NCBI GenBank assembly: GCA_963758525.1 | Contig: CAVWVQ010000003.1 | Coordinates: forward strand, 672,001 to 736,000 | Reading direction: 5' to 3' | Source: an uncultured Phycisphaerales bacterium | GTDB taxonomy: Bacteria > Planctomycetota > Phycisphaerae > Tepidisphaerales > Tepidisphaeraceae | Length of the DNA: 64,000 nucleotides | Shown: positions 1 through 64,000 of the stretch, piece after piece | Layout: each line of letters begins with the position of its first letter | How positions within the stretch are numbered: position 1 is the stretch's first letter | Notes under the pieces: generated by a model | The model's input: the letters and a program-made list of their open reading frames with translations, nothing else | Database searches by the model: none | Told to the model about the DNA's origin: nothing | Made by a program: the position numbers and the translations under genes

Positions 1-24
1 TCGGCGCGCGACACGAGCGGCCGC

Positions 25-1272
25 TTGAGGTTGGGTCAATTGCTCATTGAAAAGGCGCCGCTTCTTCTGATGTCGGCGGCCTCCTGCTGGGTGACCGTGC
101 TGGCGCAGCACCGCGCCATCATGCCGATCACCAGGTTGCCGTTGACCATGCGGCTCGCAAACGCCAGTTGGTCTTATCTGGCGTACCTTTGGCAAATGAT
201 CGATCCCATGAACTTGGCGGTGCTCTACCCGCTGCAAATTCCGCCGTGGTGGGCGGTGGCGTTATCGGTAACGTTCCTGATCGCTGTTTCCGGCGTGGCG
301 GTGATTTTGAGGAAGACGCAGCCATGGATTCTGGTCGGCTGGCTGTGGTACCTGGGAGTATTGCTCCCGATGATCGGGCTGATGCAGGTCGGATCGCAGT
401 CGTGCGCCGATCGTTACACGTATCTCTCGCAGATCGGCGTCGCGATCGCGCTGACATGGACGGCGGCGGAATTCGGCAAACGCCTGCGTTATGGAAACAT
501 TCTGCTCGGAAGCGCCGCGGGGCTGGCAACCGTCGGCATGGCTGCGGTGGCATTCGGTCAGGTATCGGTGTGGCATGACAGCGAAACCCTGTGGACGCAC
601 ACGCTGGCGAATACCGAGCGCAACTCCGTCGCACATAATTTGCTCGCGGTGGCGCTGGTGAAGGATGGCCGCGTGAATGAGGCGCTGTCTCACTTCAGAA
701 CTTCGATGCGAATCAATCCCAATGATGCCGGCACCTACCTGCACATGGGCATCGCGCTGGCCAAGCAAGGCTCCCTCGATGAGGCGATCGTGCGGTTGCA
801 ACAGGGATTGCGGCTGGCGCCCAATGAGGCGGGTCCGGAGTGTGATCTGGCGCTGGCACTGGCTGGGAAAGGACGATTGCAGGAGGCGATCGTTCACTAT
901 CGAAAGTCTCTGGAGCTCGACCCGGATGTTGCTGAGACGCAGAACGATCTTGCCTGGCTGCTGGCAACAGCACCGGATGCGAAACTGCGAAATGGTGCCG
1001 AGGCGATAACGCTGGCTGAACGAGCGTGCGATCAGACCAACCGCAAGATTGCTACGTATCTCGATACCTTGGGAGCGGCCTACGCGGAGCAAGGGCGATT
1101 TCCCGAAGCGGTCGCCGCCGCCAGAGCGGCGCTCCAACTGGTCCAGAGGCAACCGGCGATGGCGGAGCAAATCAATCAACGACTGATAGCGTATGAACAG
1201 GGCAAGCCGTGGAGAGATCAGGCGGCGGCGCAGTCTGGCCGAGATGGAAAAATCCCGGCGATCATCGAGTGA
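25..1272 (+). CDS. Multi-pass membrane protein with C-terminal TPR repeats (TMTC/GT-C-like 'tetratricopeptide repeat protein'); probably 5'-truncated by the window edge
   Basis: Hydrophobic N-half with IEKAP, L..LYP, LLPMIGLMQVG..ADRYTY and W.DSETLW motifs, followed by several TPR units and the NDLAWLLAT...LDTLGAAYAE tail. Confidence 0.8.
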   Translation: MRLGQLLIEKAPLLLMSAASCWVTVLAQHRAIMPITRLPLTMRLANASWSYLAYLWQMIDPMNLAVLYPLQIPPWWAVALSVTFLIAVSGVAVILRKTQPWILVGWLWYLGVLLPMIGLMQVGSQSCADRYTYLSQIGVAIALTWTAAEFGKRLRYGNILLGSAAGLATVGMAAVAFGQVSVWHDSETLWTHTLANTERNSVAHNLLAVALVKDGRVNEALSHFRTSMRINPNDAGTYLHMGIALAKQGSLDEAIVRLQQGLRLAPNEAGPECDLALALAGKGRLQEAIVHYRKSLELDPDVAETQNDLAWLLATAPDAKLRNGAEAITLAERACDQTNRKIATYLDTLGAAYAEQGRFPEAVAAARAALQLVQRQPAMAEQINQRLIAYEQGKPWRDQAAAQSGRDGKIPAIIE

Positions 1273-2983
1273 TCTTGAGAACGATCGCCGAATCCGCGTA
1301 AGCGCCGGGCTTTTGCGCCGGCAGCGTGACGTGCAATCCTGTCGCGTCGCGGTTGAATTCGATCGGAGCGGCGGCCCCGAGAAGCTGGACCGCGTCAATT
1401 TTTTCGGGAAACATCGCTGCCCCCTCGGCCAGGTTCTTCACCGTCACCTGGCCGTCCGCGGGCCAGCCAAGCACGATCGCGTAGAGGGTTTTACCGTCTT
1501 TGGAAGCGGTGAAGCGGATGTCCTGGGGCCCCAGAGGTTTGGCCTTTGATTCGGGCGCCGCGGCGGCGGCTTTGGTGGTCGCCGCGGATGCCTCCGCCAT
1601 CGCGCTTTCGGCGGCAGGACCTTCACCGAACACGCTCCAGGGTCGCGTGCTGTAGATCCCCTGGCCATTCACGTCCAGCCATGCGCCCATTTCATCGAGG
1701 AACTGCAGTTCATCTTCATCGAGCGTGCCATCGCTGCGGACGGGAACGCTGAGCATCAGATTTCCGTTTTTGCTGACGATGTCTGCCAGGGTCCGGATGA
1801 CGTCAGGGCTCTTCTTGTACCCATGATGCTCGGCGAGGCCCCGGCTGTAATGCCACTGCCCGATGCAAGTGTCGGTTTGCCAGGGTTGGGGCAGAATCGT
1901 TTCCGCGCCGCCGCGTTCGATGTCGAACATCAGGGCCTGGCGGCGTTCGAGGGTCAATTTCTTGGCAGCAATGACGGCTTCCAATTGTCCGTTGTGCAGC
2001 GCCATGTTGGTGTTGTAAAAATGAGCGGCCAGACGAAGACCAACGGACGGGTCATCGTTGTAGAGGGGAAGGCCGCCGGAAATGTCGTCATCGAAGTACA
2101 ACAGGTCGGGGTGATACTTGTTGATCAGGTCCATCGTCCGATTAAAGAATTTCTGCATGTAGTAGGCGCTGGGCCTGGCCTTGGGCGCGTGGTTCTGAGA
2201 ATAGAGTTCCTGGGGATCCAGCCCGTCCCACCAGAGTCCCTTCCCATCGGCGGCGGTGAGCCTCCCATCGTATTGCACGCCGGCCTTGGGCCCGTCCTGA
2301 TCCGAGCGGAGCGTCCCATTATTCCAGTCCCAGGCGCGCGCCGCGTGAACGCTCACGCCAAAGCGCAGCCCGGCAGCCCGCGCGGCTTTTTCCCAGCCGG
2401 CGATGAGATCTTTTTGCGGGCCGATGTTGACGGAATTCCACGCCTGATATTTGCTGTCCCAAGTGTCGAAATTGTCGTGGTGATTGGCCAGCGCCATGAA
2501 GTATCTGGCGCCGGCCTTCTTGTACCGCGCCATGAGCTTCTCGGGGTCCCAATGCTCGGCTTTCCATAAGGGAATGACATCCTTGAAGCCAAAAACTGAT
2601 GGATGGCCGTAGTGCTCAACGTGGTAGACGTAGTCGGGATTCGGCTTGCCCTGCTTGTTGTATTGCCAGTACATGTTGCGGGCGTACCAGTCCCCCTGCT
2701 CGGGCTCGCACTGCGGGCCCCAATGCGCCCAGATGCCAAACTTCGCGTCGCGGAACCATTCAGGCGTCTGATATTTTTCCAGGGATTTCCATTCGGGAGT
2801 GAACGCCCCTTCCGCCACCGGCTCGGCTGCCGCGTTTGCTTCGTGGGCGGCCCTTTGCAACGCGGAGAAACGAGCGGCGTCCTCCGCGGATGCGGGGCCT
2901 GAACTCAGCGCCATCGCCATTGCCAGCACGCTCCCGGCGGTCAAAAGGTTCGAAAGCGGCGATTTCAAATGGAAGAATGTCAT
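1262..2983 (-). CDS. Alpha-L-fucosidase (GH29), secreted
   Basis: PEWFRDAKFGIWAHWG, ALANHHDNF, DLLYFD, DIVSKNGNLML, GIYSTRPW motifs. Start set at ATG 2983 (AAGGAAAGCC-ATG) ahead of a signal-like segment. Overlaps the convergent TPR gene by 11 bp. Confidence 0.9.
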   Translation of the reverse strand: MTFFHLKSPLSNLLTAGSVLAMAMALSSGPASAEDAARFSALQRAAHEANAAAEPVAEGAFTPEWKSLEKYQTPEWFRDAKFGIWAHWGPQCEPEQGDWYARNMYWQYNKQGKPNPDYVYHVEHYGHPSVFGFKDVIPLWKAEHWDPEKLMARYKKAGARYFMALANHHDNFDTWDSKYQAWNSVNIGPQKDLIAGWEKAARAAGLRFGVSVHAARAWDWNNGTLRSDQDGPKAGVQYDGRLTAADGKGLWWDGLDPQELYSQNHAPKARPSAYYMQKFFNRTMDLINKYHPDLLYFDDDISGGLPLYNDDPSVGLRLAAHFYNTNMALHNGQLEAVIAAKKLTLERRQALMFDIERGGAETILPQPWQTDTCIGQWHYSRGLAEHHGYKKSPDVIRTLADIVSKNGNLMLSVPVRSDGTLDEDELQFLDEMGAWLDVNGQGIYSTRPWSVFGEGPAAESAMAEASAATTKAAAAAPESKAKPLGPQDIRFTASKDGKTLYAIVLGWPADGQVTVKNLAEGAAMFPEKIDAVQLLGAAAPIEFNRDATGLHVTLPAQKPGAYADSAIVLKITR

Positions 2984-3075
2984 GGCTTTCCTTACGTTAC
3001 TGGCTTTCCAGATCAACTGATGAAGATCGCAGCTGCTGGCGATTTCCCAAGCTGTCTTGCGTCGCCCCTCATGAA

Positions 3076-5525
3076 TCACTCGACCGACACCAGTTCCTTG
3101 CCAGCACGCGTCAGGTTGATACGGGTTCGTCCGTCGGGCGACTTGGTGAATTTGACGATGTCTTTCTGATCCGACCATGCAATGGCAAGTTGGGTGTGGT
3201 CGCCGTTCCACTGCGTCATCGGTTGCTCGTCTCCTTCGCGATACGGAAAGAGAAGGGTTTTGAAATCGGGCGCCACTGAGTTGCTGGTGATGACCAGCCG
3301 GTGCATCTCGATCGGCCTCTGCGGTGGATTCGGCAGGCTGTATGTCTCCACCGCCGCGGGGCGCTCGGATCGCTCCCTTCGACATTCAATGGCCGCACCA
3401 GCATAAAGCGGGACTTACCTTCCCCCTTCTGCTTCTCGCCGAGAACCACGTCATTTCTGTATGATCCATTTTCTGAATCATGCACTGCCGGGACCTGCAC
3501 TAAGTCGTCTTCAAGCGTCATCCCCCACTGGTATACGTGCGGCGAGGCGTCTTTCTGGATGTCGTCGACGATGAGCACATACGGATGCTTGCCGCGTATC
3601 AGCCCGGCCGTGCGGAAGGCGCGCTGCACGGGGCTGCGGGGGATCCACTTTTCCGAACCCTTCCACGACGTTTGCCAATAGGGCAAGTCACTCCACGGCA
3701 TGCTCATCCAGGGCAGCTCGCTCTTGTGCAGACGAAAATCATTTGCGACGAAGGGGACGCTCTCGCCGCCCTTCGGAAAACGGTTGTTGCCGCCGGTGGT
3801 CCAGTCCCAGGCCGGCTTGGCGTCGGCCGCGATGAACGTCGCCTCGGGATTGTCGATCATCGCATCACAGCGGCACGTCGCCATTCCGGGGCCTTCGCCG
3901 TCGATCAGAACGACCGAGCGATTCTTCGGCAGATAGTGCTCCTCCACCTGCCGCAGCGGTTTGTAAATTGCCCAATAGCGACCCAGCGCGTGAATGCTGA
4001 AATGCGTCCGATCGGCGTACTGATGTCCGCCGGAAATACTACGGGTCAGGAAATGAAGCTGAAGCGCGTCCTTGTCCCACGCGCTGCTCGTGATGAGGTT
4101 GCCGGTCGCATCGCTGAACCACGTCAGTGGCTTCCCCGCGGTGGCGTCCTGGTGAGCCTGGTCCCAGCTCCTGGCGCATAGTCTTCGGCGAAAATCGCCT
4201 GGATCAACCCATCGGACACATGGAACGGATGGCCGAAATGCACGGCGCCCTTGAACGCAGCGTAGTCTTCGCCCACGGTATTGCGATAGACGAAATCGGT
4301 CGCGGCATCGTTGGGAAATAGATGCTTCATCAACAGCACGTCAAACATCGGCGTGGTATTCCCCCGCCCGCCCAATGAGTCGTAGAAGGTAAAGTGCCCT
4401 CCCCAGGGATCCATCGCGTGAAGATAATAATCATCCACCTGCGCCCGCAACGACTTCAGTGCGATCAGGTCGTTCCCCCGATTCGCAATCGGGATCAGAT
4501 TCTCAGTGCAGATGAAGTTCTTACCCATGCTCTCGTACATGTCGCCGGCGGGAAACAGCCCCACGCTCAGGTACCGCTTATACCCCTCCACGCAGCGCTG
4601 ATAGGCGCCGGCGTCATACCCTTTTTCTCCCTCGATGGCGCAGCAGAGAAAAATGAGGCGCATGTGCATGGGGATCCAGTTGGACGTGTTGGCGGGAAAC
4701 GCCGGCAATCCCTCGGCACAGAGAATCGTCATGTTGTCCGACGCCTTGGCGATCACTTCCCGCGCCGCATCGCGCTGATCGCCGGTCATCCACTGATAGC
4801 CAAAGTCGTACCCCAGTCCGAGCAACCCGTGCTGCGTAAGGCCTTTGGTTTCCTGATAGTCATGCAGCGGCGGCATGATCGCGCCCGGTGCGGGCTTGCC
4901 GCGCTGCTTGGCAAAGCTCTTGTCCAGTTCCGCGCCATCCAACCTGGCTAAAGTGACTAACGCCGCCGCTGCCTTCTTCCCACCTGCCTGGTCGTTATCG
5001 ATCAGGCAACGAAACGTTTCGTAAATCATTGCGCAGGAAACTTCCACATCCAGCATCTCTGCCGATCCGTCACCACGAACGGCCGCCGCATACAGCATCC
5101 GCATATTTTGCATTGGGCCCGGTGAGATCCCGCTGCAGCATCGTCCGGATGCCATTCATCTGCAGCGTGCCCGCCTTCGACCCACCGGCCAGTTTTCTTC
5201 GCATCTCAGGAAGATCATCCGCCTGGAACAACACCCGTGGATGCGCTCCCGGCGCCGGTGGCGCTTTGATCCGGTCGGCAGCAATCCCGGTCGCGTCGTA
5301 GTTGAAGACCTGCGGATAGTCGAAGTACTTGTGGATCTCCTCGTCGGTATATCCAAAGTTGTCATTCCGCTTGACCATCGCCATGCCGAGATGCTCGGTG
5401 ACGCTATACGCGTCAGTTCGAGCAGGCCCGACGGATTCGGCTGCAAATGTGAGCGCCGAACCAGCCAGTGCAGCCGCCCCAACGGCGAGCGTCGCGAAAA
5501 CCCTTTGAGATCGCCCAATGATCAT
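3076..5525 (-). CDS. Heparinase II/III-like secreted protein, paralogue 1; split by three frameshifts (~5097, ~4170, ~3358)
   Basis: ORF pieces 5070-5525, 4124-5155, 3216-3947 (frame open up to ~4170) and 3076-3351 join into a protein colinear with 51542-54091: PAPGAHPRVLF, SNWIP, IEGEKGYD, YESMGK, GGHQYADR, AFRTAGLIRGKHPY. Confidence 0.75.
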
Positions 5526-5788
5526 TTTGTGTTCTTTCCAACTGGAAATCGCCCCGCTCCGACCGAAATATCACGGCCCCGGGCTACAGCATCAGCTAAC
5601 GCTGCCATATTTACTATTTTTCACAACTTCCGTTGATGCTACGGGGTTTCAGCTCGGCCAATACCTGCCGATCACGGCACAAATTAGCCTTTTGGTGGGA
5701 TTTTTGGAAGGAAAACCGGGATGTCTGATAGTCGGTAAATACGAAGTACGCGTTGGAAAAGCGCCGTTCGAGCCCTTTCTTCCCGTGT

Positions 5789-8032
5789 TCACGGGAGCGA
5801 GCCGCCGTTGGGGAGAACGATGTCCTGTTTGCGCTGGGGCGGTGAAACAAGCAGACTGACAAGCTTCCCGCCGGCTACCTCTCCTTGAAGTGTTGTCTCG
5901 AACGGTGCATGTAGTTTGAAGTGGGCCTCCCAATTGCTGGGCCAGGCAGGAAGCAGCAGAATCTTTCGGCCGTCGATCTGCATCAGCATTTCCTGAAGTC
6001 CGTTCTCGCCATTTCCGCCGTTGTCTTCATCGGGCATGTAGTCATGGCCTCGGGCCCAGAAGGCGGGGAACTTCAGCGCGGGATCTTTTCGGGTGAGATC
6101 GAACGTGACATCCTTCTGGGCAAGGTCTGTCAGGCCAAGCATGGCTGACTGGATCGGGTCCTGCACCCAGCAGCCGGTGGTCTTGTTTTTTCGCATGGCG
6201 AACGTGTTCAGCGCGACATCCAGGTCAGGCCGGCCAAGGCCGTACAGTCGGAAGGGATAGATTGCGTAGAGCTCGGGATTTTCCGAGTTGTGCGCTTTTG
6301 CCGTCTGCTCCCCTTCGTACGGCAGCAGCACTTTCTTGCCATCGATCATCCCCGTGGGAAGATCGGGCAGTTCACCCTGGATTCGCGTCCAGTTGGCACG
6401 CGTATTCTGGTCAACCAGATCAGCAGGCAGCGCAAGAAGCCGGGCGAGCACCGCGTGCAGGCCGGCAATGTCGGGCGCGGGATTGTGCACCTTCCAATAC
6501 ATCTCAATGGCGTTGTCCGGATCGAGCACCAGCTTGCCGGCAGCATCGTGTGGAAAATGCTGATCGAAAAACGTGAGGATGGCATTGGCGATCGGGAAGA
6601 CGGTGTCGGGAAGGAAAGTCTTGTCGTCCGTGTACTCGTAGTAGTCGAGTCCCATCATGCTCAACTCGAGCAGATCGGTGAAATAATTGGCGGTGTAACT
6701 TCCTTTGCCGTTGCTCGTGAGGTTCTGAAAGCCGCCCCAAAATGGCGCCGTTTCCGCGCAATAGGCCCCGTCGTGGTTGTAATATTGCTTCACCAGCGCC
6801 GCATTAGCGGGAAGCATGTCGCGATACATGTTGAACAACGGCAACATCTCGTCGAAGTCGCCGGCCATGAGCCTGGGCCAGTACATCGCCCGGGTGTTCT
6901 GAAACCAGTATTGCCCGCCCCAGGCGCGAAAGTCGGCGGTGACCGGCTGAATCACCGGAGGCTTGCCGCCCATGTTTTCAGCAGGATGGTCAACAACGAA
7001 GGTCGAGCCGTTGAATTTGATGGGATATGCTCCGCGACCGGCGCAGGCAGTGACAAACCGTTGCAAGACGTATCCTTCGGTCGTCTCTTTCGCCTTGGCC
7101 TCGCCGGTGAGGAAGATCCAGCTTCGGTCCCAGAACTGGTCCCACCATCGCTGATGTTCCTGCCGGGTTTTTTCCAGATCCAGCGCGGCAATGTCTTTTG
7201 CCTGCCGTTCCAATTTGCTCACCCACGCCTCCACCGGTGAAGCCGGCGTGGTGAGCGGGTAAATGGAGATCAGTTGTGAAGTGCAGGGGGCGGCGGATTG
7301 CAGCGTCTTTGCATCGATTGCTTTCAGCCCGTCGCCCTGAATCAGCGCTCCGAAGGTCCAGTCCAGAACATGTGGCTCTGAGCCGGGGCCATCGTGGTGA
7401 TACCAGACGATCTGATCTTTCTGGTCGGGAACGATCGTGTCCGGGCTCAGCTTCTTGATTTTCTCCGTTCGCCAGTCTTCCAGAGCAACTCGCACCGATT
7501 CAGGTTGCTCGCTACGCGCTTCCACGCGGATGACCGGGTGATTCGCATCGACCCAAATGCGGAAAGTTGTCTGTGCGTCGTCTTTGCCTTGCCGGATCTC
7601 GATCTCACCTTCATGCAGTTTCAAGACCTGTACGACCGGAACGTCCGCGGTCGAGTCCCTCGGGCTCATCGAAACCCGGATGCGCCCGAGCTTGGCCAAC
7701 CCGAGCTGATCGTTGGGATTTTCCGTCCAGGCATCCGACTTGCCGATGTAGAAAACAACATCGCCGGTCGGTTCGGTCCAGACGTTCAATGAGATGTCCC
7801 CATTTCCCAGCGGCATTGAGTCAGCAGAGCTCTTGCCCGGCTCGTTCCAAACCACATTGCACCCATTGAGCGCCTTGACGTGATCGAACCCGCCATCGTC
7901 GGCTCGGGCAAGCGGGAGAAAGAGGCAGGGCCGCAAGAAAACGCAAATGATGCAAAGGAGAAGGCAGGGGCTGCGTCTGGTTTGATTGTTGCTGCATTTG
8001 ACTCCTGTGAACGTTGGATTTTCGGTGGCCAT
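5789..8032 (-). CDS. DUF5703 / GH95-like glycoside hydrolase, secreted
   Basis: SMPLGNGDI N-terminal motif, PIKFNGS, WGGQYWFQNTR, ENPELYAIYP, LQEMLMQ...ILLLPAWP..W. Start at ATG 8032 after AGGAG. Confidence 0.75.
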   Translation of the reverse strand: MATENPTFTGVKCSNNQTRRSPCLLLCIICVFLRPCLFLPLARADDGGFDHVKALNGCNVVWNEPGKSSADSMPLGNGDISLNVWTEPTGDVVFYIGKSDAWTENPNDQLGLAKLGRIRVSMSPRDSTADVPVVQVLKLHEGEIEIRQGKDDAQTTFRIWVDANHPVIRVEARSEQPESVRVALEDWRTEKIKKLSPDTIVPDQKDQIVWYHHDGPGSEPHVLDWTFGALIQGDGLKAIDAKTLQSAAPCTSQLISIYPLTTPASPVEAWVSKLERQAKDIAALDLEKTRQEHQRWWDQFWDRSWIFLTGEAKAKETTEGYVLQRFVTACAGRGAYPIKFNGSTFVVDHPAENMGGKPPVIQPVTADFRAWGGQYWFQNTRAMYWPRLMAGDFDEMLPLFNMYRDMLPANAALVKQYYNHDGAYCAETAPFWGGFQNLTSNGKGSYTANYFTDLLELSMMGLDYYEYTDDKTFLPDTVFPIANAILTFFDQHFPHDAAGKLVLDPDNAIEMYWKVHNPAPDIAGLHAVLARLLALPADLVDQNTRANWTRIQGELPDLPTGMIDGKKVLLPYEGEQTAKAHNSENPELYAIYPFRLYGLGRPDLDVALNTFAMRKNKTTGCWVQDPIQSAMLGLTDLAQKDVTFDLTRKDPALKFPAFWARGHDYMPDEDNGGNGENGLQEMLMQIDGRKILLLPAWPSNWEAHFKLHAPFETTLQGEVAGGKLVSLLVSPPQRKQDIVLPNGGSLP

Positions 8033-8240
8033 GTTCTCCTCGTAATCGACGGCGCTGGTTCTGCTGGAGGACGATGCTGGGTTGGCGAATATCGGCACGC
8101 GAACTACCTCCCGCCGTTCTCCATGCGGCGCCGAGGTCCGCAGAAGAGCCGACAACGTTCATCACCGTGACCGCGCCCACTGACCGGCTCTTCAGCGGAC
8201 CCTACGACAATTTGGGAACTGGGCACACCCATATTGCGGG

Positions 8241-9767
8241 CTACCGTCCGACGCGAAAATAGTCGAAGTCGGCAAAGACTCCGTGCGCAGCCGGCGTCGA
8301 TGACAGGGCGAAGACGCCGACTTTTGCTCCCATCCATCCACCTTCCTTTGCCTGAAAGAATTGATCGATTGCGACGAAGTGTCCAGTGACGCCTGCATAG
8401 CTGAACCGGCACGTGGCGGTGGAATCGACGGCGACTCTCAATCGCATGGTTTTGGCTGGAGCCTCGGCACGAAACCGCGGCTCGCCGTTGATGCGCAGGA
8501 CGCATAGGGCGCCGTCGGCGCCTCGCTCCAGCGCGAGCGCGGCGCTTTCGCCGCCTCCGACGATTGCCAGGCCGGCAGAGATTCCGCCGTTTGCGGCAGT
8601 TGCATCCACCAATGTCTCGGCCGAGAAACCGCGGGCTGGGAACTTCTGCATCAGCAGGTTTGGCACTCGCGACAGATCCTTATTTGCTTCAGCCTGAGCG
8701 AAGAGGCGCAGCCAGCCGGGGCGATCGGCCAGCGAATACCAGTCATTTGCATGATTCGCCTGCCATTGCCATTGCAATGCCAGGTTGGGTGAGTCGAATT
8801 CGTCGCTGGTCTGCGGCGAAGGTGTTTCGAAGGTTGCTCCGACGGCAGGCTTTCGCCAAGAAGCCACCGGCTCACCGATGCCGTTGCCGTCGAAGTCCTG
8901 GCCCATCAACGGCCAGTGATTTTTCCATGTGACCGGCTGCAGATGAACGATCCGGCCGAACGGGCCCGTGTCCTGAAAATGAATGAACCAGAACTCGCCG
9001 TTGGGCAGATCGATCAACGCGCCCTGGTGCGGGCCGTTGATTGATGTTGATCCGCGCTCCAGCACGATCTTTTGCTCGTAGGGCCCGAAGATGTCGCGCG
9101 CTCGAAAGGCCACTTGCCACCCCGTCGGCACGCCGCCGCCAGGCGCGAGAATGTAGTACCAGCCGTCGAACTTGTGAACCTTGGGGCCTTCCAGATAGGG
9201 ATGCTGGGGCGCATGGATGACAGCGCGCCCTTCACCGAGAAGAGCAGCGCCATCGGGCGCCATCGGGCGGATGTGAATTGTGTCGCGAATGCCGGCGCGG
9301 GAATTGGCATAGGCATGGGCGAGGTAGGCGCGGCCGTCGTCATCCCAAAAAGGGCATGGATCGATCCAGCCCCGGGCGGCCTGAAGCAACCACGGCTCAC
9401 ACCACTTCCCGGCCGGGTGTTCCGCCGTGGTCACATAGATTCCCTCGTCAGGAAGGGGAAAGAAGATCCAGAACTTCCCGGCATGGAACCGAATCGAGGG
9501 CGCCCACACGCCGCAGCCGGGCTGCACCTGCGCGTAACGGGCGCCCGGCACGTTCTGGATCGCGTGGTTGATCAGCGTCCAGTTGACCAGGTCGCGCGAG
9601 TGAAGGATCGGCAAACCCGGCGTGGCGGTGAAGCTCGACGCGACCATGTAAAACTCATCGCCCTGCCGGATCACATCCGGATCGGAGTAGTCGGCATGGA
9701 TGATCGGATTGCGATAACTGCCGTCACCGGCATCGGAACGCCAGGGATATGTATATTGCGAATCCAT
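8241..9767 (-). CDS. GH43 beta-xylosidase/arabinofuranosidase with C-terminal beta-sandwich; no signal peptide
   Basis: NPIIHADYSDPDV, LHSRDLVNW, WAPSIR, IDPCPFWD, EGPK, HQGAL motifs. Confidence 0.9.
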   Translation of the reverse strand: MDSQYTYPWRSDAGDGSYRNPIIHADYSDPDVIRQGDEFYMVASSFTATPGLPILHSRDLVNWTLINHAIQNVPGARYAQVQPGCGVWAPSIRFHAGKFWIFFPLPDEGIYVTTAEHPAGKWCEPWLLQAARGWIDPCPFWDDDGRAYLAHAYANSRAGIRDTIHIRPMAPDGAALLGEGRAVIHAPQHPYLEGPKVHKFDGWYYILAPGGGVPTGWQVAFRARDIFGPYEQKIVLERGSTSINGPHQGALIDLPNGEFWFIHFQDTGPFGRIVHLQPVTWKNHWPLMGQDFDGNGIGEPVASWRKPAVGATFETPSPQTSDEFDSPNLALQWQWQANHANDWYSLADRPGWLRLFAQAEANKDLSRVPNLLMQKFPARGFSAETLVDATAANGGISAGLAIVGGGESAALALERGADGALCVLRINGEPRFRAEAPAKTMRLRVAVDSTATCRFSYAGVTGHFVAIDQFFQAKEGGWMGAKVGVFALSSTPAAHGVFADFDYFRVGR

Positions 9768-9801
9768 CAGTCTGTTCCACCTCTTGGCCGAGCCGGATTG
9801 G

Positions 9802-10168
9802 TCACGAGGCGTCATTCGGAGGCGCCAGAGGTTCGATTTGCGCGATCAATAGCGGTATATGCACCGTCGCCACTCGCCAGATCAGCGCGTCGTCGATTTC
9901 GCCGTATTCGTGCGATAACCGATGCCTCTGGGCCATGATCGGGCGCCAGGGAATTTTCGGGATGCTCAGATTTGAACGTATCTGAAATGCCGCGGGCCGC
10001 CTCACCGATGATCTCCACCTGACGCTCGACCGCGGACCGGAGCATCAAGTCTGCGGCGTACTGGTAGTACGTGCGTCCGGTCACGAAAATCTGCACCGCC
10101 TTTGCGGCGCCAAGCATGTCGAGCAACCGCGCGCCATCTCTGTTGGGGTCCGGCCGTCTACGCGGCAT
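9802..10168 (-). CDS. hepT: HepT-like HEPN ribonuclease toxin (DUF86); one frameshift at ~9955
   Basis: AVERQVEIIGEAA in one frame continues as IPWRPIMAQRHRLSHEY..D...IW in another (R-X4-H-X-Y motif). The break falls in a TTTT run. Confidence 0.85.
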
Positions 10169-10466
10169 AGACCACCTGGTAACTGCTCATGATCGCTTTG
10201 CGACGAATGGGGTTGCGGACTCGCCCTTTTTCAATAACGTCGACGGGGCGGTTGAAGATCCGTTGCAGTTCATCCTGAATATCGGGCGTATTTTCGAACG
10301 TAAATCCGCGACCCGGCAAAAACTGCAGCATCACATCAATATCGCTGTCAGCTTCAAAATCCTCTCGCAGAACCGAACCGAACAGCGCGAATTCGGCAAC
10401 GCCAAATCTTCGGCAGAAGGCTTCGATCTGAACCCTGGGCAATTCGATCTTTACACCGTCGACCAT
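10158..10466 (-). CDS. mntA: Minimal nucleotidyltransferase (MNT) antitoxin
   Basis: 102 aa; LFGSVLREDFEADSDID matches G-S-X10-D-X-D; R.VDV motif; overlaps the HEPN gene start. Confidence 0.88.
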   Translation of the reverse strand: MVDGVKIELPRVQIEAFCRRFGVAEFALFGSVLREDFEADSDIDVMLQFLPGRGFTFENTPDIQDELQRIFNRPVDVIEKGRVRNPIRRKAIMSSYQVVYAA

Positions 10467-10537
10467 CGAGTCGCCTCAACTTTCAAAGTACGTGAAACCA
10501 GATTTTCGCCTGCCCAAAACTCCGCTGCAAGCCCCCA

Positions 10538-12966
10538 TCAATTGCCTGGCTTCTTTGTGTCAGCGGCCTTCTTCCTTGCTGCCGGTGGCGGAAAATCCTC
10601 GTGCCCGGACGAAAGAATCTCCGTCAGCTCTTTAAGAGTGTATGGCTTATCGCGCCTGGCCGTTTCCTCGCGCACTTTTGCGATGTCCGACGGCTTGAGA
10701 GGGGGCGCCTTGTTGCCGAACGCGTTGCGCGCGTAGGTGAGAATGGCGCTGAGCCAGTCGTCGTCGAGGAAGGGGAAGCCGGCCATCGTGTTGGGATAGG
10801 TTTTGCCGCCGTCGTTGGGACCTTCCAGGCCGTGAAGAACGATTCGGCAGACCAGTTCCCGGTCCCCTTGCAGCCGCTTCGAGCCTGCCAGCGGCGGTGC
10901 CAGCGTCAGGCCGGCCGCGGCGCCGGGCACCGGCGCGCCCCTTCCATCCACGCCATGACACGTGATGCAGGTCTGCATGAAATAGTCCTGGCCCTTGGAG
11001 TAAATCGCGGCAAGTTTTGGATCCTTTTTCGCGAGAGCCGCCAGTTTGCGCGCTCGGCCGCAGTCCCGGAGATACGGTCTTCGTACTCCTTCACGATGCG
11101 CGGGACGACATCATTTGCCGGACGGCTCGCAGCCAGTGCATCGACGCTCTTGAGGTCTTGCGGCTCCTTCATGGACAGCAGTGAGAGGCAGTATTGCGTC
11201 ACCACCTCCGGGTCGGGGTCTGTCGAAGCGGCCTTGAGCGAGCTTACGATTTGCGGATCGCGCTTCCGGATCAATGGTTCGCTGATGCGCACCGCCGCCG
11301 CGCGGACGTGGGCATCGGAATCCTTCATCGCGTGAATTAACAGCGATGGGTTGGTTGCGTTCAAACCATCGAGCGTCCAAAGTGCGTGAAGTCGGCCCAA
11401 TGGGCTCGCGCCGGTCCGCGCGAGCGTCTCCAGCGCCCCGACGACCGATTTGTCGCCGCGAATAACGATCAGCTTCTGTGCGGTGTCGCGCCACCAGCCG
11501 TTCGGATCGGAGAGATGGGCGACGAGTTGCGCCGGCGTTTCGTCGAGCATCCGCGGGGCCGCCCGGCGCTCGAAGCCATCGTGAACCAGTCGGTAAATCC
11601 GGCCCCCGTTCACGTTCTTGTCCAGCCCATAGCTCACGATCTGCGGACGGAGAAACGAACCCTCTTTCGTCCAGTTCGATTCCTGGATGATGCCGTGGTA
11701 AAGGTCGCAAATATAGAGGCAGCCATCCGGACCTGTTGCCGTGTAGACGGGGCGGAAGTTTGGGTCGGTCGACGCGATGAATTCGTTTTCGCCGTAGACG
11801 TTGTTCAGGACGCGCATTCCGTGGTCGTCGGTGAAACGGGCCCGGCGGATGAGACGGCCGACGGGTTCGGGGAGGATGTAATCCCCTTCCATATCCTTCG
11901 GAAGCGCGTCTCCGCGATAGATGCAGCCGCCGGCGCATCCGGTGAAGTGATTCAGGCCTCCGTTGGGCCATACGCGATTGAGGCCGCCCTGGACGTCATA
12001 CAGTTTTAAGAGTGGATGCACCTCCACAAAGCCGGGAGCCATCTCACCCTTGAGCGTCAGCGGGCCGTAAATGTAAGGAATTTGAAAATCAAATGCCGGG
12101 TTCTCGCCGCCGGCGGTGTTGAAAACCATTCGGCCGGTGTCGTCCATCGCGATGCCCCACTGGCCGGAAGCGCCGGGAATCTTCTCGGCTTCCAGTTTCC
12201 CATCCGCATAGTGAAATCGTTTTCCGTCGTGCGTGATATAGATCGAATTATCGAGATTCCACAGAAGTCCCGACGGCTGATGCTCCAGGTTGCCGGTTTG
12301 CGGACCACCCTGAAACGCCAGCGTCTTTTCATCTGCGACGCCGGTGTTCTTCGTGTCGCGGTAGCTGTAGATATCCTGCGTGTCGGTCTCGCGAATCAGG
12401 ATGCGATCGTCCAGCGGAAGGACCATTCGCGGCAGCACCAGATTGTCCGCGAAGACGGTGTGCTTCGCGTAAGACCCGTCACCCTTTACGTCTTCGAACC
12501 GGGAGACTCTGCTGATCGGCTCCTTCTCCCGTGTGCCGTTCACGTCGAGCATGTACGATCGCATCTCCGCGACATACATCCTGCCGTTGCCGTCCCAGAC
12601 ACAAACCACCGGAGAAATAATCGTCGGCTCCGACGCCACCAGCTCCAGGTGATAGCCCGGCGGAAGGTGGATCGAGGCAATGGTCTGCTCCGGCGTTCGC
12701 ATGTGCATGTCGATCCCAGGCGGCGGCGCCACGAAGTCCTTCGCGGAACCTGCCGCCGGCGCGGCGCCCGGCTTTGCCGGCTGCTGCGGCGCGGCGGCGG
12801 CGGATCCAACGATGCAGGCGCAAAGGCCCGCGAGACATACGGCCAGCACAAAACCCGCCGCGCACCTCGCGCAGAGGCGCGGCGACGCACAGAAAAGCCA
12901 CATGCCATCACCTGCTGCTCCGCGGCTCCGCGGCTCTGCGTGATCACGATCCAGACTGTTCCACAT
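10538..12966 (-). CDS. PVC-type membrane-bound dehydrogenase-domain protein (beta-propeller, HEAT repeats, c-type heme CxxCH); one frameshift at ~11045
   Basis: LPPGYHLELVASEP, WDGNGRMYVAEM, FRPV...GPDGCLYICD, GRIYRL, RLHALWTL; C-terminal piece has CITCH and APPLAGS. Frames join by restoring one A in an AAA run. Confidence 0.85.
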
Positions 12967-13014
12967 CGAATAATCCTCTTTCGTCGATCGAGCATCTCAA
13001 TGCTGAGCGCTCGA

Positions 13015-14425
13015 CTATCTGAGTCGAACATCCTGCGTCGAGGCTGGCAACCCCGCGGATCGATCGGGAAAATGATCGAACTCCAATTTCACCACCATCA
13101 CTGTATCAGCCAGCTCATTGGCAGGGAGGTTGCGAAGCCGGAGACATTTTTTCTGCCCGATGTATTCGCTGGGAAGCAACTCCACCGCAAACTCGACCGG
13201 GCGTCCATCATTCAGCAGCGTCGCCCGCCTCGGCGCAACATCAATGGGCCCGAGCTTCACAGCTTCGGTCAATGGCTCGCGATGCAGATGAACGTAGAGA
13301 TTGTTTCCCTTGCGCGTCAGCAATACATTGCGGTTGGAAATCAACTCAGAACAGGGCTCCGCGTTCTCCATCGCTTCCTTCACGGCATTATACCATTTGC
13401 CGATGCGCCCGAGGATCGCTGTTTCGTTGGGGCCGATCGTTCCATCAGACATGGGACCGACGTTCAGCAGATAATTGGCATCGCGCGCCAGATACTTGTC
13501 AATGCTGCGCATGAGGTGAACGTCGGTGTAGTAATCCTCGTCCTTTCGGAAGCCCCAGCTTTCGCTGCCGACCGACTGATTGGCTTCGGTCAGCTTGTCA
13601 AACCGCAAGACCTCTTCGCCCGTCGAATCGTAATCGCGTTCTGGCGTACCGAAGTCGCCGGCATCGTAGCCGCGGTTGTTGATCACCGCGGCCGGCTGCA
13701 GTTTGCGGATCATGTCGTTGATCGACGGGTCGTGGTGCTTGTCCACGTTCATGTCCCACCAGAATTCGTGGATCTGGCCGTAGTTCGTGCAGAGTTCGCG
13801 AACCTGCCCCTTGACGAAATTCCAGATACTTCGCCAGATCCGGCTCGTCGCCCGCCTGCGGCGGCAGTTCGTGGTGCCGGCCCTGATTCGGGTAGTTCTT
13901 TTGATGCCAATCAACGCACGAATAATACAGGCCGAGCGGAATCCCTCGCCGATGACACGCATCGGCCAGCATCTTCAGCACGTCCTTGCCGTATGGGGTG
14001 TTGACGGTGTTGTAGTTCGTGAGCTTGCTGTCCCAGAGGCAGAACCCGTCGTGATGCTTGGTCGTCAGGCAGATGTACTTCATGCCGACGCTCTGCAGCA
14101 GATCGAGCCATTTGTCCGGATCGAAATTCACCGGATTCCACTGCTGCTGGAACTTCTGGTACTCGGCGCGTGGTACGCGGGCGCGCCACTGATATTGCTC
14201 GTGCCAGGCGGGGATGGAATACAATCCCCAGTGAACGAACAGGCCGAACCGCTTCTCGAAAAACCAATCTCGTGCGTCGTGGAACCGAGGCGGCGCGGAG
14301 GGCATCACCGGCTGCGTCGCAACGGCGCCGGCCGCCGACGCCGATTGAAGGAGTGCCGGGGTACCAGAGCATCCCGAGGCGATCGCGGCGCCCGCGGCGG
14401 TGCGAAGGAAATCGCGTCTGTTCAT
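13015..14425 (-). CDS. Alpha-L-fucosidase (GH29), Tat-exported; one frameshift at ~13819
   Basis: MNRRDFLR twin-arginine signal; WFFEKRFGLFVHWGLYS, LTTKHHDGF, then QVRELCTNYG...WWD, INNR, NYLLNVGP in the next frame. Confidence 0.88.
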
Positions 14426-14590
14426 TATCATCATCCCATGCAAGATACGTGATTGCAGGAATAACTAGCGGGTTTCTGGAAATTTGTTGCGGTGGTTACC
14501 GGAATAGCTGCGATCCCCTCCTCGATGCGAAATCTCAGACTCGCCACGAGGGTGTAACTTTTATTTGTGGCGATTGCAGATTTTGCGATT

Positions 14591-14658
14591 GTAGGGCGGG
14601 ATTCATCCCGCCGTTTTCTCAGCCGGCCAACAAATCGGCGGGATGAATCCCGCCCTAC
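14591..14658. repeat. GTAG-type REP doublet (REPIN-like inverted repeat)
   Basis: GTAGGGCGGGATTCATCCCGCCG (14591-14613) and its perfect reverse complement (14636-14658); each arm is itself an imperfect palindrome. Confidence 0.85.
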
Positions 14659-14734
14659 TCGGAGCCGATCGCCACTTTCGAGCGCCACACCCCGCCACGA
14701 TTGGCGCATGGGGAGCATTACCCCACGTTAGACA

Positions 14735-15226
14735 TTGAACGAGCGGCCGGTGTATGCGACAGGCTGCGTGGGCGCGCTCCTGGCGATCGCCATTTTTTCA
14801 ATGTGGCGGCTCCTCCCTCGCCATCCCCGTAATCTCGTCGGCCCGGGCCGGGCGTTTTTCACCACCGATGATGGCAAGACCTGGTTCACCGGGCAGGCGA
14901 CCGATATTCCCCCGCTCGCTTGCGGCGGCAAGACTGCCTATTGGGTTGAGGTCTACCGGTGCTCGCGCCGCTCGTCATTTGCCGTGAACCTCGAAACATT
15001 CGATCCCGCGGACAAGGCGAAAGTGGACCAAGCGATCGCCAGCGGTCGCGACTGGAACGATGTGGCGCACCTGATGTCCGGGCTCCATATGCTGGTCAAG
15101 AAGCCGGGAGATGAGAATTGGATCGCGGAAATCCCCGAGAATGAGAGCCGTTTTCGACAGATCATCCGACCGGTGTGTCCCGATGGATCGGCAGACGGAC
15201 TTGAAAAGGTCGATCCGAATGAATGA
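14735..15226 (+). CDS. Uncharacterised membrane-anchored 'pilin-partner' protein, copy 1 (in-frame TAG at 14729 after an upstream ATG at 14708)
   Basis: N-terminal TM helix, AFFTTDDGKTWF, YRC, LVKKPG..W, CPDGSADGLEKVDPNE; aligns by eye with three downstream copies. Confidence 0.75.
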   Translation: MNERPVYATGCVGALLAIAIFSMWRLLPRHPRNLVGPGRAFFTTDDGKTWFTGQATDIPPLACGGKTAYWVEVYRCSRRSSFAVNLETFDPADKAKVDQAIASGRDWNDVAHLMSGLHMLVKKPGDENWIAEIPENESRFRQIIRPVCPDGSADGLEKVDPNE

Positions 15227-15662
15227 CGCTGCGGCGCCTTGCCGATGCGGCCGTGTACTTGTGCAGTAAGAAATTTGTTGCAGCGGTTCTGGAATAGCGA
15301 CCAGTCCTTGATGACGGAGCGCACATTCCAACGCCCTTTACGCTTCGATCGTCGGGAGTTTGCCAATCGAATAATTACAGTAATCGAGGCGTCGATAAAG
15401 TGCCGAGTTCGGACGGAACGGGCTCCGCGACGTATCAGGCAGGAGATTCCGGCGCAGGTAACACCAGTTTTCAGAATGGTTTACCACGACGAATTGAGTG
15501 AACCCGGGCACGCAAGGTGACTTCGCGCAGATTGTCAGGCAATTATCGTTGTGCAAATGGTCATCCGGTCGCTAGGATACCAGATAGCGAGGATGCCAAA
15601 ATTGTTTTCATTTCCCTGCCGGCGAGGATTCGATGATCGCAGGACAAGATTCAACGTCGAGA

Positions 15663-16565
15663 ATGAACCATGGCACGATGAGCAGACGTCTGCGGGAGCT
15701 TAGCCGCTCCCGCCGGCCCTTACACGGTTTTACCCTCGTCGAGCTTCTCGTGGTCATCGGAATTATCGCACTCTTGATATCGGTGTTATTGCCCGCGCTG
15801 AGCAAGGCAAGAATCGCGGCGCAGCAAATCAACTGCCTCTCGAACATTCGTCAGTTGTCGAACGCGGTGCAGATGTACGCCAATGACAACCGTTGGCGGC
15901 TTCCGCGATATACAACCAACGTCGCCACCACCGAAACGCCGAAATGGAAGATGAATTGGGTTGGGCTCATCTTTCCGTACACGAATTACAATGCCCAGAT
16001 TTTCGAGTGCCCGATGCGCACTTTTATCAGCACCACGATCGGCACGCAGACAATCGGCAATATGACATACAAGGCGCGGCTTTGCTATGCGGTGAACGGC
16101 ATGATCGGTGGTGGTCAGACAAACCAGAATCAGAGCTGCCCGTTTGGTCCGGTCTACGATCACGCGAGCACGATATCGCCCGGTTACTTCGACGACAGCA
16201 ACGAACATACGTTGAAACTCTCCGATGTTGCGTACGATACCATCATGCTGACAGAGTCAATGCGCGCGGGAGGCGAGCAAAGCATTTCTGAATTCAACAC
16301 CGTACCGAATGGCTACGCCGGCATCCGCAGCGTGTCGTCGAGCAATCACAACGGAAGATCCGCATCCTTCGCTTATGCCGACGGACATTGCGAGACTGTC
16401 AGCATTCAGTATATGATGTACGACTCACATTACAGGGTTGATACAGCCAACACGCCGTCTGTTGGCGTTGTCGGCAATAATAACTCCGGAGCCGGAGATG
16501 TGCTTATCAACTACAATAACACAAATCAGCCCCAGGGATACTGGACTGCCAGAGGGAACGACTAG
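15663..16565 (+). CDS. Prepilin-type N-terminal cleavage/methylation protein with H-X9-DG motif (DUF1559-like), copy 1
   Basis: Basic leader then [54 protein letters not shown]. Start could be 15633, 15663 or 15678. Confidence 0.9.
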
Positions 16566-16599
16566 ACGGTCAGCTGTGCAGATTCAGAAGGATCCCACA

Positions 16600-17109
16600 A
16601 TGGGCGTTCGCGAGAGGCTAAACGAAAAGCCCGCGCTGGCAGCCGCTGGTATTGTCATCCTGCTGACAGTCGCAGCTTATTTTTGCTGGCGAGCGATCGA
16701 TCATCCTCCCAGGGCAATCGCTGGGCTGGGTAAGGCTTTTTTTTCAACGGATGATGGCAAAACGTGGTTCACGGCCCCAGCCTCGAACATCGCGCCCTTC
16801 GACGACAATGGCACGACAGCTTATCGCGTTGAGGTCTATCGTTGTTCGCACGGTTCGGCTTTTGTCGTCAATCTGGAAGCTTTCAGCGCGGAGGACAAGG
16901 CAAAAATTGAGCGCACCATCGCCGACGGACAGGACAGCAGTGCAGTGCGCGGGATGGAAGCGGACGCTCCTCCTCTCGTGAAGAAGCCCGGAGACCGTGA
17001 GTGGGTAAAAATGACCGAGAAGAACGAAGCGCGATATCGCGCAATCGCAAGGCCGGTCTGTCCGGACGGATCGGCCGACGGACTGGAGAAGGTGGATCCA
17101 AATGAGTGA
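16600..17109 (+). CDS. Uncharacterised membrane-anchored 'pilin-partner' protein, copy 2
   Basis: AAGGA then ATG 16600 (MGVRERLN); TM helix; AFFSTDDGKTWF, YRC, VKKPG, CPDGSADGLEKVDPNE. Confidence 0.85.
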   Translation: MGVRERLNEKPALAAAGIVILLTVAAYFCWRAIDHPPRAIAGLGKAFFSTDDGKTWFTAPASNIAPFDDNGTTAYRVEVYRCSHGSAFVVNLEAFSAEDKAKIERTIADGQDSSAVRGMEADAPPLVKKPGDREWVKMTEKNEARYRAIARPVCPDGSADGLEKVDPNE

Positions 17110-17198
17110 TCCCGACGGAATCCGAATATGTGGAATGGCTTTTTTTTTTGGCGTCACGAGAGTGACGCGTCTCGGTCTGTTACGAGGAATGAAATCCG

Positions 17199-18125
17199 AT
17201 GAGCCTCCCGAAACGCACATCCAATTGCTGGCCTGCTGCCCGGAAACGAAATCGCATTTCGAGGCTCAAAGCATTTACGCTCGTTGAACTGCTGGTTGTG
17301 ATCGGCATCATCGCCACGCTGATCGCACTGCTATTGCCCGCGCTGAGCGCCGCCCGCTTCGCCGCAGGCCAACTCAAGTGCCTGTCGAATGTCCGGCAAC
17401 TGTCACAGGTGATCAATATGTACGCTGCGGACAATCGAGGGTATTTGCCCCGATTCAGCATCACATGGTACAATACGAGTTACACGACGATTTCCGCTCC
17501 AAAATGGAAATACAATTGGACCGGCCTCATCTTTCCCTACACGAACAAAAGTACGAGCCTCTTCGAATGCCCCTTGAGGCAATTCACCAGCAATAACGTG
17601 GGACAGATGTCCTCCTCCATCGTGGGGAATGCGGTCTATCTGGCCAGGCTTTCTTATCAGGTCAACGGAATCACCGGTGGAGGCAATGCGAATAAATGCC
17701 GGGCGTACGATCACCCATTCGGCGAAGTTTACGATGTCTATGTACCTGCCAATGGGGGCTTTAATGATTCAGAAAACACAATGCAGATCAGCAACGTTTC
17801 TCCACGCTGCATTATGCTTCTTGATGGATGGCTCGACGAGACAAGCATCAAGATTTTTGGCAATGATAAGGTTGACTCAAACACAAACGGTTATGGATAT
17901 GGGGAAGTCACTGGAATCCCTGTCAGCAGCCATAACGGCAAGTCGGTCTCAATTGCATTCTTTGACGGCCACTGCGAAACGGTGCAAACCAGCTATTTAC
18001 TCTCCGACGTGAACTACGGACACAGCGCGGTACAAGCCAATGGAGACTTAAATATACCTTATAATAACACCGGTTTTGGGGGCAAGGGATTTGGGGGCTA
18101 TTGGGGCGCCGAGTTTGCGCCTTAG
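17199..18125 (+). CDS. Prepilin-type / H-X9-DG protein (DUF1559-like), copy 2
   Basis: [56 protein letters not shown] upstream of the ATG. Confidence 0.9.
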
Positions 18126-18164
18126 CAGTCCTTGCGAAGCTAAGGTTTTGCCGGCCGGTCCGCT

Positions 18165-18704
18165 TTGGCAACATTGCACCTACCTGGAGCATCGACGGCT
18201 TTGCGCGACGTTCTAAACAAATACCCGGGTTATGCGATTGCAGGCGTGGTTGTCATCATGCTGGCAGGATTTTACACTGCATGGAAGTTCATGGATCAGG
18301 GGCCTCGGAAAATCCAAGGCCTGGGACAAGCGTTCTACTCTGTGGACGACGGCAGCACCTGGTTTCGAGCGCCAGCATCCAATATTCCTCCATTCGATCA
18401 CGACGGCAAGCTTGCTTACGAAGCGGAAGTCTTCGAGTGCAGGCACAGCTCAGCTTTTGTGGCAACTCTGCAAAGCTACCCTTCCAACGTCAAATCTCGT
18501 CTGGACAAAGCCATCGCCGACAACCGCCCCACCGCCGAGATTCTCGACATCGAAGCCAGGAATCCGCCGATGGTGAAAAAGCCGGGCTCCTCGGCTTGGA
18601 TTAGCCTTACCCCGCAGACCGGACCGCAATACATGCAGGCGGTCTCTCCAATTTGTCCCGACGGCTCGGCCGACGGTTTGGCGCGAGTGAATCCCAACGA
18701 TTGA
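18165..18704 (+). CDS. Uncharacterised membrane-anchored 'pilin-partner' protein, copy 3 (ACG at 18195 where paralogues have ATG)
   Basis: TM helix; AFYSVDDGSTWF, FEC, VKKPG, CPDGSADGLARVNPND. Start uncertain: TTG 18165, ACG 18195 or TTG 18201. Confidence 0.8.
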   Translation: MATLHLPGASTALRDVLNKYPGYAIAGVVVIMLAGFYTAWKFMDQGPRKIQGLGQAFYSVDDGSTWFRAPASNIPPFDHDGKLAYEAEVFECRHSSAFVATLQSYPSNVKSRLDKAIADNRPTAEILDIEARNPPMVKKPGSSAWISLTPQTGPQYMQAVSPICPDGSADGLARVNPND

Positions 18705-18834
18705 CCAGATTTGTCCGCATCATGAGGAAATGCTGGAATTTCGAAAGATTGTCAGAAAATAATGCTTGTTTTGAAAGACGCTACGATGCTAAAATGCTGA
18801 ACGGCGAAGAGAGACGAACTTTGTCCACTTCCTG

Positions 18835-19791
18835 TTGGGAATCAACCAATTGAATACGGACACGAGACACTTGACCGAGCGAACATTAAAACGACGTGTT
18901 CCGCATCGCAATGCCGGTTTTACGCTTGTAGAGCTTCTGGTGGTGATCGGCATCATCGCAATTCTCATATCGATTTTGCTTCCGGCACTCAGTAAGGCGC
19001 GGATCGCCGCCGGCCAAATCAGCTGCCTATCAAACGTTCGTGAGCTGAGTTCGGCAATTCAAATGTATGCCAACGACAATAAGTTCTATCTGCCGAGGTG
19101 GACTGCCGCTTTTCCTAACCACGCCGTTACATCGACATGGAGATGGGGGTGGTGTCCTCTTGTGCTTCCGTACACCAACTTCAATGTGAAGGTATTCGAG
19201 TGCCCTGTCCGCCAGTATTACGAGACGACTAGCCCGGGCACGATCACGTTAGGGGTGGCCAAATACCAGGCGCGACTCGGTTATCAAGTCAATGGGATGC
19301 AGGGTGCCGGCAACGCCTCAAAGTTGAGGACCTATGACCACCCATTTGGAGCGGTATACGACTATCCGCTTGCGTCGAATTCATTCCAGGATTCAATGAA
19401 CACCATGAAGATCACGCAGGTGGGCCCGTACACGATCATGATGACCGATTTCGTACGGGGCGGCGGTGAGCAGAGCTGCAATGATAACGGCAGCTTCACC
19501 ACGAGCGCCAAGGGCGCCACGGACTATTCGGATATCAGAAACGTCTCTGCGAGCAGCCATTACGGAAGGTCGGCGTCGATCGCGTTCTTTGATGGACACG
19601 CGGAAACCGTCTCCACAAGTTATCTGCTGTATGATGCGACTTACCGCATCAACAGTGGCGCAAGTCCTACGGTTGGACCAGTCGCCAACGACGCCAGCGA
19701 AGCTGGCGATCTGCTCATCAATTTCTACAACAGCAGTTCTCCACCTCCCAGCCGTTGGAGCGCACAGTGGTACCCCGGCGCGCCGTTTTAG
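18835..19791 (+). CDS. Prepilin-type / H-X9-DG protein (DUF1559-like), copy 3
   Basis: [55 protein letters not shown]. Only TTG starts are available (18835, 18850, 18871). Confidence 0.9.
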
Positions 19792-19826
19792 AAAAGCTCA
19801 ACAAATAGCAATCCTCGCAGAGCCGT

Positions 19827-20333
19827 ATGGGAATCCGCGAAATCTTGAACCAGAAGTCAGAGTACGCGATTGCCGGGATCGTTGTCGTTATAATCATCGC
19901 TGCAATAATCTGCTGGCGATCTCTCCCGGGTGATCCCAGAGGAATCACTAAATTGGGGAAGGCATTCTATTCAACCGACGACGGGAAGACCTGGTTCGTC
20001 GACGATGCCTCGCACATCCCTCCATTCGACTACGACGGTGCAACCGCCTATCAAGCCCAAATCTTCAAGTGCGCCCACGGCGGACAATTCATCGCTTATT
20101 TGCAGAGCTACAGCGCGGCTGACAAAGAAAAAATCGAAAAGGCCATTGCGGACGGTCAGTCCGGAACCGACGTCCGCGGCTTGGAACTCATTCTTGGCTG
20201 CGCGGTGAAGAAGCCTGGCGAAAGCAACTGGGTAAAGAACACCCCTGCAAGTAGCGCACTCTATGCGGAAATCACCAAACTAACTTGTCCGGACGGCACG
20301 GGCGACGGGCTTGAAAAGGTCGATCCGAACTAG
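19827..20333 (+). CDS. Uncharacterised membrane-anchored 'pilin-partner' protein, copy 4
   Basis: MGIREILN, TM helix, AFYSTDDGKTWF, FKC, VKKPG, CPDGTGDGLEKVDPN. Confidence 0.85.
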   Translation: MGIREILNQKSEYAIAGIVVVIIIAAIICWRSLPGDPRGITKLGKAFYSTDDGKTWFVDDASHIPPFDYDGATAYQAQIFKCAHGGQFIAYLQSYSAADKEKIEKAIADGQSGTDVRGLELILGCAVKKPGESNWVKNTPASSALYAEITKLTCPDGTGDGLEKVDPN

Positions 20334-20472
20334 GGCGTGCGCTGCTGGTTGCGGAGTAGCCGGCGTGATTGATCAGGTTTGTAATTTCGAAACGCGTTTG
20401 TTCTTGGGCGACTGCCGCGCGGCCAACGCGTTCCCGATCCGCTATGTCGAGTGCCACCGAATCGAAACAACA

Positions 20473-21513
20473 ATGTGGACAATCAAATATCGCTTTACGG
20501 CGGCGGCCACTTTCGCATTAGCGACCTTCATCTCTTCGGCCGCGTCCGGAGTTGAGATGCGAAGTCTGTTCGGCTCATCAACGCCTCCGCGGCCGAGGGC
20601 CTATAAAACGATCGCCGCCGTTGAACTCAAGCTCTACTTCTTCACACCGCCCGACTGGAAGCCCGCTGATCATCGATCGGCTGTCGTGTGCATTCACGGC
20701 GGCGGCTGGACTTCGGGAACGGCTGATACGTTCTTCCCTCATGCACGCTACTTCGCCTCGCGCGGCGCGGTCGGGTTCAGCATCGAATACCGGCTGGTCA
20801 AGGCGGATGGTCCGGTCGTCGCGGACTGCCTGGCCGACTGCAAATCGGCTATTCGCTACATCCGCTCGCATGCGGCCGAGCTTGGGGTCGACCCGGATCG
20901 CATTGCCGTGCTCGGGGATTCAGCCGGAGGGCACCTGGCGGCAGCGCTCGGCACCATCGACGGATTCGATGATCCCGCCGACGACCTGTCCATCAGCGCC
21001 AAGCCAAACGCGATGGTCCTCTGCAACGCCATTTTTGATTTCAACCAGGACGGATTCATCAAAACCATCATCGGTGGAGCGGCTTTGGCGAAACATCCGG
21101 CTCCGGCGGCGACACAGCCTACGCCGCAACAGTCGGACCTGGCGCGTCAACTCTCACCGCTCTTCTCGGTGCGGCCGCACGATCCACCGGCGCTGGTGAT
21201 GCATGGCTTGGACGATCATGTGGTGTCGCCCAACCAATCGCGTCAGTTCGACGCTGCGATGAAAGCAGCTGGCAATCATTGTGAACTGATTTTGTTGGAA
21301 GGTTGCCGTCACGCGTTCATCGTTCCCAGGTATACCGCCCCGGAGAAAGTTGTCGTCGGCGCCATCCGATCGGCGGACATCTTCCTGGCCAGCCTCGGCT
21401 ACCTCGCCGGCGATCCCACCCTCGAGGTTTCCGAACCGCCTGCCTGGGTCATCAAGCAAAAGCCCGTCAAAGCGAACGAAGCAACTCCCGCTGCGACGCA
21501 ATCAACAAGGTGA
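20473..21513 (+). CDS. Secreted alpha/beta-hydrolase (HSL-like/BD-FAE-like carbohydrate esterase)
   Basis: Signal peptide; IHGGGW, GDSAGGHLA, HG.DD.VV, H.F motifs. Confidence 0.85.
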   Translation: MWTIKYRFTAAATFALATFISSAASGVEMRSLFGSSTPPRPRAYKTIAAVELKLYFFTPPDWKPADHRSAVVCIHGGGWTSGTADTFFPHARYFASRGAVGFSIEYRLVKADGPVVADCLADCKSAIRYIRSHAAELGVDPDRIAVLGDSAGGHLAAALGTIDGFDDPADDLSISAKPNAMVLCNAIFDFNQDGFIKTIIGGAALAKHPAPAATQPTPQQSDLARQLSPLFSVRPHDPPALVMHGLDDHVVSPNQSRQFDAAMKAAGNHCELILLEGCRHAFIVPRYTAPEKVVVGAIRSADIFLASLGYLAGDPTLEVSEPPAWVIKQKPVKANEATPAATQSTR

Positions 21514-21539
21514 TGACGGCAATCAACAAGGTGATGATG
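21498..21539 (+). repeat. 21-bp tandem duplication spanning the esterase stop codon
   Basis: GCAATCAACAAGGTGATGACG followed by GCAATCAACAAGGTGATGATG. Confidence 0.85.
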
Positions 21540-21561
21540 CAGCGGTATAGCGAGGCATACG

Positions 21562-24500
21562 ATGAAAATAAGAAACTTACTCTGTAAAGCGGCTGTCATC
21601 GCTGGCGTGTACACGGCGGGTGCTTTTCCGATCGCCCTGCATGGGGCTGAGGAAGTACCGCTTCCGGCAACACCGCCGCAGGATCAGGGGCTCCCCTACA
21701 CGCGCACTGCCCGCGCCAGAGCATTGGAAAATATTCGCAATTGCCTGGTGGTTTTCCCCGGCAGTCGATATGCCTATGTCAACGGCCTGGAGGTTCGCCT
21801 CGACGAGAAGAACTGGCATGACGAGGCGCTGGCGAAGGATGGAACTGTTTTCGTTCCGCAGAGCGCGGTCTCGCTGGTGGAGTTGGCAGACGTCAAGGCG
21901 GGCCCTGCTCCTTCCTACCTTGCCGACCGGTGGATCTACACGCTGTTGCGACCTGCCGTCCTCCTGCCCCGGGGTGTTGCGACGATTGACGTCGACGGCC
22001 GGCCTTACGTCGACTTGATCGCCTACGCCAGGGCATTGCGGATCAAGACGTATCAGCATGCGCGCGGGTTTGTCCTGATCGGCAGCGATCCGCCAACGCT
22101 CGAGAAGCTTTCGCCGCCCCTGCTCGATTCGATGGTCACGCTTTTCGACACGCCCGAGAAGTTTGCGGATCCGGACATCGCCACCAGATACATTCCCACT
22201 CTCATCAGGCAGGGGAAGTGGACCGACCATGTGAAGGTCACCGCCGAACAGCTCAAGATTCTCAACGGGCCGGAGACGAAGTGGCCGACGGCGCCGCAGT
22301 CGTCATACGACTTCACGGGATTCAATTACAAATTACTCGGCTCCAAAGTTCCGCCGCCGGGGGTCTATCCACGTGTTCTCTTCAGCCCCGAGGACGTGCC
22401 GATGCTGGCGGAGCGAATCAAGAGCAGTCGCACCGGCCAGATGGCGCTCATTGAGATGAAGTATCTCTTCGAGAAAAGCTGGTGGAATCCCAAGACCAGC
22501 GACGGAGTGATTTTCCAGAAGCTTGCCAGCGGGGACGTCGCGGGGCTGGAGTTTGACTCTCCGCCGAATATCTCCCCCACCGCCATTTCCAATTTGTTCA
22601 AGGGCCAAAAGCCTGGCATTTTCAATACACACATCCAATACAACCCTGAATGCCTGACGGCGATGGCGCTGTATTGCCTTCTGACCAATGACGACGTGCA
22701 TGGACGTCAGGCGGCCGCCGCAATCGCAAGCTTTTACAAGTTGCGCGAGCCGATCCTCGACGAGGTCAACCAGATCAGCGACACGGAGTTTGGAGGGGTT
22801 TATGTACGCCCCAATGGCGAGACAATCACCATGGCGGGCAACGGCGCCGTCACACACTGGCGTACGGTGCAAAACGTCATTTCGCACATGAATCTGGGCC
22901 TTTCTCTCGACTTTGGCGGCAAGTGGATGACGCCGGAAGAGAAGGACGTCATGCGCCGCGTCATCGTGAAGGCGACCTACGGCAAACGCCCGTATGGTCA
23001 GGACGGATCGATCCGTTTCCGCGATGTGAATTGGGTCGCCTGGGATCTGCCGCCGTTTCTCGCTGTGACGGCGATCGAAGGTCTGGAGGGATTCGACCGC
23101 GAGGCGTACGAGTCCGACTGCGCCACTGTCCGGGCGTTCTGTGATTGGGGAATCGACGAAAACGGCGTGATCTACGAGAGCAACGGGAAGACACCAGGAA
23201 GCCTGCAGTTTCAGACCCTCTCCATGATCACGCTCGCCCGTCGCGGTGAAAACCTTTTCGGTCATCCCCACTGGCGGAAGTTGCTGGAGGGCCAGATCGA
23301 GATGACCTCCCCCAGCGGCCGCGTGACGGTCAACAGCGGCACGCAATACGTTCCCTACAGCCGCCAATACTTCTCGCCGCAGATGATCGATGAATACAAG
23401 GCCTTCTTTCCCGACGAGCGCAACGCGGACTACCTGCTCGGCCGCGCCAAAATGTTTGTGGAAGAGGGCATGGACCAGGAGACGATGCGCGAGTGGTCGC
23501 TCTTTGACTTCTCACCCGACGAGTACCGGGCGAAGGTGGCCAGCATCCTACGGCTTCGCCTGCCGAGCCCGACCTATCCCGGCTTCGTCCATGGCATGCT
23601 CTACGACACCGACATCCAGCCCACAACACGTGCCGATCTGAAGCTGCCGCTCGACTTCAACGACCCTATCCATGGCGTCTTCTCCAGCTACAGCGACCAG
23701 ACTCCCAATGCGACGTGGATCAACATGATGGTGCGGCCCGATCATTACATTGGCGCCGGCCATCATCATTCCGATGCCGGCATGTTTCACTTCTCCGCGC
23801 TGGGTGTGGACTGGTTCACGCAAACGCAGTTCAGCGGGAATTACGAGGGGAAATACTACAACCTGGTGCAGGTGGACGGTCATTCCGAGCCAGAAGTGAT
23901 GCCGGGAGGAAACGCCTACCAGGCCGCCGCGACCTACCTCGGCGCCAACTCAAGTGCTAATGGAGCATTCGGCAGCGCGGATCTGACCGACTCCTACAGT
24001 TATCGCTGGCAGACCCAGCCGGCGCCGGTCTGGCCGCCCAATTCCAGCTCGATGGGATGGGAGATGGAGCCGTCCCCGCGCATCCTCGAGATGTTTGCCG
24101 GGACGGCGCATTACAAGATGCGCTTCTGGTGGGCCAACTACAACTACTCCAATTACATGGCCACCAGCCGCGCACCGTGGAATCCGATGCAGTATGTCTA
24201 TCGCAGAGTGGGACTCGTCCGCGGCAATCATCCCTACGGCGTGGTGATTGACGACCTGAAGAAGGACGACGCAACGCATCTGTACCAGTGGGTTGCCATG
24301 CTCAATGGCGGGGTCTGGCAGGCGAAGGTCGACGGACTTCCCGCAGGCCAGATCGCGCTGGCCTTCCGCGAGCAGGATCCGAAATCGAACGGAATGATCC
24401 GCGCGGGCGAGCCGCCGATCGTTCCCCAAAATGGCGAGCCGTTGCTGCTGGTTTGTGCGCTGGGCGCCGGCGCCGATGCTGGCGGTCATCTGCCGATCGA

Positions 24501-24780
24501 GGTCACCACAGAAACCGGCCCGCCGGACAAGAAGGGCGCTGAACAACTCTACGCCCGGCTGGCCATCAACCACTCGGGAGCCGACGTCCACTTTAAGGTG
24601 CTTCTGATTCCGTTCAGAGCCGGCGAAGTGCTTCCCAGTCTGTCGTGCGATGCGGGCGCAAGCAAAGCGACGCTTGCATGGTCTGATCAGAACGACGAGC
24701 TGAATTTTGCATCTGACGCCAAAGGGCCGTCCGGAATCAGCGTGAGCCGCGGAGGTCAGAGCGTGCTGACCTCGAAATGA
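21562..24780 (+). CDS. Heparinase II/III-like secreted protein, paralogue 2 (1072 aa, extra N-terminal domain)
   Basis: Signal peptide; PPPGVYPRVLF, NWVAW, IEGLEGFD, YESNGK, ARRGENL, GHHHSDAGMF, GLVRGNHPY..IDD.KKD. Confidence 0.7.
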   Translation: MKIRNLLCKAAVIAGVYTAGAFPIALHGAEEVPLPATPPQDQGLPYTRTARARALENIRNCLVVFPGSRYAYVNGLEVRLDEKNWHDEALAKDGTVFVPQSAVSLVELADVKAGPAPSYLADRWIYTLLRPAVLLPRGVATIDVDGRPYVDLIAYARALRIKTYQHARGFVLIGSDPPTLEKLSPPLLDSMVTLFDTPEKFADPDIATRYIPTLIRQGKWTDHVKVTAEQLKILNGPETKWPTAPQSSYDFTGFNYKLLGSKVPPPGVYPRVLFSPEDVPMLAERIKSSRTGQMALIEMKYLFEKSWWNPKTSDGVIFQKLASGDVAGLEFDSPPNISPTAISNLFKGQKPGIFNTHIQYNPECLTAMALYCLLTNDDVHGRQAAAAIASFYKLREPILDEVNQISDTEFGGVYVRPNGETITMAGNGAVTHWRTVQNVISHMNLGLSLDFGGKWMTPEEKDVMRRVIVKATYGKRPYGQDGSIRFRDVNWVAWDLPPFLAVTAIEGLEGFDREAYESDCATVRAFCDWGIDENGVIYESNGKTPGSLQFQTLSMITLARRGENLFGHPHWRKLLEGQIEMTSPSGRVTVNSGTQYVPYSRQYFSPQMIDEYKAFFPDERNADYLLGRAKMFVEEGMDQETMREWSLFDFSPDEYRAKVASILRLRLPSPTYPGFVHGMLYDTDIQPTTRADLKLPLDFNDPIHGVFSSYSDQTPNATWINMMVRPDHYIGAGHHHSDAGMFHFSALGVDWFTQTQFSGNYEGKYYNLVQVDGHSEPEVMPGGNAYQAAATYLGANSSANGAFGSADLTDSYSYRWQTQPAPVWPPNSSSMGWEMEPSPRILEMFAGTAHYKMRFWWANYNYSNYMATSRAPWNPMQYVYRRVGLVRGNHPYGVVIDDLKKDDATHLYQWVAMLNGGVWQAKVDGLPAGQIALAFREQDPKSNGMIRAGEPPIVPQNGEPLLLVCALGAGADAGGHLPIEVTTETGPPDKKGAEQLYARLAINHSGADVHFKVLLIPFRAGEVLPSLSCDAGASKATLAWSDQNDELNFASDAKGPSGISVSRGGQSVLTSK

Positions 24781-24838
24781 GCTGGCGGAAAACCCGCGGA
24801 GCGAGATGAGAATGCAGATGAGGAACGACCCTCGAGAC

Positions 24839-25073
24839 GTTCTTCCCCCCTCTCCCGATATCGCGGGAGCGGAATGACGATGCAGATACCCAACGATATT
24901 CGAGTGGTTCTTCCCCCCTCTCCCGGTACGCCGGGAGAGGGTTGGGGTGAGGGTGATTTTGAATATCGAACGATTGTCGAAATTCGGAAACAGGAAACCC
25001 CGGCGAATCGAACAACTTTCAACGCTCCAAATCACCCTCACCCCAACCCTCTCCCGGAGTACCAGGAGAGGGG
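24839..25073. repeat. CCCTCTCCC-family palindromic element (long inverted arms ~24915-24958 and ~25029-25073, plus a degenerate extra unit at ~24839-24869)
   Basis: CCCCTCTCCCGGTACGCCGGGAGAGGGTTGGGGTGAGGGTGATT ... AATCACCCTCACCCCAACCCTCTCCCGGAGTACCAGGAGAGGGG. Confidence 0.85.
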
Positions 25074-26846
25074 CAAAGCGCGCCGGCATCATGCGACTTT
25101 ATTGGCGAAGATTGCGATCGCCATGATGATGCTGATTGCAGCGCGCTCATCCGCCGCCGAGTATCAATTCTCCGTCCCCACCGGCCCGCGCGATAGCCGC
25201 GCATTTCTTTGGATTCCCCCGCAGTGCCAGCATGTGCGCGGAATTCTCCTTGCCAGCCAGGTGATTCTTGAAAAGCGCGTCTGCGATGATCCGATCATCC
25301 GCGACGCATGCGCGCGTGAAAACCTCGCGATCATCATTTTGTATCGCAGCCCCTTTGGTGAATTTCATTACCACCGCGATCTGCCGCGGGCAAAAGCCAT
25401 TGAGAAAATCCGCGAGCTGGCAGCGGATCAGAAGATCGACGTCCAAATTGCTGACAAGAAAAGCGGAGCATCGCCACCCGATGCAAATCACTCCGACATA
25501 TCCAACGGCGAAACAGCAGATCAGATTCTCCAACGCATTCTCGACCGACTCGCTGGCGAGTCCAGCTATTCCGAAATCTCCACCGCACCGCTGCTAACCC
25601 TCGGCCATTCCGGCGGCGCCATCTTCGCCTGGAACGTCGCCTACTGCTGGCCGCAACGTATTCTCGGTCTGATCGGGCTGCATTCAGCGGTGATTCTCCC
25701 GCCCCCCTGGGATCCCAAGGCAACACCGGCTGGATTCCCCGCGCTGTGCATCAGCGGGGAATACGAGAGTTGGGGTAATCCCAGCGAACCGCTCGACAAG
25801 CACTGGCGCTGGCTCCGCGGCGGAATCCTCAACATGCGCGGCTGCTACGACGCCCAGGCGTGCGAGGTGGTTCAGCCGGGCTGCACCCACTTTAATTGGG
25901 ACACTCCACTCGCACAGGTCACGGCGAAGTTCATCGAGAAGGCTGCCCGCTATCGCATTCCTGCCGACGCTCCGGGGAACGAGACCAACCCAACGCAGCC
26001 CGCGCCCTGAAAACGCTGCCGATGGATTCTGGATGGCTGACGGATGTCGAAATGATGTCTCCCAGCCACTACCCCCCCGCTCCTTACTCCCAGTTCAAGC
26101 ACGATCCATCGCTCGGCTTCTGGCACATGGATGAGGAGATGGCGCAGGCAATCGAGAATTTCCCCAACTCCTATGGCGGAACGAAGGATCAGCGCGTCAC
26201 GTTTGTGCAGGACGGAAAGCCGGTCCCCGCAAAGTGGATTGATGAGCTGAAGTTCGAGCCGATCGACGACGGGATGACCGTAAAGCTCGCGGCAGACTTT
26301 TTAACTGAGACGCCGCAGGGCGTCGCCGGCGCGGGCCAACTGCTCGGACACGCCCCCGGACCCATCAAATTTCGCCTCATCGGCGGCTGGGGAGGCGGCG
26401 GCGAGCAGACCGGACCGGATACGTTTCGGATCCGCTTCGACCACTTCGGTCTCTCGCAGGGCTGCTGCAATATGCAGGTGATGGCCTACCAGGAGGGGGA
26501 CGCCATCTATAAATACGCCGAGCAGCCGTGCCAGATTTCTTTTCCTGAGAAGAACGCCGCGGGGGCAAAACAGACAATCAGCTTTCCGCAGATCGGATCG
26601 GTCAAGTGCACCGAGTCAATGATCCACCTGGGGGCTACGTCAGACTCAAAACTTCCGGTTAACTATCTGGTTCGTTGCGGCCCGGTCGAAGTAGACGGTG
26701 AGAACCTCCGCCTTACGCCCATCCCTCCGCGCAGCAAGTTTCCGATCAAGGTGACGGTGGTGGCCTATCAATGGGGTCGGCCGATCCCGCCGCTGGTGCA
26801 GACCGCGACGCCGGTGGAGCAAACTTTTTCAATCGAGAAGCCATGA
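24874..26846 (+). CDS. Uncharacterised secreted hydrolase-like protein A (GHSGG elbow, C-terminal beta-rich domain); one frameshift at ~26005; start uncertain
   Basis: AFLWIPP, LGHSGG, then LKTLPMDSGWL ... KVTVVAYQWGR in the next frame; colinear with intact paralogue 27058-28677. Break is in a CCC run. Confidence 0.7.
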
Positions 26847-26914
26847 ACGAATCGGCAGGAATTCAATCGCCCCGCGCGACCCTCGTATCCTACCGGCATG
26901 ACAGCGCGCTCTTT

Positions 26915-27032
26915 CCCCCTCTCCCGGTACTCCGGGAGAGGGCAGGGGTGAGGGTGATTTCGGATACGAACGACTGTCGACATTCCGAATCACCCTCACC
27001 CCAACCCTCTCCCGGAGTACCGGGAGAGGGGG
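26915..27032. repeat. CCCTCTCCC-family palindromic element, second full copy
   Basis: CCCCCTCTCCCGGTACTCCGGGAGAGGGCAGGGGTGAGGGTGATT ... AATCACCCTCACCCCAACCCTCTCCCGGAGTACCGGGAGAGGGGG. Confidence 0.85.
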
Positions 27033-27057
27033 CAAGACCCCTATATTCCTTTGGTCC

Positions 27058-28677
27058 ATGGTGGCGCTGTTTTGCTGCCTGTGCGGCAGCGCCCAGGCTT
27101 TTTGGAATTCGGAATATCAATGGGGGATCGAAATTCCCAAGCCGGCCAACGATCCTCTCGTCTGGAACAAGACCGATGCATTTTTGTGGGTGCCTCCCAA
27201 GTCACAGCACATCCGGGCGGTGTTGCTCGCCCCCGCGAACATTATCGAGCGGCGGATCTGCGACGATCCCATCATCCGCGCGGAAGCGGAGAAGGACGAT
27301 CTCGCTCTGGTCTATTTCCAGGCGGGCTGGAAGAGCCCGATCATGGAAACGCCGCGACTGCTCGAGTTCGTGCAGTCGGTGCTCGATCAACTGGCGGTGA
27401 AATCGGGATACGACGAACTTCGAACCGTCCCCTGGATCACGATTGGCCACTCGGGAAACAGCCAGTTCTGTCAGGCGATGGCCCGCCAGAAACCGGAGCG
27501 AACGCTGGCGAATATCGTCATCAAAGGCGCCTTGCCGGGAGTGGCGAAGGACGGGAACACATCCGGGCTGGTCGGCGTGCCGATCCTTTTCGTGACCGGG
27601 CAGTTCGAGGAAGTGATGCCGCCCGGGAAAGTGCGGGACGCCTGGTGGGGGGTGCAGATGAAACGCTTTGCCGACGCCAAGGCGGCGGTTCCGCAGGCGC
27701 TGATCACCGGGATGGAAGATCGCAGCCATGGACATTTGAACTGGTTTCCCGACATGTCCCGTTTTGTGGCTCTGTACATCCACAAGGCAATGGCCGCTCG
27801 ACTGGGCGATTCCGATTTCACGACGCTCAAGACGGTTCCATTCGACAGCGGCTGGCTGAGCGATCCGGCCGAGGTGAACCCGCCGGCGCCGGTCAGGGAG
27901 TACAAGGGAAATCCGCAGCAGGCGTTCTGGCACTTCGACGAGGAGATGGCGCAGGCATGGCAGACGCTTTACGACCGTGATCGAGGCAAGAAGGAACAAC
28001 TGCTGGCCTTCACGCAGGACGGCAAAATCTCGCCCTGGTGGAACGGTTGGGCGCTGCAGTCGTATGAATTTCGTCCGCTGGCAGATGGCATTTCGTTCAC
28101 CGCCGATGCAACGTTTCGTGACCAGGTCCCGCAGCCCTTTGCCGATGCCGGCACAAAGCTTGGGCACTCCACGAGCGGTCCAATCCAGTTCCAGGTGCTC
28201 GGTTGGGCCGGGGCGACTGAGCAGACCGGGCCCAACCAATTCCGCGTCCGTTTCGATCGCGAAGGGGTGAATGGCCGCACGCTTCATGTGCTGCTTGGGG
28301 CGATTCATCCTGGTGACGCGGAGTACCGCGAGACGGTGGCGGTCGCATCATTCGATCTTCCCGGCGGCAACCATGAGGGGACGAAGCAGAAGCTCACATT
28401 CGCGCCGATTGCGGATGTTCCCGCGGGAACCACATCGGTGGCTCTGCATGCCAGTTCCGATTCGGGGCTGAAGGTCGATTACTACGTTTCGTATGGGCCG
28501 GCGGTGATTGAAGGCGACGCGATTCGCCTGATGCCGATTCCCGCCAGGGCGCGCTTTCCCATCGAGGTGAAAGTGACGGCTTATCAGTGGGGCCGCTCGA
28601 TGGCTCCGAAGATCGCGAGTTCGGATTTTGTGACGCAGACGTTTCACATTGTGAAAGCCGCTTCACCGGGGAAATGA
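27058..28677 (+). CDS. Uncharacterised secreted hydrolase-like protein B (paralogue of 24874-26846)
   Basis: Signal-like VALFCCLCGSAQA; AFLWVPP, IGHSGN, GQFEE, GHLNW, DSGWL, GP.QFR.RFD, KVTAYQWGR. Confidence 0.75.
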   Translation: MVALFCCLCGSAQAFWNSEYQWGIEIPKPANDPLVWNKTDAFLWVPPKSQHIRAVLLAPANIIERRICDDPIIRAEAEKDDLALVYFQAGWKSPIMETPRLLEFVQSVLDQLAVKSGYDELRTVPWITIGHSGNSQFCQAMARQKPERTLANIVIKGALPGVAKDGNTSGLVGVPILFVTGQFEEVMPPGKVRDAWWGVQMKRFADAKAAVPQALITGMEDRSHGHLNWFPDMSRFVALYIHKAMAARLGDSDFTTLKTVPFDSGWLSDPAEVNPPAPVREYKGNPQQAFWHFDEEMAQAWQTLYDRDRGKKEQLLAFTQDGKISPWWNGWALQSYEFRPLADGISFTADATFRDQVPQPFADAGTKLGHSTSGPIQFQVLGWAGATEQTGPNQFRVRFDREGVNGRTLHVLLGAIHPGDAEYRETVAVASFDLPGGNHEGTKQKLTFAPIADVPAGTTSVALHASSDSGLKVDYYVSYGPAVIEGDAIRLMPIPARARFPIEVKVTAYQWGRSMAPKIASSDFVTQTFHIVKAASPGK

Positions 28678-28709
28678 ATGTTCAACTTACACCGCCGCGA
28701 CGGATTGCT

Positions 28710-28735
28710 CCCTCTCCCGGATTACCGGGAGAGGG
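28710..28735. repeat. Solo hairpin of the CCCTCTCCC family
   Basis: CCCTCTCCCGG-ATTA-CCGGGAGAGGG, intergenic. Confidence 0.8.
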
Positions 28736-28783
28736 GGTGAGTCGCCGGAAATTTTAAGAGTGCCTCCTTACGGAAGATCATTC

Positions 28784-31295
28784 ATGACGAAGCTTGCTCT
28801 CGCATTCCTCACGTTGATGTGCACCGCGCCCTTGCTGGCCTCCGCCCGCGACGCACCGCTGCGCTGCCTCCCCGGCGAGCCGAGCGCGGACGATGTGCTG
28901 AACGGGAAATACCCGTTTCCGCCATCGCCGGCGGTTGAGGCGCATGATGACTACACCGGCTTTGTTAAAGATCGGCTGACGAAAGTTCCACCGCCAGGCG
29001 TCCATCCGCGCATTCTCATCGGCCCCGACGATCTGCCCGACTTGCGGAAGCGTCTGAAGGAAACGGAAACCGGCCGCACGCTTCTCTCCAATCTCCGCAG
29101 CCGAATGGACGCAGCCGTTCGCAATCCGAACTTCTGGGGAAGCGACCTGTACGCGAAGCTCGCCGCGGGGGATGCCGGTGGCGCGCAGCGACTCCTTAAC
29201 GAGCATCATGGAATGCCGGAACCCGTCGGTCACTACCAGCCGTTCATCGGATCCTGTCTGGAAATGGAGTCCTTCGACGCGCTGGTGAGCGAAGATGCCG
29301 AGAAGGGAAAACGCGCCGGCAAGGCGCTGGCGACGTTCTGCCGAATGATCCAGCCCGCGGTCGAGAATGCCTTGAGCCAACCGCTGGGGGATGATGTCTG
29401 GCGCGTAAAGGTGACCGGTCCGACCACGGGCGATTGGTCGTCCGATCAGGGTGTTCGCGAACTGGTCGGATATCACCTTCTCGGCTACGCCTACGACTTT
29501 GCCTACAACTTCATGAGCGATGAAGATCGCGCCGCTGCCCGGCATCTCATTGCCACGATCATCGCCGGCCATGTCTGGATGGGCGCGCGACTCCCCCACC
29601 ATTGGCGCAACTGGAACTGGATCATGGTGGGGATGGGTGAGCCGTTGCTCTCGCTGGCCATTGAAGGAGAAGAGGGCTACGACCCGCGCGTGTACAAGAT
29701 GGGCGTTCAAATCGCCCGCGACTATTGCACCTACGCCATTTCCCCCAGTGGCGCCTCGACCGAGGCGGTGGGGTATACGCAATTTGGTTTTGTCTGGGGA
29801 GCGCCATTCATGGTGGCCGCCGCACGGCGCGGGGACAACCTGCTGGTGCAGAGCCATCATCGCGCCATGATCGACTGGTATCTCCAGACGATGGAGCCGT
29901 ATGGCAAATTGTGGCAAAGCCATGGGGACGGCGGTGTCACCGGCCCCGCGGTCTGGACGATGGCAATGTGGAAGTATTTTTATCCTGGCGATCCCAAAGT
30001 CGACTACCTCTGGCAAAACGCGCTGCATGCCGAAGGCGTCGAGCAACTCAAGACGAAGATCCACCAGGTAGAGGCGATGATCTGGGCGTCCGATCCAGAC
30101 AAGGATGCCAGCGGTCAGCCGATCAATTACGAAAACGGCGCGAAGCTGAGTGCGCCGCTGACGTGGTTTGATCCGATCCGCAGTTCGCTGATTGCCCGCA
30201 GCGGATGGTCGCCGGACGCGGCGGCGTTGGAGTTTGAGTGCCGCACCGACTCGGTCGGTTCCAGCCATGAGCACGCCGACCGGGGAAATTTCACCTTCAC
30301 CGCGCTCGGCCGCGACTGGGCGCGGGAGAGCTTTCGATCCATCGAATCGCGCCATCACGACTGCGTGCTGATCGATGGACTAGGCCAGGGCTTTTGGGGC
30401 GGGCCGGGCAAATGGCTCGGACTGAAAGACACTGGTTGGGCGCTGGTGGCCGGATGCGATGCGAAAGACGCCTACGACTGGTGGTGGCCCAAGGAAATCA
30501 CAACGGAAGATCCGGCGACGTTCATTCGCTTCAAATTTCCCAGGTGGGAATCGTATCTTCCGCAGGCCGAGGCGTTTCGCAAACAGTACGCCGGCGTCCC
30601 ACTGGAGCGCGACCCCCGGCCGTCGGTCGTGGCCCATTTCAAGGGATTTGAGCAGGGCGATCCGCGCATGTGGGACGAGGATTCCTGGCCGGTGCGCCTG
30701 CCGCACAATCCGGTACAACGCGCATTTCGATCGCTGGCATTCGTGCGCGAAGGGGACCCGTATCTCGTCGTTGTCGATGACATTCAAAAGGACGATCGCG
30801 AGCATCTCTACGAATGGCTGATGCAGACTGGTCCCGACACCGAGATGGCAAGTATCAAAGACAATGACATCATCCTCTGCGATGCCACGGTGCCGCGGCC
30901 CCGATGGCGTCGCCAAGCCGAGAAAGGGCGACCGTGAACTGCTCGTCCGCATCCTGCAAATGACCGACGCCGACCCGGGAACAGCGTATCAGGCGAAGCC
31001 CTCGGTTCGCCTGGAAGCATTTGAAAAGAAAGACACGACGTCGCCCGACGGCCGCTCGTTTGGTCTGGACAAACGGCTGGTGATTCCAAGCCGTTGCCTC
31101 GCGCCCAACTTCAAGATTCTCCTCTTCCCATTGCATGCCGGCGATCCGCTGCCGACCACAGCCTGGGACCAGAGCAACACGCACCTGATTCTCACCACCA
31201 GCCAGCAGAAGGACGAGATGACCTTCACCACCAGTGACGGCCGGACGAATCTTTCGATCCAGCGAGAGGGCAAGGAACCGACGGCCTTGCCGTGA
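28784..31295 (+). CDS. Heparinase II/III-like secreted protein, paralogue 3; one frameshift at ~30898
   Basis: Signal peptide; PPPGVHPRILI, NWNWIM, IEGEEGYD, ARRGDNL, SHEHADRGNF, PVQRAFR, VDDIQKD; C-terminal piece (LLVRIL...RLVIPS...FKILLFP) matches the paralogues. Confidence 0.7.
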
Positions 31296-31386
31296 TGGAA
31301 TGGAAGTTGGTCATTGCCCCTCTTCCGGAGCACCGAGACCGCTTGTTGTATGAGAGAACGAGAACAAATAGGAGTTTAAAGACCAT

Positions 31387-34026
31387 ATGCGATTTCAAAT
31401 ATCCTTTGCGGCCGCGTTGCTGCTTGCCGCAACATCGTCGTTCGCCAGCGAGCAATCTCCGTTCGCCGATAAGACGGCGGCTTCCTACTCCTCCTACAAC
31501 GACGACAAAGGGCATCCCGTTGAAATTCCCTGGGGTGACCTGAAGGCGAATGACTTCGGATCGCGAAAGATCGAGTTTGATGTCACCGGCGTCCGTCCGC
31601 TGCACCAGATTCCTGCGCCAGGAGTGCATCCTCGCATCTTCTTCACGCCCGACGATCTGCCGGACATCCGCCGACGGCTCAAGGAAACCCAATGCGGCCA
31701 GGCCGTTTGGAAAAACATTCTCTGCTGGACGGAGATGATGAAGGGCAACTACGACGACAAGGCCCAGTACGCGCAACCCGATGTGTGGAAAGGATCCTTC
31801 GGCGGACTCCACGGGAGGGTGCCGCTGTTCAGACTCGGGGTGAACGGTTCGCACGGCTACAACCACAATCAGGCCGCCCGCGAGCGATACCAGAAGCTGA
31901 TCGCCGGCGACATGACACAGGAAGTCGGCTTCTACTGGAACGTTTTTGCTCTTGAAGCATTTCGCTGCCTGATTGAGAACGATCAGAATGGTGCGAAGGA
32001 TTTGGCCAAGGCCGTCGTCACGTCCATGAAGATCGATCAGGCGAAGCGCGCAGCCGATCCGAAAGTGAAGCGCGCAGGCGAACCTCCCGATCAACCCGTC
32101 GGTGCATTCCAGCTCGCATACGTCTACGACCTGATCAACCAATGGCTCACGCCCGAGCAGCATAAAGCCATTCACGATGAGCTGGCGCTGGGTTCCTGGC
32201 ATCACGACAACTACGGCACATTCAACGAGGCCACCGCGTCACGCAGCAACTGGGCGACGTTCTCCTACTGGCTGATCGAAGTGCTCAGCATCGAAGATGA
32301 ACCTGGTTTCAACGACCTCAAAGTCCGCGGCATGTACCGCGGCTGGCGCGACCTGCTCACCTATGGATGGTTTCAATCAGGAGCCACCTACGAGGGCGAA
32401 GCCAAAAACCAGCTTGGCATGGACGGCATCATCCCGTTCGCGATGCGCACCAAACGATATGGCTTTGAGAATTTATGCGGGCATCCATATTTGCGTGCAT
32501 ATGCCGACAAGTTTTTGCCGCAGAGCATCATTCCAACGCTCGATGGATTCGTGAAGTATGACCTGCTCGGCGGTTCGCGCACCAAGGCGGGAGGATTCAC
32601 CCCCTGCGATCTGGTCGGGCTCAAGTACATGTTCCCCCAGGACAAGACCATCGACTGGGTCTATCGCTGCACCGTCGGAGAGGACTACCACAATGTGCCT
32701 GACCGCTGCGATGGGTATTACAACGGGCTGCTGTTTTTCGCGATCTTCGCCAGCGACTATGACGCGTCCAACAACAACCCCGCCAAACTCGATCTGGGCA
32801 ACACGTTCTTCTGCGGCGAACGTTCACTGATGATGACCCGCAGCGGATGGGACAGCAAAGACGCGCTGATGCTCAACTTGCACGTCCGCCAGGCCAACGG
32901 CGGTCATCCCTACGCCGATCGCAATTCCATCATGCTGACCGGCGCCGGTCGGGTGTGGTCGCCAATTGAAGGCTCGCGGGCTTTCGAGAATTTCAAGAAC
33001 AGCGTCATCGTCATTGACGGCAAGCCGCAGGAAGTTTCGGTTCCCGGGAGGATGGTCGATTTTCAGGATTCTCCGATGGCGACCTTCGCGGTGGGCGACG
33101 CCAAGTATTGCTGGGACTGGAATTGGAGAGTGCTGAACAAGCGGCATGGTTACTACACCGTTGCCGATGTGACCGCCAACCGCGTCGAGATTCCGCCCGG
33201 ATGGCAACCTGAAACGCACACCACCAACGATTTCGCCTATCTCAAGCTTCCGTACGCGTATCTGAATGTGCCGTTTTTCCAGCGCCCGGACTGGATTCTC
33301 CCGGCCGGCGCCATCTCGCCAGTGGTGCGGCAGCCTAATTATCCGGTGCGACGCGCATTTCGCACCGCCGGCATCATCCGCGGGCCGCACCCCTACGCGC
33401 TGGTGGTGGACGATTACCAGCGCGACGACAGCCCGGCCCATTATGACTGGAATCTGACGCTGGAGCCGGACATCCAGATCATAAGCATGAAGAAAACCGG
33501 CGAGCGCGAGATGGACATTCTCTTGAGCGGATCCAATCCCGATCAAAATCAGCCGCCGGCGAAAGAGCCGCTTCCCGCGAAGGCAGCCTCCGATGCAATC
33601 CCTGCCGGGCAGCCGGTGCTTCTGGTGCGTGTCCTGAACCGCAACGACCAGAAAGATGCCGATCCGACCATCGCCGACGTTTCGACGGATCCCAAGACAA
33701 AAGACGGCGCGGTGCGACGGCTGGTCATTCCCGCCGATGCGGTTTCGCCGGATTTCAAGATATTGCTCTGCCCATATCGGCAGGGCGAGGCGGTTCCGCG
33801 AACCGCATGGGCGGACAGCCAGCATACGATGCTCAACGTGGCGCTTGGAGATGCGAAAGACACCATCACGTTCGCACCCGGCCGCTCTGGCAAGACCGAT
33901 CTCTCCATTGCGCGCGAAGAGGGCGGAAGGCAGACAGTCCTGCTCAACGTCAATCAGCCAATCGAGCCACTGAAGGACGATGCGCCAGGGCCAGCGCCGG
34001 CCGCACGCCAACCGAGGCAAAACTGA
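31387..34026 (+). CDS. Heparinase II/III-like secreted protein, paralogue 4 (879 aa)
   Basis: AGGAG RBS, signal peptide; PAPGVHPRIFF, SNWATF, IEDEPGFND, YEGEAK, GGHPYADRN, AFRTAGIIRGPHPY..VDD. Confidence 0.7.
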   Translation: MRFQISFAAALLLAATSSFASEQSPFADKTAASYSSYNDDKGHPVEIPWGDLKANDFGSRKIEFDVTGVRPLHQIPAPGVHPRIFFTPDDLPDIRRRLKETQCGQAVWKNILCWTEMMKGNYDDKAQYAQPDVWKGSFGGLHGRVPLFRLGVNGSHGYNHNQAARERYQKLIAGDMTQEVGFYWNVFALEAFRCLIENDQNGAKDLAKAVVTSMKIDQAKRAADPKVKRAGEPPDQPVGAFQLAYVYDLINQWLTPEQHKAIHDELALGSWHHDNYGTFNEATASRSNWATFSYWLIEVLSIEDEPGFNDLKVRGMYRGWRDLLTYGWFQSGATYEGEAKNQLGMDGIIPFAMRTKRYGFENLCGHPYLRAYADKFLPQSIIPTLDGFVKYDLLGGSRTKAGGFTPCDLVGLKYMFPQDKTIDWVYRCTVGEDYHNVPDRCDGYYNGLLFFAIFASDYDASNNNPAKLDLGNTFFCGERSLMMTRSGWDSKDALMLNLHVRQANGGHPYADRNSIMLTGAGRVWSPIEGSRAFENFKNSVIVIDGKPQEVSVPGRMVDFQDSPMATFAVGDAKYCWDWNWRVLNKRHGYYTVADVTANRVEIPPGWQPETHTTNDFAYLKLPYAYLNVPFFQRPDWILPAGAISPVVRQPNYPVRRAFRTAGIIRGPHPYALVVDDYQRDDSPAHYDWNLTLEPDIQIISMKKTGEREMDILLSGSNPDQNQPPAKEPLPAKAASDAIPAGQPVLLVRVLNRNDQKDADPTIADVSTDPKTKDGAVRRLVIPADAVSPDFKILLCPYRQGEAVPRTAWADSQHTMLNVALGDAKDTITFAPGRSGKTDLSIAREEGGRQTVLLNVNQPIEPLKDDAPGPAPAARQPRQN

Positions 34027-34121
34027 CGGCGGCGAACTCCTGCCCCGTTCCCGGTGCTCCGGATTGAGGCAGGTCTTTGCGGTCTCGGCGTGCTCCGGCT
34101 TCCGATGGTTTGCTTGGTAGA

Positions 34122-34595
34122 ATGGCAGGGATGGACGGCATCATCCATCGGCGGGCCACAGCAGCGGATATCTCAGCGATGATCGAGTTGCGCGCTGCTT
34201 TTCTGGCTGAGATCACGGGATCCGATCCCAACGAACCAGCGTTGCTTGACGCTCTCGAGCGGTATTTCACATCGACGATTCCCTCCGGCAAATTCATCGC
34301 GATGTTGAGCGTCGCCGAGGACCGAGTGATTGCCACCAGCGGGCTGGTGATCCATCGGCATCCTCCATCTGCGAGGAATCTGGAAGGGATCAGCGCGCAC
34401 GTGATGAATATGTACACTTTGCCCGGTTGGCGCGGCCGGGGGATTGCCTCAACATTGCTGCTAGAATTGCTCAAGGCGGCTCGCGAATACGGATGCGCTC
34501 GCGTGAGCCTCCATACGCTTCCAGCGTCGGCCCCGATCTATCTCCGGGCAGGATTTGTTTCGGCTGACGACGAAATGACGCTCGAGTTGTTGTGA
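34122..34595 (+). CDS. GNAT family N-acetyltransferase
   Basis: RRATAAD, VMNMYTLPGWRGRGIASTLL (acetyl-CoA motif A), IYLRAGF. Confidence 0.88.
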   Translation: MAGMDGIIHRRATAADISAMIELRAAFLAEITGSDPNEPALLDALERYFTSTIPSGKFIAMLSVAEDRVIATSGLVIHRHPPSARNLEGISAHVMNMYTLPGWRGRGIASTLLLELLKAAREYGCARVSLHTLPASAPIYLRAGFVSADDEMTLELL

Positions 34596-34605
34596 AGGAG
34601 GTTTT

Positions 34606-35148
34606 GTGCTGAGAATCTGTGGCTTGTTCCTCGTCTGCATGTCCGCCGTCGGCTGTTCAGTTCTTAACGTGCAGAAGCCGACCGCGGCGGTCACGGGAAT
34701 GGCCGTTCGGGATGTCAACGCCGACGGCTTCACCCTGAATTTCGGCGTGGACGTGAAGAATCCAAATGCGATCGAACTTCCGCTGGGGGACGCCGACTAC
34801 AAGGTCGGGCTCGGGGGGACCAATGTCGTCAGCGGAAATCCGAAGTTCGAGGGCTCACTCCCGGCGAACGGCTCAAGAGGCGTGACGCTGCCGGTATCGA
34901 TGACGTACGAAAATCTGCTCGCCGCCGAACAGAGCATCGTGAAAAGCGGCGGGAATGTTCCCTACTCGCTCGATGGCGGCCTTTCGTTCAACACGGGAAG
35001 TCCGCTGCTGGGGACTGTGCGCGTCCCGCTTCAGTACAGCGGGACATTGCCTCTGAAAGAAATTTTGAGCAACCCCCAGGCAATCATGCACAACCCCGCT
35101 GCACAAAAGCTGGCGCGACAACTGATTGGCGGCTTTTTCACCCACTGA
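34606..35148 (+). CDS. LEA type 2 / WHy-domain lipoprotein
   Basis: AGGAGG RBS, lipobox-like SAVG-C, V.NPNAIELP motif, beta-strand-rich body. Confidence 0.82.
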   Translation: MLRICGLFLVCMSAVGCSVLNVQKPTAAVTGMAVRDVNADGFTLNFGVDVKNPNAIELPLGDADYKVGLGGTNVVSGNPKFEGSLPANGSRGVTLPVSMTYENLLAAEQSIVKSGGNVPYSLDGGLSFNTGSPLLGTVRVPLQYSGTLPLKEILSNPQAIMHNPAAQKLARQLIGGFFTH

Positions 35149-35152
35149 TCGA

Positions 35153-37285
35153 CTATGGCTTCTGCACGAGCAACTCAATCTTCACCGCGCCGCTCGCGGG
35201 GTCGTCAGGTTGTCCGCCGCCGATGGAGAGGATGAACTTTCCCGGCTCGACGAACGGCTTCCCATTGTCGTCGTAAGCCGCCAGTTGATCCGGCTGAAGG
35301 GTAAAGGTCACTCGCCGCGTTTCGCCCGCAGCCAGATGAACGCGGGCGAATCCTTGCAGCTGCAGCCGCGGGGTTGGCACGGACGATTCCTCATCGCTCA
35401 CATACAGTTGGACCACTTCGTCGCCGCCCAATCGGCCGATGTTGGTGACATCGACGCCCACCTCAACCGACTGATCCGGCAAAATCCGCGCGGCGGTCAA
35501 GCGCGGATTTGAATACCTGAAGTTTGTAAAGCTCAGCCCATATCCGAAGCGATAGAGCGGCGTCTCCTTCATGAATCGATAGGTTCGGCCGGTCACGTTG
35601 TAATCGTCGAATGCGGGGACCTGATCGAGCGAGCGAACGAATGTGACGGGCAGCCGCCCGGCGGGGTTGTAATCTCCAAACAGCACGTCGGCGACGGCGC
35701 GGCCGCCAAGCTCTCCGGGATACCAGCACATGAGAACCGACGGGATATTGGCCGCGGCCCAATTCAGCTCGATTGGGCTGCCGCCGGTGAGAACGAGGAC
35801 GACGGGTTTGCCGGTGGCGTGGAGTTTCTGCAGCAGCTCGAGCTGCCGGCCGGGAAGCCCGATGTGCATGCGGTCGCCGCCACCCGCCGCCTGGGCCTCT
35901 CCCATGGCTTCGGCTTCCTCCCCTTCCAGCGCGGGCGTGTAGCCGAGGCAGGCGATGATGACATCGGAGTCTGCGACGGTCCAATCGATCTCCATCTTGT
36001 TCACCGGCGCGTTGCCGGACACATCGCAGCCGCGGGCAACGCTCACCTGCGTGCCGATCGGCACGGCGTCGAGAATTCCCTGGAGGATTGTCGTCATCTG
36101 CGGCGCAAAGCCGGTGTAATTGCCATGTAATACATCCAGCGAATACGCCGTCGGGCCGACGACGGCGATTGACTTGAGATTCTTGGGCAGCGGCAGCAAC
36201 TGCTTGTCATTTTTCAACAGCACGATTGATTCCCGCGCCACTTTCAGCGCCAGCTCGCGGTGGGCCGTGCAGTTCACCACCTCGGGCGGAATTGATGCGT
36301 ACGGCACCTGCCCGGGCGGGTCGAACATGCCAAGACGCATGCGCGCGGTCATCAGTCTCTCGGCCGCGAGGTCGATCACTTCCTCGCTGATCAACCCCGC
36401 CCGCACCGCGGCGCGCAGATGCGGGTAGGTAACGCCGCAGTTCAGCTCGCAGCCGTTCTTCACGGCCATCGCCGCAGATTCGGCGGCGGTGCTGGTCACC
36501 TTGTGAGCGAGATGAAAATCGCAGATCCCGCCGCAATCGGAGACCACAAATCCATCGAATCCCCATTCATCGCGGAGAATGTTCTGCAAAAGCGTCGGAC
36601 TCCCGCAACAGGGCTCGCCGTTGACGCGGTTATAAGCGCCCATGATGGAGGCGGCCTTTCCCTCGATCACGCAAGCCTTGAACGCAGGGAGATAGGTTTC
36701 GCGCAGATCGCGCTGACTGACAATCGCGTTGAACGAATGCCGTTCCGGCTCGGGGCCGCTGTGTACCGCGTAATGTTTTGGCGTGGCAACCAGCTTCAGA
36801 TATTTCGGATGATCTCCCTGCAGACCCTGCACAAACGCGACTCCGATACGGCTGGTGAGATAGGGATCTTCCCCGTACGTTTCCTGCCCGCGTCCCCAGC
36901 GGGGATCGCGAAAGATATTGATGTTGGGCGTCCAGTACGTGAGCCCGAAATATTGGCCGTGATAGTCCTGCGCGAGTGCCGCATGGTGCTTGGCCCGGGC
37001 CTCATCGGAAATTGCCTCGGCAGTGCGATGAATCAGCGGCGCGTCAAACGTCGCGGCCATGCCGATGGCTTGCGGAAAGACCGTCGCCTTGCCGGCGCGG
37101 GCCACGCCGTGCAGGCATTCGTTCCACCAGTTGTATTCCGGCAGTCCAATGCGCGGAATTGCCGGCGCATTGTGAATGAGCTGCGCGATTTTTTCTTCCA
37201 GCGACATCTTCGCGACAAGCTCGCGGGCGCGGCGCCGGAAGTCGCCAGTGTCGCCCGATGTCGAGACGGTTGGTTGCGGGTTCAT
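35153..37285 (-). CDS. GH3 beta-xylosidase/beta-glucosidase with Fn3-like C-terminus; no signal peptide
   Basis: MSLEEKI, WWNECLHGV, RDPRWGRGQETYGEDP, KHY, VVSDCG, SIVLLKN, PAGRLPVTF, FGYGLS, EVVQLY. Confidence 0.93.
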   Translation of the reverse strand: MNPQPTVSTSGDTGDFRRRARELVAKMSLEEKIAQLIHNAPAIPRIGLPEYNWWNECLHGVARAGKATVFPQAIGMAATFDAPLIHRTAEAISDEARAKHHAALAQDYHGQYFGLTYWTPNINIFRDPRWGRGQETYGEDPYLTSRIGVAFVQGLQGDHPKYLKLVATPKHYAVHSGPEPERHSFNAIVSQRDLRETYLPAFKACVIEGKAASIMGAYNRVNGEPCCGSPTLLQNILRDEWGFDGFVVSDCGGICDFHLAHKVTSTAAESAAMAVKNGCELNCGVTYPHLRAAVRAGLISEEVIDLAAERLMTARMRLGMFDPPGQVPYASIPPEVVNCTAHRELALKVARESIVLLKNDKQLLPLPKNLKSIAVVGPTAYSLDVLHGNYTGFAPQMTTILQGILDAVPIGTQVSVARGCDVSGNAPVNKMEIDWTVADSDVIIACLGYTPALEGEEAEAMGEAQAAGGGDRMHIGLPGRQLELLQKLHATGKPVVLVLTGGSPIELNWAAANIPSVLMCWYPGELGGRAVADVLFGDYNPAGRLPVTFVRSLDQVPAFDDYNVTGRTYRFMKETPLYRFGYGLSFTNFRYSNPRLTAARILPDQSVEVGVDVTNIGRLGGDEVVQLYVSDEESSVPTPRLQLQGFARVHLAAGETRRVTFTLQPDQLAAYDDNGKPFVEPGKFILSIGGGQPDDPASGAVKIELLVQKP

Positions 37286-37324
37286 GAGTGAATTATTCCT
37301 CAGTCAAATGTGTCGGCGCGATCT

Positions 37325-37772
37325 GCCCCCTCTCCCGGAGTACCTGGGAGAGCAGGAGAGGGTCAGGTTCGTTCGCGCGACAGGCCTGTGGGACGTCCCC
37401 ATCCTTCCGGCATTGGAAACCCGCAGCGATCAAGATTTTCCCCTCCCCTGGTATCCGGGGAGTTCGTGAAGGTCGTCGACTACCCGGGATCAAAACATCC
37501 CTCCATCCGCATAACTCTACTACACCAGTAGGGGGGCCCCCTCTCCCGGAGTACCTGGGAGAGGGGGTCAGGTTCGTTGTCGCGCGACAGGCCTGTGGGA
37601 CGTCCCCATCCTTCCGGCATTGGAAACCCGCAGCGATCGGCATTTTCCCCCTCCCCTGGTACTCCGGGGGAGGGTTGCGGTGGGGGCTCGTCGACTGCCG
37701 CGGGATCTGCAAAACATCGCATTCTCCGTTCCGGCCCACCACCTCGTTCCTCCCCCCGAGTACGAGGGGAGG
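37325..37772. repeat. Cluster of CCCTCTCCC-family hairpins within an ~210-bp imperfect tandem duplication
   Basis: Units begin at 37325 and 37536 with GCCCCCTCTCCCGGAGTACCTGGGAGAG and share an identical 58-nt core (37374-37431 = 37581-37638). Confidence 0.85.
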
Positions 37773-37869
37773 AGGCAGGACATCGCCTCCCAGATTTTCG
37801 GGCACGCCCGGCCTGTCGCGCCGGTGTTTGCACTGCTTCACGTAATGAAAGTGATCGCACCCAACACAC

Positions 37870-40009
37870 CTACTTTCGATCCTCGACCTCATAACCCTGC
37901 GGCGATCGCGTCGTTCGCGTTCCAAATCGGTCGATCTCCTCATCCGTCGGCAGCTTCGTGCGATACTCGTCGAGGTAGAGACCAATCTTTTCCACCGGGA
38001 TGGGCACAAAGCCCGGAAGATCCTGCTGAATTTTGTTCTGCGGGTTCAGACGGAAATCAAGTTTGCCCATGTCCACAAAGCCTGGATCGCGGTCGTAAAC
38101 GATGTTCTTGCCCGCTCCGTAAGCCGGTGCCGCGACCTCTTTCCCATCCCGCACGGCTTTCCAGATCCAGGGAGTTTTGCACTCGACCGAAACGTTGTTT
38201 TCGATCTTTCCCCGGCCGGTCTGGGCGCTGACGAACTGAAAGCCAACGTTGCAATTGATTGCGATGTTGTTGTAGCACTCAATGCTCTGCGGGTTCTTCG
38301 CCTGCGATCCGATCTTGTAGAGAAAGCCGGTGCCGCGGCGGTTGGGGATGCTTTTGAGCGCGGCGATATTGCCATAGATGTGCATGTCGCGGTGATCGTG
38401 GTCGAAATAGATGCCGTCGCCGTCATCGGTGTCGTGCATCAGGTTGTAGCGGATGGTTTGATTCCCATCGAGTTGATACGTGTCGTAACAATAGAATGCC
38501 CCAAGATCATTGGAAACCGTGCAGTAGCGGAAGGTTTCGTTGTACTCGAAGATGCTGTCCCAACTGCCGAACAGAACCGCGCCGTGCGGCGTGTCGTGGA
38601 TCAGGTTGTGGGCGACGAGCATTCCGACGGCAGGATGATGCCCGCCTCCACCGCCGCCGGTGAATCCGCAATTGACGCCGGGGGTGTACACCCGCTCAAT
38701 TTCCGAGAAGCGATAAATGTGGTTGTTGATGACTTGGTGGCCGGCGGGGACGCGCGGCGTTCTGAGCTCATCGCCCCCGCCGAGCCAGACGCCGCCGGCG
38801 CCTAGGTCATACAGATCGCAACTCTGCACCAGGTGGCGCGTCCCGCCGTTCAGGACGATGCCGTACTTGTCCACATTATGAACGGTGCAACCAGCGATGA
38901 GATTGTCGTCGCCTCCCTTGACCGTGATTCCCTCGTTGAGAGACCCTTCGAGGGTGAGTCCGCGAAGAACCACGTGCGACGCGTTGGACAGTTGAATGAT
39001 CGGCCCGTCGGAATCGGCCAGAAGAATCTCGCCGCTGGTGAGCGGCGCCGGCGGATAGAAGTACAACTTCTGGTCCTGGAAATCGACGCACCATTCGCCT
39101 GGCTCATCGACTTCCTCGAGCAGGTTGAGCAGCCAGTATTCCTCCTGCCCGTTTCCCTCCGGGCGGTGATATTTATTTCCGATGCCGCCCGGAACAGGCG
39201 CTGATGAATGTCGCGGTGCGGCTTTGAGTATCGATTGCCTTGAGACGAAGCGCTTCATTCTGCCATACAACGCGCCAATACCCTTTCAGCCATACGCCGC
39301 GATCCAGGTCATTCTTCCAGTTTTGAAAATGGCTGGCGTCGCCCTCGCGGTATTGGAAGACTCCGCCGTCATGCTTTCCCGGCCCCCCGTTTTTCACCAC
39401 CCGCTGCATGGTCATGAAACCTTCGTTGGGATAGCGGGAAAGATTCATCCGCTGGCCGGCGAAGAACAGATCGACAATCCCGCCGGCGTCGGTGAAAAGG
39501 TCGGGGAATGCGTGGGAGTGCCGGACGCCCAGCTTTTTCAGGTCCAGCTCTACGATCCTCCCGCGAGCTGGAGGGGCGATGCGTCTCAACGTCTGCGCGT
39601 CCATCACCGGTAGAAAGTCCGCTGCTTTGAGGCGGCGGGCGCCAAGCAGTCGCGCGATCTGGCCAGGCATGGGACGGTACATGACGGGAGAGCCTGCCGC
39701 ACCGGAATCCTGGGCCGAGAGCTCGAATGGCGCGGTCAGCTCGTAAACGCCCGGCTCCAGCCAGACGGTAACGCCCCCGGCGACGCTTCCGACCGACTTC
39801 CATTTTCGAATCGTGTCCCGTGCCGCTTGAAGCGTAGCCAGAGGTTGCGCCTGAGTACCGTTATTGACGTCGCTGCCAGTTGGGGAAACGAACAGGTCGC
39901 GATCACTTGCGGCGTCAGCGATGCGCGGCAAAAAGAACAGCGTTGCCGCGGCGACCGTCAGCCAAATGCCAATCGCATACCTTCGGAATTCCCGCATCAA
40001 TCGTCTCAT
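37870..40009 (-). CDS. Secreted right-handed parallel beta-helix protein (GH141-like architecture); one frameshift at ~39207
   Basis: Signal peptide, FVSPTGSD.N.GT..QPLATL..ARD, SRYPNEG, NLLEEVDEPGEW, repeated N.IHD/G...G beta-helix turns, DPGFVD....DFRL. Confidence 0.8.
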
Positions 40010-40055
40010 CGGCGCGGCCCAGGATACGGTTTTGCATCGGCTGCGAGTCGGCGCT

Positions 40056-41453
40056 CTACCACTGCTCCCATCGATCGCTTTGCGTATCGGTCGGCCGCGC
40101 TTCGTTGTGCCACGGGAGAGCAATCGCGCGCACGTTTCGCAGTCGGGCACGGACTCCGTCCGGCGGAACATAGGCTTCCCAATCGGATACCGTGACATTC
40201 GAAACGTCGTCCATTGCCAGAGAAGGCCGGGCCTCGTTACCGACGGCCTCCAGCCGAATGTGCCGAAAATTGAGGTTCCGCGTATGGCGAACATAGAAGC
40301 CGTACGCCGGCAAAGGCGTAAAGATGGTGAACTCCGGGTAATGGTCTCCCAATTCCGGCACCTCCAACCCGTTCGCTTCCTCAGGCGTGCCGCCGCCGGG
40401 ATAGGTCAGATGCACGTCCTCTATGCTAAGTCCATCGATCGGTTGTTCCGGCACGCCGGTGATGCAGATGCCCGCCCGCCGGGTCTTGCCCCAGAGCGGA
40501 AATCCTTCTTCCCACACCTGGGCGCGGATGCCGCGGAGCGTCATGTTCCGAATACTCCCCACGCTTTTGGGCGGCGCGCCACGATACGAGCGCAGTCGAT
40601 TTCCGAGCCGGATGAAGATCGGACCGGAGACACGGTGCATGATCAAATTGGAGACCGACACATCTTCCATGCGCCCGCCATCGGTGGTGATGAGTTTAAG
40701 CCCCCCGCCGTGGGTGTCGTAGATGATGCAGTCCGTCAGAATGATGTTTTGAAAATCGCCAACGGATTCTGTTCCCAATTTCAATGCGGCCCAATCGCTT
40801 TTCAACAGGCAGTGGCTCACGATCACATTGCGGCAGGCTCCGCCGGTTGTGCTTTTGAGACAGATTGCGTCGTCGCCAGTGTCGATGTCGCAATCGCTGA
40901 TCCGCACATTCCGGCAGGCGTCGATGTCGATCCCGTCATTGTTCCCATTGACCCGGCTGCGGATGGTGACGCCGCGCACATGCACTCCATCGCATTCCAT
41001 GTAGTGGCTGACCCACGCGGCCGAATCGCGCAATGTCACATCCGTCACCGAAACATCGCGGCAGCCGATGAACCTCAGGAGAAAGGGCCGATCATCCTGA
41101 TCGCGCGGAAATGTTCCGCCCCGCCCATCGATCGTGCCGCGCCCGCTGATACTGACGCGCTCGGCATTGACCGCCGCGATGAGACACCTGCTGCGCCGCT
41201 GGCCGACGGCATCTGTAAAGCCGTCAATGGCTGCGGGATAGTCTTCCAGATGCGAACTCCCTTCCAGCACCGCGCCGCTCTCCAGGTGCAAATTGACGTT
41301 GCTGCGCAGATAGATTGTCCCGATCCGATACCGACCCGCGGGGATGGAAACAGTCCCGCCGCCCGACTCAGAACACGCATCAATGGCGGACTGCACGGCG
41401 TGGGTGCGCCGCTCACTCGACATAGCTGACGTTTGAATATCACTGATTGTCAT
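40056..41453 (-). CDS. GH28 family glycoside hydrolase (polygalacturonase-like); no signal peptide
   Basis: Q.AIDAC...GGGTV.IPAG.Y..G.I.LRSNV.L.LE.GA.L, NNDGID, GDDAICLKS, KLGTES, P.YGFY.RH. Confidence 0.88.
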   Translation of the reverse strand: MTISDIQTSAMSSERRTHAVQSAIDACSESGGGTVSIPAGRYRIGTIYLRSNVNLHLESGAVLEGSSHLEDYPAAIDGFTDAVGQRRSRCLIAAVNAERVSISGRGTIDGRGGTFPRDQDDRPFLLRFIGCRDVSVTDVTLRDSAAWVSHYMECDGVHVRGVTIRSRVNGNNDGIDIDACRNVRISDCDIDTGDDAICLKSTTGGACRNVIVSHCLLKSDWAALKLGTESVGDFQNIILTDCIIYDTHGGGLKLITTDGGRMEDVSVSNLIMHRVSGPIFIRLGNRLRSYRGAPPKSVGSIRNMTLRGIRAQVWEEGFPLWGKTRRAGICITGVPEQPIDGLSIEDVHLTYPGGGTPEEANGLEVPELGDHYPEFTIFTPLPAYGFYVRHTRNLNFRHIRLEAVGNEARPSLAMDDVSNVTVSDWEAYVPPDGVRARLRNVRAIALPWHNEARPTDTQSDRWEQW

Positions 41454-41710
41454 GAACTGAATGATCCCGAGAGTTTTCTGCACAGATTTATTGACTTAAC
41501 AGCTTGCAATTAAATCACTTACGTCATGCGACCCCGCAGTCGGCACGCATTGAGGCTCTTCGCGATTTTCGTTGCGTTTGGGCGACATTGTATGTAAATT
41601 ACGCTCAGAATTTACACCCAGTCAAGAGTCTGGTCAAAACTACGAGTTTCGAGTTTTTTAGACGCTTTATTCAACTGATATAACTCTTGCAGTAAAAAGC
41701 ACATAAGAAG
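41454..41710. promoter_or_regulatory. AT-rich divergent promoter region with palindromic operator candidate TGTAAATT-N8-AATTTACA (41593-41616)
   Basis: Lies between divergent GH28 and symporter genes; visibly AT-rich; perfect 8-bp inverted repeat. Confidence 0.55.
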
Positions 41711-44005
41711 ATGCATCTCTTTGGCCTGCATATTCTCGATCTGGCGATCATCCTCGCGTCACTGGTCGCGATTCTCTGGATCGGCATCAGTGTTTCACGC
41801 ACGGTGAAGCACGAAAATGACTTTTACGTCGGCGGCCGGAAGATGGGGAGCGTCCTCCAGTTCTTCTACAACTTCGGTACGATGACCGATGCCAACGGCG
41901 CTCCGACCGTGGCGACCGAAGTCTACCGTCAGGGCGCCGCAGGGCTTTGGATTCCGTTTCAGCCGCTGTTCAACACGCCATTCTACTGGTTCAGCTACGT
42001 TTGGTGGCGGCGAACCCGCCTCATCACCGGGTCCGATCAATTTATCGAACGCTTCAATTCCAAACGGCTGGCGACGGCGTGGGCCTGGTGGGGGATCGTG
42101 ACCGTCGTGCTCAACGTCGCTCTGGGGGATATCGTCTCGTTCAAGGTAGCATCGGCGATGTTTATCAAGCCGGAGACGGCGTATTCCCAAGCGGAACGGC
42201 AATCGGTGGAAAATTTCCGTCAATATGAGCACCTCAAAACGCAATTTGCCGCCGGTCTCCTTCCAGCCTCCGATCAGCCCCAGTTTAATGTCCTGAGCAA
42301 CATGAATGCACGCGGCGAACTTGCCGGCTCCATTTCCTACCTCAAGCCCCTTCCTTTCTATATTGCTTATACGTTGGTCGTCATGAGCTATATCGTGCTC
42401 GGCGGCATCCAGGCGGCTGCCTACACCGACGCCGTGCAGGGGATCTTGATCATCATCTTTTCCTTTATCATGATCCCCGTCGGACTGGCGAAGGTCGGCG
42501 GTTTTGCCGGGTTGCACCATCGCGTTCCGCAGTACATGTTCGAAGTGTTTGGCGCGACTTCGGTCAGCGACTACGCCTGGTACTCGATCTTCGCTTATGT
42601 GCTGATGGGATTTGTGACCATTGGAACTCCGCAAACATGCGGGCCGGCACGCGATGAAAAATCGCTGCGCATCGGCGTGCTTGGCGGGGCGTTTGGCAAA
42701 CGCTTCGTCATGGTCGCCTGGATGTTCTGCGGACTGCTGGCCGTCGCGCTGCTTCCCAGAGGAGTTTCCGACCCGGATCACACCTGGGGCTTGCTCGCTC
42801 ATTCGTTGCTGGGCCCGGGATTGCTAGGATTGATGATCTCCGGCATTCTGCTGGGGCACATGCCGTCGCTCGGCTTTTTCGCCGTGACCTTCGGTGCGAT
42901 GTTTGCCCGAAACTTATACGAGCCGGCGTTCCCCGGAAGATCAGAAAAACACTATCTCCGCGTAGGGAAGATTTCCATCGTTGCGGCGCTGGGAACGGGA
43001 ATCCTGGCGGCGATGTTCTTCACCGGCATCATTCAGCTCTTCACGGTGATCGTCTCGATCAACGCCTTCTTCGGCGTCGTCGGATTGCTCATGCTCTTCT
43101 GGCGGCGCATCACGGCGCCGGCAGTCGGATGGGGCTGGGGCATTTGGATGGTGCTGCTCGTATTCCTGCCCTGGGGGCTCCCGCAGTTTCCGGCCTTCCG
43201 ACGACTCCCTTCCCTCACGCTGCAAACCCCGCAGCGCAGCGTTCTGGTCCACGTTGCGGCCACGGAGCAGGACGTGGCGATGGGCCTGGCGCCGGCGGCA
43301 GGCGACTCAATCACCAAGGCGCATTCCATCGCGCCTGTGCCACTGTTCTTCGAATCCATCGCCCGCTCTGTTCCAACCGACTTTTCCTCCCCGCTCGAAG
43401 GTTCGGGCCGATTCCATCTGGAGAACTATATTCTCTACAAGCTGGGCGTCCCCCTGGAGCATTTCGGAGCTGCGGGATTAAACACATGCCGGTGGCTGTT
43501 CGACTCCATCGGTCCCTTTGTCCTGCTGATGAGTCTCACATACCTGTTGCCGGCGCGGACACGCGCCGTTGGCGCCAAAACACAAAATCGCGCGTGGGCG
43601 CTGGTGGCGGCGGCCTCGGAAACACCTTGGGTGAATGTATCGAGCGATGAAGTTGCTCGCGATCACGGATCGCCGGAGCCTGATGCGTACGCCAAAATCG
43701 TGCTGCAGGGTAACATCTCGTTGCTCTATCGCAGGGATGAGACGGATGAACAGGCTCAGTTAAGAATCAACCGCTTCTACGCCAAGTTGAAAACCCCCGT
43801 GGAGCCGAGCCTGACGGAAGATGAGAAGCAATTGGCCAAGAGTTTCGCCCGGCCGGACCGCTTCGATCATCAAAAGCTTTTTCCCCGAACCAACTGGGAA
43901 TTTACCAAATGGTCGGCGATCGACGTCGCAGGGTTCCTCGGCTGCTGGGCACTGGTGCTCATCGTGCTCGGCGTGCTCTGGTCGGTAGTGCGGATTGGCG
44001 GATAA
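41711..44005 (+). CDS. Sodium:solute symporter (SSS) family transporter
   Basis: Many TM helices; DFYVGGR, ERF, Y..LGGIQAAAYTD.VQG, GG..GL motifs. Confidence 0.88.
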   Translation: MHLFGLHILDLAIILASLVAILWIGISVSRTVKHENDFYVGGRKMGSVLQFFYNFGTMTDANGAPTVATEVYRQGAAGLWIPFQPLFNTPFYWFSYVWWRRTRLITGSDQFIERFNSKRLATAWAWWGIVTVVLNVALGDIVSFKVASAMFIKPETAYSQAERQSVENFRQYEHLKTQFAAGLLPASDQPQFNVLSNMNARGELAGSISYLKPLPFYIAYTLVVMSYIVLGGIQAAAYTDAVQGILIIIFSFIMIPVGLAKVGGFAGLHHRVPQYMFEVFGATSVSDYAWYSIFAYVLMGFVTIGTPQTCGPARDEKSLRIGVLGGAFGKRFVMVAWMFCGLLAVALLPRGVSDPDHTWGLLAHSLLGPGLLGLMISGILLGHMPSLGFFAVTFGAMFARNLYEPAFPGRSEKHYLRVGKISIVAALGTGILAAMFFTGIIQLFTVIVSINAFFGVVGLLMLFWRRITAPAVGWGWGIWMVLLVFLPWGLPQFPAFRRLPSLTLQTPQRSVLVHVAATEQDVAMGLAPAAGDSITKAHSIAPVPLFFESIARSVPTDFSSPLEGSGRFHLENYILYKLGVPLEHFGAAGLNTCRWLFDSIGPFVLLMSLTYLLPARTRAVGAKTQNRAWALVAAASETPWVNVSSDEVARDHGSPEPDAYAKIVLQGNISLLYRRDETDEQAQLRINRFYAKLKTPVEPSLTEDEKQLAKSFARPDRFDHQKLFPRTNWEFTKWSAIDVAGFLGCWALVLIVLGVLWSVVRIGG

Positions 44006-44006
44006 A

Positions 44007-45127
44007 ATGATGATGCATTCCAATGACTTGCTAACCGCCGGGTCCATCGAATCCCTTCCCCAACTGCCAGGAGAGCCGCGGACGGAGAAGGTGCGCATCG
44101 GCATTGTGGGACTGGGTTTCGGCCTGAAATACATGTCCCGGCTCGTCAAGAAGGAACTGGGGAATCTGCCGTTGGAAGTTCGCGCCGTCTGCGACACCAG
44201 CGCGCAACGGCTCCGCGTTGGAGAAGAGACGTTCAACTGCCCGGGCTACAGCAGCCTCGACGTGATGCTCGCAAACGCTGAGTTGGACGCCGTTGGGCTC
44301 TTTACCGGTCCTGCCGGTGCGCGGAAGTTGTGCGGAAAATCATCCGGGCGGGGAAACATGTGATGACCACCAAGCCGTTCGAACTTGATCCTGACGCGTG
44401 CAGGGACGTGCTGGAAGAAGCACGCCGGCTGAACCTCGCGGTGCATTTAAATTCGCCGGCCCCCACGATGCCTGTCGATATCCGGCAAATCGTCGATTGG
44501 CAGAGTGAATACCGGCTCGGAAGACCGGTCGCCGCAACCTGGCAGACCTGGTGCAGCTATCGCGAAACCCCTGACGGCTCGTGGTACGACGACCCGGCCC
44601 TCTGCCCGGCGGCACCCATTTTCCGGCTCGGAATCTATGCGATTAACGATCTGCTCTACTTTTTCAAAGATCCAGAGGAAGTGCATGTGATGCACTCTCG
44701 CATCTTTACCGGCCGTCCGACTCCCGATCAGGCGATGCTCACCATCCGATTCAGGGACGGTTCGCTGGCAAGCATCTTTGCATCTTTTGCTGTCGATAAC
44801 GCCCATCCGTATGCTGACCGGCTGGTGGTCAATTTCGAGCGGGGAGCGGTGTTCCGCAACGCCGGGGTGCGCGCATCGCGTAATCGAATCGATCTGGCGC
44901 TCACCGCAGCGGCCGGGGACGATGGGAAGCCGATCGTGGCCGAGGCCAAGGGGTTTTCGCCCGAGCAATGCGGCGGACACTTTTCATACCAGTGGGACCT
45001 GTTCTGCAAGACCGTGCGACGCGAGCCGACGCCCAAAACTGACCCCTCCGAACATATTGTCCAGGGAATTCGCATCATTGCCGCGATGAGCCGCTCCGAA
45101 CAGTCCGGGAAACCGGAGCGAGTCTAA
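44007..45127 (+). CDS. Gfo/Idh/MocA family oxidoreductase; one frameshift at ~44320
   Basis: VRIGIVGLGFG Rossmann motif, AVCD, LDAV, then AGKHVMTTKPF and G.YAINDL in the next frame. Confidence 0.85.
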
Positions 45128-45214
45128 GGTCTATTTTTCCATCTTTCCGCTCGTTATGATACCGTGCCGTGGCTACAATTGACCTCGCTCCGACAACTTT
45201 AGAGCCTGTGCCCT

Positions 45215-46240
45215 ATGTCAATCCTCGAGGTATCCAAGGCGGCGGGTGTCTCCATTGCGACGGTGTCCCGCGTCATTAACAAAAATCCGCAGGTTTCACC
45301 GGGATCCGTCGAGGCCGTTCGCAAGGCAATGGAGCGAATCGGCTATACACCCCCCCCGCCCAATCAGCGCTATCGCGGAAGGCCGCGAAAGGATGTTGCC
45401 CGCAGCGGCGTGCAACATGGAAATATTGCGGTCCTGTTTCCCGATCATCGGCACCAGGCGATGCAAACCGCCCTGTCGGGCCGTCTGATGCACGGCGTGA
45501 CTGAGATATTGATTCCCCGTCACCTGAACATGCTGGCAACGATCCTGCAGGCGGACGGCGAGGTGCCCTTATGCATCGCTCGCAAACAGGTGGACGGCGT
45601 GATCGTGCGCGGCTCCGTGGATGTCACATCGCTGGTTCCCAAACTCGCGAACATTCCCCGGGTCTGGCTGCTGGAACTGCCAGATGTTCCGGCGGTGGGC
45701 GATCAGGTATTTGAAGATTCCACCGCCATCGGGCGCTCGGCAGCCCGATATTTAATCGGCCACGGTCATCGGCATTTGGCCGTTATCAATCCGGACCCCA
45801 ACCATCCCTGTTACAGCCCGCGCGCTGACGCATTCGCACAGGAGGCGCGACGCAGCGGCGTCAGTGTCGAAATGATTCTCGGGCTTACCCCTGAAGAGGC
45901 GGTGGCGCGAACGCTGGACCTCCAGCCGCGACCGGACGGGCTTTTCCTCCCGGTACCCGACCCTGACTTGATCCCCGTCTATCGCGCGCTCGTGGCACAC
46001 GGGGTACAACCCGGAAAAGATATTGGTTGGATCGGCTGCAGCTATGACCCCGCCCGCCTGGCCGCATTGGATCCCAGTCTTCCCAATATCGATATTCGCG
46101 CCGAAGAAATTGCCCGCGTCGGCGCCGAAATGCTTCTCTGGCGTCTTGGTCATCCAAGCGAGCCGCAGCGTCGCCTGATGATCGCTCCACAAATCGTGGA
46201 ACATGCCAGCGCTCCGCACGCGGATGATTCCCACGTCTGA
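45215..46240 (+). CDS. LacI family transcriptional regulator
   Basis: SILEVSKAAGVSIATVSRVIN helix-turn-helix, IGYTP hinge, VDGVI, YLIGHGHR.LA, R...F sensor domain. Confidence 0.93.
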   Translation: MSILEVSKAAGVSIATVSRVINKNPQVSPGSVEAVRKAMERIGYTPPPPNQRYRGRPRKDVARSGVQHGNIAVLFPDHRHQAMQTALSGRLMHGVTEILIPRHLNMLATILQADGEVPLCIARKQVDGVIVRGSVDVTSLVPKLANIPRVWLLELPDVPAVGDQVFEDSTAIGRSAARYLIGHGHRHLAVINPDPNHPCYSPRADAFAQEARRSGVSVEMILGLTPEEAVARTLDLQPRPDGLFLPVPDPDLIPVYRALVAHGVQPGKDIGWIGCSYDPARLAALDPSLPNIDIRAEEIARVGAEMLLWRLGHPSEPQRRLMIAPQIVEHASAPHADDSHV

Positions 46241-46273
46241 TGCCCAATCGATTTCAAACCTCGTGAGCGGGGC

Positions 46274-48144
46274 ATGCGAGATATCTCTTCGTTAAGAGCG
46301 ACATTCCTCGCATTATTCGTCTTCGCCTTTGCACATCAGGCACTGGCGGTCGAGCTGTACGTTGCGCCCGATGGCAACGACCTCAATGCCGGCACTGCCG
46401 GTGCGCCTCTTGCGCATCTTGAACGGGCTCGCGACATGATTCGTGAAATGAAGCGCCTCCATGGGCTGCCGGCCGGCGGCGTGAAGGTGGTGCTGCATGC
46501 GGGGATCTATTATTTGCAAGGCCCTCTGGTTTTTGAGCCCCAGGACTCCGGATCCGCACCGGCACCGATCGTGTACACAGCCGATGAGAATGCGAACGTC
46601 GTGCTCAGCGGAGGAAGGCCCATCCACGGATGGACAAAGGCCAGGGACAACCTCTGGACTGTTGAGCTGCCGGAGGTGAAGGCGGGGAAGTGGTATTTCC
46701 GCCAGCTTTTCGGCAACGATCAGCGGCTCCAACGCGCCCGCATTCCCGACAAGGGCTTCCTCTATACGCAGGGATCGCTATCGGAATACGCCCCTCTGAT
46801 CAGGCTGCGGGATTTCGCGGGGATCAAGAAGCTGCGCCCGATACATCCCGACGCATACTGCGGCTTCAACTTCGCGCCCGGCGATATCCAGGCATGGGAG
46901 GACATTGACGACGCGGAATTCATTACGTTCCACAGTTGGGAATGCTCCTGGCAGACTGTCCGACGAGTCGACGAAGCAAAACACGATGTGCTTTTCAATT
47001 CGCCGTGCCGCTATCCCGTCGGCAGCTTCACGCCTCATTGCCCGTATCGGATTGAGAACGTCCGGGAAGGTCTGACTCAGCCGGGCGAATGGCAGTTGGA
47101 TCGAAAGACCGGCGTGCTGTCGTATCTTGCCCGGGATGGCGAAGACCCTCATTCGATGCAGATCATCGCACCTGTCCTCGACACCCTCGTTGCGTTCCGG
47201 GGGGACTATCGTGCCCGCAAATATGTCGACTACATCACGCTGCGCGGAATGACCTTCAGCGACGCGAGCTACCCGATGGGCATTTACGACATCGCCCCGG
47301 ACTGGCCGGCGCCGATGCTGAATGTGGATCCAAGCTTCCCCAGGAAGTTCCAACCCGGATATTCCGATGCCCAGGGAGCGCCGCTGTGCGGCCAGGCGAT
47401 CGAAATGAACAGCGCCCGATGGTGCGTCTGGAGCATTGCGAATTGAAGCACCTCGGAGCGTATGGAATCGGCATTTTCGTGGGGTCGAGCAACGACCGCG
47501 TCACCGGCTGCTACATCCACGATGCCGGCGGAGGCGGGATTTTAATCCGGTATCCCAGCCGCACCATAAACGGGTTGGACAAGGCCGATGCGCCGCACGA
47601 CAACCTCGTCGAGAATAATACCATACGCCATATCAGCATGGTTCATCCGTCGGCGGTAGGGATCATGGTCGGCCAATCGTACGCTAACAAGATTTCGCAC
47701 AATGAGATTTCCGATGTCGGCTACGCCGGGATTCATCTCGGCTGGACCTGGGGCCGTGAACCCAATTACACCCGCGATAATCTGATTGAGGCAAACGATG
47801 TTCACGACGTGATGCGCGATGTGGTGGATGCCGCGGGAATCTACTCGCTCGGGATCGAAACCGGCACCGTCTACCTGGCAAACTACGTGCATGACATCCA
47901 CCGCGTAAAGATTGCCGGCGGCCCCTCGTGTGGGTTCTACTTCGACGAAGGCAGCCGCGACATCCATGTCGAGCGAAACGTCGTCCGAAATGTTCCGAAG
48001 ATTCTCAATTTCAACCAGTGCAAAGAAAAGGAGATGACATGGAAAGACAATTATTTGACCGCGGCGGATAACCAAGGCGCCCAGAATCCGGAAATCGAAG
48101 GAATCATCCACGACGCCGGTCCGCAAGCGCCATACCGGCGATAG
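46274..48144 (+). CDS. Secreted right-handed parallel beta-helix protein (GH141-like architecture); one frameshift at ~47422
   Basis: Signal peptide, YVAPDGND...GT...PL..LERARD, LSGG..I.GW, FRQLF, IENV.E.L.QPGEW, ISHNEISDV.Y.GI.LGW.W, GFYFDEGS. Confidence 0.8.
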
Positions 48145-48233
48145 CGAAGGAAGATGCGGACCAATGCAACATGCCTCCGCCCCGCGCAATCGCGTATTTC
48201 ATTTGCCCACCGTTCCCGAAACGCAAGCCGCTC

Positions 48234-49424
48234 ATGGAAGCTCAGCAATTAGAGATCTCGCCGGCGCTCATCAATGAGATGTTTGCCGACGTCCGCCTGC
48301 GCGTTTCCTCGAGCGGTGCAGGCCCCGTGGAAGTCAGTTGCGGGATTTTTGAACTCGGCTATGACAATACAATTCCTCAATCGCCACTCGCCAAGGCATG
48401 TACCTTCCTGCACGGCAATGAAGATGTCGACTGTAGCCGTCAGGCACCCGTCTTGAACCTTGTCGAACGATGCTCGCGGAACGCATCGACGACCGATTCA
48501 GTCCGTACGCATGCCGAGGCCAACGCCATCCCCATTCAGTTGAATCTACGAATCGGCACGCCGATGTTCTGGACTCCTCAGTTGCCCCACCGTTACACGG
48601 CTCTGATCTCAATCAAGTTTGCACGCCGTCAACCCGACCGATGCGAAATCATTTTCGGCATCGGCAGAGATGGAAACCTTTGCGTCATCGAGCGCCCCTC
48701 CTTGCCCCGCCAACTGCCCCCTTCGCCCGACCCCTCTCTGAGTTCGATTTTCATCATCGGCGACTCGACCGCGGCCAGTAATGAAATAAATCAACTCGGC
48801 TGGGGAGACCCGTTGCGCACGTTCTTCGAAAGCGGCAAGATCAACGTGCTGAATCGCGCCCGCGCCGGCCGAAGCACCCGCTCGTTCATCCGCGAAGGCC
48901 TTTGGCGCGACACTTTGGATGAAATGCATCGTGGTGACATCGTGCTGATCCAGTTCGGCCACAATGACGCCGACCACCTGGACCAGGGCCGTTGCCGCGG
49001 CGTGTTGCCTGGGATCGGTGACGAGACCCGTGAAGTGGCCGTCTCCGGTGGAGAATTCGAAACGGTGAATACCTTCGGCTGGTACTTGCGTCAGATGCTC
49101 GCCGACGTACGAAGAAAAGGCGGCCATCCTATCCTTCTTTCTCCCACCGCGAAGAACCTATGGAACGACGGTAGCCTTCACCCCGACCAGGGTCCCCACG
49201 GCAACTGGAGCGCACAGGTTGCCAGTTCAGGGCAGACCCCGTTTATCAACGCGGGCGCATTGATCGCCTCGCAATACAACGCCCTGGGGCCGGAGCGAGT
49301 CTCATCGCTTTTCTGCAACACCGCCGATACCGTGCATACCAGTCCGGCAGGCGCTCGTCTCAATGCCGGCGTTGTTGCTTCAGCCTTGAGAGCGATCCCA
49401 AATCTGCCCGGCTGGTGCTATTAA
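48234..49424 (+). CDS. Rhamnogalacturonan acetylesterase-like SGNH hydrolase (CE12-like) with an extra N-terminal region
   Basis: IIGDST, GWG, NRARAGRSTRSF, IQFGHND, DTVH (SGNH blocks). Start 48171 or 48234. Confidence 0.85.
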   Translation: MEAQQLEISPALINEMFADVRLRVSSSGAGPVEVSCGIFELGYDNTIPQSPLAKACTFLHGNEDVDCSRQAPVLNLVERCSRNASTTDSVRTHAEANAIPIQLNLRIGTPMFWTPQLPHRYTALISIKFARRQPDRCEIIFGIGRDGNLCVIERPSLPRQLPPSPDPSLSSIFIIGDSTAASNEINQLGWGDPLRTFFESGKINVLNRARAGRSTRSFIREGLWRDTLDEMHRGDIVLIQFGHNDADHLDQGRCRGVLPGIGDETREVAVSGGEFETVNTFGWYLRQMLADVRRKGGHPILLSPTAKNLWNDGSLHPDQGPHGNWSAQVASSGQTPFINAGALIASQYNALGPERVSSLFCNTADTVHTSPAGARLNAGVVASALRAIPNLPGWCY

Positions 49425-49547
49425 TTTAACGCACGACTACTTTGAGCACGTTTGTCCGGCCGCCTGATTCTGCCGGCCGATCTCATCGCGAATTAATTCG
49501 CAACCTTGGTGACGCGAGAAGAGACGTCTATCTTCCAATTGACGAAG

Positions 49548-51440
49548 TCATAGGTTCGAATCGAAGACCACCAGCGGTCCTTCCGGAGTTTTCTGCCAGG
49601 TCCATGGGCTTTCCGAAACCGGCCAAGTTTTGTAGTCGACCACTTTTCCGTCGATCAGGTCCGGCCCGTCAAAGGTGCATTGAAGCGTAGCGTTGAGACG
49701 GTTGCAGTAGATCGCCGCGGCGGGATTTTGCCCCTGCAGTTTGAGCGAACTCCTGGCGATCAGCGTCTGGCGGAACTGGGCCAACTGTTCCGCCGCAGTA
49801 GCGCCGGGAAAATCTGCCGGCGGTGCCGTCTCGATGGCGATCGCGGACGCCGATGATTTCACGCGAAATTCCGAATCGCCCGGGCGCGGCTTGGATGCCG
49901 GGGCGTAAATTCCGCCTGATGGGTTCCACTTGAACGGCTGCGACGCGGTGACGGCGACGAGCGCGCTGCCGTAGTTCAGGTAAATCCGGCCGGTGGTTTC
50001 GCTCTCGTTGATCATCGCCAGATATCCGCCGGGGACATAACCCAGCGCATAGGGAAATCTGGCGTTGGGCCCGATTTGGAAGACGAAAAGCAGGCTGTCG
50101 CGACCGAGGATCTCCTGCTCGAACGAATCGACGCCGTGCGTGTGGATGCCCATGTTATTCGGCTCGTCCTCCGAGGGATTAGTAATCCAGAGATGGCTCC
50201 CCTTGCTCGTGTCCGGCTGGTCAAACATCACGCCGCACGGGTAGCTCTGCCCCTGAAAGGGTCTGCCCCCGGCTTTGGCCGAGCGGGAGAAGAGGGCGTA
50301 GGAGCGGTTGACGTAGTGGTTCAGCGCCCAGCCATCGATGAGGGCGCGATAAAAGTAGGCAGTGGAGCGGTCGGTGGCCGCGTGCACGATGACATCGGGA
50401 ATTCGGAAGTTGCTCACCGCCGGCTCGGCGGCGGCCTTGGCGTGTGTCAGAAGCGGAGCCACGCCGCCGAAGTAGAGCCAGGGAATTGTCGCCACGCCCC
50501 ACGGTTGCTGGCACTCGGTGTCCGGATACGAACGCGGCGCGAACGTCGCCAGATTCCCGCGCTGCCATGCCGGCGCCAACTGCACGAGGCATACCTCGAA
50601 GGCGATTCGCGCCTGCGCCGCCATCGTGGGATCCCTGGCACAATCGGCCAGCGTGAGGAGGGGGAGGATGTTTTGCGCGCCGTAGGGCCGGGACGCGAAT
50701 TCGCCGGGACCACCTCTGACGGTGGAGGCGATGATGCTTTGCAGATATTTCTCGCCGGCGGGGTCGCCCCTGGCGAACGAAGTTCCCCAGACTTGGCCGG
50801 GGGCGTTGAGCTTCGCCGTCATCTGCATGATGTAGGGATCTTTGGTGGTGAAGTACGGATCGGCATGGAAGGCGTCGGGGCCCCAAACCTGCGTCGCCAG
50901 ATACCGTTCCATGGCAGCCATGATCTTGTGGTTGCTCGTGGAGAGCCGGGCGTAGAATACGCCTCCCGTGTAAATCTTGCGGTAGCGTTCTTTGGTCTGC
51001 GGATCGAGGAATTTTTCGAAACGGATGTAGCAGTCGATGCCCGGCCATGCAAAAAATCCGGTATTGCCGCCGTGCATCCAGCGATTGATCCTGTTTCCCG
51101 GCACCAGGGGATCCAGTCCCTTATTCACCTCAGCCAATCCCTCTGTTGTGCGCCCCAGAGCGAAGAGACACTCCGCCCGCATGAAGTGATCGCTTCCACC
51201 GGCAGCAAAGGTGTTAAGGACCGCCTGCCTCCGTTCATCGAAGCTTTCCATGGCCGGGTTGGATGGGATAGCAGACGCCTGCGTTGTCGTTGGCGTCGCG
51301 ACCGGCTGCGAAGTGGGTTCGCCGGGTGATTCATCTTTGGTGTGATCCTCGTCCCCCGCCCAAGTCGGCCGAGCGATCAAAAGCGTCATGCCCATAAGCA
51401 GAATGAACGAGCAAGCGGGAGAGGAAGAAGTGCGCCTCAT
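49548..51440 (-). CDS. Uncharacterised secreted protein (~630 aa); start uncertain
   Basis: Long ORF with signal-like LLMGMTLLIARPTWA and a Pro/Thr linker; TSNH..M and GEF.S..Y motifs; co-directional with 51542-54091. Confidence 0.7.
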   Translation of the reverse strand: MRRTSSSPACSFILLMGMTLLIARPTWAGDEDHTKDESPGEPTSQPVATPTTTQASAIPSNPAMESFDERRQAVLNTFAAGGSDHFMRAECLFALGRTTEGLAEVNKGLDPLVPGNRINRWMHGGNTGFFAWPGIDCYIRFEKFLDPQTKERYRKIYTGGVFYARLSTSNHKIMAAMERYLATQVWGPDAFHADPYFTTKDPYIMQMTAKLNAPGQVWGTSFARGDPAGEKYLQSIIASTVRGGPGEFASRPYGAQNILPLLTLADCARDPTMAAQARIAFEVCLVQLAPAWQRGNLATFAPRSYPDTECQQPWGVATIPWLYFGGVAPLLTHAKAAAEPAVSNFRIPDVIVHAATDRSTAYFYRALIDGWALNHYVNRSYALFSRSAKAGGRPFQGQSYPCGVMFDQPDTSKGSHLWITNPSEDEPNNMGIHTHGVDSFEQEILGRDSLLFVFQIGPNARFPYALGYVPGGYLAMINESETTGRIYLNYGSALVAVTASQPFKWNPSGGIYAPASKPRPGDSEFRVKSSASAIAIETAPPADFPGATAAEQLAQFRQTLIARSSLKLQGQNPAAAIYCNRLNATLQCTFDGPDLIDGKVVDYKTWPVSESPWTWQKTPEGPLVVFDSNL

Positions 51441-51541
51441 GATGCGATGATTGCTTGAAACGGGCATTCGCCGGTAAACAGCCGGCAACAGCAAACCCAC
51501 GGCGCCGGGAAGGAAGCGCTGAGCCACCTCATGCCGGCTCC

Positions 51542-54091
51542 TCAGTTGAGATGCAGGAGCGACTGCCCGTTTCGCTCAATTTCCAGCCCGGTTCGACCGC
51601 CGGCGGCGGGTGAGAAGGTGATCGCGTCGGCCTGATCGGGCCACTGAATCTTGAGCACCGTTTTGTCCGCATTCCAGGATGTGGTCGGCAAGGGCTGGCC
51701 GGTAGTGTATGGAACGAAGAGCATCTTGAAACGCGGGTCGTTTGATTTGCTGTGGATGCACAGCTTCGGGAAGGTGACCGGCTTCATTCCTCCGTTGTCA
51801 TCGGAGATGGTTTCAATCTTCGCAGGCTGTTTGGGATCGACGTTTGCGCCGTCGAGCACACGTATCAGCATATGGCGATCGTGATTCGGAGCGAACAGCT
51901 CACCGTCATCGGCCATTTGTTTTGCCGTGGTGCTGGGGCTTTCATCGAGCATGACATCCAGTCGATAGTGGGCCGGATCGGCATCGTGGGCGGATTTGCC
52001 CAGTTCCACGTCGTCAGCGATGGTCAGGCCCCAACTGTAATCCCGCGTCTGCTCGTCCTTTTGAATGTCATCGATGATCAGCACGTAGGGATGCACGCCG
52101 CGCACCAGGCCGGCGGTGCGGAACGCCTTCTTGACCGGAATTTCCGCCTGATGCCACAGCGCCGACGGCGGCGGCTCGTCATTCTTCGCCGCGACATGAT
52201 TGCCGGTGTCCAGGCCCCAAAGATTCGGTTTGCGCGAAGTGTACCAATCGGGCCCGGCATCCAGCGGCAGGTCCATCCACGGCATCGGCGCGGGATGCAG
52301 CCGGAAATAATTATCGCTGAACGGCAGCATCACGATCTTGCTGCGATCCTTCACGTGAATCAGCCCGTTGGCCAGATAGTCATACGTCGGCTTGAGATCG
52401 GAGACCTCAAACGACGCCTCGGGCTGGTCTTCAAAGGCAACGCACTTGCCGGGCGCGAGGGTCGAACCTTCGCCGTCGATGAGAATCAGCGAGCGATTAC
52501 GCGGAAGATATTGATCCCCGACCTGACGCAGCTTTCGATAGATGCCCCAGTAGCGCCCATCAGCGTAGATGGAGAAGTGACCGCGATCGCTGTACTGGTG
52601 GCCGCCCCTGACCGCCCGGTTGAGATAGTTGAGGTAGAGCGCTTTGGGATCCCAGCTCGACCGCGTGATCATGTTGCAGGTGTCATCGCTGAAATACGTG
52701 ATCGGCGTCGACTTCACCACCTGATTGCGCTCTTCCTCGAGCGTGACGGATTCGTTGTACTCCTGGGCGTACAGTGCGTTCACCAATGCTTCCGTGGCCA
52801 GGAACGGGTGGCGCGTGTTCACCGGCTCGGCGAAGTTGGAATAGTCGGGCTTGATATTGTTGCGATAGACAAAGTCGACGGCGACATCATTTGGGAAAAG
52901 ATATTTGTAAGCCAGGATATCCGCATTCCGCGAGACATGGTCGTTGGTGCCGCCCAGAGAATCATAGAATGTGTCCGCCATTCCCCAGGGGTTGAGCGAG
53001 GCAATGAAATAACTGTGAAACGCGTCGTGCAGATGCGATGCGGCAATCAGATTCTCCCCACGGCGAGCCATGGCGATGAGGTGTTCGTTGAAGGTGAAGA
53101 ACTTGCCCATTCCCTCGTACCCTTCGCCGCCGGCGAAGATGCCGCGCGTGACCACACCGCGATAGGCATAGACGCAGCGGTCGTAGGTGGAGCGGTCGTA
53201 GCCGGGCTCCCCTTCGATGGCGAGCGTCGGAAAAATAAGGCGGGCGCTCCAGGTGATCCAGTTGCTGCTGTTGGTCGTCTGGCCGTAGAGCGTCTGGCAG
53301 CCGATATTGGTCATTCCCTTGCTGGCCCGCGAGCAGGCAGCGCGAACAATCTGCCGCTGGTCATCGCTCATCCAGTTGTAGGCAAAGTCGTACATCAGCC
53401 CCAGCGTTCCCTCCTGCGTGGCGCCTTCGGCAACCACGCGGAAATCGTTGGAGCTGTCCTGCTCTCCCGGCTTGGTCGACTTGCGGGCCTTTTCGATGTT
53501 GGCGTCAATCGCCTTGTGGTCGATCTTCGCCAGCGTCGTGATCGCGGCGGCGACTTTCTTGCCGCCTGCGTCGTCCTTGTCGATCAGGCAACGAAATGCC
53601 TCATACATCAGGTTATAGGTGAGGTTGAGCTTTGACGCTCCCGAAGCCGTGGAAAAAACGTCCACCGTCTCGTCCCCGTCGATCAGTCGTTGATACTCCG
53701 CGCCAAAAACCGCCTTGGGGCCGGTGAGGTTGCGTTCGATGTTGGTCCGGATCGCCGTCATCTGCAACTTGCCCGGCTTGGTCCGCGCCAACCGTTCGCG
53801 GATGGCGGGCAGTTCGTCCGGATTGAAGAGAATGCGCGGATGCACAAACGGCGCCGGAGGCGATTGAAGGCGGTCCATCGCTTCTCCGGCCGTATCCAGG
53901 TCGATTTCGAGCGGCTGACTGAAGAGCTTTTGGATCTCCTCCGCCGTATAGCCAAAATCGCCGTTGCGATGGACCATCTCCATATCGAGAGGAATGAGCT
54001 TTTTCTGCGTGGAATCCGCAAAGACCGACGCCGAAAACAACGACGCCAGCAAGATGATTGCACCCAAGGCCGCCTTCAATTGCGACTGCAT
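51542..54091 (-). CDS. Heparinase II/III-like secreted protein, paralogue 5 (closest to paralogue 1)
   Basis: GGAGTGAGG-ATG at 54091, signal peptide; PAPFVHPRILF, SNWIT, IEGEPGYD, YEGMGK, ARRGENL, GGHQYSDRGHF, AFRTAGLVRGVHPY..IDDIQKD. Confidence 0.72.
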   Translation of the reverse strand: MQSQLKAALGAIILLASLFSASVFADSTQKKLIPLDMEMVHRNGDFGYTAEEIQKLFSQPLEIDLDTAGEAMDRLQSPPAPFVHPRILFNPDELPAIRERLARTKPGKLQMTAIRTNIERNLTGPKAVFGAEYQRLIDGDETVDVFSTASGASKLNLTYNLMYEAFRCLIDKDDAGGKKVAAAITTLAKIDHKAIDANIEKARKSTKPGEQDSSNDFRVVAEGATQEGTLGLMYDFAYNWMSDDQRQIVRAACSRASKGMTNIGCQTLYGQTTNSSNWITWSARLIFPTLAIEGEPGYDRSTYDRCVYAYRGVVTRGIFAGGEGYEGMGKFFTFNEHLIAMARRGENLIAASHLHDAFHSYFIASLNPWGMADTFYDSLGGTNDHVSRNADILAYKYLFPNDVAVDFVYRNNIKPDYSNFAEPVNTRHPFLATEALVNALYAQEYNESVTLEEERNQVVKSTPITYFSDDTCNMITRSSWDPKALYLNYLNRAVRGGHQYSDRGHFSIYADGRYWGIYRKLRQVGDQYLPRNRSLILIDGEGSTLAPGKCVAFEDQPEASFEVSDLKPTYDYLANGLIHVKDRSKIVMLPFSDNYFRLHPAPMPWMDLPLDAGPDWYTSRKPNLWGLDTGNHVAAKNDEPPPSALWHQAEIPVKKAFRTAGLVRGVHPYVLIIDDIQKDEQTRDYSWGLTIADDVELGKSAHDADPAHYRLDVMLDESPSTTAKQMADDGELFAPNHDRHMLIRVLDGANVDPKQPAKIETISDDNGGMKPVTFPKLCIHSKSNDPRFKMLFVPYTTGQPLPTTSWNADKTVLKIQWPDQADAITFSPAAGGRTGLEIERNGQSLLHLN

Positions 54092-54140
54092 CCTCACTCC
54101 GCCGTTCAATCGTGCTGCTCGCGAATAAGACAAGATTCGA

Positions 54141-54214
<74 letters not shown>

Positions 54215-54374
54215 GCTGCGACAGGCTGTGTCTCAAAAGCTGTCGAGCCGGGCAGTGTACGAAAGACAACCCCGCGCTTCAACTTCTGGCGAGAGATTGC
54301 AGACATGGCACCGGATCGGTCGAATCGTATACTCCCCCGTGTCGATTTTTGAGGATCCATCGAAAGGACGCGCG

Positions 54375-55367
54375 ATGAACGTGTTAGTTGCCGGCGGAGC
54401 GGGATACATCGGCTCGCATACCGTGAAACGTCTCAAGGAAGCTGGGCATGTGCCGGTGATTTATGACAACCTGAGCCGGGGGCATCGGGCGGCGGTGGAT
54501 ATTCTCCAGGTGCCTTTCGTCAGCGCGGATCTGAACGACCGGGCGGTGCTGGTCAAGGCGCTGCGCGATCATCGCATCGAGACGGTCATGCATTTCGCGG
54601 CATATGCCTACGTCGGGGAGAGCGTGGATCAACCGCTGCTGTATTACCAGAATAACGTGGCGACGACCGTCAGCGTGCTGCAGGGGATGCAGGAAGCCGG
54701 CGTCGAGCGGTTTGTCTTCAGCAGCACGTGCGCGACCTACGGCGACCCGGACAAAATCCCGATCACCGAAGATGAGAAAAAAGCCCCCGTTTCACCCTAT
54801 GGCCGAAGCAAACTGATGGTGGAGCAGATCCTGCATGACGTGCCGCTGGGATGGAAGCAATTCAAGTTTGCCGCGCTGCGGTACTTCAACGCCAGCGGTT
54901 GCGCGATGGACGGGAGCCTGGGTGAGGATCACGATCCGGAAACGCATCTGATTCCCGTGGTGCTGCAGGCGGTGCTCGGGTCTCGGCCGGGCGTCACGGT
55001 CTTTGGAACGGACTACCCGACACCCGACGGCACCAACGTCCGCGACTACATTCATGTGGACGACCTGGCCGACGCGCACATCCGCGCGATGGAGAAGCTG
55101 GAAGAGGGGAAGCCGATCATCTGCAATCTGGGCACCGGCAACGGGTTCTCCGTGAAGGAGATTCTCAAGACTGCTGAAAAAGTGACGGGAAAGAAGGTGC
55201 CGCACAGCTTTGGCCCTCGCCGGGCAGGAGATGCGATCGCACTCTATGCCGATCCGTCGCGCGCGAAGAAATTGCTCGGCTGGGAAGCGAAGTACAAAGA
55301 CCCGGAGACGATCATCCGCTCGGCGTGGAACTGGTTCAGCAAGCACCCTGGCGGGTACGGGGGATGA
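54375..55367 (+). CDS. galE: UDP-glucose 4-epimerase
   Basis: LVAGGAGYIGSHT, HFAA..YVGESV..PL.YY.NN, FSSTCATYG, PYGRSK, LRYFN, GEDH.PETHLIP, RDYIHV.DL. Confidence 0.95.
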   Translation: MNVLVAGGAGYIGSHTVKRLKEAGHVPVIYDNLSRGHRAAVDILQVPFVSADLNDRAVLVKALRDHRIETVMHFAAYAYVGESVDQPLLYYQNNVATTVSVLQGMQEAGVERFVFSSTCATYGDPDKIPITEDEKKAPVSPYGRSKLMVEQILHDVPLGWKQFKFAALRYFNASGCAMDGSLGEDHDPETHLIPVVLQAVLGSRPGVTVFGTDYPTPDGTNVRDYIHVDDLADAHIRAMEKLEEGKPIICNLGTGNGFSVKEILKTAEKVTGKKVPHSFGPRRAGDAIALYADPSRAKKLLGWEAKYKDPETIIRSAWNWFSKHPGGYGG

Positions 55368-55378
55368 AGGGATAAGTC

Positions 55379-55560
55379 CGAATGACGAAACCCGAAATCA
55401 GAATCAAGCCCGAAGCCCGAATGACGAATGACGAAACAGAATTCGCATCGGACAGCCCCCGAGCATTGGAAGCGATCGAGCTTCTGGGAGATGGGGTCCA
55501 TGGTCTTCATTCGGTCATTCGTCATTCGGGCTTGATTCGACATTCGGGTTTCGGAATTCT
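55379..55560. repeat. GAATGAC-rich imperfect inverted-repeat element between convergent genes
   Basis: GAATCAAGCCCGAAGCCCGAATGACGAATGAC pairs with GTCATTCGTCATTCGGGCTTGATTC; outer GAAACCCGAA pairs with TTCGGGTTTC. Confidence 0.75.
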
Positions 55561-55582
55561 GGTTTCCGCCCGAAGTGGCGGC

Positions 55583-56503
55583 TCAGGTTTGTCCCGTCCA
55601 CGATCCATCGGGATCGGCGTTTCTGAACGCTTCGCGGACTTTCGCGACGACGTCCGGCGATAGCGGTCCCTGCTCCGCAATGGCGATATTCTTGTACGCG
55701 TTGTCGGGATTGGTGGTCCCGATGATGGCGCTGTGAACGCCGGGCTGACTGAGGGTGAACCGCATGGCCAGTTCGGGCCAGGCGTTGGGGCCGGTGAATC
55801 CGAGCTTTCCCGGGTCGAGTGACATCTGCCGGAGCCGGTCGTGGTAGGTCTTGGCGTAACTCTTGTACAGACCGCGCTGGTCTTCAATGTCTTTCCACGC
55901 GGCGTTGGCAATCGGTCGCTTGGCGAGAACGCCCTTCCGATGCGCTTGGGCAATGGGCAGCACCAGATCGATATTCGCCTGGTCGACAATGTTGATCGAT
56001 GTTTCGATCACCGCGATCTGGGGATGCGCGGCCGCGTACGCGGCGGCGGCATTATCGCCGGAGTAGCCGGCGAACTTGATTTTCCCCGCATCGCGGGCGG
56101 CCAGAAGAGCGCCCAGCGCGTCCCCCTGGCGAAGCACCTTCTCGTCGCAGGAATGCAGCAGCATCACATCGAGATGATCCGTCTGCAGATTGCGTAGGGC
56201 GCGGTCGACCGTGGCCGTGACCAGTTCAGCGGACCAAGCCGCGCCGGGGGTATCCGGCAGTTTGCCGCCGCATTTGGAGACCAGCACAAATTCCTTGCGC
56301 CGGTGCCCCACCGCTTTGGCGATGGCCTGCTCGGAGCCGGGATAGCTGGCGGCGGTGTCGATGAGATTGACACCGGCGTCAAGCAGGAGGTTAAGAATGC
56401 GGGTGATGCGCTCCTGGTCGGTTTTGAGGTAACCGACGGGAGCGGCGCCGAAGCCGAGCGGCGAGACGGAGAAGCCGGTGCTTCCGAAGATGCTGGTCTG
56501 CAT
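55583..56503 (-). CDS. Aldo/keto reductase
   Basis: VSPLGFG, GVNLIDTAASY..SE..I, VSKCG, L..L.TD.LD.MLLH, GKI...G.S, LA.RF.LS.PGV. Confidence 0.92.
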   Translation of the reverse strand: MQTSIFGSTGFSVSPLGFGAAPVGYLKTDQERITRILNLLLDAGVNLIDTAASYPGSEQAIAKAVGHRRKEFVLVSKCGGKLPDTPGAAWSAELVTATVDRALRNLQTDHLDVMLLHSCDEKVLRQGDALGALLAARDAGKIKFAGYSGDNAAAAYAAAHPQIAVIETSINIVDQANIDLVLPIAQAHRKGVLAKRPIANAAWKDIEDQRGLYKSYAKTYHDRLRQMSLDPGKLGFTGPNAWPELAMRFTLSQPGVHSAIIGTTNPDNAYKNIAIAEQGPLSPDVVAKVREAFRNADPDGSWTGQT

Positions 56504-56868
56504 GGGGGATGATAGGAGCGCGGGGGCCGAAAAGTGCAGGGATGGGGGGAGTCTGGCTGATCAGTTCCTTCACCCTCAGTCTTTCCCTTCTTTGACTTTC
56601 GAAAGTGTAGAGGGTGAAGAGTAAGCAGTGAGAGGGGGAGTTCGAGATTGCAAACTTTTGGGACGGTCGCGTTGTGCTCGGCGCGTCGTTCTGTGGGCTC
56701 GATGCTTTTTCTTCTCGCGCCCGCGAAGGGCAAGCTACGGCCAGGCCGTCCGTCTGAGGTGTCCGGCGACAAGTCGCTCGGCTCCGCGCTGGCGCGACTG
56801 CGAAATCCCCTCTCCCATTCCTCACCCTTCGTGCCTTTATGCTTTCGTGCCTTCGTGCCTTTCCCTCC

Positions 56869-57714
56869 TTACTTCTTCTCGTCGGCGACCTTCCCGGTGT
56901 CTTGCTGGAGTTCGAGGGCTTCCAGCGGACGGACCCAGATATTGCGGTAGCGGACGGGGTTGCCGTGGAACTGGAGCTGAATCGGCCCCTTCTCGGGGAA
57001 TTTGTCGGGATAATGGGCGACGATCATATGGCCGGTTGGGCCTTCGATGCGATGGTGGTCCTGGACGAGGACGCCGTTTTGGATGACGGTGACATAGGCT
57101 GGCTCTTTGAGCTTGCCGTCTTCGTAGATGGGGCGATGGAAAATGATGTCATAGGTCTGCCATTCGCCCGGAGGTCGGCACGCGTTGACCTGCGGCGGAT
57201 ACTGTCCGTAGATCGCACCGCACTGGCCATCGGGATAAGTGGGATTGTTGTAATTGTCGAGAACCTGGGTCTCGAATTTGCCCATCAGGAAAACGCCGCT
57301 GTTGCCGCGACCCTGGCTCTCGCCTTTCACTTCTTTCGGCTCGGCCCACTCGACGTGGAGCTGCACATCTCCGAACTCTTTCTTGCTTTCGAGATACTTC
57401 GGTCCGAAGGAGAGCATCACGCCATCGACAAGCTTGAAGGTTGGCTCTCCGCCGCCTGCGGCCTGCCACTCATCCATGTTGGTGCCGTCGAACAACACGA
57501 TTGCGTCGGAGGGCGCCTTGCCCGGTGTTTCCGGAGTGCTGGCGGTCCCCGGCGTCACCACCGGCGGCGCGGGCCGGGTCATGTCATGGACTTTGAAGTT
57601 CGACCACGGCTGCTGCGGTCCCGCTTTTTCCGCTGCGAATACGAGCGTTCCCGCCAACACCAAACCGCCAACGCCCGCCACCCGAGCAAGGCTTCCGCGC
57701 GTCCAGAATTTCAT
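56869..57714 (-). CDS. DUF1080 (3-keto-disaccharide hydrolase-like) secreted protein
   Basis: PSDAIVLFDG, FGDVQLHVEW, GNSGVF, E.QVLD, GAIYG, GEWQTYDI.F, NGVLV, LQFHG.PV.YRNIWVR. Confidence 0.9.
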   Translation of the reverse strand: MKFWTRGSLARVAGVGGLVLAGTLVFAAEKAGPQQPWSNFKVHDMTRPAPPVVTPGTASTPETPGKAPSDAIVLFDGTNMDEWQAAGGGEPTFKLVDGVMLSFGPKYLESKKEFGDVQLHVEWAEPKEVKGESQGRGNSGVFLMGKFETQVLDNYNNPTYPDGQCGAIYGQYPPQVNACRPPGEWQTYDIIFHRPIYEDGKLKEPAYVTVIQNGVLVQDHHRIEGPTGHMIVAHYPDKFPEKGPIQLQFHGNPVRYRNIWVRPLEALELQQDTGKVADEKK

Positions 57715-58043
57715 CGTTAGCTCCTTCGCCTTCAGATTGTTTTGAATTACTGATCCAGACTGACTTCCGCTCTGTGCATGATACCCGCAAAAATCGCGGT
57801 CGTTGTACGCCTGGATCTCTCGCTACCATGGCGGATCTGCAACTCTGCTTAAATCCCGCCAGCGCGTTGGCGCTCCCCTCAACGGGGGCTTCGTAGATTT
57901 GTCCTGTTTAAGGCCGTCGGCGTATCTGAGGGACAGCGGCCCGGAGGTTTATTCGATGTAATCGAGTGAAAGCATCGCTTTGGGTTGTGGCTTCGCCCGG
58001 CAGACGCATAATTTCTATTTGTTCTTTGGAAGGAGCCAACGCA

Positions 58044-59444
58044 ATGTCGGATGTGTCAGTGGCCGATGCACTCGGCGGGAAGATCGCGATCGGGGAACTG
58101 GTTACCGTCAAAGGCTGGGTGCGCACGCGCCGGGATTCCAAAGGCGGGTTTTCGTTTATCACCATCCATGACGGCTCTTGCTTCGATCCGATTCAGGTTG
58201 TCGCGCCGGCGGCGCTGCCGAATTATACGAGCGAGATAGCGCACATCACCGCCGGGTGCTCGGTGATCGCAACGGGGCCGCTCGTCCGCTCGCAAGGGAA
58301 GGGACAGCAGCTTGAAATTCAGGCGACCGAGCTGAAAGTCGTGGGCCTGGTGGACGACCCGGACACGTATCCGATCTCGCCCAAGCATCACACGTTTGAA
58401 TACCTGCGCGAGGTGGCGCATCTTCGGCCGCGCACCAATACGTTCGGCGCAATCACGCGCGTGCGCAACACGCTCAGCCAGGCGGTTCACCGCTTCTTTC
58501 ACGAGCGCGGGTTTTTCTGGATTCATACGCCGATCATCACGGCATCGGATTGCGAGGGAGCGGGGGAGATGTTCAAGGTGTCGACGCTCGATCTGGCGAA
58601 TTTGCCGCGCGGCGCCGATGGCAAGGTCGACTTCACGCAGGATTTTTTCGGCAGGCAGGCCTCGCTGACCGTTTCGGGGCAGCTCAATGTCGAGACATAC
58701 GCGATGGCGATGAGCAAGGTGTATACGTTTGGCCCGACCTTCCGCGCGGAGAACTCGAACACCACGCGGCACCTGGCAGAGTTCTGGATGGTCGAACCCG
58801 AGGTGGCATTTGCCGATCTCTCGGCCGACGCGGACCTGGCCGAGGCGTTTCTCAAGTATCTGTTCAGAGCCGTTCTCGACGAGCGCGGGGACGACATGAA
58901 ATTCTTCGCCGAGCGGATCGACAAGCAGTGCATCGATCGGCTGGAGAAATTCGTCAATTCCAGCTTCGAGCGCATGACCTATACCGACGCTGTCGCGGCG
59001 CTGGAGAAGTCGGGGAAGCAGTTCGAGTTTCCCGTGCACTGGGGCGTCGACATGCAAAGCGAGCACGAGCGCTACCTGACCGAGGAATACGTCGGGCGAC
59101 CCGTCGTGGTGATGAATTATCCGCGCGAGATCAAGGCTTTTTACATGCGTCTCAATGACGATGGGAAAACCGTGGCCGCGATGGACGTGCTGGCGCCGGG
59201 CATCGGGGAAATCATCGGCGGGTCTCAGCGCGAAGAGCGGCTGGAGGTCCTCGATCAGCAACTGGCCTTCAAGGGTCTCGATAAAGACGCCTACTGGTGG
59301 TATCGCGACCTGCGAAAGTACGGCACCGCACCGCACGCCGGTTTCGGATTGGGCTTCGAGCGAACCATCCTGTATGCCACTGGGATGGCAAATATCCGCG
59401 ACGTTATCCCATTTCCGCGCACACCAAAAAATGCGGCATTTTAG
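58044..59444 (+). CDS. asnS: Asparagine--tRNA ligase
   Basis: [13 protein letters not shown]-fold, [83 protein letters not shown]. Confidence 0.97.
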
Positions 59445-59579
59445 TACTTTCGGGTTTCCCCTGGACCGATAACCCGGTATTGTCCCGATGACATCGGTTC
59501 TGAAGCAGGGATTAAACCTGTATGAGTCCGCGATATCAGACAACTGCTTTGACGCCAACATGCGCACGTGGCCTAAGAC

Positions 59580-60833
59580 ATGGTCGAGGTCGATGTTCCA
59601 TCCTCAGCAGACTCCCGGCACGAGACCGCCAGTCTCGATCAGCCGGCGTCGAAGCACATCCCCGCGCTGGATGGAGTCCGCGGCCTGGCGATTCTTCTGG
59701 TGCTGCTCCATCATTTTTCCGGGGGAGCTGACCAAGCAACCGCGATCGGGCGCGGCTGGATTTCCCTGACGAGCGGGCTGTGGATTGGGGTGGACCTGTT
59801 CTTCGTTCTCTCCGGCTTTCTGATCACCGGCATTCTGCTCGACAGCAAACGGTCAACCCGGTACTTCCGCAACTTCTACGCGCGGCGGTCGTTGCGCATT
59901 TTTCCGCTCTATTACGGCGTTCTGCTGGCGATGCTGATCGCTTTCCCATTTCTCCACTACTACGTCCGGCAGGAGGTTGGAAGGGAGTTCTATTCCCGGC
60001 AGGCGGGCCTGTGGCTCTATCTGACCAACTTCGTCATGGCCGCCAGGGGCGTTGATTACTACTGGGCGTTCGATCACTTCTGGTCGCTGGCCGTGGAAGA
60101 GCATTTCTACCTTCTCTGGCCGCTGGCAATTTACCTTTGCAGCCGTCGCGGCGCACTGCGGCTTTGCGTCATTGTCAGCGTGCTGGCCCTGGCGTTTCGG
60201 ATTGTACTGACCTTCGCAAACGTCAGCCCCGCATCCATTTACATACTCACCCCCTGCCGGATGGACGCGCTGGCAGTCGGCGGGCTCGCCGCGCTGCTGG
60301 TTCGCGGGTCCTTGGCCGAGCACTGGTTCCGTTGGGCGCGCCCGATCGCCGTTGCGAGCGGCATTGCCTTGATCTGTCTTGCGGTCGCCCGTCACGGGCT
60401 GTCGCAGCACGACCCGGTCATCCAAACCGCCGGCTATTCCGTGCTGGCAATTTTCTTTGCGGCATTATTGCTGCGTGCCGTCGCCGTGGGTCAAAACAGT
60501 CTCCTCGGCCGGTTCTGGACGCTGCCGCCACTTCGATTCACTGGCAAACTCGCCTATGGCCTGTATGTATTTCATCCCTTTTTTATCATTCCGCTCGACC
60601 GCCTGTTCGATGGTCCGCATGGCCGAACACTTGGATACGGACATCTCTCAGGCATCGTCCTCTTCGCCGCCTTCGGCATCGGGGCGTCGCTATCGACCGC
60701 ATTCCTCAGTTGGCACCTCTACGAGAAGCATTTCCTGCGCCTGAAGGTGCTGTTCGAATACGACTCCCCCAGCCAGCCTGATATTCCCGAACCGCTCGAG
60801 GTCGAGGGTCTGGCCGAGGCTGTTTCAGCGTAG
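59580..60833 (+). CDS. Acyltransferase family 3 (OafA/YrhL-like O-acyltransferase)
   Basis: LDGVRGLAILLVLLHH, GVDLFFVLSGFLIT, FYARR.LRIFPLYY, HFWSLAVEEHFY, YGLY.FH, SWHLYEK. Confidence 0.92.
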   Translation: MVEVDVPSSADSRHETASLDQPASKHIPALDGVRGLAILLVLLHHFSGGADQATAIGRGWISLTSGLWIGVDLFFVLSGFLITGILLDSKRSTRYFRNFYARRSLRIFPLYYGVLLAMLIAFPFLHYYVRQEVGREFYSRQAGLWLYLTNFVMAARGVDYYWAFDHFWSLAVEEHFYLLWPLAIYLCSRRGALRLCVIVSVLALAFRIVLTFANVSPASIYILTPCRMDALAVGGLAALLVRGSLAEHWFRWARPIAVASGIALICLAVARHGLSQHDPVIQTAGYSVLAIFFAALLLRAVAVGQNSLLGRFWTLPPLRFTGKLAYGLYVFHPFFIIPLDRLFDGPHGRTLGYGHLSGIVLFAAFGIGASLSTAFLSWHLYEKHFLRLKVLFEYDSPSQPDIPEPLEVEGLAEAVSA

Positions 60834-60843
60834 GCATGGAGCG

Positions 60844-60895
60844 AGGGTTCAGGGTTCAGGGTTCAGGGTTCGGGGTTCAGGGTTCGGGGTTCAGG
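60844..60895 (+). repeat. Heptamer tandem repeat (RGGGTTC)x7
   Basis: AGGGTTC x4, GGGGTTC, AGGGTTC, GGGGTTC, then AGG. Confidence 0.9.
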
Positions 60896-60960
60896 ACCAC
60901 CATAAGTGCTCGCACACGAATAACTTGACCAATTTCGAAGCTACACGGGTGACGCAATTA

Positions 60961-61015
60961 CGTAGCACGGCCGTCTCGGCTGTGGCCAAATCACAGCCGG
61001 GACGGCTGTGCTACG
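60961..61015. repeat. GTAG-type REP doublet, a different family from 14591
   Basis: GTAGCACGGCCGTCTCGGCTGTG (60962-60984) and CACAGCCGGGACGGCTGTGCTAC (60992-61014); the two differences are G-U compatible. Confidence 0.8.
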
Positions 61016-61078
61016 GGGGCTCGCGTTGGTCATCGCGGCTTGGGATTTTGTGGCGTTTCTTGGCCTCTCGGATCGCTG

Positions 61079-64000
61079 TCAATTTACCGGGACATTGGTG
61101 ACGTTGAGCACCTTGTTCGTTGGGATGCTCCCAGAGCGATCGGAGATAAACGCGGCTCGGCGCTGGACGACCAGTTCCGGAGCGGCGGTTCCGGCGTTCC
61201 GCCATCCTTGCACCAGCACATAGGTCGTGAATGAGTCGGAGCGCACGGTGATGAGATTGCTGATGCGGTTGAAGGCGAGGAACTCCTTCTCAAAATCGCC
61301 GGGCACCTGGTCGGCGGCCGGGAACGTGAAGGGGGCGAGGTCGCCGTCGATTGGGCCGCTATCGGTTTTCTGACTGGGCGTGCTTGTATAGAGGGGGTTG
61401 CCCGGACGAAACGGATTGAAGCCGTTCAGGGGAGTGCTGGCAAGCGTCGTCCGGAAATTGGGGACGCCGTTGAGTTCCAGAATGCTCTTGAACGGCCCAT
61501 GCCCCACAACCCCGGCGGCGGTGTTGCCGTCACGATATTGAACGATCGCCTTGGCGAGCATGACGTTGTCTGCTGGATTAGCGGCTAATGGAAGTGTCGC
61601 CAAAACGCGCCAGGGGGCGGTGTTGATATTGATCAGCCCGTCGATGGGGGCGTTGTCTTCGGTTGTCGTGGATGAGTTGTAGTACGCGTTGACTACGCTC
61701 GGCTTGACGTTGGCGATGGCTTGCCGGGTTGTCGGGCTATTTTCAGCGCCGACGTTCTGCATGTAGTCGTCCGCCGGACCAGCGACGGTGAGGAAGTCGA
61801 ACAAACGCGTCGCAAAGTGGTAGGCGCTCGGTGTCGCGCTGGCTTTGGTGGCAAAGTCATCATACAGACCGGCGGGAGTGCAATCGTCGGGGTGAATCGG
61901 GCAGAACCGGCCGACGTTTTCGGCGCCATTGTCCGAGTCGATCTGGTCGTCGGCAAACGCCGAATCCATCGTCACGGGGTTGTACTCGACTGTCTTTGGC
62001 GTCACGCTGTTATTGACGGTCCCGTCCGCGTTGAGCGAAACGATATCGATGCGGTATGCGCCGATATATGTTGTTTGCAGAATGTCGCCATTGCGCGCGA
62101 ATTGGCCGAAGGGGTACTGGCTGCTCGCCGTACCTTTGGGACCGCCAAAATCAGTGTTGTTGATCTGAATCGGAAATCCTTTTGTGGCAAAGCTGGGGTC
62201 CGCGGGCGCGGCGTTGGCGGCGCCGAGAACGGCTGGGGTAAGCGTCGCGCCAGGCATGACTGATGTCGCGAAGAGGCGCGAGGTCGGAATCTGTGCGCTC
62301 GCGGCGGTGACAGCAGTCGGCGAGGTATTGTCGGAGACCTTTCTGTCGTAGGTGTACGGATAGACAAAGTACCAGTTGTGCGTCGCCTGATCGCTGGGGC
62401 GGATATAGTGCCACTCGGCGCTGTGCGGATTGTCCGCGGTCGGCAGCGGCAAGCCCGCGAAATCGTAGGAATCGACCGGAACCAAATCAGAAGTTTTCTT
62501 GACTTCGTCGTAGACGTTGTTGGGATCGGCCGAGCTGGCGCCGAGGTATCCGTTGACCACATCCCGGGGACGAAGCAGAATCAACTCCTGATTCATTGCT
62601 GTGGCCAGCAGCGGCAAATAGACGAAAGTTGCGCCCGGATCAACGGTCAAATTCTTCGGAAGAGAGGCTTGATCCTGGGAGGCAAAGACGACGTACTTAT
62701 GGGCTCCGATAGTCGTGCCGAGCCCGGGCGCCGCAGACAGATCGGTGTTGGCGGGGTCCAGGGGCTTAACGACGAGCTGAGTGCTGCCGCGGGTGACAAT
62801 CGCCCATTGCCAGTTTTTGATGTTGATGGCGTTGTCATAGGGATTGTAGATGACGACGGCAACGATCCCGCCGTTTGCGGCGTTGGCGTCGTTGTTCGCG
62901 TAGACCTCTGTGATGTAGGCCTGCTGGCCGGTGCCGTACAGCGTGACGCGATAGTGCAGACTGGTCGCCGAGGGTTGAGTGGTCGAGGAGGATGACGAGG
63001 AAGAGCTGGCGCCCGGACCGGACGGTTCGGAAGGCCACGCCGGCGCGTTTGGATCGCCTATCGCGTAGAATTTGTCTGCGGTCGATTTGACGGCAGTGGG
63101 AGCTCCCCACTGCATGGCATCGGAACTGAACTCGCTGTCGCAGATATAGATATTGGCTGAAGAACTCACGCCCGACCCCGTAGCGCCATTCAGAACGCCG
63201 TTGCCCCACCCCCAAATGTAGTTGCCGGTAATATTCAGATCCAGATCGCCCATGATCTCGATCGCGGATTTTGCCCAGCGGTCCATCGCCGTGTCCGGGC
63301 CGCTCTGGATCAACGTGTTGCCGCTGATGGTAATGTGTTCGCCGTACTGCCCCCAGCCGCTTCCCGACTGCTGCGGGCCAGTGGCACACGAGATGCCCAT
63401 GTGTGAGTCGATGCCATTGTTGGGATCGAGATTGGGAAGCCAGTCGCTCATCCAGTTGTTGCTCACGGTCAGATGCTGCATCCCGTTCTGCAGTTCGATG
63501 CCGATCCGGGTCGCGTGGGTGATGATATTGTTTGAAATGTCCGTGGTGTTGTTGATCGCGATCATGTGGATCGGTTCCCACGTATTGTCGAAGGTGTTGT
63601 TGTCAAAAGTGTTGTTGTCGCCCGGGTAGCCGAAGACTCCTTCCTGCGACACATTTGTGAACGTGTTGTTGTCGAAATGGCTGTCGTGAGCGCCGTCGAC
63701 CCAGATTCCGCGATAAATGTTGGTGAAAGTATTGTCGTGAACATTGACGCCCGAGCCGGAGAAGTAGAGCTCGCAGCCGGTGATGGTGAAGCCGGAAAAC
63801 TCGGTGGTGCTTCCGCCGGCGAAGCTGCCCAGGCGAATATAGTTCTGGTGCGGATTTCCCGTGGCCCAGGCGAGGGTTGCGCCGCCGGAGTTGGTGGTGG
63901 TTGACGAACCGCTGCTGGAAACGGCTCCGCCCAGACCAATCTGGCGTGAAAGAATCCGCGTATTGTTGCCGCGAAGCTGCTGCGAATTCATCGCGGCGAT
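61079..64000 (-). CDS. Large extracellular protein, C-terminal part only: PilX/GspK-like C-terminus with HhH-type 'ININTA' motif and an internal parallel beta-helix domain
   Basis: Frame is open to the window end; GLININTAPWRVL..LP, LAKAIVQYR, PF.SI.EL, ISNLITVRSDSFT.Y..VQ; repeated F/I-x-N-N-T-F/I turns at ~63.0-63.9 kb. Confidence 0.65.
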   Translation of the reverse strand: MAAMNSQQLRGNNTRILSRQIGLGGAVSSSGSSTTTNSGGATLAWATGNPHQNYIRLGSFAGGSTTEFSGFTITGCELYFSGSGVNVHDNTFTNIYRGIWVDGAHDSHFDNNTFTNVSQEGVFGYPGDNNTFDNNTFDNTWEPIHMIAINNTTDISNNIITHATRIGIELQNGMQHLTVSNNWMSDWLPNLDPNNGIDSHMGISCATGPQQSGSGWGQYGEHITISGNTLIQSGPDTAMDRWAKSAIEIMGDLDLNITGNYIWGWGNGVLNGATGSGVSSSANIYICDSEFSSDAMQWGAPTAVKSTADKFYAIGDPNAPAWPSEPSGPGASSSSSSSSTTQPSATSLHYRVTLYGTGQQAYITEVYANNDANAANGGIVAVVIYNPYDNAINIKNWQWAIVTRGSTQLVVKPLDPANTDLSAAPGLGTTIGAHKYVVFASQDQASLPKNLTVDPGATFVYLPLLATAMNQELILLRPRDVVNGYLGASSADPNNVYDEVKKTSDLVPVDSYDFAGLPLPTADNPHSAEWHYIRPSDQATHNWYFVYPYTYDRKVSDNTSPTAVTAASAQIPTSRLFATSVMPGATLTPAVLGAANAAPADPSFATKGFPIQINNTDFGGPKGTASSQYPFGQFARNGDILQTTYIGAYRIDIVSLNADGTVNNSVTPKTVEYNPVTMDSAFADDQIDSDNGAENVGRFCPIHPDDCTPAGLYDDFATKASATPSAYHFATRLFDFLTVAGPADDYMQNVGAENSPTTRQAIANVKPSVVNAYYNSSTTTEDNAPIDGLININTAPWRVLATLPLAANPADNVMLAKAIVQYRDGNTAAGVVGHGPFKSILELNGVPNFRTTLASTPLNGFNPFRPGNPLYTSTPSQKTDSGPIDGDLAPFTFPAADQVPGDFEKEFLAFNRISNLITVRSDSFTTYVLVQGWRNAGTAAPELVVQRRAAFISDRSGSIPTNKVLNVTNVPVN

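Follow-up and report, generated by a model that had tools for sequence, protein, structure and literature searches.

Predicted polysaccharide lyases of an unclassified heparinase II/III-fold family with lysine at the catalytic tyrosine position

The five genes and their neighborhood

The window, that is, the whole 64-kb stretch of DNA analyzed here, holds five diverged paralogues, g1 to g5 (Table 1), as the sequence-only reading of this DNA had proposed. Their pairwise identity is 21-42% (E 1e-26 to 0), a similarity far above chance, and a tblastn search with four of them (E<=1e-3) found family members in only these five places of the 6.47-Mb genome. The motifs pointed out in that reading occur in order in all five: an HPR motif (PPAPGAHPRV, PPPGVYPRV, PPPGVHPRI, PAPGVHPRI or PPAPFVHPRI), NW, IEG/D..G(Y/F), a His motif (HQYAD, HHHSD, HEHAD, HPYAD or HQYSD) and a C-terminal block, R..G.VRG.HPY..DD..KD...Y.W. 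The exception is YE..(G/A)K, which is confined to g1, g2, g4 and g5. The g3 protein has TEAVGY at this site, and the K versus Y difference is the key feature of the set. Putative signal peptides, judged by eye as a hydrophobic stretch followed by an A-x-A-like site, are present on all five proteins. The g2 protein carries an additional N-terminal region of about 230 residues, for which a weak lead points to copper-amine-oxidase N-terminal domains (score 0.78).

Although g1 had been described as one gene, it is not a single open reading frame. It contains frame changes near 5107, 4175 and 3360, and its pieces are each 45-69% identical to the intact homologues P0040, P0059 and P0070. A single frame change lies near 30893 in g3. 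When both genes were read through with X, no stop was found in either, and a contig from run X1, 99% alike, has two extra letters at 30893 that bring g3 into one frame. The frameshifts of g1 and g3 are most likely assembly errors.

The Pfam annotation of the neighboring genes supports the earlier view that the locus is aimed at a complex glycan. Across related loci, genes for fucosidases, xylosidases and esterases accompany the family. Sulfatases almost never do; their motifs were seen beside it in one locus only. In 5 other loci, relatives of the GHSG-motif proteins lie next to the family. The 659-residue protein gave no Pfam, NCBIfam or PDB sequence match and has one relative, in locus L087.

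Table 1. Family genes and neighboring features in the window
Feature	Position	Strand	Codons (Asn; Lys or Tyr; His)	Remarks
GH29 alpha-L-fucosidase	1262-2983	-		directly downstream of g1; Pfam PF01120, E 5.5e-90
g1	3076-5525	-	4679-4681; Lys 4520-4522; 4023-4025	Lys-type, subfamily A; ~814 aa when three frame changes are bridged
DUF5703 / GH95-like glycosidase	5789-8155	-
GH43 with beta-xylosidase C-terminal domain	8241-9815	-
Second GH29 fucosidase	13015-14443	-		two frames
Three prepilin-type (N-methyl motif) proteins	15633-19791	+		two with weak DUF1559 matches
BD-FAE-type esterase	20311-21513	+		directly upstream of g2
g2	21562-24780	+	23029; Lys 23188-23190; 23761	Lys-type, subfamily C; 1072 aa
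Two unassigned proteins with alpha/beta-hydrolase-like GHSG motif	24874-28677	+		between g2 and g3; first in two frames
g3	28784-31295	+	29615; Tyr 29774-29776; 30266	Tyr-type; canonical triad (Asn/Tyr/His); H+2 metal ligand kept (HEHAD)
g4	31387-34026	+	32248; Lys 32404-32406; 32905	Lys-type, subfamily B; 879 aa
GH3 glycosidase	35153-37285	-
GH141-like beta-helix protein	37870-40294	-		two frames
GH28-like glycosidase	40056-41483	-
Sodium:solute symporter, Gfo/Idh/MocA oxidoreductase, LacI regulator	41711-46240	+
Second GH141-like beta-helix protein and GDSL esterase	46274-49424	+		beta-helix protein in two frames
Unassigned 659-aa protein	49548-51527	-		directly downstream of g5
g5	51542-54091	-	53261-53263; Lys 53102-53104; 52598-52600	Lys-type, subfamily A; 849 aa; used for structure model

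Family spread and predicted fold

The family comprises 593 clusters at 50% identity (E<=1e-30), with members in PVC bacteria and Bacteroidota, and forms its own branch on the tree, apart from PL35. A local expansion was considered as the origin of g1-g5 and rejected; they represent four old subfamilies and one additional member, and the four subfamilies are found together again and again in unrelated phyla. The family is strongly expanded in part of the PVC genomes from fresh water, soil and the sea, and certain Verrucomicrobia genomes reach as many as 16-19 matches. Several members bear LamG, PA14, Fn3, Ig, PKD or T9SS modules. Cultured carriers are Lentisphaera marina, Pontiella desulfatans and Novipirellula herctigrandis.

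None of the Pfam and NCBIfam lyase models reaches its cut-off on g1-g5. Hepar_II_III_C (PF07940) gives 14.8 bits on g3 against a gathering cut-off of 24, DUF4962 (PF16332) gives 14.5 bits on g5 against 28.7, and none of 23 homologues passes either cut-off; NCBIfam HepB stays at 17 bits against 600. The heparinase II/III-like layout suggested from the motifs is supported by an AF2 model of g5 (pLDDT 94.4, pTM 0.93), which consists of an (alpha/alpha)n toroid and an antiparallel beta-sheet domain (beta-sandwich). The top Foldseek matches of the model are heparinase II/III-like lyases and an epimerase relative (E 4e-18 to 3e-10). VIA alignments to this group gave Z values of 22.1-26.5 with rmsd of 3.9-5.6 Å over 526-611 residues, as compared with Z<=15.9 for the next fold group. 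The model is about equidistant (9-16% identity) from PL12, PL15, PL17, PL21, PL33, PL35, PL39, PL40 and the dermatan epimerase.

The acid/base column and the metal ligand

The acid/base column of the alignment, at Glu+4, retains the catalytic Tyr only in g3 and holds Lys in g1, g2, g4 and g5. Among the 150 best 50%-identity representatives of the family, this column is Lys in 117, Tyr in 24, another residue in 6 and a gap in 3; the use of a mainly Lys-type search profile biases the Lys to Tyr ratio. The neutralizing Asn in the toroid and the catalytic His in the beta domain are present in all five proteins, and Asn, Glu and His are conserved in 144, 144 and 145 of the 150 representatives, respectively. 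The His motif had been noted to vary, but the catalytic His itself is constant; what varies within the H..D motif is the metal ligand at H+2. This ligand, which is required for activity in PL35 and in DS-epi1, is kept in g2 (HHHSD), g3 and 22 of the 24 Tyr rows and lost in g1, g4, g5 and 95 of the 117 Lys rows. As the alignments have it, the real divergence in the family is from Tyr to Lys at the acid/base position, not at the His, a change that the sequence-only reading had missed.

Several comparisons bear on the register of this column. The Tyr-type profile places EAVGY on EGYSY, NW on NW and HEHAD on HAHMD of the PL35 enzyme GAGase II. The residues so matched, counted from the alignments with an offset of 22, are Tyr246, Asn192 and His401, whose Ala mutants are inactive (PMC12088678). 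In a profile-profile alignment EGMGK of the Lys type falls on EAVGY of the Tyr type without a gap, and the Lys column is Tyr in 16 of 17 outside DUF4962 proteins, a PL35 relative among them. The spacing from Asn to Lys or Tyr is 52-53 in g1-g5, 53 in PL33 (N238/Y291) and 54 in PL35. The alignments thus place the Lys at the catalytic Tyr position of heparinase II/III-like lyases. When the Lys-rich profile is aligned directly to 8KHV with HMMER, the register is lost at this loop. In Lys-type proteins, the helix that follows the Lys is four residues shorter, so the local geometry differs. No substitute Tyr conserved specifically in Lys-type rows was found.

A change at a catalytic position could mean that the Lys-type members are dead, serving as glycan-binding partners of the Tyr-type lyase. 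The widespread loss of the metal ligand would fit, as would the effect of replacing the Tyr, which leaves PL33 with only residual activity and PL35 inactive. We give this little chance. The Lys is fixed across 117 clusters of less than 50% mutual identity and is encoded by both codons (59 genes: 34 AAG, 25 AAA). Asn and His are also retained, whereas drift would be expected at a dead site. In addition, several genomes carry Lys-type genes but no core Tyr-type gene; one of them is the isolate genome from which locus L034 comes, with one family match.

Proposed chemistry and comparison with known enzymes

Because the alignments put Lys at the catalytic Tyr position in four of the five proteins, lysine-based cutting of an acidic plant or microbial slime is likely. 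We consider it probable that g1-g5 are secreted polysaccharide lyases of an unclassified heparinase II/III-fold family, four of which use Lys as the catalytic acid/base in place of Tyr. The Asn of NW would neutralize the carboxylate of a 4-linked D-uronate of the glucuronate type. Tyr in g3, or Lys in g1, g2, g4 and g5, would take the C5 proton and give it back to the leaving oxygen, with assistance from the His, in a syn elimination like that of the NW families PL12, PL33, PL35 and PL40; alternatively, Tyr or Lys would be the acid and the His the base. Either way, cleavage would leave a 4,5-unsaturated end. The target may be a fucose-, xylose- and uronic acid-rich glycan that is O-acetylated but unsulfated, for which algal or cyanobacterial exopolysaccharide and root mucilage are candidates. 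The neighboring fucosidases, xylosidases and esterases would strip its side groups, and the four old subfamilies may act jointly on different linkages or decoration states of it.

Another possibility is that only the Tyr-type g3 is a classical lyase and that the Lys type performs other chemistry on the same scaffold, for example, removal or hydration of the unsaturated uronate left by g3, elimination from another acidic sugar, or Schiff base formation with a carbonyl sugar. The Lys change is coupled to the loss of the metal ligand, and G329, D391, R410, R492, the GG before the His, and N594 are better conserved in Lys rows. The Gly-x-Gly-Lys loop may resemble an anion-binding nest. Tyr-type and Lys-type genes often adjoin each other. 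No GH88/105 unsaturated-uronyl hydrolase was found in the window, and searches of the genome (91% complete) turned up neither PF07470 nor KduI (PF04962), which leaves no evident route for unsaturated products here and also weighs against the lyase reading. Still, we regard such chemistry as unlikely. The elimination-site Asn, Trp, Glu and His are all kept, and the solitary Lys-type genes described above speak against dependence on g3. In 7 related loci GH88/105 genes are next to family members, although such clustering was seen in only 7 of 78 sequence sets, and in locus L022, from a genome with only 2 family matches (E<=1e-40), it is a pair of Lys-type genes that they adjoin.

On the lyase reading, a broader picture is plausible, although we hold it with less confidence: a large uncatalogued lyase family, the first of the toroid fold to work on Lys and mostly without the metal ligand, would form a conserved four-subfamily toolkit against an abundant unsulfated fucose-xylose-uronate slime that has no described depolymerase, and its Lys branch may exceed plain beta-elimination. 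Unclassified families of the heparinase II/III-like fold are not rare, so the main point of interest is the Lys rather than the new family as such. The natural Tyr/Lys pair in one family and one gene cluster allows a direct test of the phenol versus the amine role and of how the metal site is tied to the acid/base residue. Because this large family goes unseen by Pfam and NCBIfam annotation and is expanded in some PVC genomes, the lyase repertoires of those genomes are likely under-counted. The cultured carriers make the substrate findable by growth and proteomics.

As had been suspected, the family probably lies outside the existing PL families; neither the family models nor the solved PL families compared cover it well. 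The best sequence-profile match is PL35 (GAGase II 8KHV, GAGase VII 8KHW, chondroitinase 9O3Q; 34.9 bits, E 4e-8). The fold is the same (Z 26.0, rmsd 4.2 Å, 530 aligned), and Asn-Trp, Glu-x-x-x-Tyr and His-x-His-x-Asp all match g3. However, identity is only about 13-16%, g1-g5 are 200+ residues longer, four of them have Lys for Tyr246, and the equivalent of the Mn ligand His403 is lost in g1, g4 and g5. Membership was rejected, as the family profiles reach 25.7 and 34.9 bits with 8KHV, whereas a true PL35 relative scores 328-331 bits with one sequence (331 to 8KHW), and the tree branch is separate.

The PL33 hyaluronan/gellan lyases (BtPL33HA, 8R70-8R75) share the fold (Z 22.7-23.9), an NW-type triad (N238/Y291/H444) and the Asn-to-acid spacing, and perform syn elimination on D-GlcA (PMC11848413), but identity is 10-11%, and Tyr291 is invariant and the Zn site conserved in PL33. 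The PL40 ulvan lyase Uly1040 (9VTK) and PL12 heparinase III (4MMH) also have the fold (Z 25.6 and 24.4). In PL40, Asn245-Trp246 is the neutralizer, Tyr305 the acid and His485 the base (PMC12915356). The two families differ from g1-g5 in identity (11-12%), in a Tyr with a metal-activated His, and in sulfated substrates. Membership in PL12, PL33 or PL40 was rejected; profile searches of PDB sequences gave no match to them at E<=10 and E<=1, and structural alignments to the g5 model show 9-12% identity. PL15, PL17, PL21 and PL39 (Atu3025 3A0O, exoHep 6LJA, Alg17c 4NEI, heparinase II 2FUQ, Dp0100 6JP4) resemble the family in their two-domain fold (Z 24-26.4), in an HPR motif at the N-terminal side and in the His of the beta domain, but with 9-15% identity, and all use Tyr. 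They have a His beside the neutralizing position (e.g. His311, His202, His187; PMC12088678 Table 4) where all five proteins have Trp. With profiles at <=28.5 bits, membership was rejected here as well.

Could g1-g5 be ordinary members of a CAZy family that has no solved structure, such as PL30, PL32, PL34 or PL37, whose founding sequences, with those of other structure-less families, are listed in PMC6442616? PL34 is reported to share this fold (PMC11890756). It groups with PL15 at E<=1e-24, though (PMC11890756), whereas E is no better than 6e-5 to 2e-4 for the profiles of our family against PL15; the named homologues are annotated as hypothetical proteins, and the Lys would still require explanation. 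We find this reading improbable.

Human DS-epi1 (6HZN) shares first place among the structural matches (Z 26.5, rmsd 5.2 Å, 605 aligned), and small active-site changes may convert a lyase to an epimerase (PMC8006597). The family, or its Lys branch, could accordingly be thought of as a uronate C5-epimerase that remodels linkages for cutting by other enzymes. This is very unlikely, because DS-epi1 requires His205, Tyr261, Tyr473 and Mn, and His205, which follows an Asn (HNH, counted from the alignment), falls on the Trp of NW, present in g1-g5 and in 110 of the 117 Lys rows; Lys replaces Tyr261 in four of the five, and the Z values are tied with those of many lyases. Of the earlier proposal of an unclassified lyase or epimerase family, a new lyase family remains as the probable part, and its Lys type would be a new catalytic variant.

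All characterized enzymes of this fold in the literature examined use Tyr at the acid/base position, and no Lys-based chemistry was found for the fold in the literature searched. Lys as acid/base in lyases was found only in other folds: in the PL36 alginate lyase Aly36B, according to the review PMC8618178, a Lys replaces the Tyr as both acid and base, as in our proposal, but on the unrelated scaffold of a beta-jelly-roll.

The five paralogues and the extent of their family

Matches at E ≤ 1e-3 occur in just five places of the 6.47-Mb host genome (tblastn, four of the five genes as queries). These are the heparinase II/III-like genes g1 to g5 located by the sequence-only reading, and the motifs it listed were found in the order it gave. 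Start sites and signal peptides were assigned by eye. The five proteins share 21-42% pairwise identity and belong to four old subfamilies in the tree. Recent tandem duplication was rejected, since each paralogue is nearer to genes of other genomes than to its neighbours.

The g1 gene has three frame changes and g3 has one, and several neighbour genes are split too, which looks like error-prone assembly. Among 150 ORFs drawn from the congener G001, 42 had clear orthologues in the host assembly and 12 of these 42 contained a frame change, a rate of 0.18 per kb. This rate predicts 2.4 breaks in g1 to g5 against the 4 seen (P 0.22), and true pseudogenes are disfavoured. The g3 break is spanned by one 422-base contig from a public sequencing run (X1; 99% alike, depth 3.6), where two more letters give a single frame. 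Three breaks in g1 alone exceed the average-rate prediction (P 0.01) and are not bridged by any public contig; for these reasons g1 may be decayed. No RNA runs with the sequence were listed among public sequencing runs.

Existing family models hardly recognize these proteins. Pfam Hepar_II_III_C scored 14.8 bits on g3 (cut-off 24) and DUF4962 scored 14.5 bits on g5 (cut-off 28.7), Pfam gave no match for g1, g2 or g4, NCBIfam HepB reached 17 bits against a cut-off of 600, and none of 23 homologues passed a lyase-domain cut-off. In a language-model search, g5 grouped with clusters of heparinase II/III and DUF4962 proteins, at scores of 0.95-0.96. For the N-terminal region of g2 there was a weak lead only (atlas score 0.78). 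Of 7997 candidates, 222 were detected with a profile built from the four long window ORFs; where these proteins have names, they are called hypothetical or LamG-domain proteins. With a 120-sequence profile, the number of 50%-identity clusters detected rose from 593 at E ≤ 1e-30 to 1180 at 1e-10 and 2101 at 1e-3.

A pattern search of GTDB contigs gave 511 matches, of which 223 were confirmed. The 76 loci retained come from Planctomycetota, Verrucomicrobiota (Lentisphaeria and Kiritimatiellia included), Bacteroidota and Armatimonadota. The spread is patchy: of the 141 genomes in the host's family, 6 have a match at E ≤ 1e-20, and the two congeners (completeness 81 and 94%) have none. The family is expanded as well: among 50 genomes picked as family carriers (50 of the 76 loci), five Verrucomicrobia genomes (G288, G282, G286, G289 and G284) have at least 16-19 matches at E ≤ 1e-40, with up to 19 candidates scored. 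More than one family ORF occurs in 29 of the 76 loci, some of these ORFs being fragments of a single broken gene (as are all three in locus L018). Subfamilies are mixed in most of these multi-ORF loci, with all four types in L069 and L033 (one cut by the contig end in L033) and three in L065 and L012.

Features of the window and its left flank
Feature	Position	Strand	Observation
g1	3076-5525	-	subfamily A; Lys type, ESMGK
Two small ORFs	9812-10466	-	within the glycan locus; by eye, resemble a toxin-antitoxin pair of nucleotidyltransferase + HEPN (MntA/HepT-like) type
Cytochrome protein	10538-12966	-	PVC-type DUF7133/HEAT/CxxCH; two frames
Tandem genes	14735-20333	+	four copies of a small unassigned protein (~165 aa) ending in CPDGSADGLEKVDP, alternating with three prepilin/DUF1559-type genes; lower GC (53%)
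g2	21562-24780	+	subfamily C; Lys type, ESNGK
GHSG/GESG protein	24874-28677	+	unassigned protein family; nucleophile-elbow-like motif and later His; adjoins lyase-like genes
g3	28784-31295	+	Tyr type, EAVGY
g4	31387-34026	+	subfamily B; Lys type, EGEAK
Palindromic repeats	24909-25078, 26910-27037, 28703-28759, 37325-37698		intergenic; CCCTCTCCCGG...CCGGGAGAGGG core
Gfo/Idh/MocA gene	44330-45127
659-aa protein	49548-51527	-	directly downstream of g5
g5	51542-54091	-	subfamily A; Lys type, EGMGK
tRNA-Arg(ACG)	54141-54214	-	its end lies 50 bases upstream of g5; boundary of the glycan locus on one side
3-keto-disaccharide hydrolase	56869-57714
GHSG/GESG protein	G000:C3:652606-654486		likely further copy, left of the window

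Predicted fold and a Lys in the catalytic Tyr column

Among the five proteins, g5 gave the usable AlphaFold2 model (120-row alignment; pLDDT 94.4, pTM 0.93), alpha-helical in its N-terminal half and beta in its C-terminal half. The top Foldseek ranks were PL15, PL35, PL39, PL21, PL12, human dermatan sulfate epimerase 1 (DS-epi1), PL17, PL40 and PL33, at 9-13% identity. VIA-align gave Z of 22.1-26.5 for these, many tied, with rmsd of 3.9-5.6 Å over 526-611 residues; the next match had a Z of 15.9. The model agrees with the toroid and beta-sandwich type of the PL12/15/17/21 group, as had been proposed. Sequence matches to the PDB were weak: profiles scored 25.7 and 34.9 bits on PL35 GAGase II, compared with the 331 bits that one true PL35 relative reached, and a single-sequence search with g4 gave no meaningful match.

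A 98-row tree was built with the active-site loop columns removed; it combined the 5 proteins of the window with one in every three of the long representatives, 29 ORFs from the loci and 17 DUF4962 proteins. The 81 family rows grouped on a single long branch (SH-aLRT 99 from a quick search with no bootstrap). This branch and the unreached Pfam and NCBIfam cut-offs are in line with the earlier suggestion of a possibly unclassified family, in a comparison covering Pfam, NCBIfam and the CAZy families with structures; that it belongs to another existing CAZy family seems very unlikely.

The available text of three papers gives the triads as Asn192, Tyr246 and His401 in PL35, where they are essential (PMC12088678), Asn238, Tyr291 and His444 in PL33, where they are invariant (PMC11848413), and Asn245/Trp246, Tyr305 and His485 in PL40 (PMC12915356). 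A 38-sequence g3-like profile aligned to 8KHV, the PL35 GAGase II structure, with NW on NW, EAVGY on EGYSY and HEHAD on HAHMD, and counting along the printed alignments identified the 8KHV residues as Asn192, Tyr246 and His401. By this alignment, g3 has the canonical Asn/Tyr/His triad.

The other four proteins have Lys in the Tyr column, which holds Tyr in 16 of 17 outside proteins of the joint alignment. Direct HMMER alignment of a Lys-rich profile to 8KHV was out of register at the active-site loop; the spacing from Asn to Lys or Tyr is 52-53 residues, as in PL33. By alignment and spacing, the Lys would be the equivalent of the catalytic Tyr. In the 150 best representatives, a sample that the query biases toward Lys, this column is Lys in 117, Tyr in 24 and another residue in 6, with a gap in 3. 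Both Lys codons are in use, with 34 and 25 occurrences across 59 genes. Three changes are required to place Lys on the tree, and a single origin may still apply. Other active-site variants occur in the family: one branch (L015, L046, L056 and L076; INNH/ESIK type) combines Asn-His with a Lys shifted to the preceding position, and another (L051 and L077) lacks both Tyr and Lys in this column.

No compensating Tyr specific to Lys-type proteins was found at ≥80% conservation. The catalytic His does not vary, being kept in 145 of the 150 representatives. That the Lys-type proteins are dead binding proteins is highly improbable. The position that the sequence-only reading saw varying in the His motif is His+2, a metal ligand in PL35 (PMC12088678) and DS-epi1 (PMC8006597) according to the available parts of those papers. 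His+2 is kept in 22 of the 24 Tyr rows and in g2, and lost in 95 of the 117 Lys rows.

Neighbouring genes and the putative glycan

Neighbour ORFs of 78 sequence sets (the window plus 77 loci) were grouped by BLAST, each cluster taking its name from a single representative, and 81 further ORFs were added. Of the 78 sets, GH29 occurred in 12, SASA esterase in 10, GH141-like beta-helix and BD-FAE esterase in 9 each, GH43 in 8, GH88/105 in 7, GH2 and GH3 in 5 each, GDSL and each of three GH95-type clusters in 4, and GH28 in 3; GH52 and galactarate/altronate dehydratase were also present. A sulfatase motif was seen in 1 of 1201 ORFs, and the host genome has few sulfatases. The neighbour enzymes and near-absence of sulfatases point to a glycan that contains fucose, xylose and uronate and is O-acetylated but not sulfated. 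Going by composition, an algal or cyanobacterial slime or a root mucilage is a candidate.

The GHSG/GESG proteins, which adjoin lyase-like genes in L015, L035, L062 and L079 too, possibly represent a new carbohydrate esterase family. The 659-aa protein had no Pfam, NCBIfam or PDB sequence match and has one relative near family genes in L087. The cytochrome protein, the Gfo/Idh/MocA gene and the 3-keto-disaccharide hydrolase hint at oxidative glycoside cleavage. By its prepilin/DUF1559 genes and a TIGR02604 protein, the host resembles the PVC group and is probably a planctomycete. A promoter scan of 14400-21600 stayed at chance level. Integration at the tRNA-Arg was rejected, as the surroundings of the locus showed no second copy of the tRNA end.

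Proposed mechanism and relation to known lyases

Lys and Tyr have a similar reach and pKa. The simplest reading would be syn beta-elimination with Lys standing in for Tyr, and the family probably works in this way. Searches of the host genome (91% complete) yielded no GH88/105 and no KduI, which counts against a plain lyase pathway; in favour of one, L022 has two Lys-type genes beside GH88/105 in a genome with two family matches only. That the Lys branch runs a different chemistry is unlikely.

We infer that the Asn-Trp motif without an adjacent His follows the pattern of PL12, PL33, PL35 and PL40. In the accessible text of PMC11848413, the Tyr of PL12 and PL33 is described as acid/base on D-glucuronate. 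Families with His beside the Asn cut L-uronates too, and DS-epi1, with its HNH motif, requires that His (PMC8006597, available part); that the present family is an epimerase is most improbable.

A literature search with few subscription papers in its scope found no account of the family and none of a heparinase II/III-like enzyme of the Lys type; the supplementary target list of PMC6442616, a paper available in part, could include a family member. Lys for Tyr is described in PL36, in a jelly-roll fold (PMC8618178, available text). Compared with known systems, the CAZy families with structures among them, three features appear new: a conserved Lys takes the place of Tyr, the metal ligand is lost in linkage with this change, and mixed sets of the genes recur.

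Follow-up and report, generated by a model that had tools for sequence, protein, structure and literature searches.

The window, a stretch of 64,000 nucleotides, contains three cassettes arranged in tandem, each made up of a large prepilin gene (A) and, behind it, the gene of a small partner protein (B), and in addition one leftover partner gene. On the basis of structure and complex models, B may be a membrane-tethered cap or chaperone that binds the head of the pilin encoded just before it, a reading to which we give about even chances.

The prepilin-partner array

The seven open reading frames are co-directional and alternate strictly in the order B-A-B-A-B-A-B with zero intervening genes, as the sequence-only reading had described. 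The features of the array are the following:

14550-14693, no strand assigned: palindromic repeat element of ~144 bp, REP/MITE-like, recognised by its blastn copies and an internal inverted repeat
14735-15226 (formerly from ATG 14708), + strand: B0, orphan partner gene, likely decaying; 163-aa ORF from TTG 14735
15633-16565, + strand: A1, 310-aa prepilin with a G|FTLVE cleavage site, a DUF1559-like head and H-X10-DGH
16600-17109, + strand: B1, partner of 169 aa, with an amphipathic helix at its N-terminus, 1 predicted TM helix and a soluble domain of 129 aa that carries a conserved Cys pair
17199-18125, + strand: A2, 308-aa prepilin with A|FTLVE and H-X10-DGH
18165-18704, + strand: B2, partner of uncertain start (TTG 18165, ACG 18195 behind GGAG, or TTG 18201)
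18835-19791, + strand: A3, 318-aa prepilin with G|FTLVE and H-X10-DGH
19827-20333, + strand: B3, 168-aa partner

The gaps from A to B are short (34 bp, 39 bp or 69 bp to the aligned start of B2, and 35 bp) and those from B to A are longer (406, 89 and 130 bp), also as first read. Within the array the A proteins share 45-51% and the B proteins 37-54% pairwise identity (tblastn), A2 being the most divergent A and B2 the most divergent of B1-B3. B2 has an ACG (18195), with GGAG before it, where the other copies carry ATG, and an independent contig that spans this site has zero differing letters. A promoter scan stayed at chance level, with 5 found and 3.7 expected.

The range first given for the array began at ATG 14708 and had to be corrected: an in-frame TAG at 14729 follows this codon and interrupts B0, which can therefore only start at TTG 14735. 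This stop lies outside the independent contig pieces listed. B0 retains 22 of the 25 conserved positions of B. The repeat element ends 15 bp ahead of the old ATG, in the slot expected for an A gene, and no pilin remnant was detected upstream of B0 by tblastn. The element holds an internal 68-bp inverted repeat and gives 90 blastn matches (100-499 bp) across the genome, with copies 96-99% identical among the 25 of the 90 matches listed. Judging by the in-frame stop and the upstream repeat element, B0 is probably a decaying orphan.

By sequence, all three A proteins are large DUF1559/H-X9-DG-type prepilins, in an H-X10-DG variant. All three have a basic leader, a G/A|F site, Glu5 and a hydrophobic helix, as in type IV pilin-like (class III) signal peptides, and score above the TIGR02532 cut-off. 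For PF07963 (N_methyl), A1 and A3 are above the cut-off (E-values of 1.2e-6 and 2.2e-8) and A2 is slightly below it. Against PF07596 (SBP_bac_10, DUF1559), which has a gathering cut-off of 23.3 bits, A1 scores 23.7 bits in one search and 22.2 in another and A3 scores 18, with matches that span profile positions 2-59 of 268 only, and A2 gives no match. The H-X9-DG motif originally claimed for these proteins is in fact spaced H-X10-DG in A1, A2 and A3, which is a common variant, present in 11 of the 30 motif-bearing pilins of the genome. TIGR04294 is not matched by A1-A3, and they are absent from the genome's 7 matches at E ≤ 0.001 (150 of 176 candidates scored). The source annotation of full-length A relatives reads 'prepilin-type processing-associated H-X9-DG protein'. 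That the leader, cleavage-site and Glu5 features are intact in all three A proteins suggests selection for processing, and the machinery genes of the genome include 2 A24 peptidases, 4 secretins, 11 matches to T2SSE ATPases and 3 PilT above cut-off.

The partner family and its coupling to prepilins

B had been described as uncharacterised, and Pfam, NCBIfam, PDB sequence and fold searches bear this out. Pfam gave 0 matches for B0-B3, the best NCBIfam result was a single match at E 0.23, and no described family was found in more than 2 of 150 B relatives at E ≤ 0.01. The best PDB sequence match (E 0.006) is confined to an Asp-box-like hairpin, S-x-D-D-G-x-T-W, whose sialidase likeness we take as chance Asp-box resemblance; the motif also produced one false genome hit (L218). 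The structure model of B is confident (pLDDT 96). Fold searches with full-length B were swamped by the TM helix and were redone with the soluble domain only, for which Foldseek returned zero matches at E ≤ 0.001 and the best structural match had a Z of 2.6 and an rmsd of 3.5 with 55 aligned. The modelled soluble domain may have an unsolved fold, a missing match being no proof of a new one. Models and hydropathy indicate a conserved N-terminal amphipathic helix and TM helix, and in 128 of 150 sequences both cysteines of the pair are present (both are absent in 14). The predicted A-facing surface of B is variable, with an entropy of 3.4 vs 2.0, a difference that may reflect surface vs core only.

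The B family comprises 1,605 clusters at 50% identity, mostly from Phycisphaerae, and has 29 copies in this genome. In many of the Phycisphaerae families searched no B was detected (28/151 genomes), and across the phylum it appears in only 8 of 301 genomes, one of the 8 being a false hit. DUF1559-type pilins are expanded across Planctomycetales, according to the accessible part of PMC8567305, so the patchy occurrence of B indicates that it is not universally needed.

Gene order and genome-wide coupling agree that the duplicated unit is A then B, as had been proposed. In this genome a prepilin ORF lies <300 bp ahead of 21 of the 29 B copies; with random placement of B, ~0.3% would have a pilin directly upstream, which excludes chance. 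Counted by starts, 24 of 29 B genes begin within 1.5 kb behind a prepilin start, and a pilin start lies <600 bp downstream of B in 7 of 29. A B-then-A unit was accordingly rejected. The claim that each pilin has a dedicated partner is supported only in part: of the 70 prepilin-motif ORFs in this genome, just 21 are immediately followed by B, the other 49 coming from a tally that includes secretion-system pseudopilins and frameshift fragments. The expectation that B homologues lie downstream of pilins was likewise only partly borne out in relatives, where 58 of 115 informative loci are adjacent and 4 fused, but 53 are solo. In more distant genomes 3 of the 6 genuine B hits adjoin a pilin, as read from coordinates. 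A cultured Phycisphaerae strain that carries the cassette is Fontivita pretiosa (locus L094). The solo genes are partly clustered on the B tree (22 label changes vs a null mean of 41.7). No published account of the A+B pairing was found in the literature searched, which was mostly open-access.

The glycan locus in which the array had been placed is real for the window, but such settings are no commoner around B-linked pilins than around B-less ones. Of 18 regions with B-linked pilins, 5 have a clear and 2 a doubtful glycan setting, against 7 of 20 regions with B-less pilins, so that an enrichment particular to B-linked pilins was not seen; the comparison scanned 81 of the 134 candidate ORFs in the one set and 76 of the 133 in the other, omitted short ORFs, pilins and B, and had no random-region control. 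A PATR gene lies within 3 kb of 12 of the 18 B-linked pilin loci in the genome, the nearest to the window array being 20 kb away. A PATR/PEP-CTERM link beyond this genome was rejected, as PATR was seen in relatives at just one of the 25 linked loci and one of the 31 solo loci that span 6 kb or more, searched with a profile from this genome. TonB-receptor matches in the genome number only 7.

Possible roles of the partner

The proposal of a physical A:B partnership is supported by pilin-head+B fusions and, at the level of models, by complex prediction. A region search from a known fusion gave three database proteins with a pilin head and then B in one chain, the B DDG motif lying 43 residues after the pilin DGH; a second fusion (L071) belongs to a different B clade. 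A long N-terminal domain, annotated as DUF3352-type in 2 of the 3 proteins, precedes the pilin head in the fusions, and the head has no cleavage motif. B has no anchor in these chains, which puts its domain and the pilin head on the same side. A scan of 8,000 candidates with the B profile gave no longer B-containing proteins, which is weak evidence. The predicted complex of A1(20-278) and B1(41-169) scored 0.64, and the best of 3 controls 0.00; one of the three runs scored only 0.01, the two passing runs have 58-72 confident interface contacts, the runs share at least 0% of contacts, and the partner pLDDT is at least 70. Among solved complexes 116 of 157 attain the score mark, as do 2 of 215 mismatched pairs, a calibration that is only rough for the alignments used here. 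Near relatives of a true partner pass this test as well, so the score is silent on cognate specificity. Co-divergence of the A and B trees is partial: over 19 intact pairs the distances correlate (Mantel rho 0.27, p 0.002), and they still do so once two window pairs are taken out (rho 0.27, p 0.005), but there are strongly supported conflicts, A joining p17+p18 where B joins p4+p18. In line with co-divergence, the outliers within the array are A2 and its neighbour B2. Tandem duplication alone gives co-divergence.

In the cap or chaperone reading, the soluble domain of B would dock through its most variable helices at the end of the long pilin helix and the following loops (residues 45-60, 73-88 and 108-112 of mature A1 in the model, with residues 112-124 of B1 also in the predicted interface). 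Both domains would face the periplasm and the prepilin peptidase would cut A, whereas B, having no prepilin signal, would be kept in the inner membrane and never be built into the filament. There it would stabilise the large variable head and keep A in the membrane pool, from which A would pass to the type II secretion/type IV pilus machinery. The variable heads might conceivably differ in the ligands that they recognise, glycans or the proteins secreted from the locus being candidates. In related genomes a conserved stand-alone B would serve pilins in trans, and the source lineage would have multiplied private B copies.

The same coupling, fusion and complex-prediction evidence would fit a permanent two-subunit inner-membrane complex of A and B, a receptor or scaffold that faces the periplasm, stays out of filaments altogether and uses the pilin helix as a mere anchor. 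Preceded by a long domain and devoid of a cleavage motif, the pilin head of the fusions cannot be a normal filament subunit, and Tuwongella proteins with N_methyl and SBP_bac_10 fractionate unlike plain pilins in the available text of PMC8567305. Against this stand the processing features intact in all three A proteins and the presence of assembly machinery genes, and we regard a permanent complex as rather unlikely. By analogy with Geobacter PilA-N/PilA-C, B might instead be structural, completing the pilin head as a second subunit and accompanying it into the filament or the filament tip once the anchor of B has been cut off. A pilin gene followed by a small partner, fusion forms without an anchor and the extent of the predicted interface would suit such a subunit, but A already owns a head of ~230 residues, the amphipathic and TM helices of B are conserved and a lipobox-like pattern occurs in just 2 of 27 B copies, which makes it unlikely in our view.

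It is quite improbable that B is a passenger, duplicated with pilin genes or co-regulated and making no contact: fusions occur in two separate B clades, the A-then-B order is fixed across genomes and dispersed loci, and the complex score is well above controls, although the many partly clustered solo B genes, the many B-less pilins, the partial tree conflict and the one failing complex run all speak for it. A further reading, which we consider improbable, is that the expanded H-X9-DG/DUF1559 pilins of Phycisphaerae supply the variable half of each member in a library of cognate two-protein modules. Each head would be gripped by its own anchored new-fold partner, and selective loading of the pairs onto the type II secretion/type IV pilus machinery would serve to capture particular glycans, or to route particular neighbouring exoproteins, across the envelope.

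DUF1559/H-X9-DG prepilins are among the largest planctomycete paralogue families, with no function assigned in the portions of the literature examined, and the A+B cassette offers a testable handle on this large orphan family. It provides a concrete partner family, a predicted interface, natural fusions that might be expressed as single chains and three neighbouring, presumably cognate pairs. With its patchy distribution, B cannot explain the family phylum-wide. If pilins need private membrane-anchored caps, these would be a new kind of accessory subunit in type IV filament biology.

Relation to known systems

The A proteins resemble Planctomycetota DUF1559 (PF07596)/TIGR04294 proteins in cleavage motif, length, the start of the DUF1559 region and the C-terminal H...DGH, and differ from them in the H-X10-DG spacing and in matching only the first ~60 profile positions. 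A downstream partner family such as B is not described for these proteins in the parts of the literature examined. In Planctopirus, the H-X9-DG/DUF1559 group is the largest paralogue group, with 68 members, two of them essential, as stated in the accessible text of PMC10632474.

The minor pilins PilA/PilC of Streptococcus sanguinis are similar in that one protein binds and stabilises a large pilin, in a glycan-related setting (PMC9934059, available portion). As far as that portion goes, PilA and PilC are both pilins, whereas B has no prepilin motif or solved-fold match and glycan binding by A is putative. The A helix matches geopilin by sequence (E 2e-11, profile positions 10-75 only). PilA-N is a short pilin, completed by PilA-C. 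This Geobacter sulfurreducens pair shares with A+B the combination of a pilin and a separate partner chain, in the accessible part of PMC10597711. In contrast to the truncated PilA-N, A has 308-318 aa and its own large head, and in contrast to PilA-C, B is anchored, has many copies in the genome and gave no sequence or fold match to PilA-C in the searches.

Verru_Chthon cassettes (TIGR02596-TIGR02600) are likewise repeated and include prepilin-motif genes. They adjoin large repeat/PEP-CTERM proteins. The best A scores fall far below their cut-offs (27.9 bits vs 70 for TIGR02596 and 14.6 vs 256.5 for TIGR02599), B matches no member, and the array is a two-gene unit. If the reading as cognate modules were true, the A+B pairs would be a pilus-based counterpart of the SusC/SusD pairs of Bacteroidota.

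Array layout and the pilins

The strictly alternating B-A-B-A-B-A-B array claimed in the sequence-only reading is present in the window: all seven ORFs (B0-A1-B1-A2-B2-A3-B3) lie on a single strand with no gene between them, and the array has a G+C content of 54%, against 59-60% in its flanks. Features in and around it are:

13015-14443, - strand: GH29 alpha-L-fucosidase gene, divergent from the array and split over two frames
14550-14693: palindromic REP/MITE-like element (~144 bp), 15 bp ahead of B0
18195-18197, + strand: ACG in B2 where the paralogues have ATG, with GGAG 5 bases upstream
21562-34026, + strand: run of large ORFs (297-1072 aa) downstream of the array

In the same genome, blastn with the REP/MITE-like element gives 90 matches that are 100-499 bp long, and 177 places match its core. 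The reading frame of B0 is interrupted by a TAG after codon 7, and no pilin remnant was found upstream of it; B0 is probably an orphan that lost its pilin, in an assembly rich in frameshifts. The frameshifts seen in many genes of the assembly are probably due to sequencing error. The ACG letters at the start of B2 are identical in an independent contig, and would represent a mutated or non-canonical start.

The pilins A1, A2 and A3 (310, 308 and 318 aa) share a prepilin leader with cleavage site, two invariant cysteines and a C-terminal H-X10-DGH. Pilins of this type match N_methyl, and DUF1559 weakly. About 26 full-length relatives were found, several labelled H-X9-DG protein at source. TIGR04294 itself is not matched by the A copies of the window, consistent with their X10 spacing, which occurs in 11 of the 30 motif-bearing pilins of this genome. 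A frameshifted pilin with no B behind it lies ~17 kb upstream, outside the window (C3:655028-655528); compared by eye, its N-terminal and internal motifs are like those of the A proteins in the array.

The partner family and its coupling to pilins

B0-B3 (163-179 aa) can be aligned over their whole length, with 37-54% identity, and searches of Pfam and NCBIfam assigned them to no family. A profile built from the four copies collects 1,605 representatives at 50% clustering; the closest atlas clusters are hypothetical proteins, most often from Planctomycetota, and nearly all named genomes with relatives are Tepidisphaeraceae, Tepidisphaerales, Phycisphaerales or Phycisphaerae, which suggests a Phycisphaerae planctomycete as the host. 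Among 151 genomes of the class a search found B in 28, and 18 of the 20 genomes from the same family are among these; across the phylum, with only 12 candidates scored per genome, it was found in 8 of 301 genomes, one hit being false. In the model of B (pLDDT 96, pTM 0.88) a 129-residue alpha/beta domain is preceded by a short helix and a transmembrane helix, and a search of solved folds gave no match (best Z 2.6). Because its two cysteines are present or absent together (both in 128 and neither in 14 of 150 sequences), they probably form a disulfide in a periplasmic domain.

This genome holds 29 B copies. For 21 of them a prepilin ORF lies <300 bp upstream, an arrangement expected at 0.3% under uniform placement. 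Counting frameshifted pilins and one A-B-B tandem, 24 copies start no more than 1.5 kb behind the start of a prepilin gene; the five exceptions are B0, two intact copies and two fragments. The idea that each pilin has a dedicated partner receives only partial support, with B immediately behind no more than 21 of 70 prepilin-motif ORFs. Among 145 distinct B hits at 149 loci of other genomes and metagenomes, a sample biased by queries taken from pilin-linked copies, 30 were too close to the end of a contig. Of the others, 58 directly follow a pilin, 4 are fused to one and 53 stand alone; three of these solo hits are second copies in A-B-B tandems. On a B tree of 152 sequences, from which short fragments and hits very close to the end of a contig were left out, solo and linked labels change 22 times (shuffled mean 41.7), which shows clustering only, since kin share labels; the solo copies gather in one part of the tree, with modest support. 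We infer that stand-alone B is conserved in many relatives and that cassette copies expanded lineage-specifically in this genome. The A-B-B tandems (loci L090, L093, L096 and C3:4330032-4331082) and a convergent A-B / B-A arrangement (L078) show that the number of B copies per pilin varies.

In some relatives the two are one protein. Locus L037 (= P0271) and the database proteins P0272 and P0273 have a pilin head that is not cleaved and ends in DGH, followed by the B soluble domain, with the B DDG motif 43 residues past DGH; the two full-length proteins of this set are annotated with a DUF3352-type N-terminus. L109 repeats this junction at the edge of its contig. A similar fusion in L071 has a B part from a distant clade, pointing to a second origin, and the pilin-like protein of L075 has only the first 42 residues of B. 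The B anchor is missing in all of them, so that the B domain is placed beside the pilin head. A DGH head and an internal pilin helix that is not cleaved are found in long proteins both with fused B, in relatives (L037:1861-4416, L071:4915-7941), and without B, in this genome (C3:982224-983954, C3:4222765-4224819).

Genomic setting

The glycan locus proposed earlier is borne out in the window (GH29, GH43, GH95-like, GH3 and GH28 genes, esterases, a sodium:solute symporter and a LacI regulator), but this setting is also found around B-less pilins. Degradative CAZyme domains occur close to 7 of the 20 regions with a B-less pilin; for B-linked regions the count is 5 of 18, with 2 further doubtful cases. 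The setting is therefore common to these pilins in general. Pfam gave no match for the ORFs at 21562-34026; the 1072-aa protein has a His-rich motif which we take to resemble heparinase II/III-type lyases.

In this genome a PATR-repeat gene lies within 3 kb of 12 of 18 pilin loci linked to B and of 6 of 24 without it (Fisher p 0.012; 4.4% of random sites), one of these 'B-less' loci being really a frameshifted B-linked pilin; such proximity was seen neither in relatives nor at the window array. The PATR-repeat proteins are large (31 ORFs, most with a PEP-CTERM-like tail) and cluster at pilin loci of this genome. A D-2-hydroxyacid dehydrogenase gene is found near the cassette in 6 of 18 B-linked and 0 of 20 B-less pilin regions, namely at:

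L178
L179
L189
L191
L192
L193

In L179, L189 and L193 a gene for a PATR/PEP-CTERM protein comes first, followed by those for the dehydrogenase, the pilin and B. The genome also encodes prepilin peptidase, secretin, assembly-ATPase and PilT genes.

Co-divergence, predicted contact and the proposed role of B

Comparison of the A and B trees gave a divided answer: over 19 intact pairs, after 2 of 21 were left out as frameshifted or atypical, the distances are correlated (rho 0.27, p 0.002) and three strongly supported clades, the window trio among them, are common to both, but there are supported conflicts. Within the array A2 and B2 are the outliers of their respective sets, which fits the earlier proposal that the duplicated unit is A then B. 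Co-duplication alone predicts such co-divergence, which does not demonstrate binding.

Predictions of A1 (mature 20-278) with B1 (41-169) scored 0.71, 0.64 and 0.01 (median 0.64; best of 3 controls 0.00). Of 157 solved complexes 116 reach the score mark, as do 2 of 215 mismatched pairs; these counts are rough for our own alignments. Contact agreement between runs was at least 0% and partner pLDDT at least 70. In the best run B sits on A residues 45-60, 73-88 and 108-112, away from the H...DG motif. This face includes the well conserved Tyr50, Asn54, Pro59 and Trp73, and overall is not more conserved than the remainder of A (p 0.32). The predicted B face is the most variable part of B, which is compatible with paralogue-specific pairing but is no demonstration of it.

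We consider it very likely that A and B bind physically. Among binding models we favour, at about even odds, B acting as a membrane-tethered cap or chaperone of its cognate pilin. A permanent membrane complex of A and B is rather unlikely, and B as a second subunit assembled together with the pilin more so. That B is a passenger is the least probable of the four. The passages considered from PMC8567305, PMC10632474, PMC9934059, PMC10597711, PMC11685898, PMC11131199 and PMC1569441 contain no description of the pilin-B pairing; for Fimbriiglobus, PMC11131199 describes type IV pili as helping adhesion to biopolymers. Within the literature searched, the A proteins belong to a known pilin superfamily, and what appears new is the accessory family B.

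Follow-up and report, generated by a model that had tools for sequence, protein, structure and literature searches.

Pilin-like, partner and lyase-like genes in one run: a putative SusC/SusD-free polysaccharide-utilisation locus in a Phycisphaerales bacterium

Introduction

How PVC bacteria without SusC/SusD take up polysaccharides is stated as an open question in passages of two papers (PMC8857213, PMC12078418). Capture of polysaccharide by pili is a published hypothesis for the group, the planctomycete "fishing rod" (Boedeker 2017, via PMC12078418), but, unlike the locus described here, that account names, in the passage concerned, neither a partner gene nor a match of head type to enzyme. 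The window considered in this study, the whole stretch of 64,000 nucleotides that was analysed, comes from the genome of an uncultured Phycisphaerales bacterium (G000, 90.9% complete). In it pilin-like genes lead into a run of genes for lyase-like and hydrolase-like proteins, and the question is what they do there. The sequence-only reading had placed the pilin cassettes in the slot held by SusC/SusD in Bacteroidota.

Results

The run at 14735-34026 (Table 1) contains 13 plus-strand genes, as the sequence-only reading had it, when each of two frameshifted pairs is counted once, in the order A1, B1, A2, B2, A3, B3, A4, esterase, L1, H1, H2, L2, L3. It continues on the same strand by two more genes, encoding a GNAT protein and an LEA_2 protein. 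The frameshifts in H1 and L2 are probably assembly errors: in short-read contigs (one contig in each case, depth about 3), one extra base near 26004 and two extra bases near 30893 bring the two pieces of each gene into one frame. An in-frame stop immediately precedes the TTG of A1, and the ORF stretch ahead of H1 (24874-25080) is a translated palindromic repeat.

Table 1. Features of the window considered in the text. Positions are those of the window.
Feature	Positions	Strand	Remarks
A1, partner-family protein	14735..15226	+	without upstream pilin; start uncertain
B1, prepilin-like protein, DUF1559-type	15633..16565	+	probable start 15678
A2, partner protein	16600..17109	+	one N-terminal TM helix and a domain of ~130 aa with two conserved Cys
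B2, prepilin-like protein	17199..18125	+	head type as in B1
A3, partner protein	18201..18704	+	ORF from 18165
B3, prepilin-like protein	18835..19791	+	head type as in B1/B2; start uncertain
A4, partner protein	19827..20333	+	
BD-FAE-type alpha/beta-hydrolase esterase	20473..21513	+	
L1, lyase-like family member	21562..24780	+	N-terminal extension
H1, unnamed alpha/beta-hydrolase-like protein	25081..26846	+	GHSGG motif; split near 26004
H2, paralogue of H1	27058..28677	+	GHSGN motif
L2, lyase-like	28784..31295	+	split near 30893
L3, predicted heparinase II/III-like polysaccharide-lyase fold	31387..34026	+	
SSS sodium:solute symporter	41711..44005	+	sole transporter match in window
LacI regulator	45215..46240	+	nearest relatives, from three other genera, stand beside this pilin type and L genes
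L4, fourth lyase-like paralogue	51542..54091	-	
L5, fifth lyase-like paralogue	3076..5570	-	four frameshifted pieces

The spacers within the run measure 34-448 nt and three of them contain a palindromic repeat (about 166 sites genome-wide), so a single transcript is not to be assumed. A scan for promoters and terminators remained at chance level (5 against 7.5 expected; 25 against 20), and no shared LacI-type operator was found. Two short motifs recur as exact pairs solely in this array, at 14479/15270 and 15529/18746. The claim that all products are exported or membrane-anchored holds for the A proteins, with a clear N-terminal hydrophobic segment (hydropathy 2.1-3.4), and for the B proteins, with their class III signal, but is not clear for the esterase, L1 and H2, whose hydropathy profiles rise hardly or not at all above internal peaks at the N-terminus.

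The window also encodes GH29, GH95-like, GH43, GH3, GH28, beta-helix, GDSL and LacI proteins, and it shares with polysaccharide-utilisation loci (PULs) the co-location of degradative CAZymes with a dedicated regulator. The neighbouring GH29, GH95-like, GH43, GH3, GH28, GH78 and GH35 genes point to a likely substrate: a heteroglycan that is acetylated, contains uronate and includes fucose, xylose and rhamnose.

All five L genes of the genome fall inside the window, and the paralogues are 24-33% identical. L has no Pfam match, and searches of PDB sequences with L3 and H2 gave nothing significant. The structural model of L3 (pLDDT 91) matches an exo-heparinase, 6ljl (Z 28.2, rmsd 4.3, 610 residues aligned; Foldseek E 5e-17 for the fold), as well as other lyases of the PL15/17/21/35/39/40 type. 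The top 12 rows of the structural search, all with Z>21, are lyases of that fold or dermatan-sulfate epimerase. The predicted (alpha/alpha) toroid and beta-sandwich, shared with the heparinase II/III-like clan (PL15, 17, 21, 35, 39, 40), span residues ~73-861. Five residues (H366, H499, H507, D511 and Y276, with candidates for the catalytic His/Tyr pair among them) are invariant in 91 of 91 L3-type sequences, the histidines lying at the domain junction. The model suggests that the L family folds like heparinase II/III lyases and that its members may be lyases, which would act by beta-elimination on a uronate polymer, in a fold also used by an epimerase. Structural identity to those enzymes is only 10-13%, and L is probably a new family. 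As for H, the two pieces of H1 match the N- and C-terminal halves of H2 (27% and 41%). The nearest named Atlas clusters to H2 are alpha/beta hydrolases (score 0.83-0.86, a lead only); otherwise the Atlas search with A and H met hypothetical clusters.

B1-B3 (pairwise identity 49-54%) carry the class III signal, G|F-x-x-x-E and a hydrophobic helix, as matched by PF07963 and TIGR02532; B2 is slightly below the Pfam cut-off, yet above that of TIGR02532. The cleavage motif of B1, G|FTLVE, is at 15726-15729. Against PF07596 (DUF1559), B1 scores 23.7 bits (cut-off 23.3), B3 18 bits and B2 not at all. The C-terminus reads H-X10-DG-H, a variant of the H-X9-DG motif after which close homologues are named by their sources. 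The best-scoring models are of GspG/ComGC type, below cut-off, and TIGR02596 reaches 20-28 bits against a cut-off of 70, over the N-terminal part only. The genome has 61 pilin-like ORFs, with hypervariable heads of 250-350 aa (median similarity 0.03). In their signal and large paralogue family, and tentatively in a DUF1559-type N-terminal region and a C-terminal H-Xn-DG, the B proteins resemble the DUF1559/SBP_bac_10 prepilins of PVC bacteria.

The head of B1, defined as the residues beyond the pilin helix, was searched for in 140 genomes of the same order. The L family is present in five of these, and the B1 head type in three of the five, each of a different genus (Fisher p 2e-5, kinship among genomes not corrected). 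It was never seen among the 135 L-negative genomes, and two genus-mates of G000 have neither head nor L. A six-sequence head profile reached no further genome of the 140; the L-bearing relatives in which no B1-type head was found are G100 (87% complete) and G105 (82% complete). The sensor domain of the LacI regulator (E<=1e-40) occurs in four of the 140, including all three head-bearing genomes, and in each of these three the head-bearing pilin adjoins that LacI type. In one (G006), 6.4 kb separate this pilin from an L gene. An A gene adjoins just one of the three related pilins. The genes are arranged differently in each genome, and the link holds where heads are 30-44% identical and L proteins 23-57% identical. 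Head type, L family and one LacI type co-occur across genera, and the B1 head type is likely a substrate-matched capture part.

L loci from other lineages numbered 79, 16 from Bacteroidota and 63 from elsewhere. A pilin from Victivallales, where it is inserted between L genes, weakly matches the head profile (E 4e-10). Pilin genes stand near L in 8 of the 63 non-Bacteroidota loci, at about the density seen throughout G000; a general enrichment of pilins near L was rejected (10 in 1.05 Mb versus 61 in 6.47 Mb, roughly compared across taxa).

The partner A belongs to an unnamed family of single-TM proteins, comprising more than 2,500 clusters at 50% identity. A1-A4 are 46-54% identical, and A2 has no Pfam, NCBIfam or PDB match. 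A fold search with the predicted A model gave no Z>=5 among 48,161 chains, with matches on the TM helix only (the model is of the whole protein, and a new fold is not implied), and Foldseek gave none at E<=0.001. A pilin precedes A in 24 of the 28 A genes of G000. To judge from sequence, B followed by A is a general Phycisphaerae cassette. Conserved linkage of A/B to L, as the sequence-only reading would have it, was not borne out: A is present in 108 of 120 relatives against L in 5 of 140, and none of the 79 L loci from other lineages has an A within 10 kb. What did survive of the expected synteny is the association of the B1 head type with L and one LacI type.

Within 19 intact pairs, similarity of A follows similarity of the B head (Mantel rho 0.34, p 2e-4). 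GH or PL genes are among the nearest neighbours of 8 of 20 A sites, against 1 of 20 control sites; the other 12 A sites have none. Many cassettes are flanked by large PATR proteins, most of which have a PEP-CTERM-like tail, and one relative (G288) has a B-A-B-A-B-A array set between housekeeping genes. The best A match in 29 of 29 relatives examined is without an upstream pilin. A tie of such solo A genes to prepilin peptidase was rejected; their actual neighbours are genes for HldE/ElaB-like proteins, RibBA or S49 peptidase. A metagenome scan with A returned 80 loci, most of them short; L, FecR and the B1 head were absent from all. In the literature searched I found no earlier description of the A family or of head-to-enzyme matching; the ECF context tables of Jogler 2012/Wiegand 2020 and further supplements might mention pilin or partner genes.

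The locus is indeed free of SusC/SusD. SusD (PF07980) was found in none of 141 genomes (G000 and 140 relatives), the positive control being detected in B. thetaiotaomicron, and the 48 window ORFs scanned include neither a TonB receptor nor SusD nor an ABC binding protein, in agreement with the sequence-only reading. Nor does a TonB/SusD pair lie just outside the window. G000 has seven TonB receptors, none linked to the run and none within 60 kb of it; the nearest, at C3:767-770 kb, are about 61 kb beyond it, with YfiR and sensor genes rather than CAZymes. A natural swap, L beside SusC/D in Bacteroidota, was not seen either: no SusC/D pair was found within 10 kb of the Bacteroidota L loci, and a pattern that I take to be a SusC signature occurs in 0 of the 79 L loci. 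Pfam, run on 61 proteins covering 14 of the 16 Bacteroidota loci, found no SusD and one TonB receptor family, which clustering placed in three loci.

The genome holds the parts listed for a type IV filament or T2SS, namely prepilin peptidase, secretin, assembly ATPase and platform. There is a single PilD-type peptidase (PF06750, at C3:1911846), four secretins, T2SSE, T2SSF and T2SSK at C3:610-623 kb in a T2SS-like cluster about 64 kb upstream of the run, and a second E/F set at C3:4.12 Mb. Each of the 11 FecR-type anti-sigmas of G000 has an A gene at a distance of 0.8-8.9 kb, and all are more than 40 kb away from any TonB receptor. They have one predicted TM segment, a FecR domain and lectin-like tails, and are near rhamnosidases.

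Discussion

I put at about an even chance the reading that the run is the core of a SusC/SusD-free polysaccharide-utilisation locus, in which three pilin-like proteins of the same head type putatively bind the glycan that the predicted lyases and esterases would degrade. In such a locus the LacI regulator would induce the genes, the PilD-type peptidase would mature B, and a shared secretin/ATPase machine, for example the upstream T2SS-like cluster, would assemble B as a pilus or pseudopilus. A, with an inner-membrane anchor and a domain in the periplasm, may serve B as its cognate chaperone or loading adaptor. The glycan would be held by the variable head at the outer membrane or through it; cleavage and deacetylation would fall to L, H and the esterase, and import of the products to the SSS symporter. 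The co-occurrence of head and L could come from one co-inherited island.

The broader proposal, that Phycisphaerae have replaced SusC/SusD by a modular pilus with one secretin machine, interchangeable polysaccharide-specific heads and A as cognate loader, is possible but doubtful. The assignment of the cassettes to the SusC/SusD slot draws support from the lack of SusD, the co-occurrence of head, L and LacI, and the enrichment of GH/PL genes, but not from linkage of cassette to L or from the Bacteroidota L loci, which are without SusC/D.

It is unlikely, in my view, that B and A are instead cargo-specific secretion adaptors, which would bring the enzymes of the locus, along with large surface proteins, to a common T2SS and bind no sugar. 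The layout of A is analogous to that of GspC/GspM-type platform proteins, which have a single TM segment and a periplasmic domain, and the GspG/ComGC-type scores of B, the T2SS-like cluster and the PATR proteins beside cassettes would suit such a role. So would the T9SS sorting domain on one Bacteroidota L protein, which indicates that L can be exported, and the T2SS export of alginases raised by the Verruconatronum authors in a passage of PMC13274419. Secretion adaptors likewise predict co-occurrence of head and enzyme. But dozens of hypervariable heads with sugar-sensing regulators nearby suit glycan recognition at least equally. No solved platform protein was matched by the whole-protein model of A.

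Quite unlikely is a role of the B heads as adhesins or sensors matched to a substrate, which would tether the cell to a polysaccharide particle or relay its presence while sugar enters otherwise. The FecR/ECF pairs by cassettes, with no TonB transducer nearby, point that way, as do the description of Akkermansia MUL2 as an attachment device and of Fimbriiglobus type IV pili as adhesins. The window itself, however, has no such pair (the nearest is at C3:644-646 kb, and all 11 sit at other cassette sites), FecR-cassette linkage was absent from all five other multi-A genomes (G035, G060, G061, G015, G044), and the lectin-like C-terminal domains of the FecR proteins may sense sugar directly, as in ECF46. 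That the pilin array and enzymes are mere neighbours on a co-inherited carbohydrate island, with head type not tied to substrate, fits a link seen in only three independent genomes, the repeats in the spacers, the want of a common operator and the many cassettes without CAZyme neighbours, but is improbable given a link kept through such divergence and shuffling in three genera, no head in L-negative genomes and the Victivallales match.

The SusC/SusD-free locus, the reading I prefer, is like a Bacteroidota PUL in its clustered degradative enzymes, regulator, inner-membrane symporter and variable two-gene module beside the enzymes. ECF/FecR pairs precede susC in many PULs, and here, elsewhere in the genome, they precede the module. 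Unlike a PUL, it has no SusC/SusD; its module is a prepilin and an inner-membrane-type partner that would need a separate pilus/secretin machine, with a putative role in transport. In Verruconatronum alginivorum, as a passage of PMC13274419 relates, a pseudopilin with 67 homologues in that genome belongs to an alginate-induced operon with PL15 and PL39 lyases and an SSS symporter (pgaptmp_000046-60), a similar meeting of pilin-type gene, heparinase II/III-clan lyases and symporter. That organism belongs to the Verrucomicrobiota, its lyases to known CAZy families and not to L, and no A-type partner is described in that passage. Akkermansia, a PVC bacterium that lacks SusC/D, likewise has pilin-like proteins linked to foraging for glycans, those of MUL2 (amuc_1099-1102; PMC13174399). 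MUL2 is a single conserved locus that includes PilM-like and archaeal-pilin-like components, whereas here many variable cassettes lie among enzyme clusters. The subunits of MUL2/Verru_Chthon cassettes (PilM-like, proteins A-D) were not found here, B matching TIGR02596 far below cut-off and A having no NCBIfam or Pfam match. ECF46 systems, with rhamnosidase and sulfatase beside FecR/Laminin_G_3 anti-sigmas (PMC7826278 supplement), share with the FecR proteins here the single TM segment, lectin-like tails and rhamnosidase vicinity; their published context is without pilin/partner cassettes.

Conclusions

The pilus idea has so far been without named parts, and this locus supplies a testable set that travels together: a single type of pilin head, a partner family not described before, a lyase family that is probably new, and a regulator. 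If the modular pilus is real, the substrate would be predictable from the type of pilin head, as it is from the type of SusD in Bacteroidota. Should heads match substrates, DUF1559-type genes, of which there are thousands, could be read as markers of glycan niche, and the genes adjoining them would become a route to enzyme discovery.

Gene run and window content

The sequence-only reading had described thirteen consecutive plus-strand genes in which a pilin/partner array leads into secreted enzymes, and the run is borne out. With B for the prepilin-like proteins and A for the unnamed single-TM partner family, it reads A1-B1-A2-B2-A3-B3-A4, an esterase, L1, H1, H2, L2 and L3, where L is lyase-like and H alpha/beta-hydrolase-like. 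GNAT and LEA_2 genes extend it beyond L3. Prepilin N-termini are present in B1-B3, a Pfam search gave no match to A, L or H, and a heparinase HepB model matched L2 and L4 weakly. Named homologues of A and B come from Tepidisphaeraceae/Phycisphaerae, which makes a Tepidisphaerales planctomycete the probable source. The window corresponds to C3:672001-736000 of the source genome (G000; 6.47 Mb, 90.9% complete). Frameshifts are common among the genes; insertions of one and two bases in short-read contigs (single contigs, depth about 3) restore a single frame of H1 and L2, respectively. Since the spacers measure 34-448 nt, three of them containing a genome-wide palindromic repeat, and a promoter scan stayed at chance level, the run cannot be called one transcript. 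The repeat, GC-rich and extragenic, occurs at about 166 genome sites and inflates several ORF starts.

The window also holds GH29, GH95-like, GH43, GH3, GH28, beta-helix, GDSL, SSS symporter and LacI genes, with an MNT/HepT-type toxin-antitoxin pair inserted within the CAZyme cluster. A 1,574-aa protein with a PilX-like N-terminus and beta-helix and lamin-tail domains may resemble a giant minor pilin of the Verru_Chthon-cassette type.

Coordinates of features in the window, the source genome (G000) and relatives' genomes
Feature	Location	Strand
Palindromic repeat	window 24909-25060, 26901-27030, 28710, 37644	
Toxin-antitoxin pair	window 9812-10466	-
~600-aa exported-looking protein	window 49548-51527	-
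PilX-like protein	window 61079-65803 (past window end)	-
HldE/ElaB-like locus without A	G000 C3:2338524-2341362	
B-A-B-A-B-A array (L318)	G288:C48:13855-18566	
D-2-hydroxyacid-dehydrogenase-like paralogues	G000 C1:423357, C1:428647-429538, C2:2602, C3:3084303, C3:3860716, C3:4332310, C3:4742267, C3:4771904	
H shortly downstream of pilin or pilin/partner genes	G000 C3:4328306-4329928, C3:652603-654462; G037:C41:28793; G019:C320:30127	
Fourth B1-type head	G000 C3:654.5 kb	
FecR/ECF sites (3 of 11)	G000 C3:2682334-2684518, C3:3053041-3055255, C3:3075521-3077816	
YfiR/sensor-paired TonB-like barrels	G000 C3:766567-773014, C3:1523726-1528410, C1:22240-28114	

The pilin/partner cassette

In the source genome 61 ORFs are pilin-like and A is present in 28 copies. 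Of these copies, 24 end 1.35-1.91 kb past a pilin motif in the same orientation; 23 of the pilins have a partner so placed. The A family, unnamed, comprises 2,578 clusters at 50% identity and is found in 108 of 120 relatives. At class level 61 of 201 genomes, counting G000, carry it, among them members of several further Phycisphaerae families. Its structure model predicts one TM helix and a compact domain, and a PDB structure search with it gave no match.

A occurs in two settings, as solo genes and in cassettes. The best match in each of 29 other genomes has no pilin upstream (five loci have less than 1.2 kb of flank), and the neighbours of solo A include ElaB-like genes at 13 of 30 loci and HldE-like genes at 9. 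This HldE/ElaB-like site carries solo A in most relatives (L105-L134); the source genome has such a locus without A, despite its 28 copies elsewhere, and solo A of other families adjoins RibBA or S49 peptidase genes. Extra copies lie in cassettes at 38 of 50 loci in 10 genomes (three loci overlap another, and 13 further matches were left out); of the metagenome loci whose flanks are long enough, 18 of 33 show the same arrangement. Cassettes also appear in distant Phycisphaerae families, one of which has a B-A-B-A-B-A array between mutY and alaS with no enzyme genes near it.

Across 19 intact pairs of the source genome, A similarity tracks that of the B head, the region after the pilin helix (rho 0.34, p 2e-4), as expected of co-duplication or cognate fit. 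A ~355-aa D-2-hydroxyacid-dehydrogenase-like gene is present as eight close paralogues, all no more than 10.5 kb from a cassette and in many cases immediately ahead of the pilin; regulator and sugar-acid reductase are candidate roles.

The enzyme module

The L3 model (pLDDT 91, built on 91 sequences) matched the heparinase II/III-type lyase 6ljl at Z 28.2, 3a0o and 8khv at 26.1 each and dermatan-sulfate epimerase at 25.9, with 10-13% identity; three His, one Asp and one Tyr are invariant in L3-type sequences. L is predicted to be a lyase family, probably a new one. The genome has five L genes, and the window holds every one of them. The unnamed ~600-aa protein beside L4 is possibly another lyase; six L loci contain homologues of it (30-68%).

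Among 79 GTDB loci, L associates with H in 15, GH43 in 12, GH3 in 8 and esterase in 5, and with GH29 in 16 of 84 (adding five relatives' loci); the enzyme set is therefore a recurring module, in Verrucomicrobiota, Bacteroidota, Lentisphaeria, Armatimonadota and Planctomycetota. H is present in 29 of 140 relatives.

Linkage of a pilin head type to lyase-like genes

A conserved linkage of the generic cassette with L did not hold (L in 5 of 140 relatives; A in none of 79 L loci), and the 8 of 63 non-Bacteroidota L loci that carry pilins do not exceed the overall pilin density of G000. The specific B1 head type, by contrast, is linked to L: searched on its own, the head was found in three of 140 relatives, from three genera, and all are L-positive (Fisher p 2e-5, counting genomes as independent despite kinship). 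A profile including their heads found no further genome among the relatives. The sensor domain of the window's LacI occurs in four of the 140, these three among them (E<=1e-40, a cut-off chosen here). One (G006) has L, LacI, L, esterase, LacI, pilin, the L-to-pilin distance being 6.4 kb; the second (G066) has pilin, esterase, LacI and beta-helix on a short contig, while LacI-L2-L3-L1 ends another; the third (G074), the only one with an adjacent A, has GH29, LacI, A, pilin. In G100 and G105 L is present and the head type was not found. A fourth, frameshifted copy in the source genome precedes an H-like gene, and the head profile finds a weak match in a Victivallales pilin flanked by L genes. 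A second, Verrucomicrobiota-specific head type (C-terminal IWKWW) lies beside L genes in five loci (L018, L033, L063, L069, L079).

Of 20 sites around A, 8 have a GH/PL domain, compared with 1 of 20 random sites (p 0.02); counting esterases and CBMs as well gives 11 versus 2 (p 0.006), scoring by hand the three nearest genes per side, with controls away from pilins and some sites overlapping.

Receptors, regulators and assembly machinery

No SusD was found in 141 genomes (G000 and 140 relatives). All seven TonB receptors of the source genome lie at least 30 kb from any A gene, the scanned neighbours being YfiR/sensor, ABC, MFS, ExbBD or housekeeping genes; four of the barrels are accompanied by signalling genes (YfiR or periplasmic sensors) and not by nutrient enzymes.

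The 11 FecR proteins, all accompanied by an ECF sigma, each have an A gene at a distance of 0.8-8.9 kb, against a background of 5.6% of genes with one inside 10 kb; no TonB receptor comes within 40 kb of any of them. The combination of FecR and lectin fits ECF46 as described in PMC7826278. Such sites often carry a giant PATR protein, and at least three kinds of lectin-like tail terminate the anti-sigmas. Counting against a SusC/D-like slot, the window contains no FecR/ECF pair, five other multi-A genomes show no FecR-cassette link, and no SusC/D pair was seen near the Bacteroidota L loci. PilD, four secretins and T2SS E/F/K are encoded in trans.

Discussion

The proposal that the cassettes fill a SusC/D-equivalent slot survives in part: no SusD was found, TonB receptors are unlinked, and head type tracks L and LacI; generic cassette-L linkage falls away. 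The likeliest reading, at about even odds, is that pilin heads are substrate-matched glycan binders on a shared type IV/T2SS machine, with A loading or stabilising them. L, H and esterase would degrade an acetylated uronate-containing heteroglycan, SSS would import the products and LacI would exert control.

With T2SS parts encoded in trans, B and A might instead be cargo-specific secretion adaptors, which seems unlikely. Adhesion or sensing by B heads without uptake, to which the FecR/ECF sites are relevant, is a little less probable again. That pilins and enzymes are co-inherited neighbours is quite improbable: the B1 head type accompanies L in three genera.

Pilus glycan capture has precedent as a concept. 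The relevant papers cover a 'fishing rod' hypothesis for planctomycete pili (Boedeker 2017 as summarised in PMC12078418), MUL2 (PMC13174399), the lack of SusCD in Verrucomicrobiota (PMC8857213), the DUF1559 family (PMC4807772) and related matters (PMC11131199, PMC7397252, PMC13274419); passages of 2026 preprints do not mention pilins. A literature search that covered few subscription papers found no description of A or of head-to-enzyme matching. Three things appear undescribed, namely the A family, the lyase family (probably new) and the module in which pilin head, lyase and LacI are matched; together they make the question of uptake testable.
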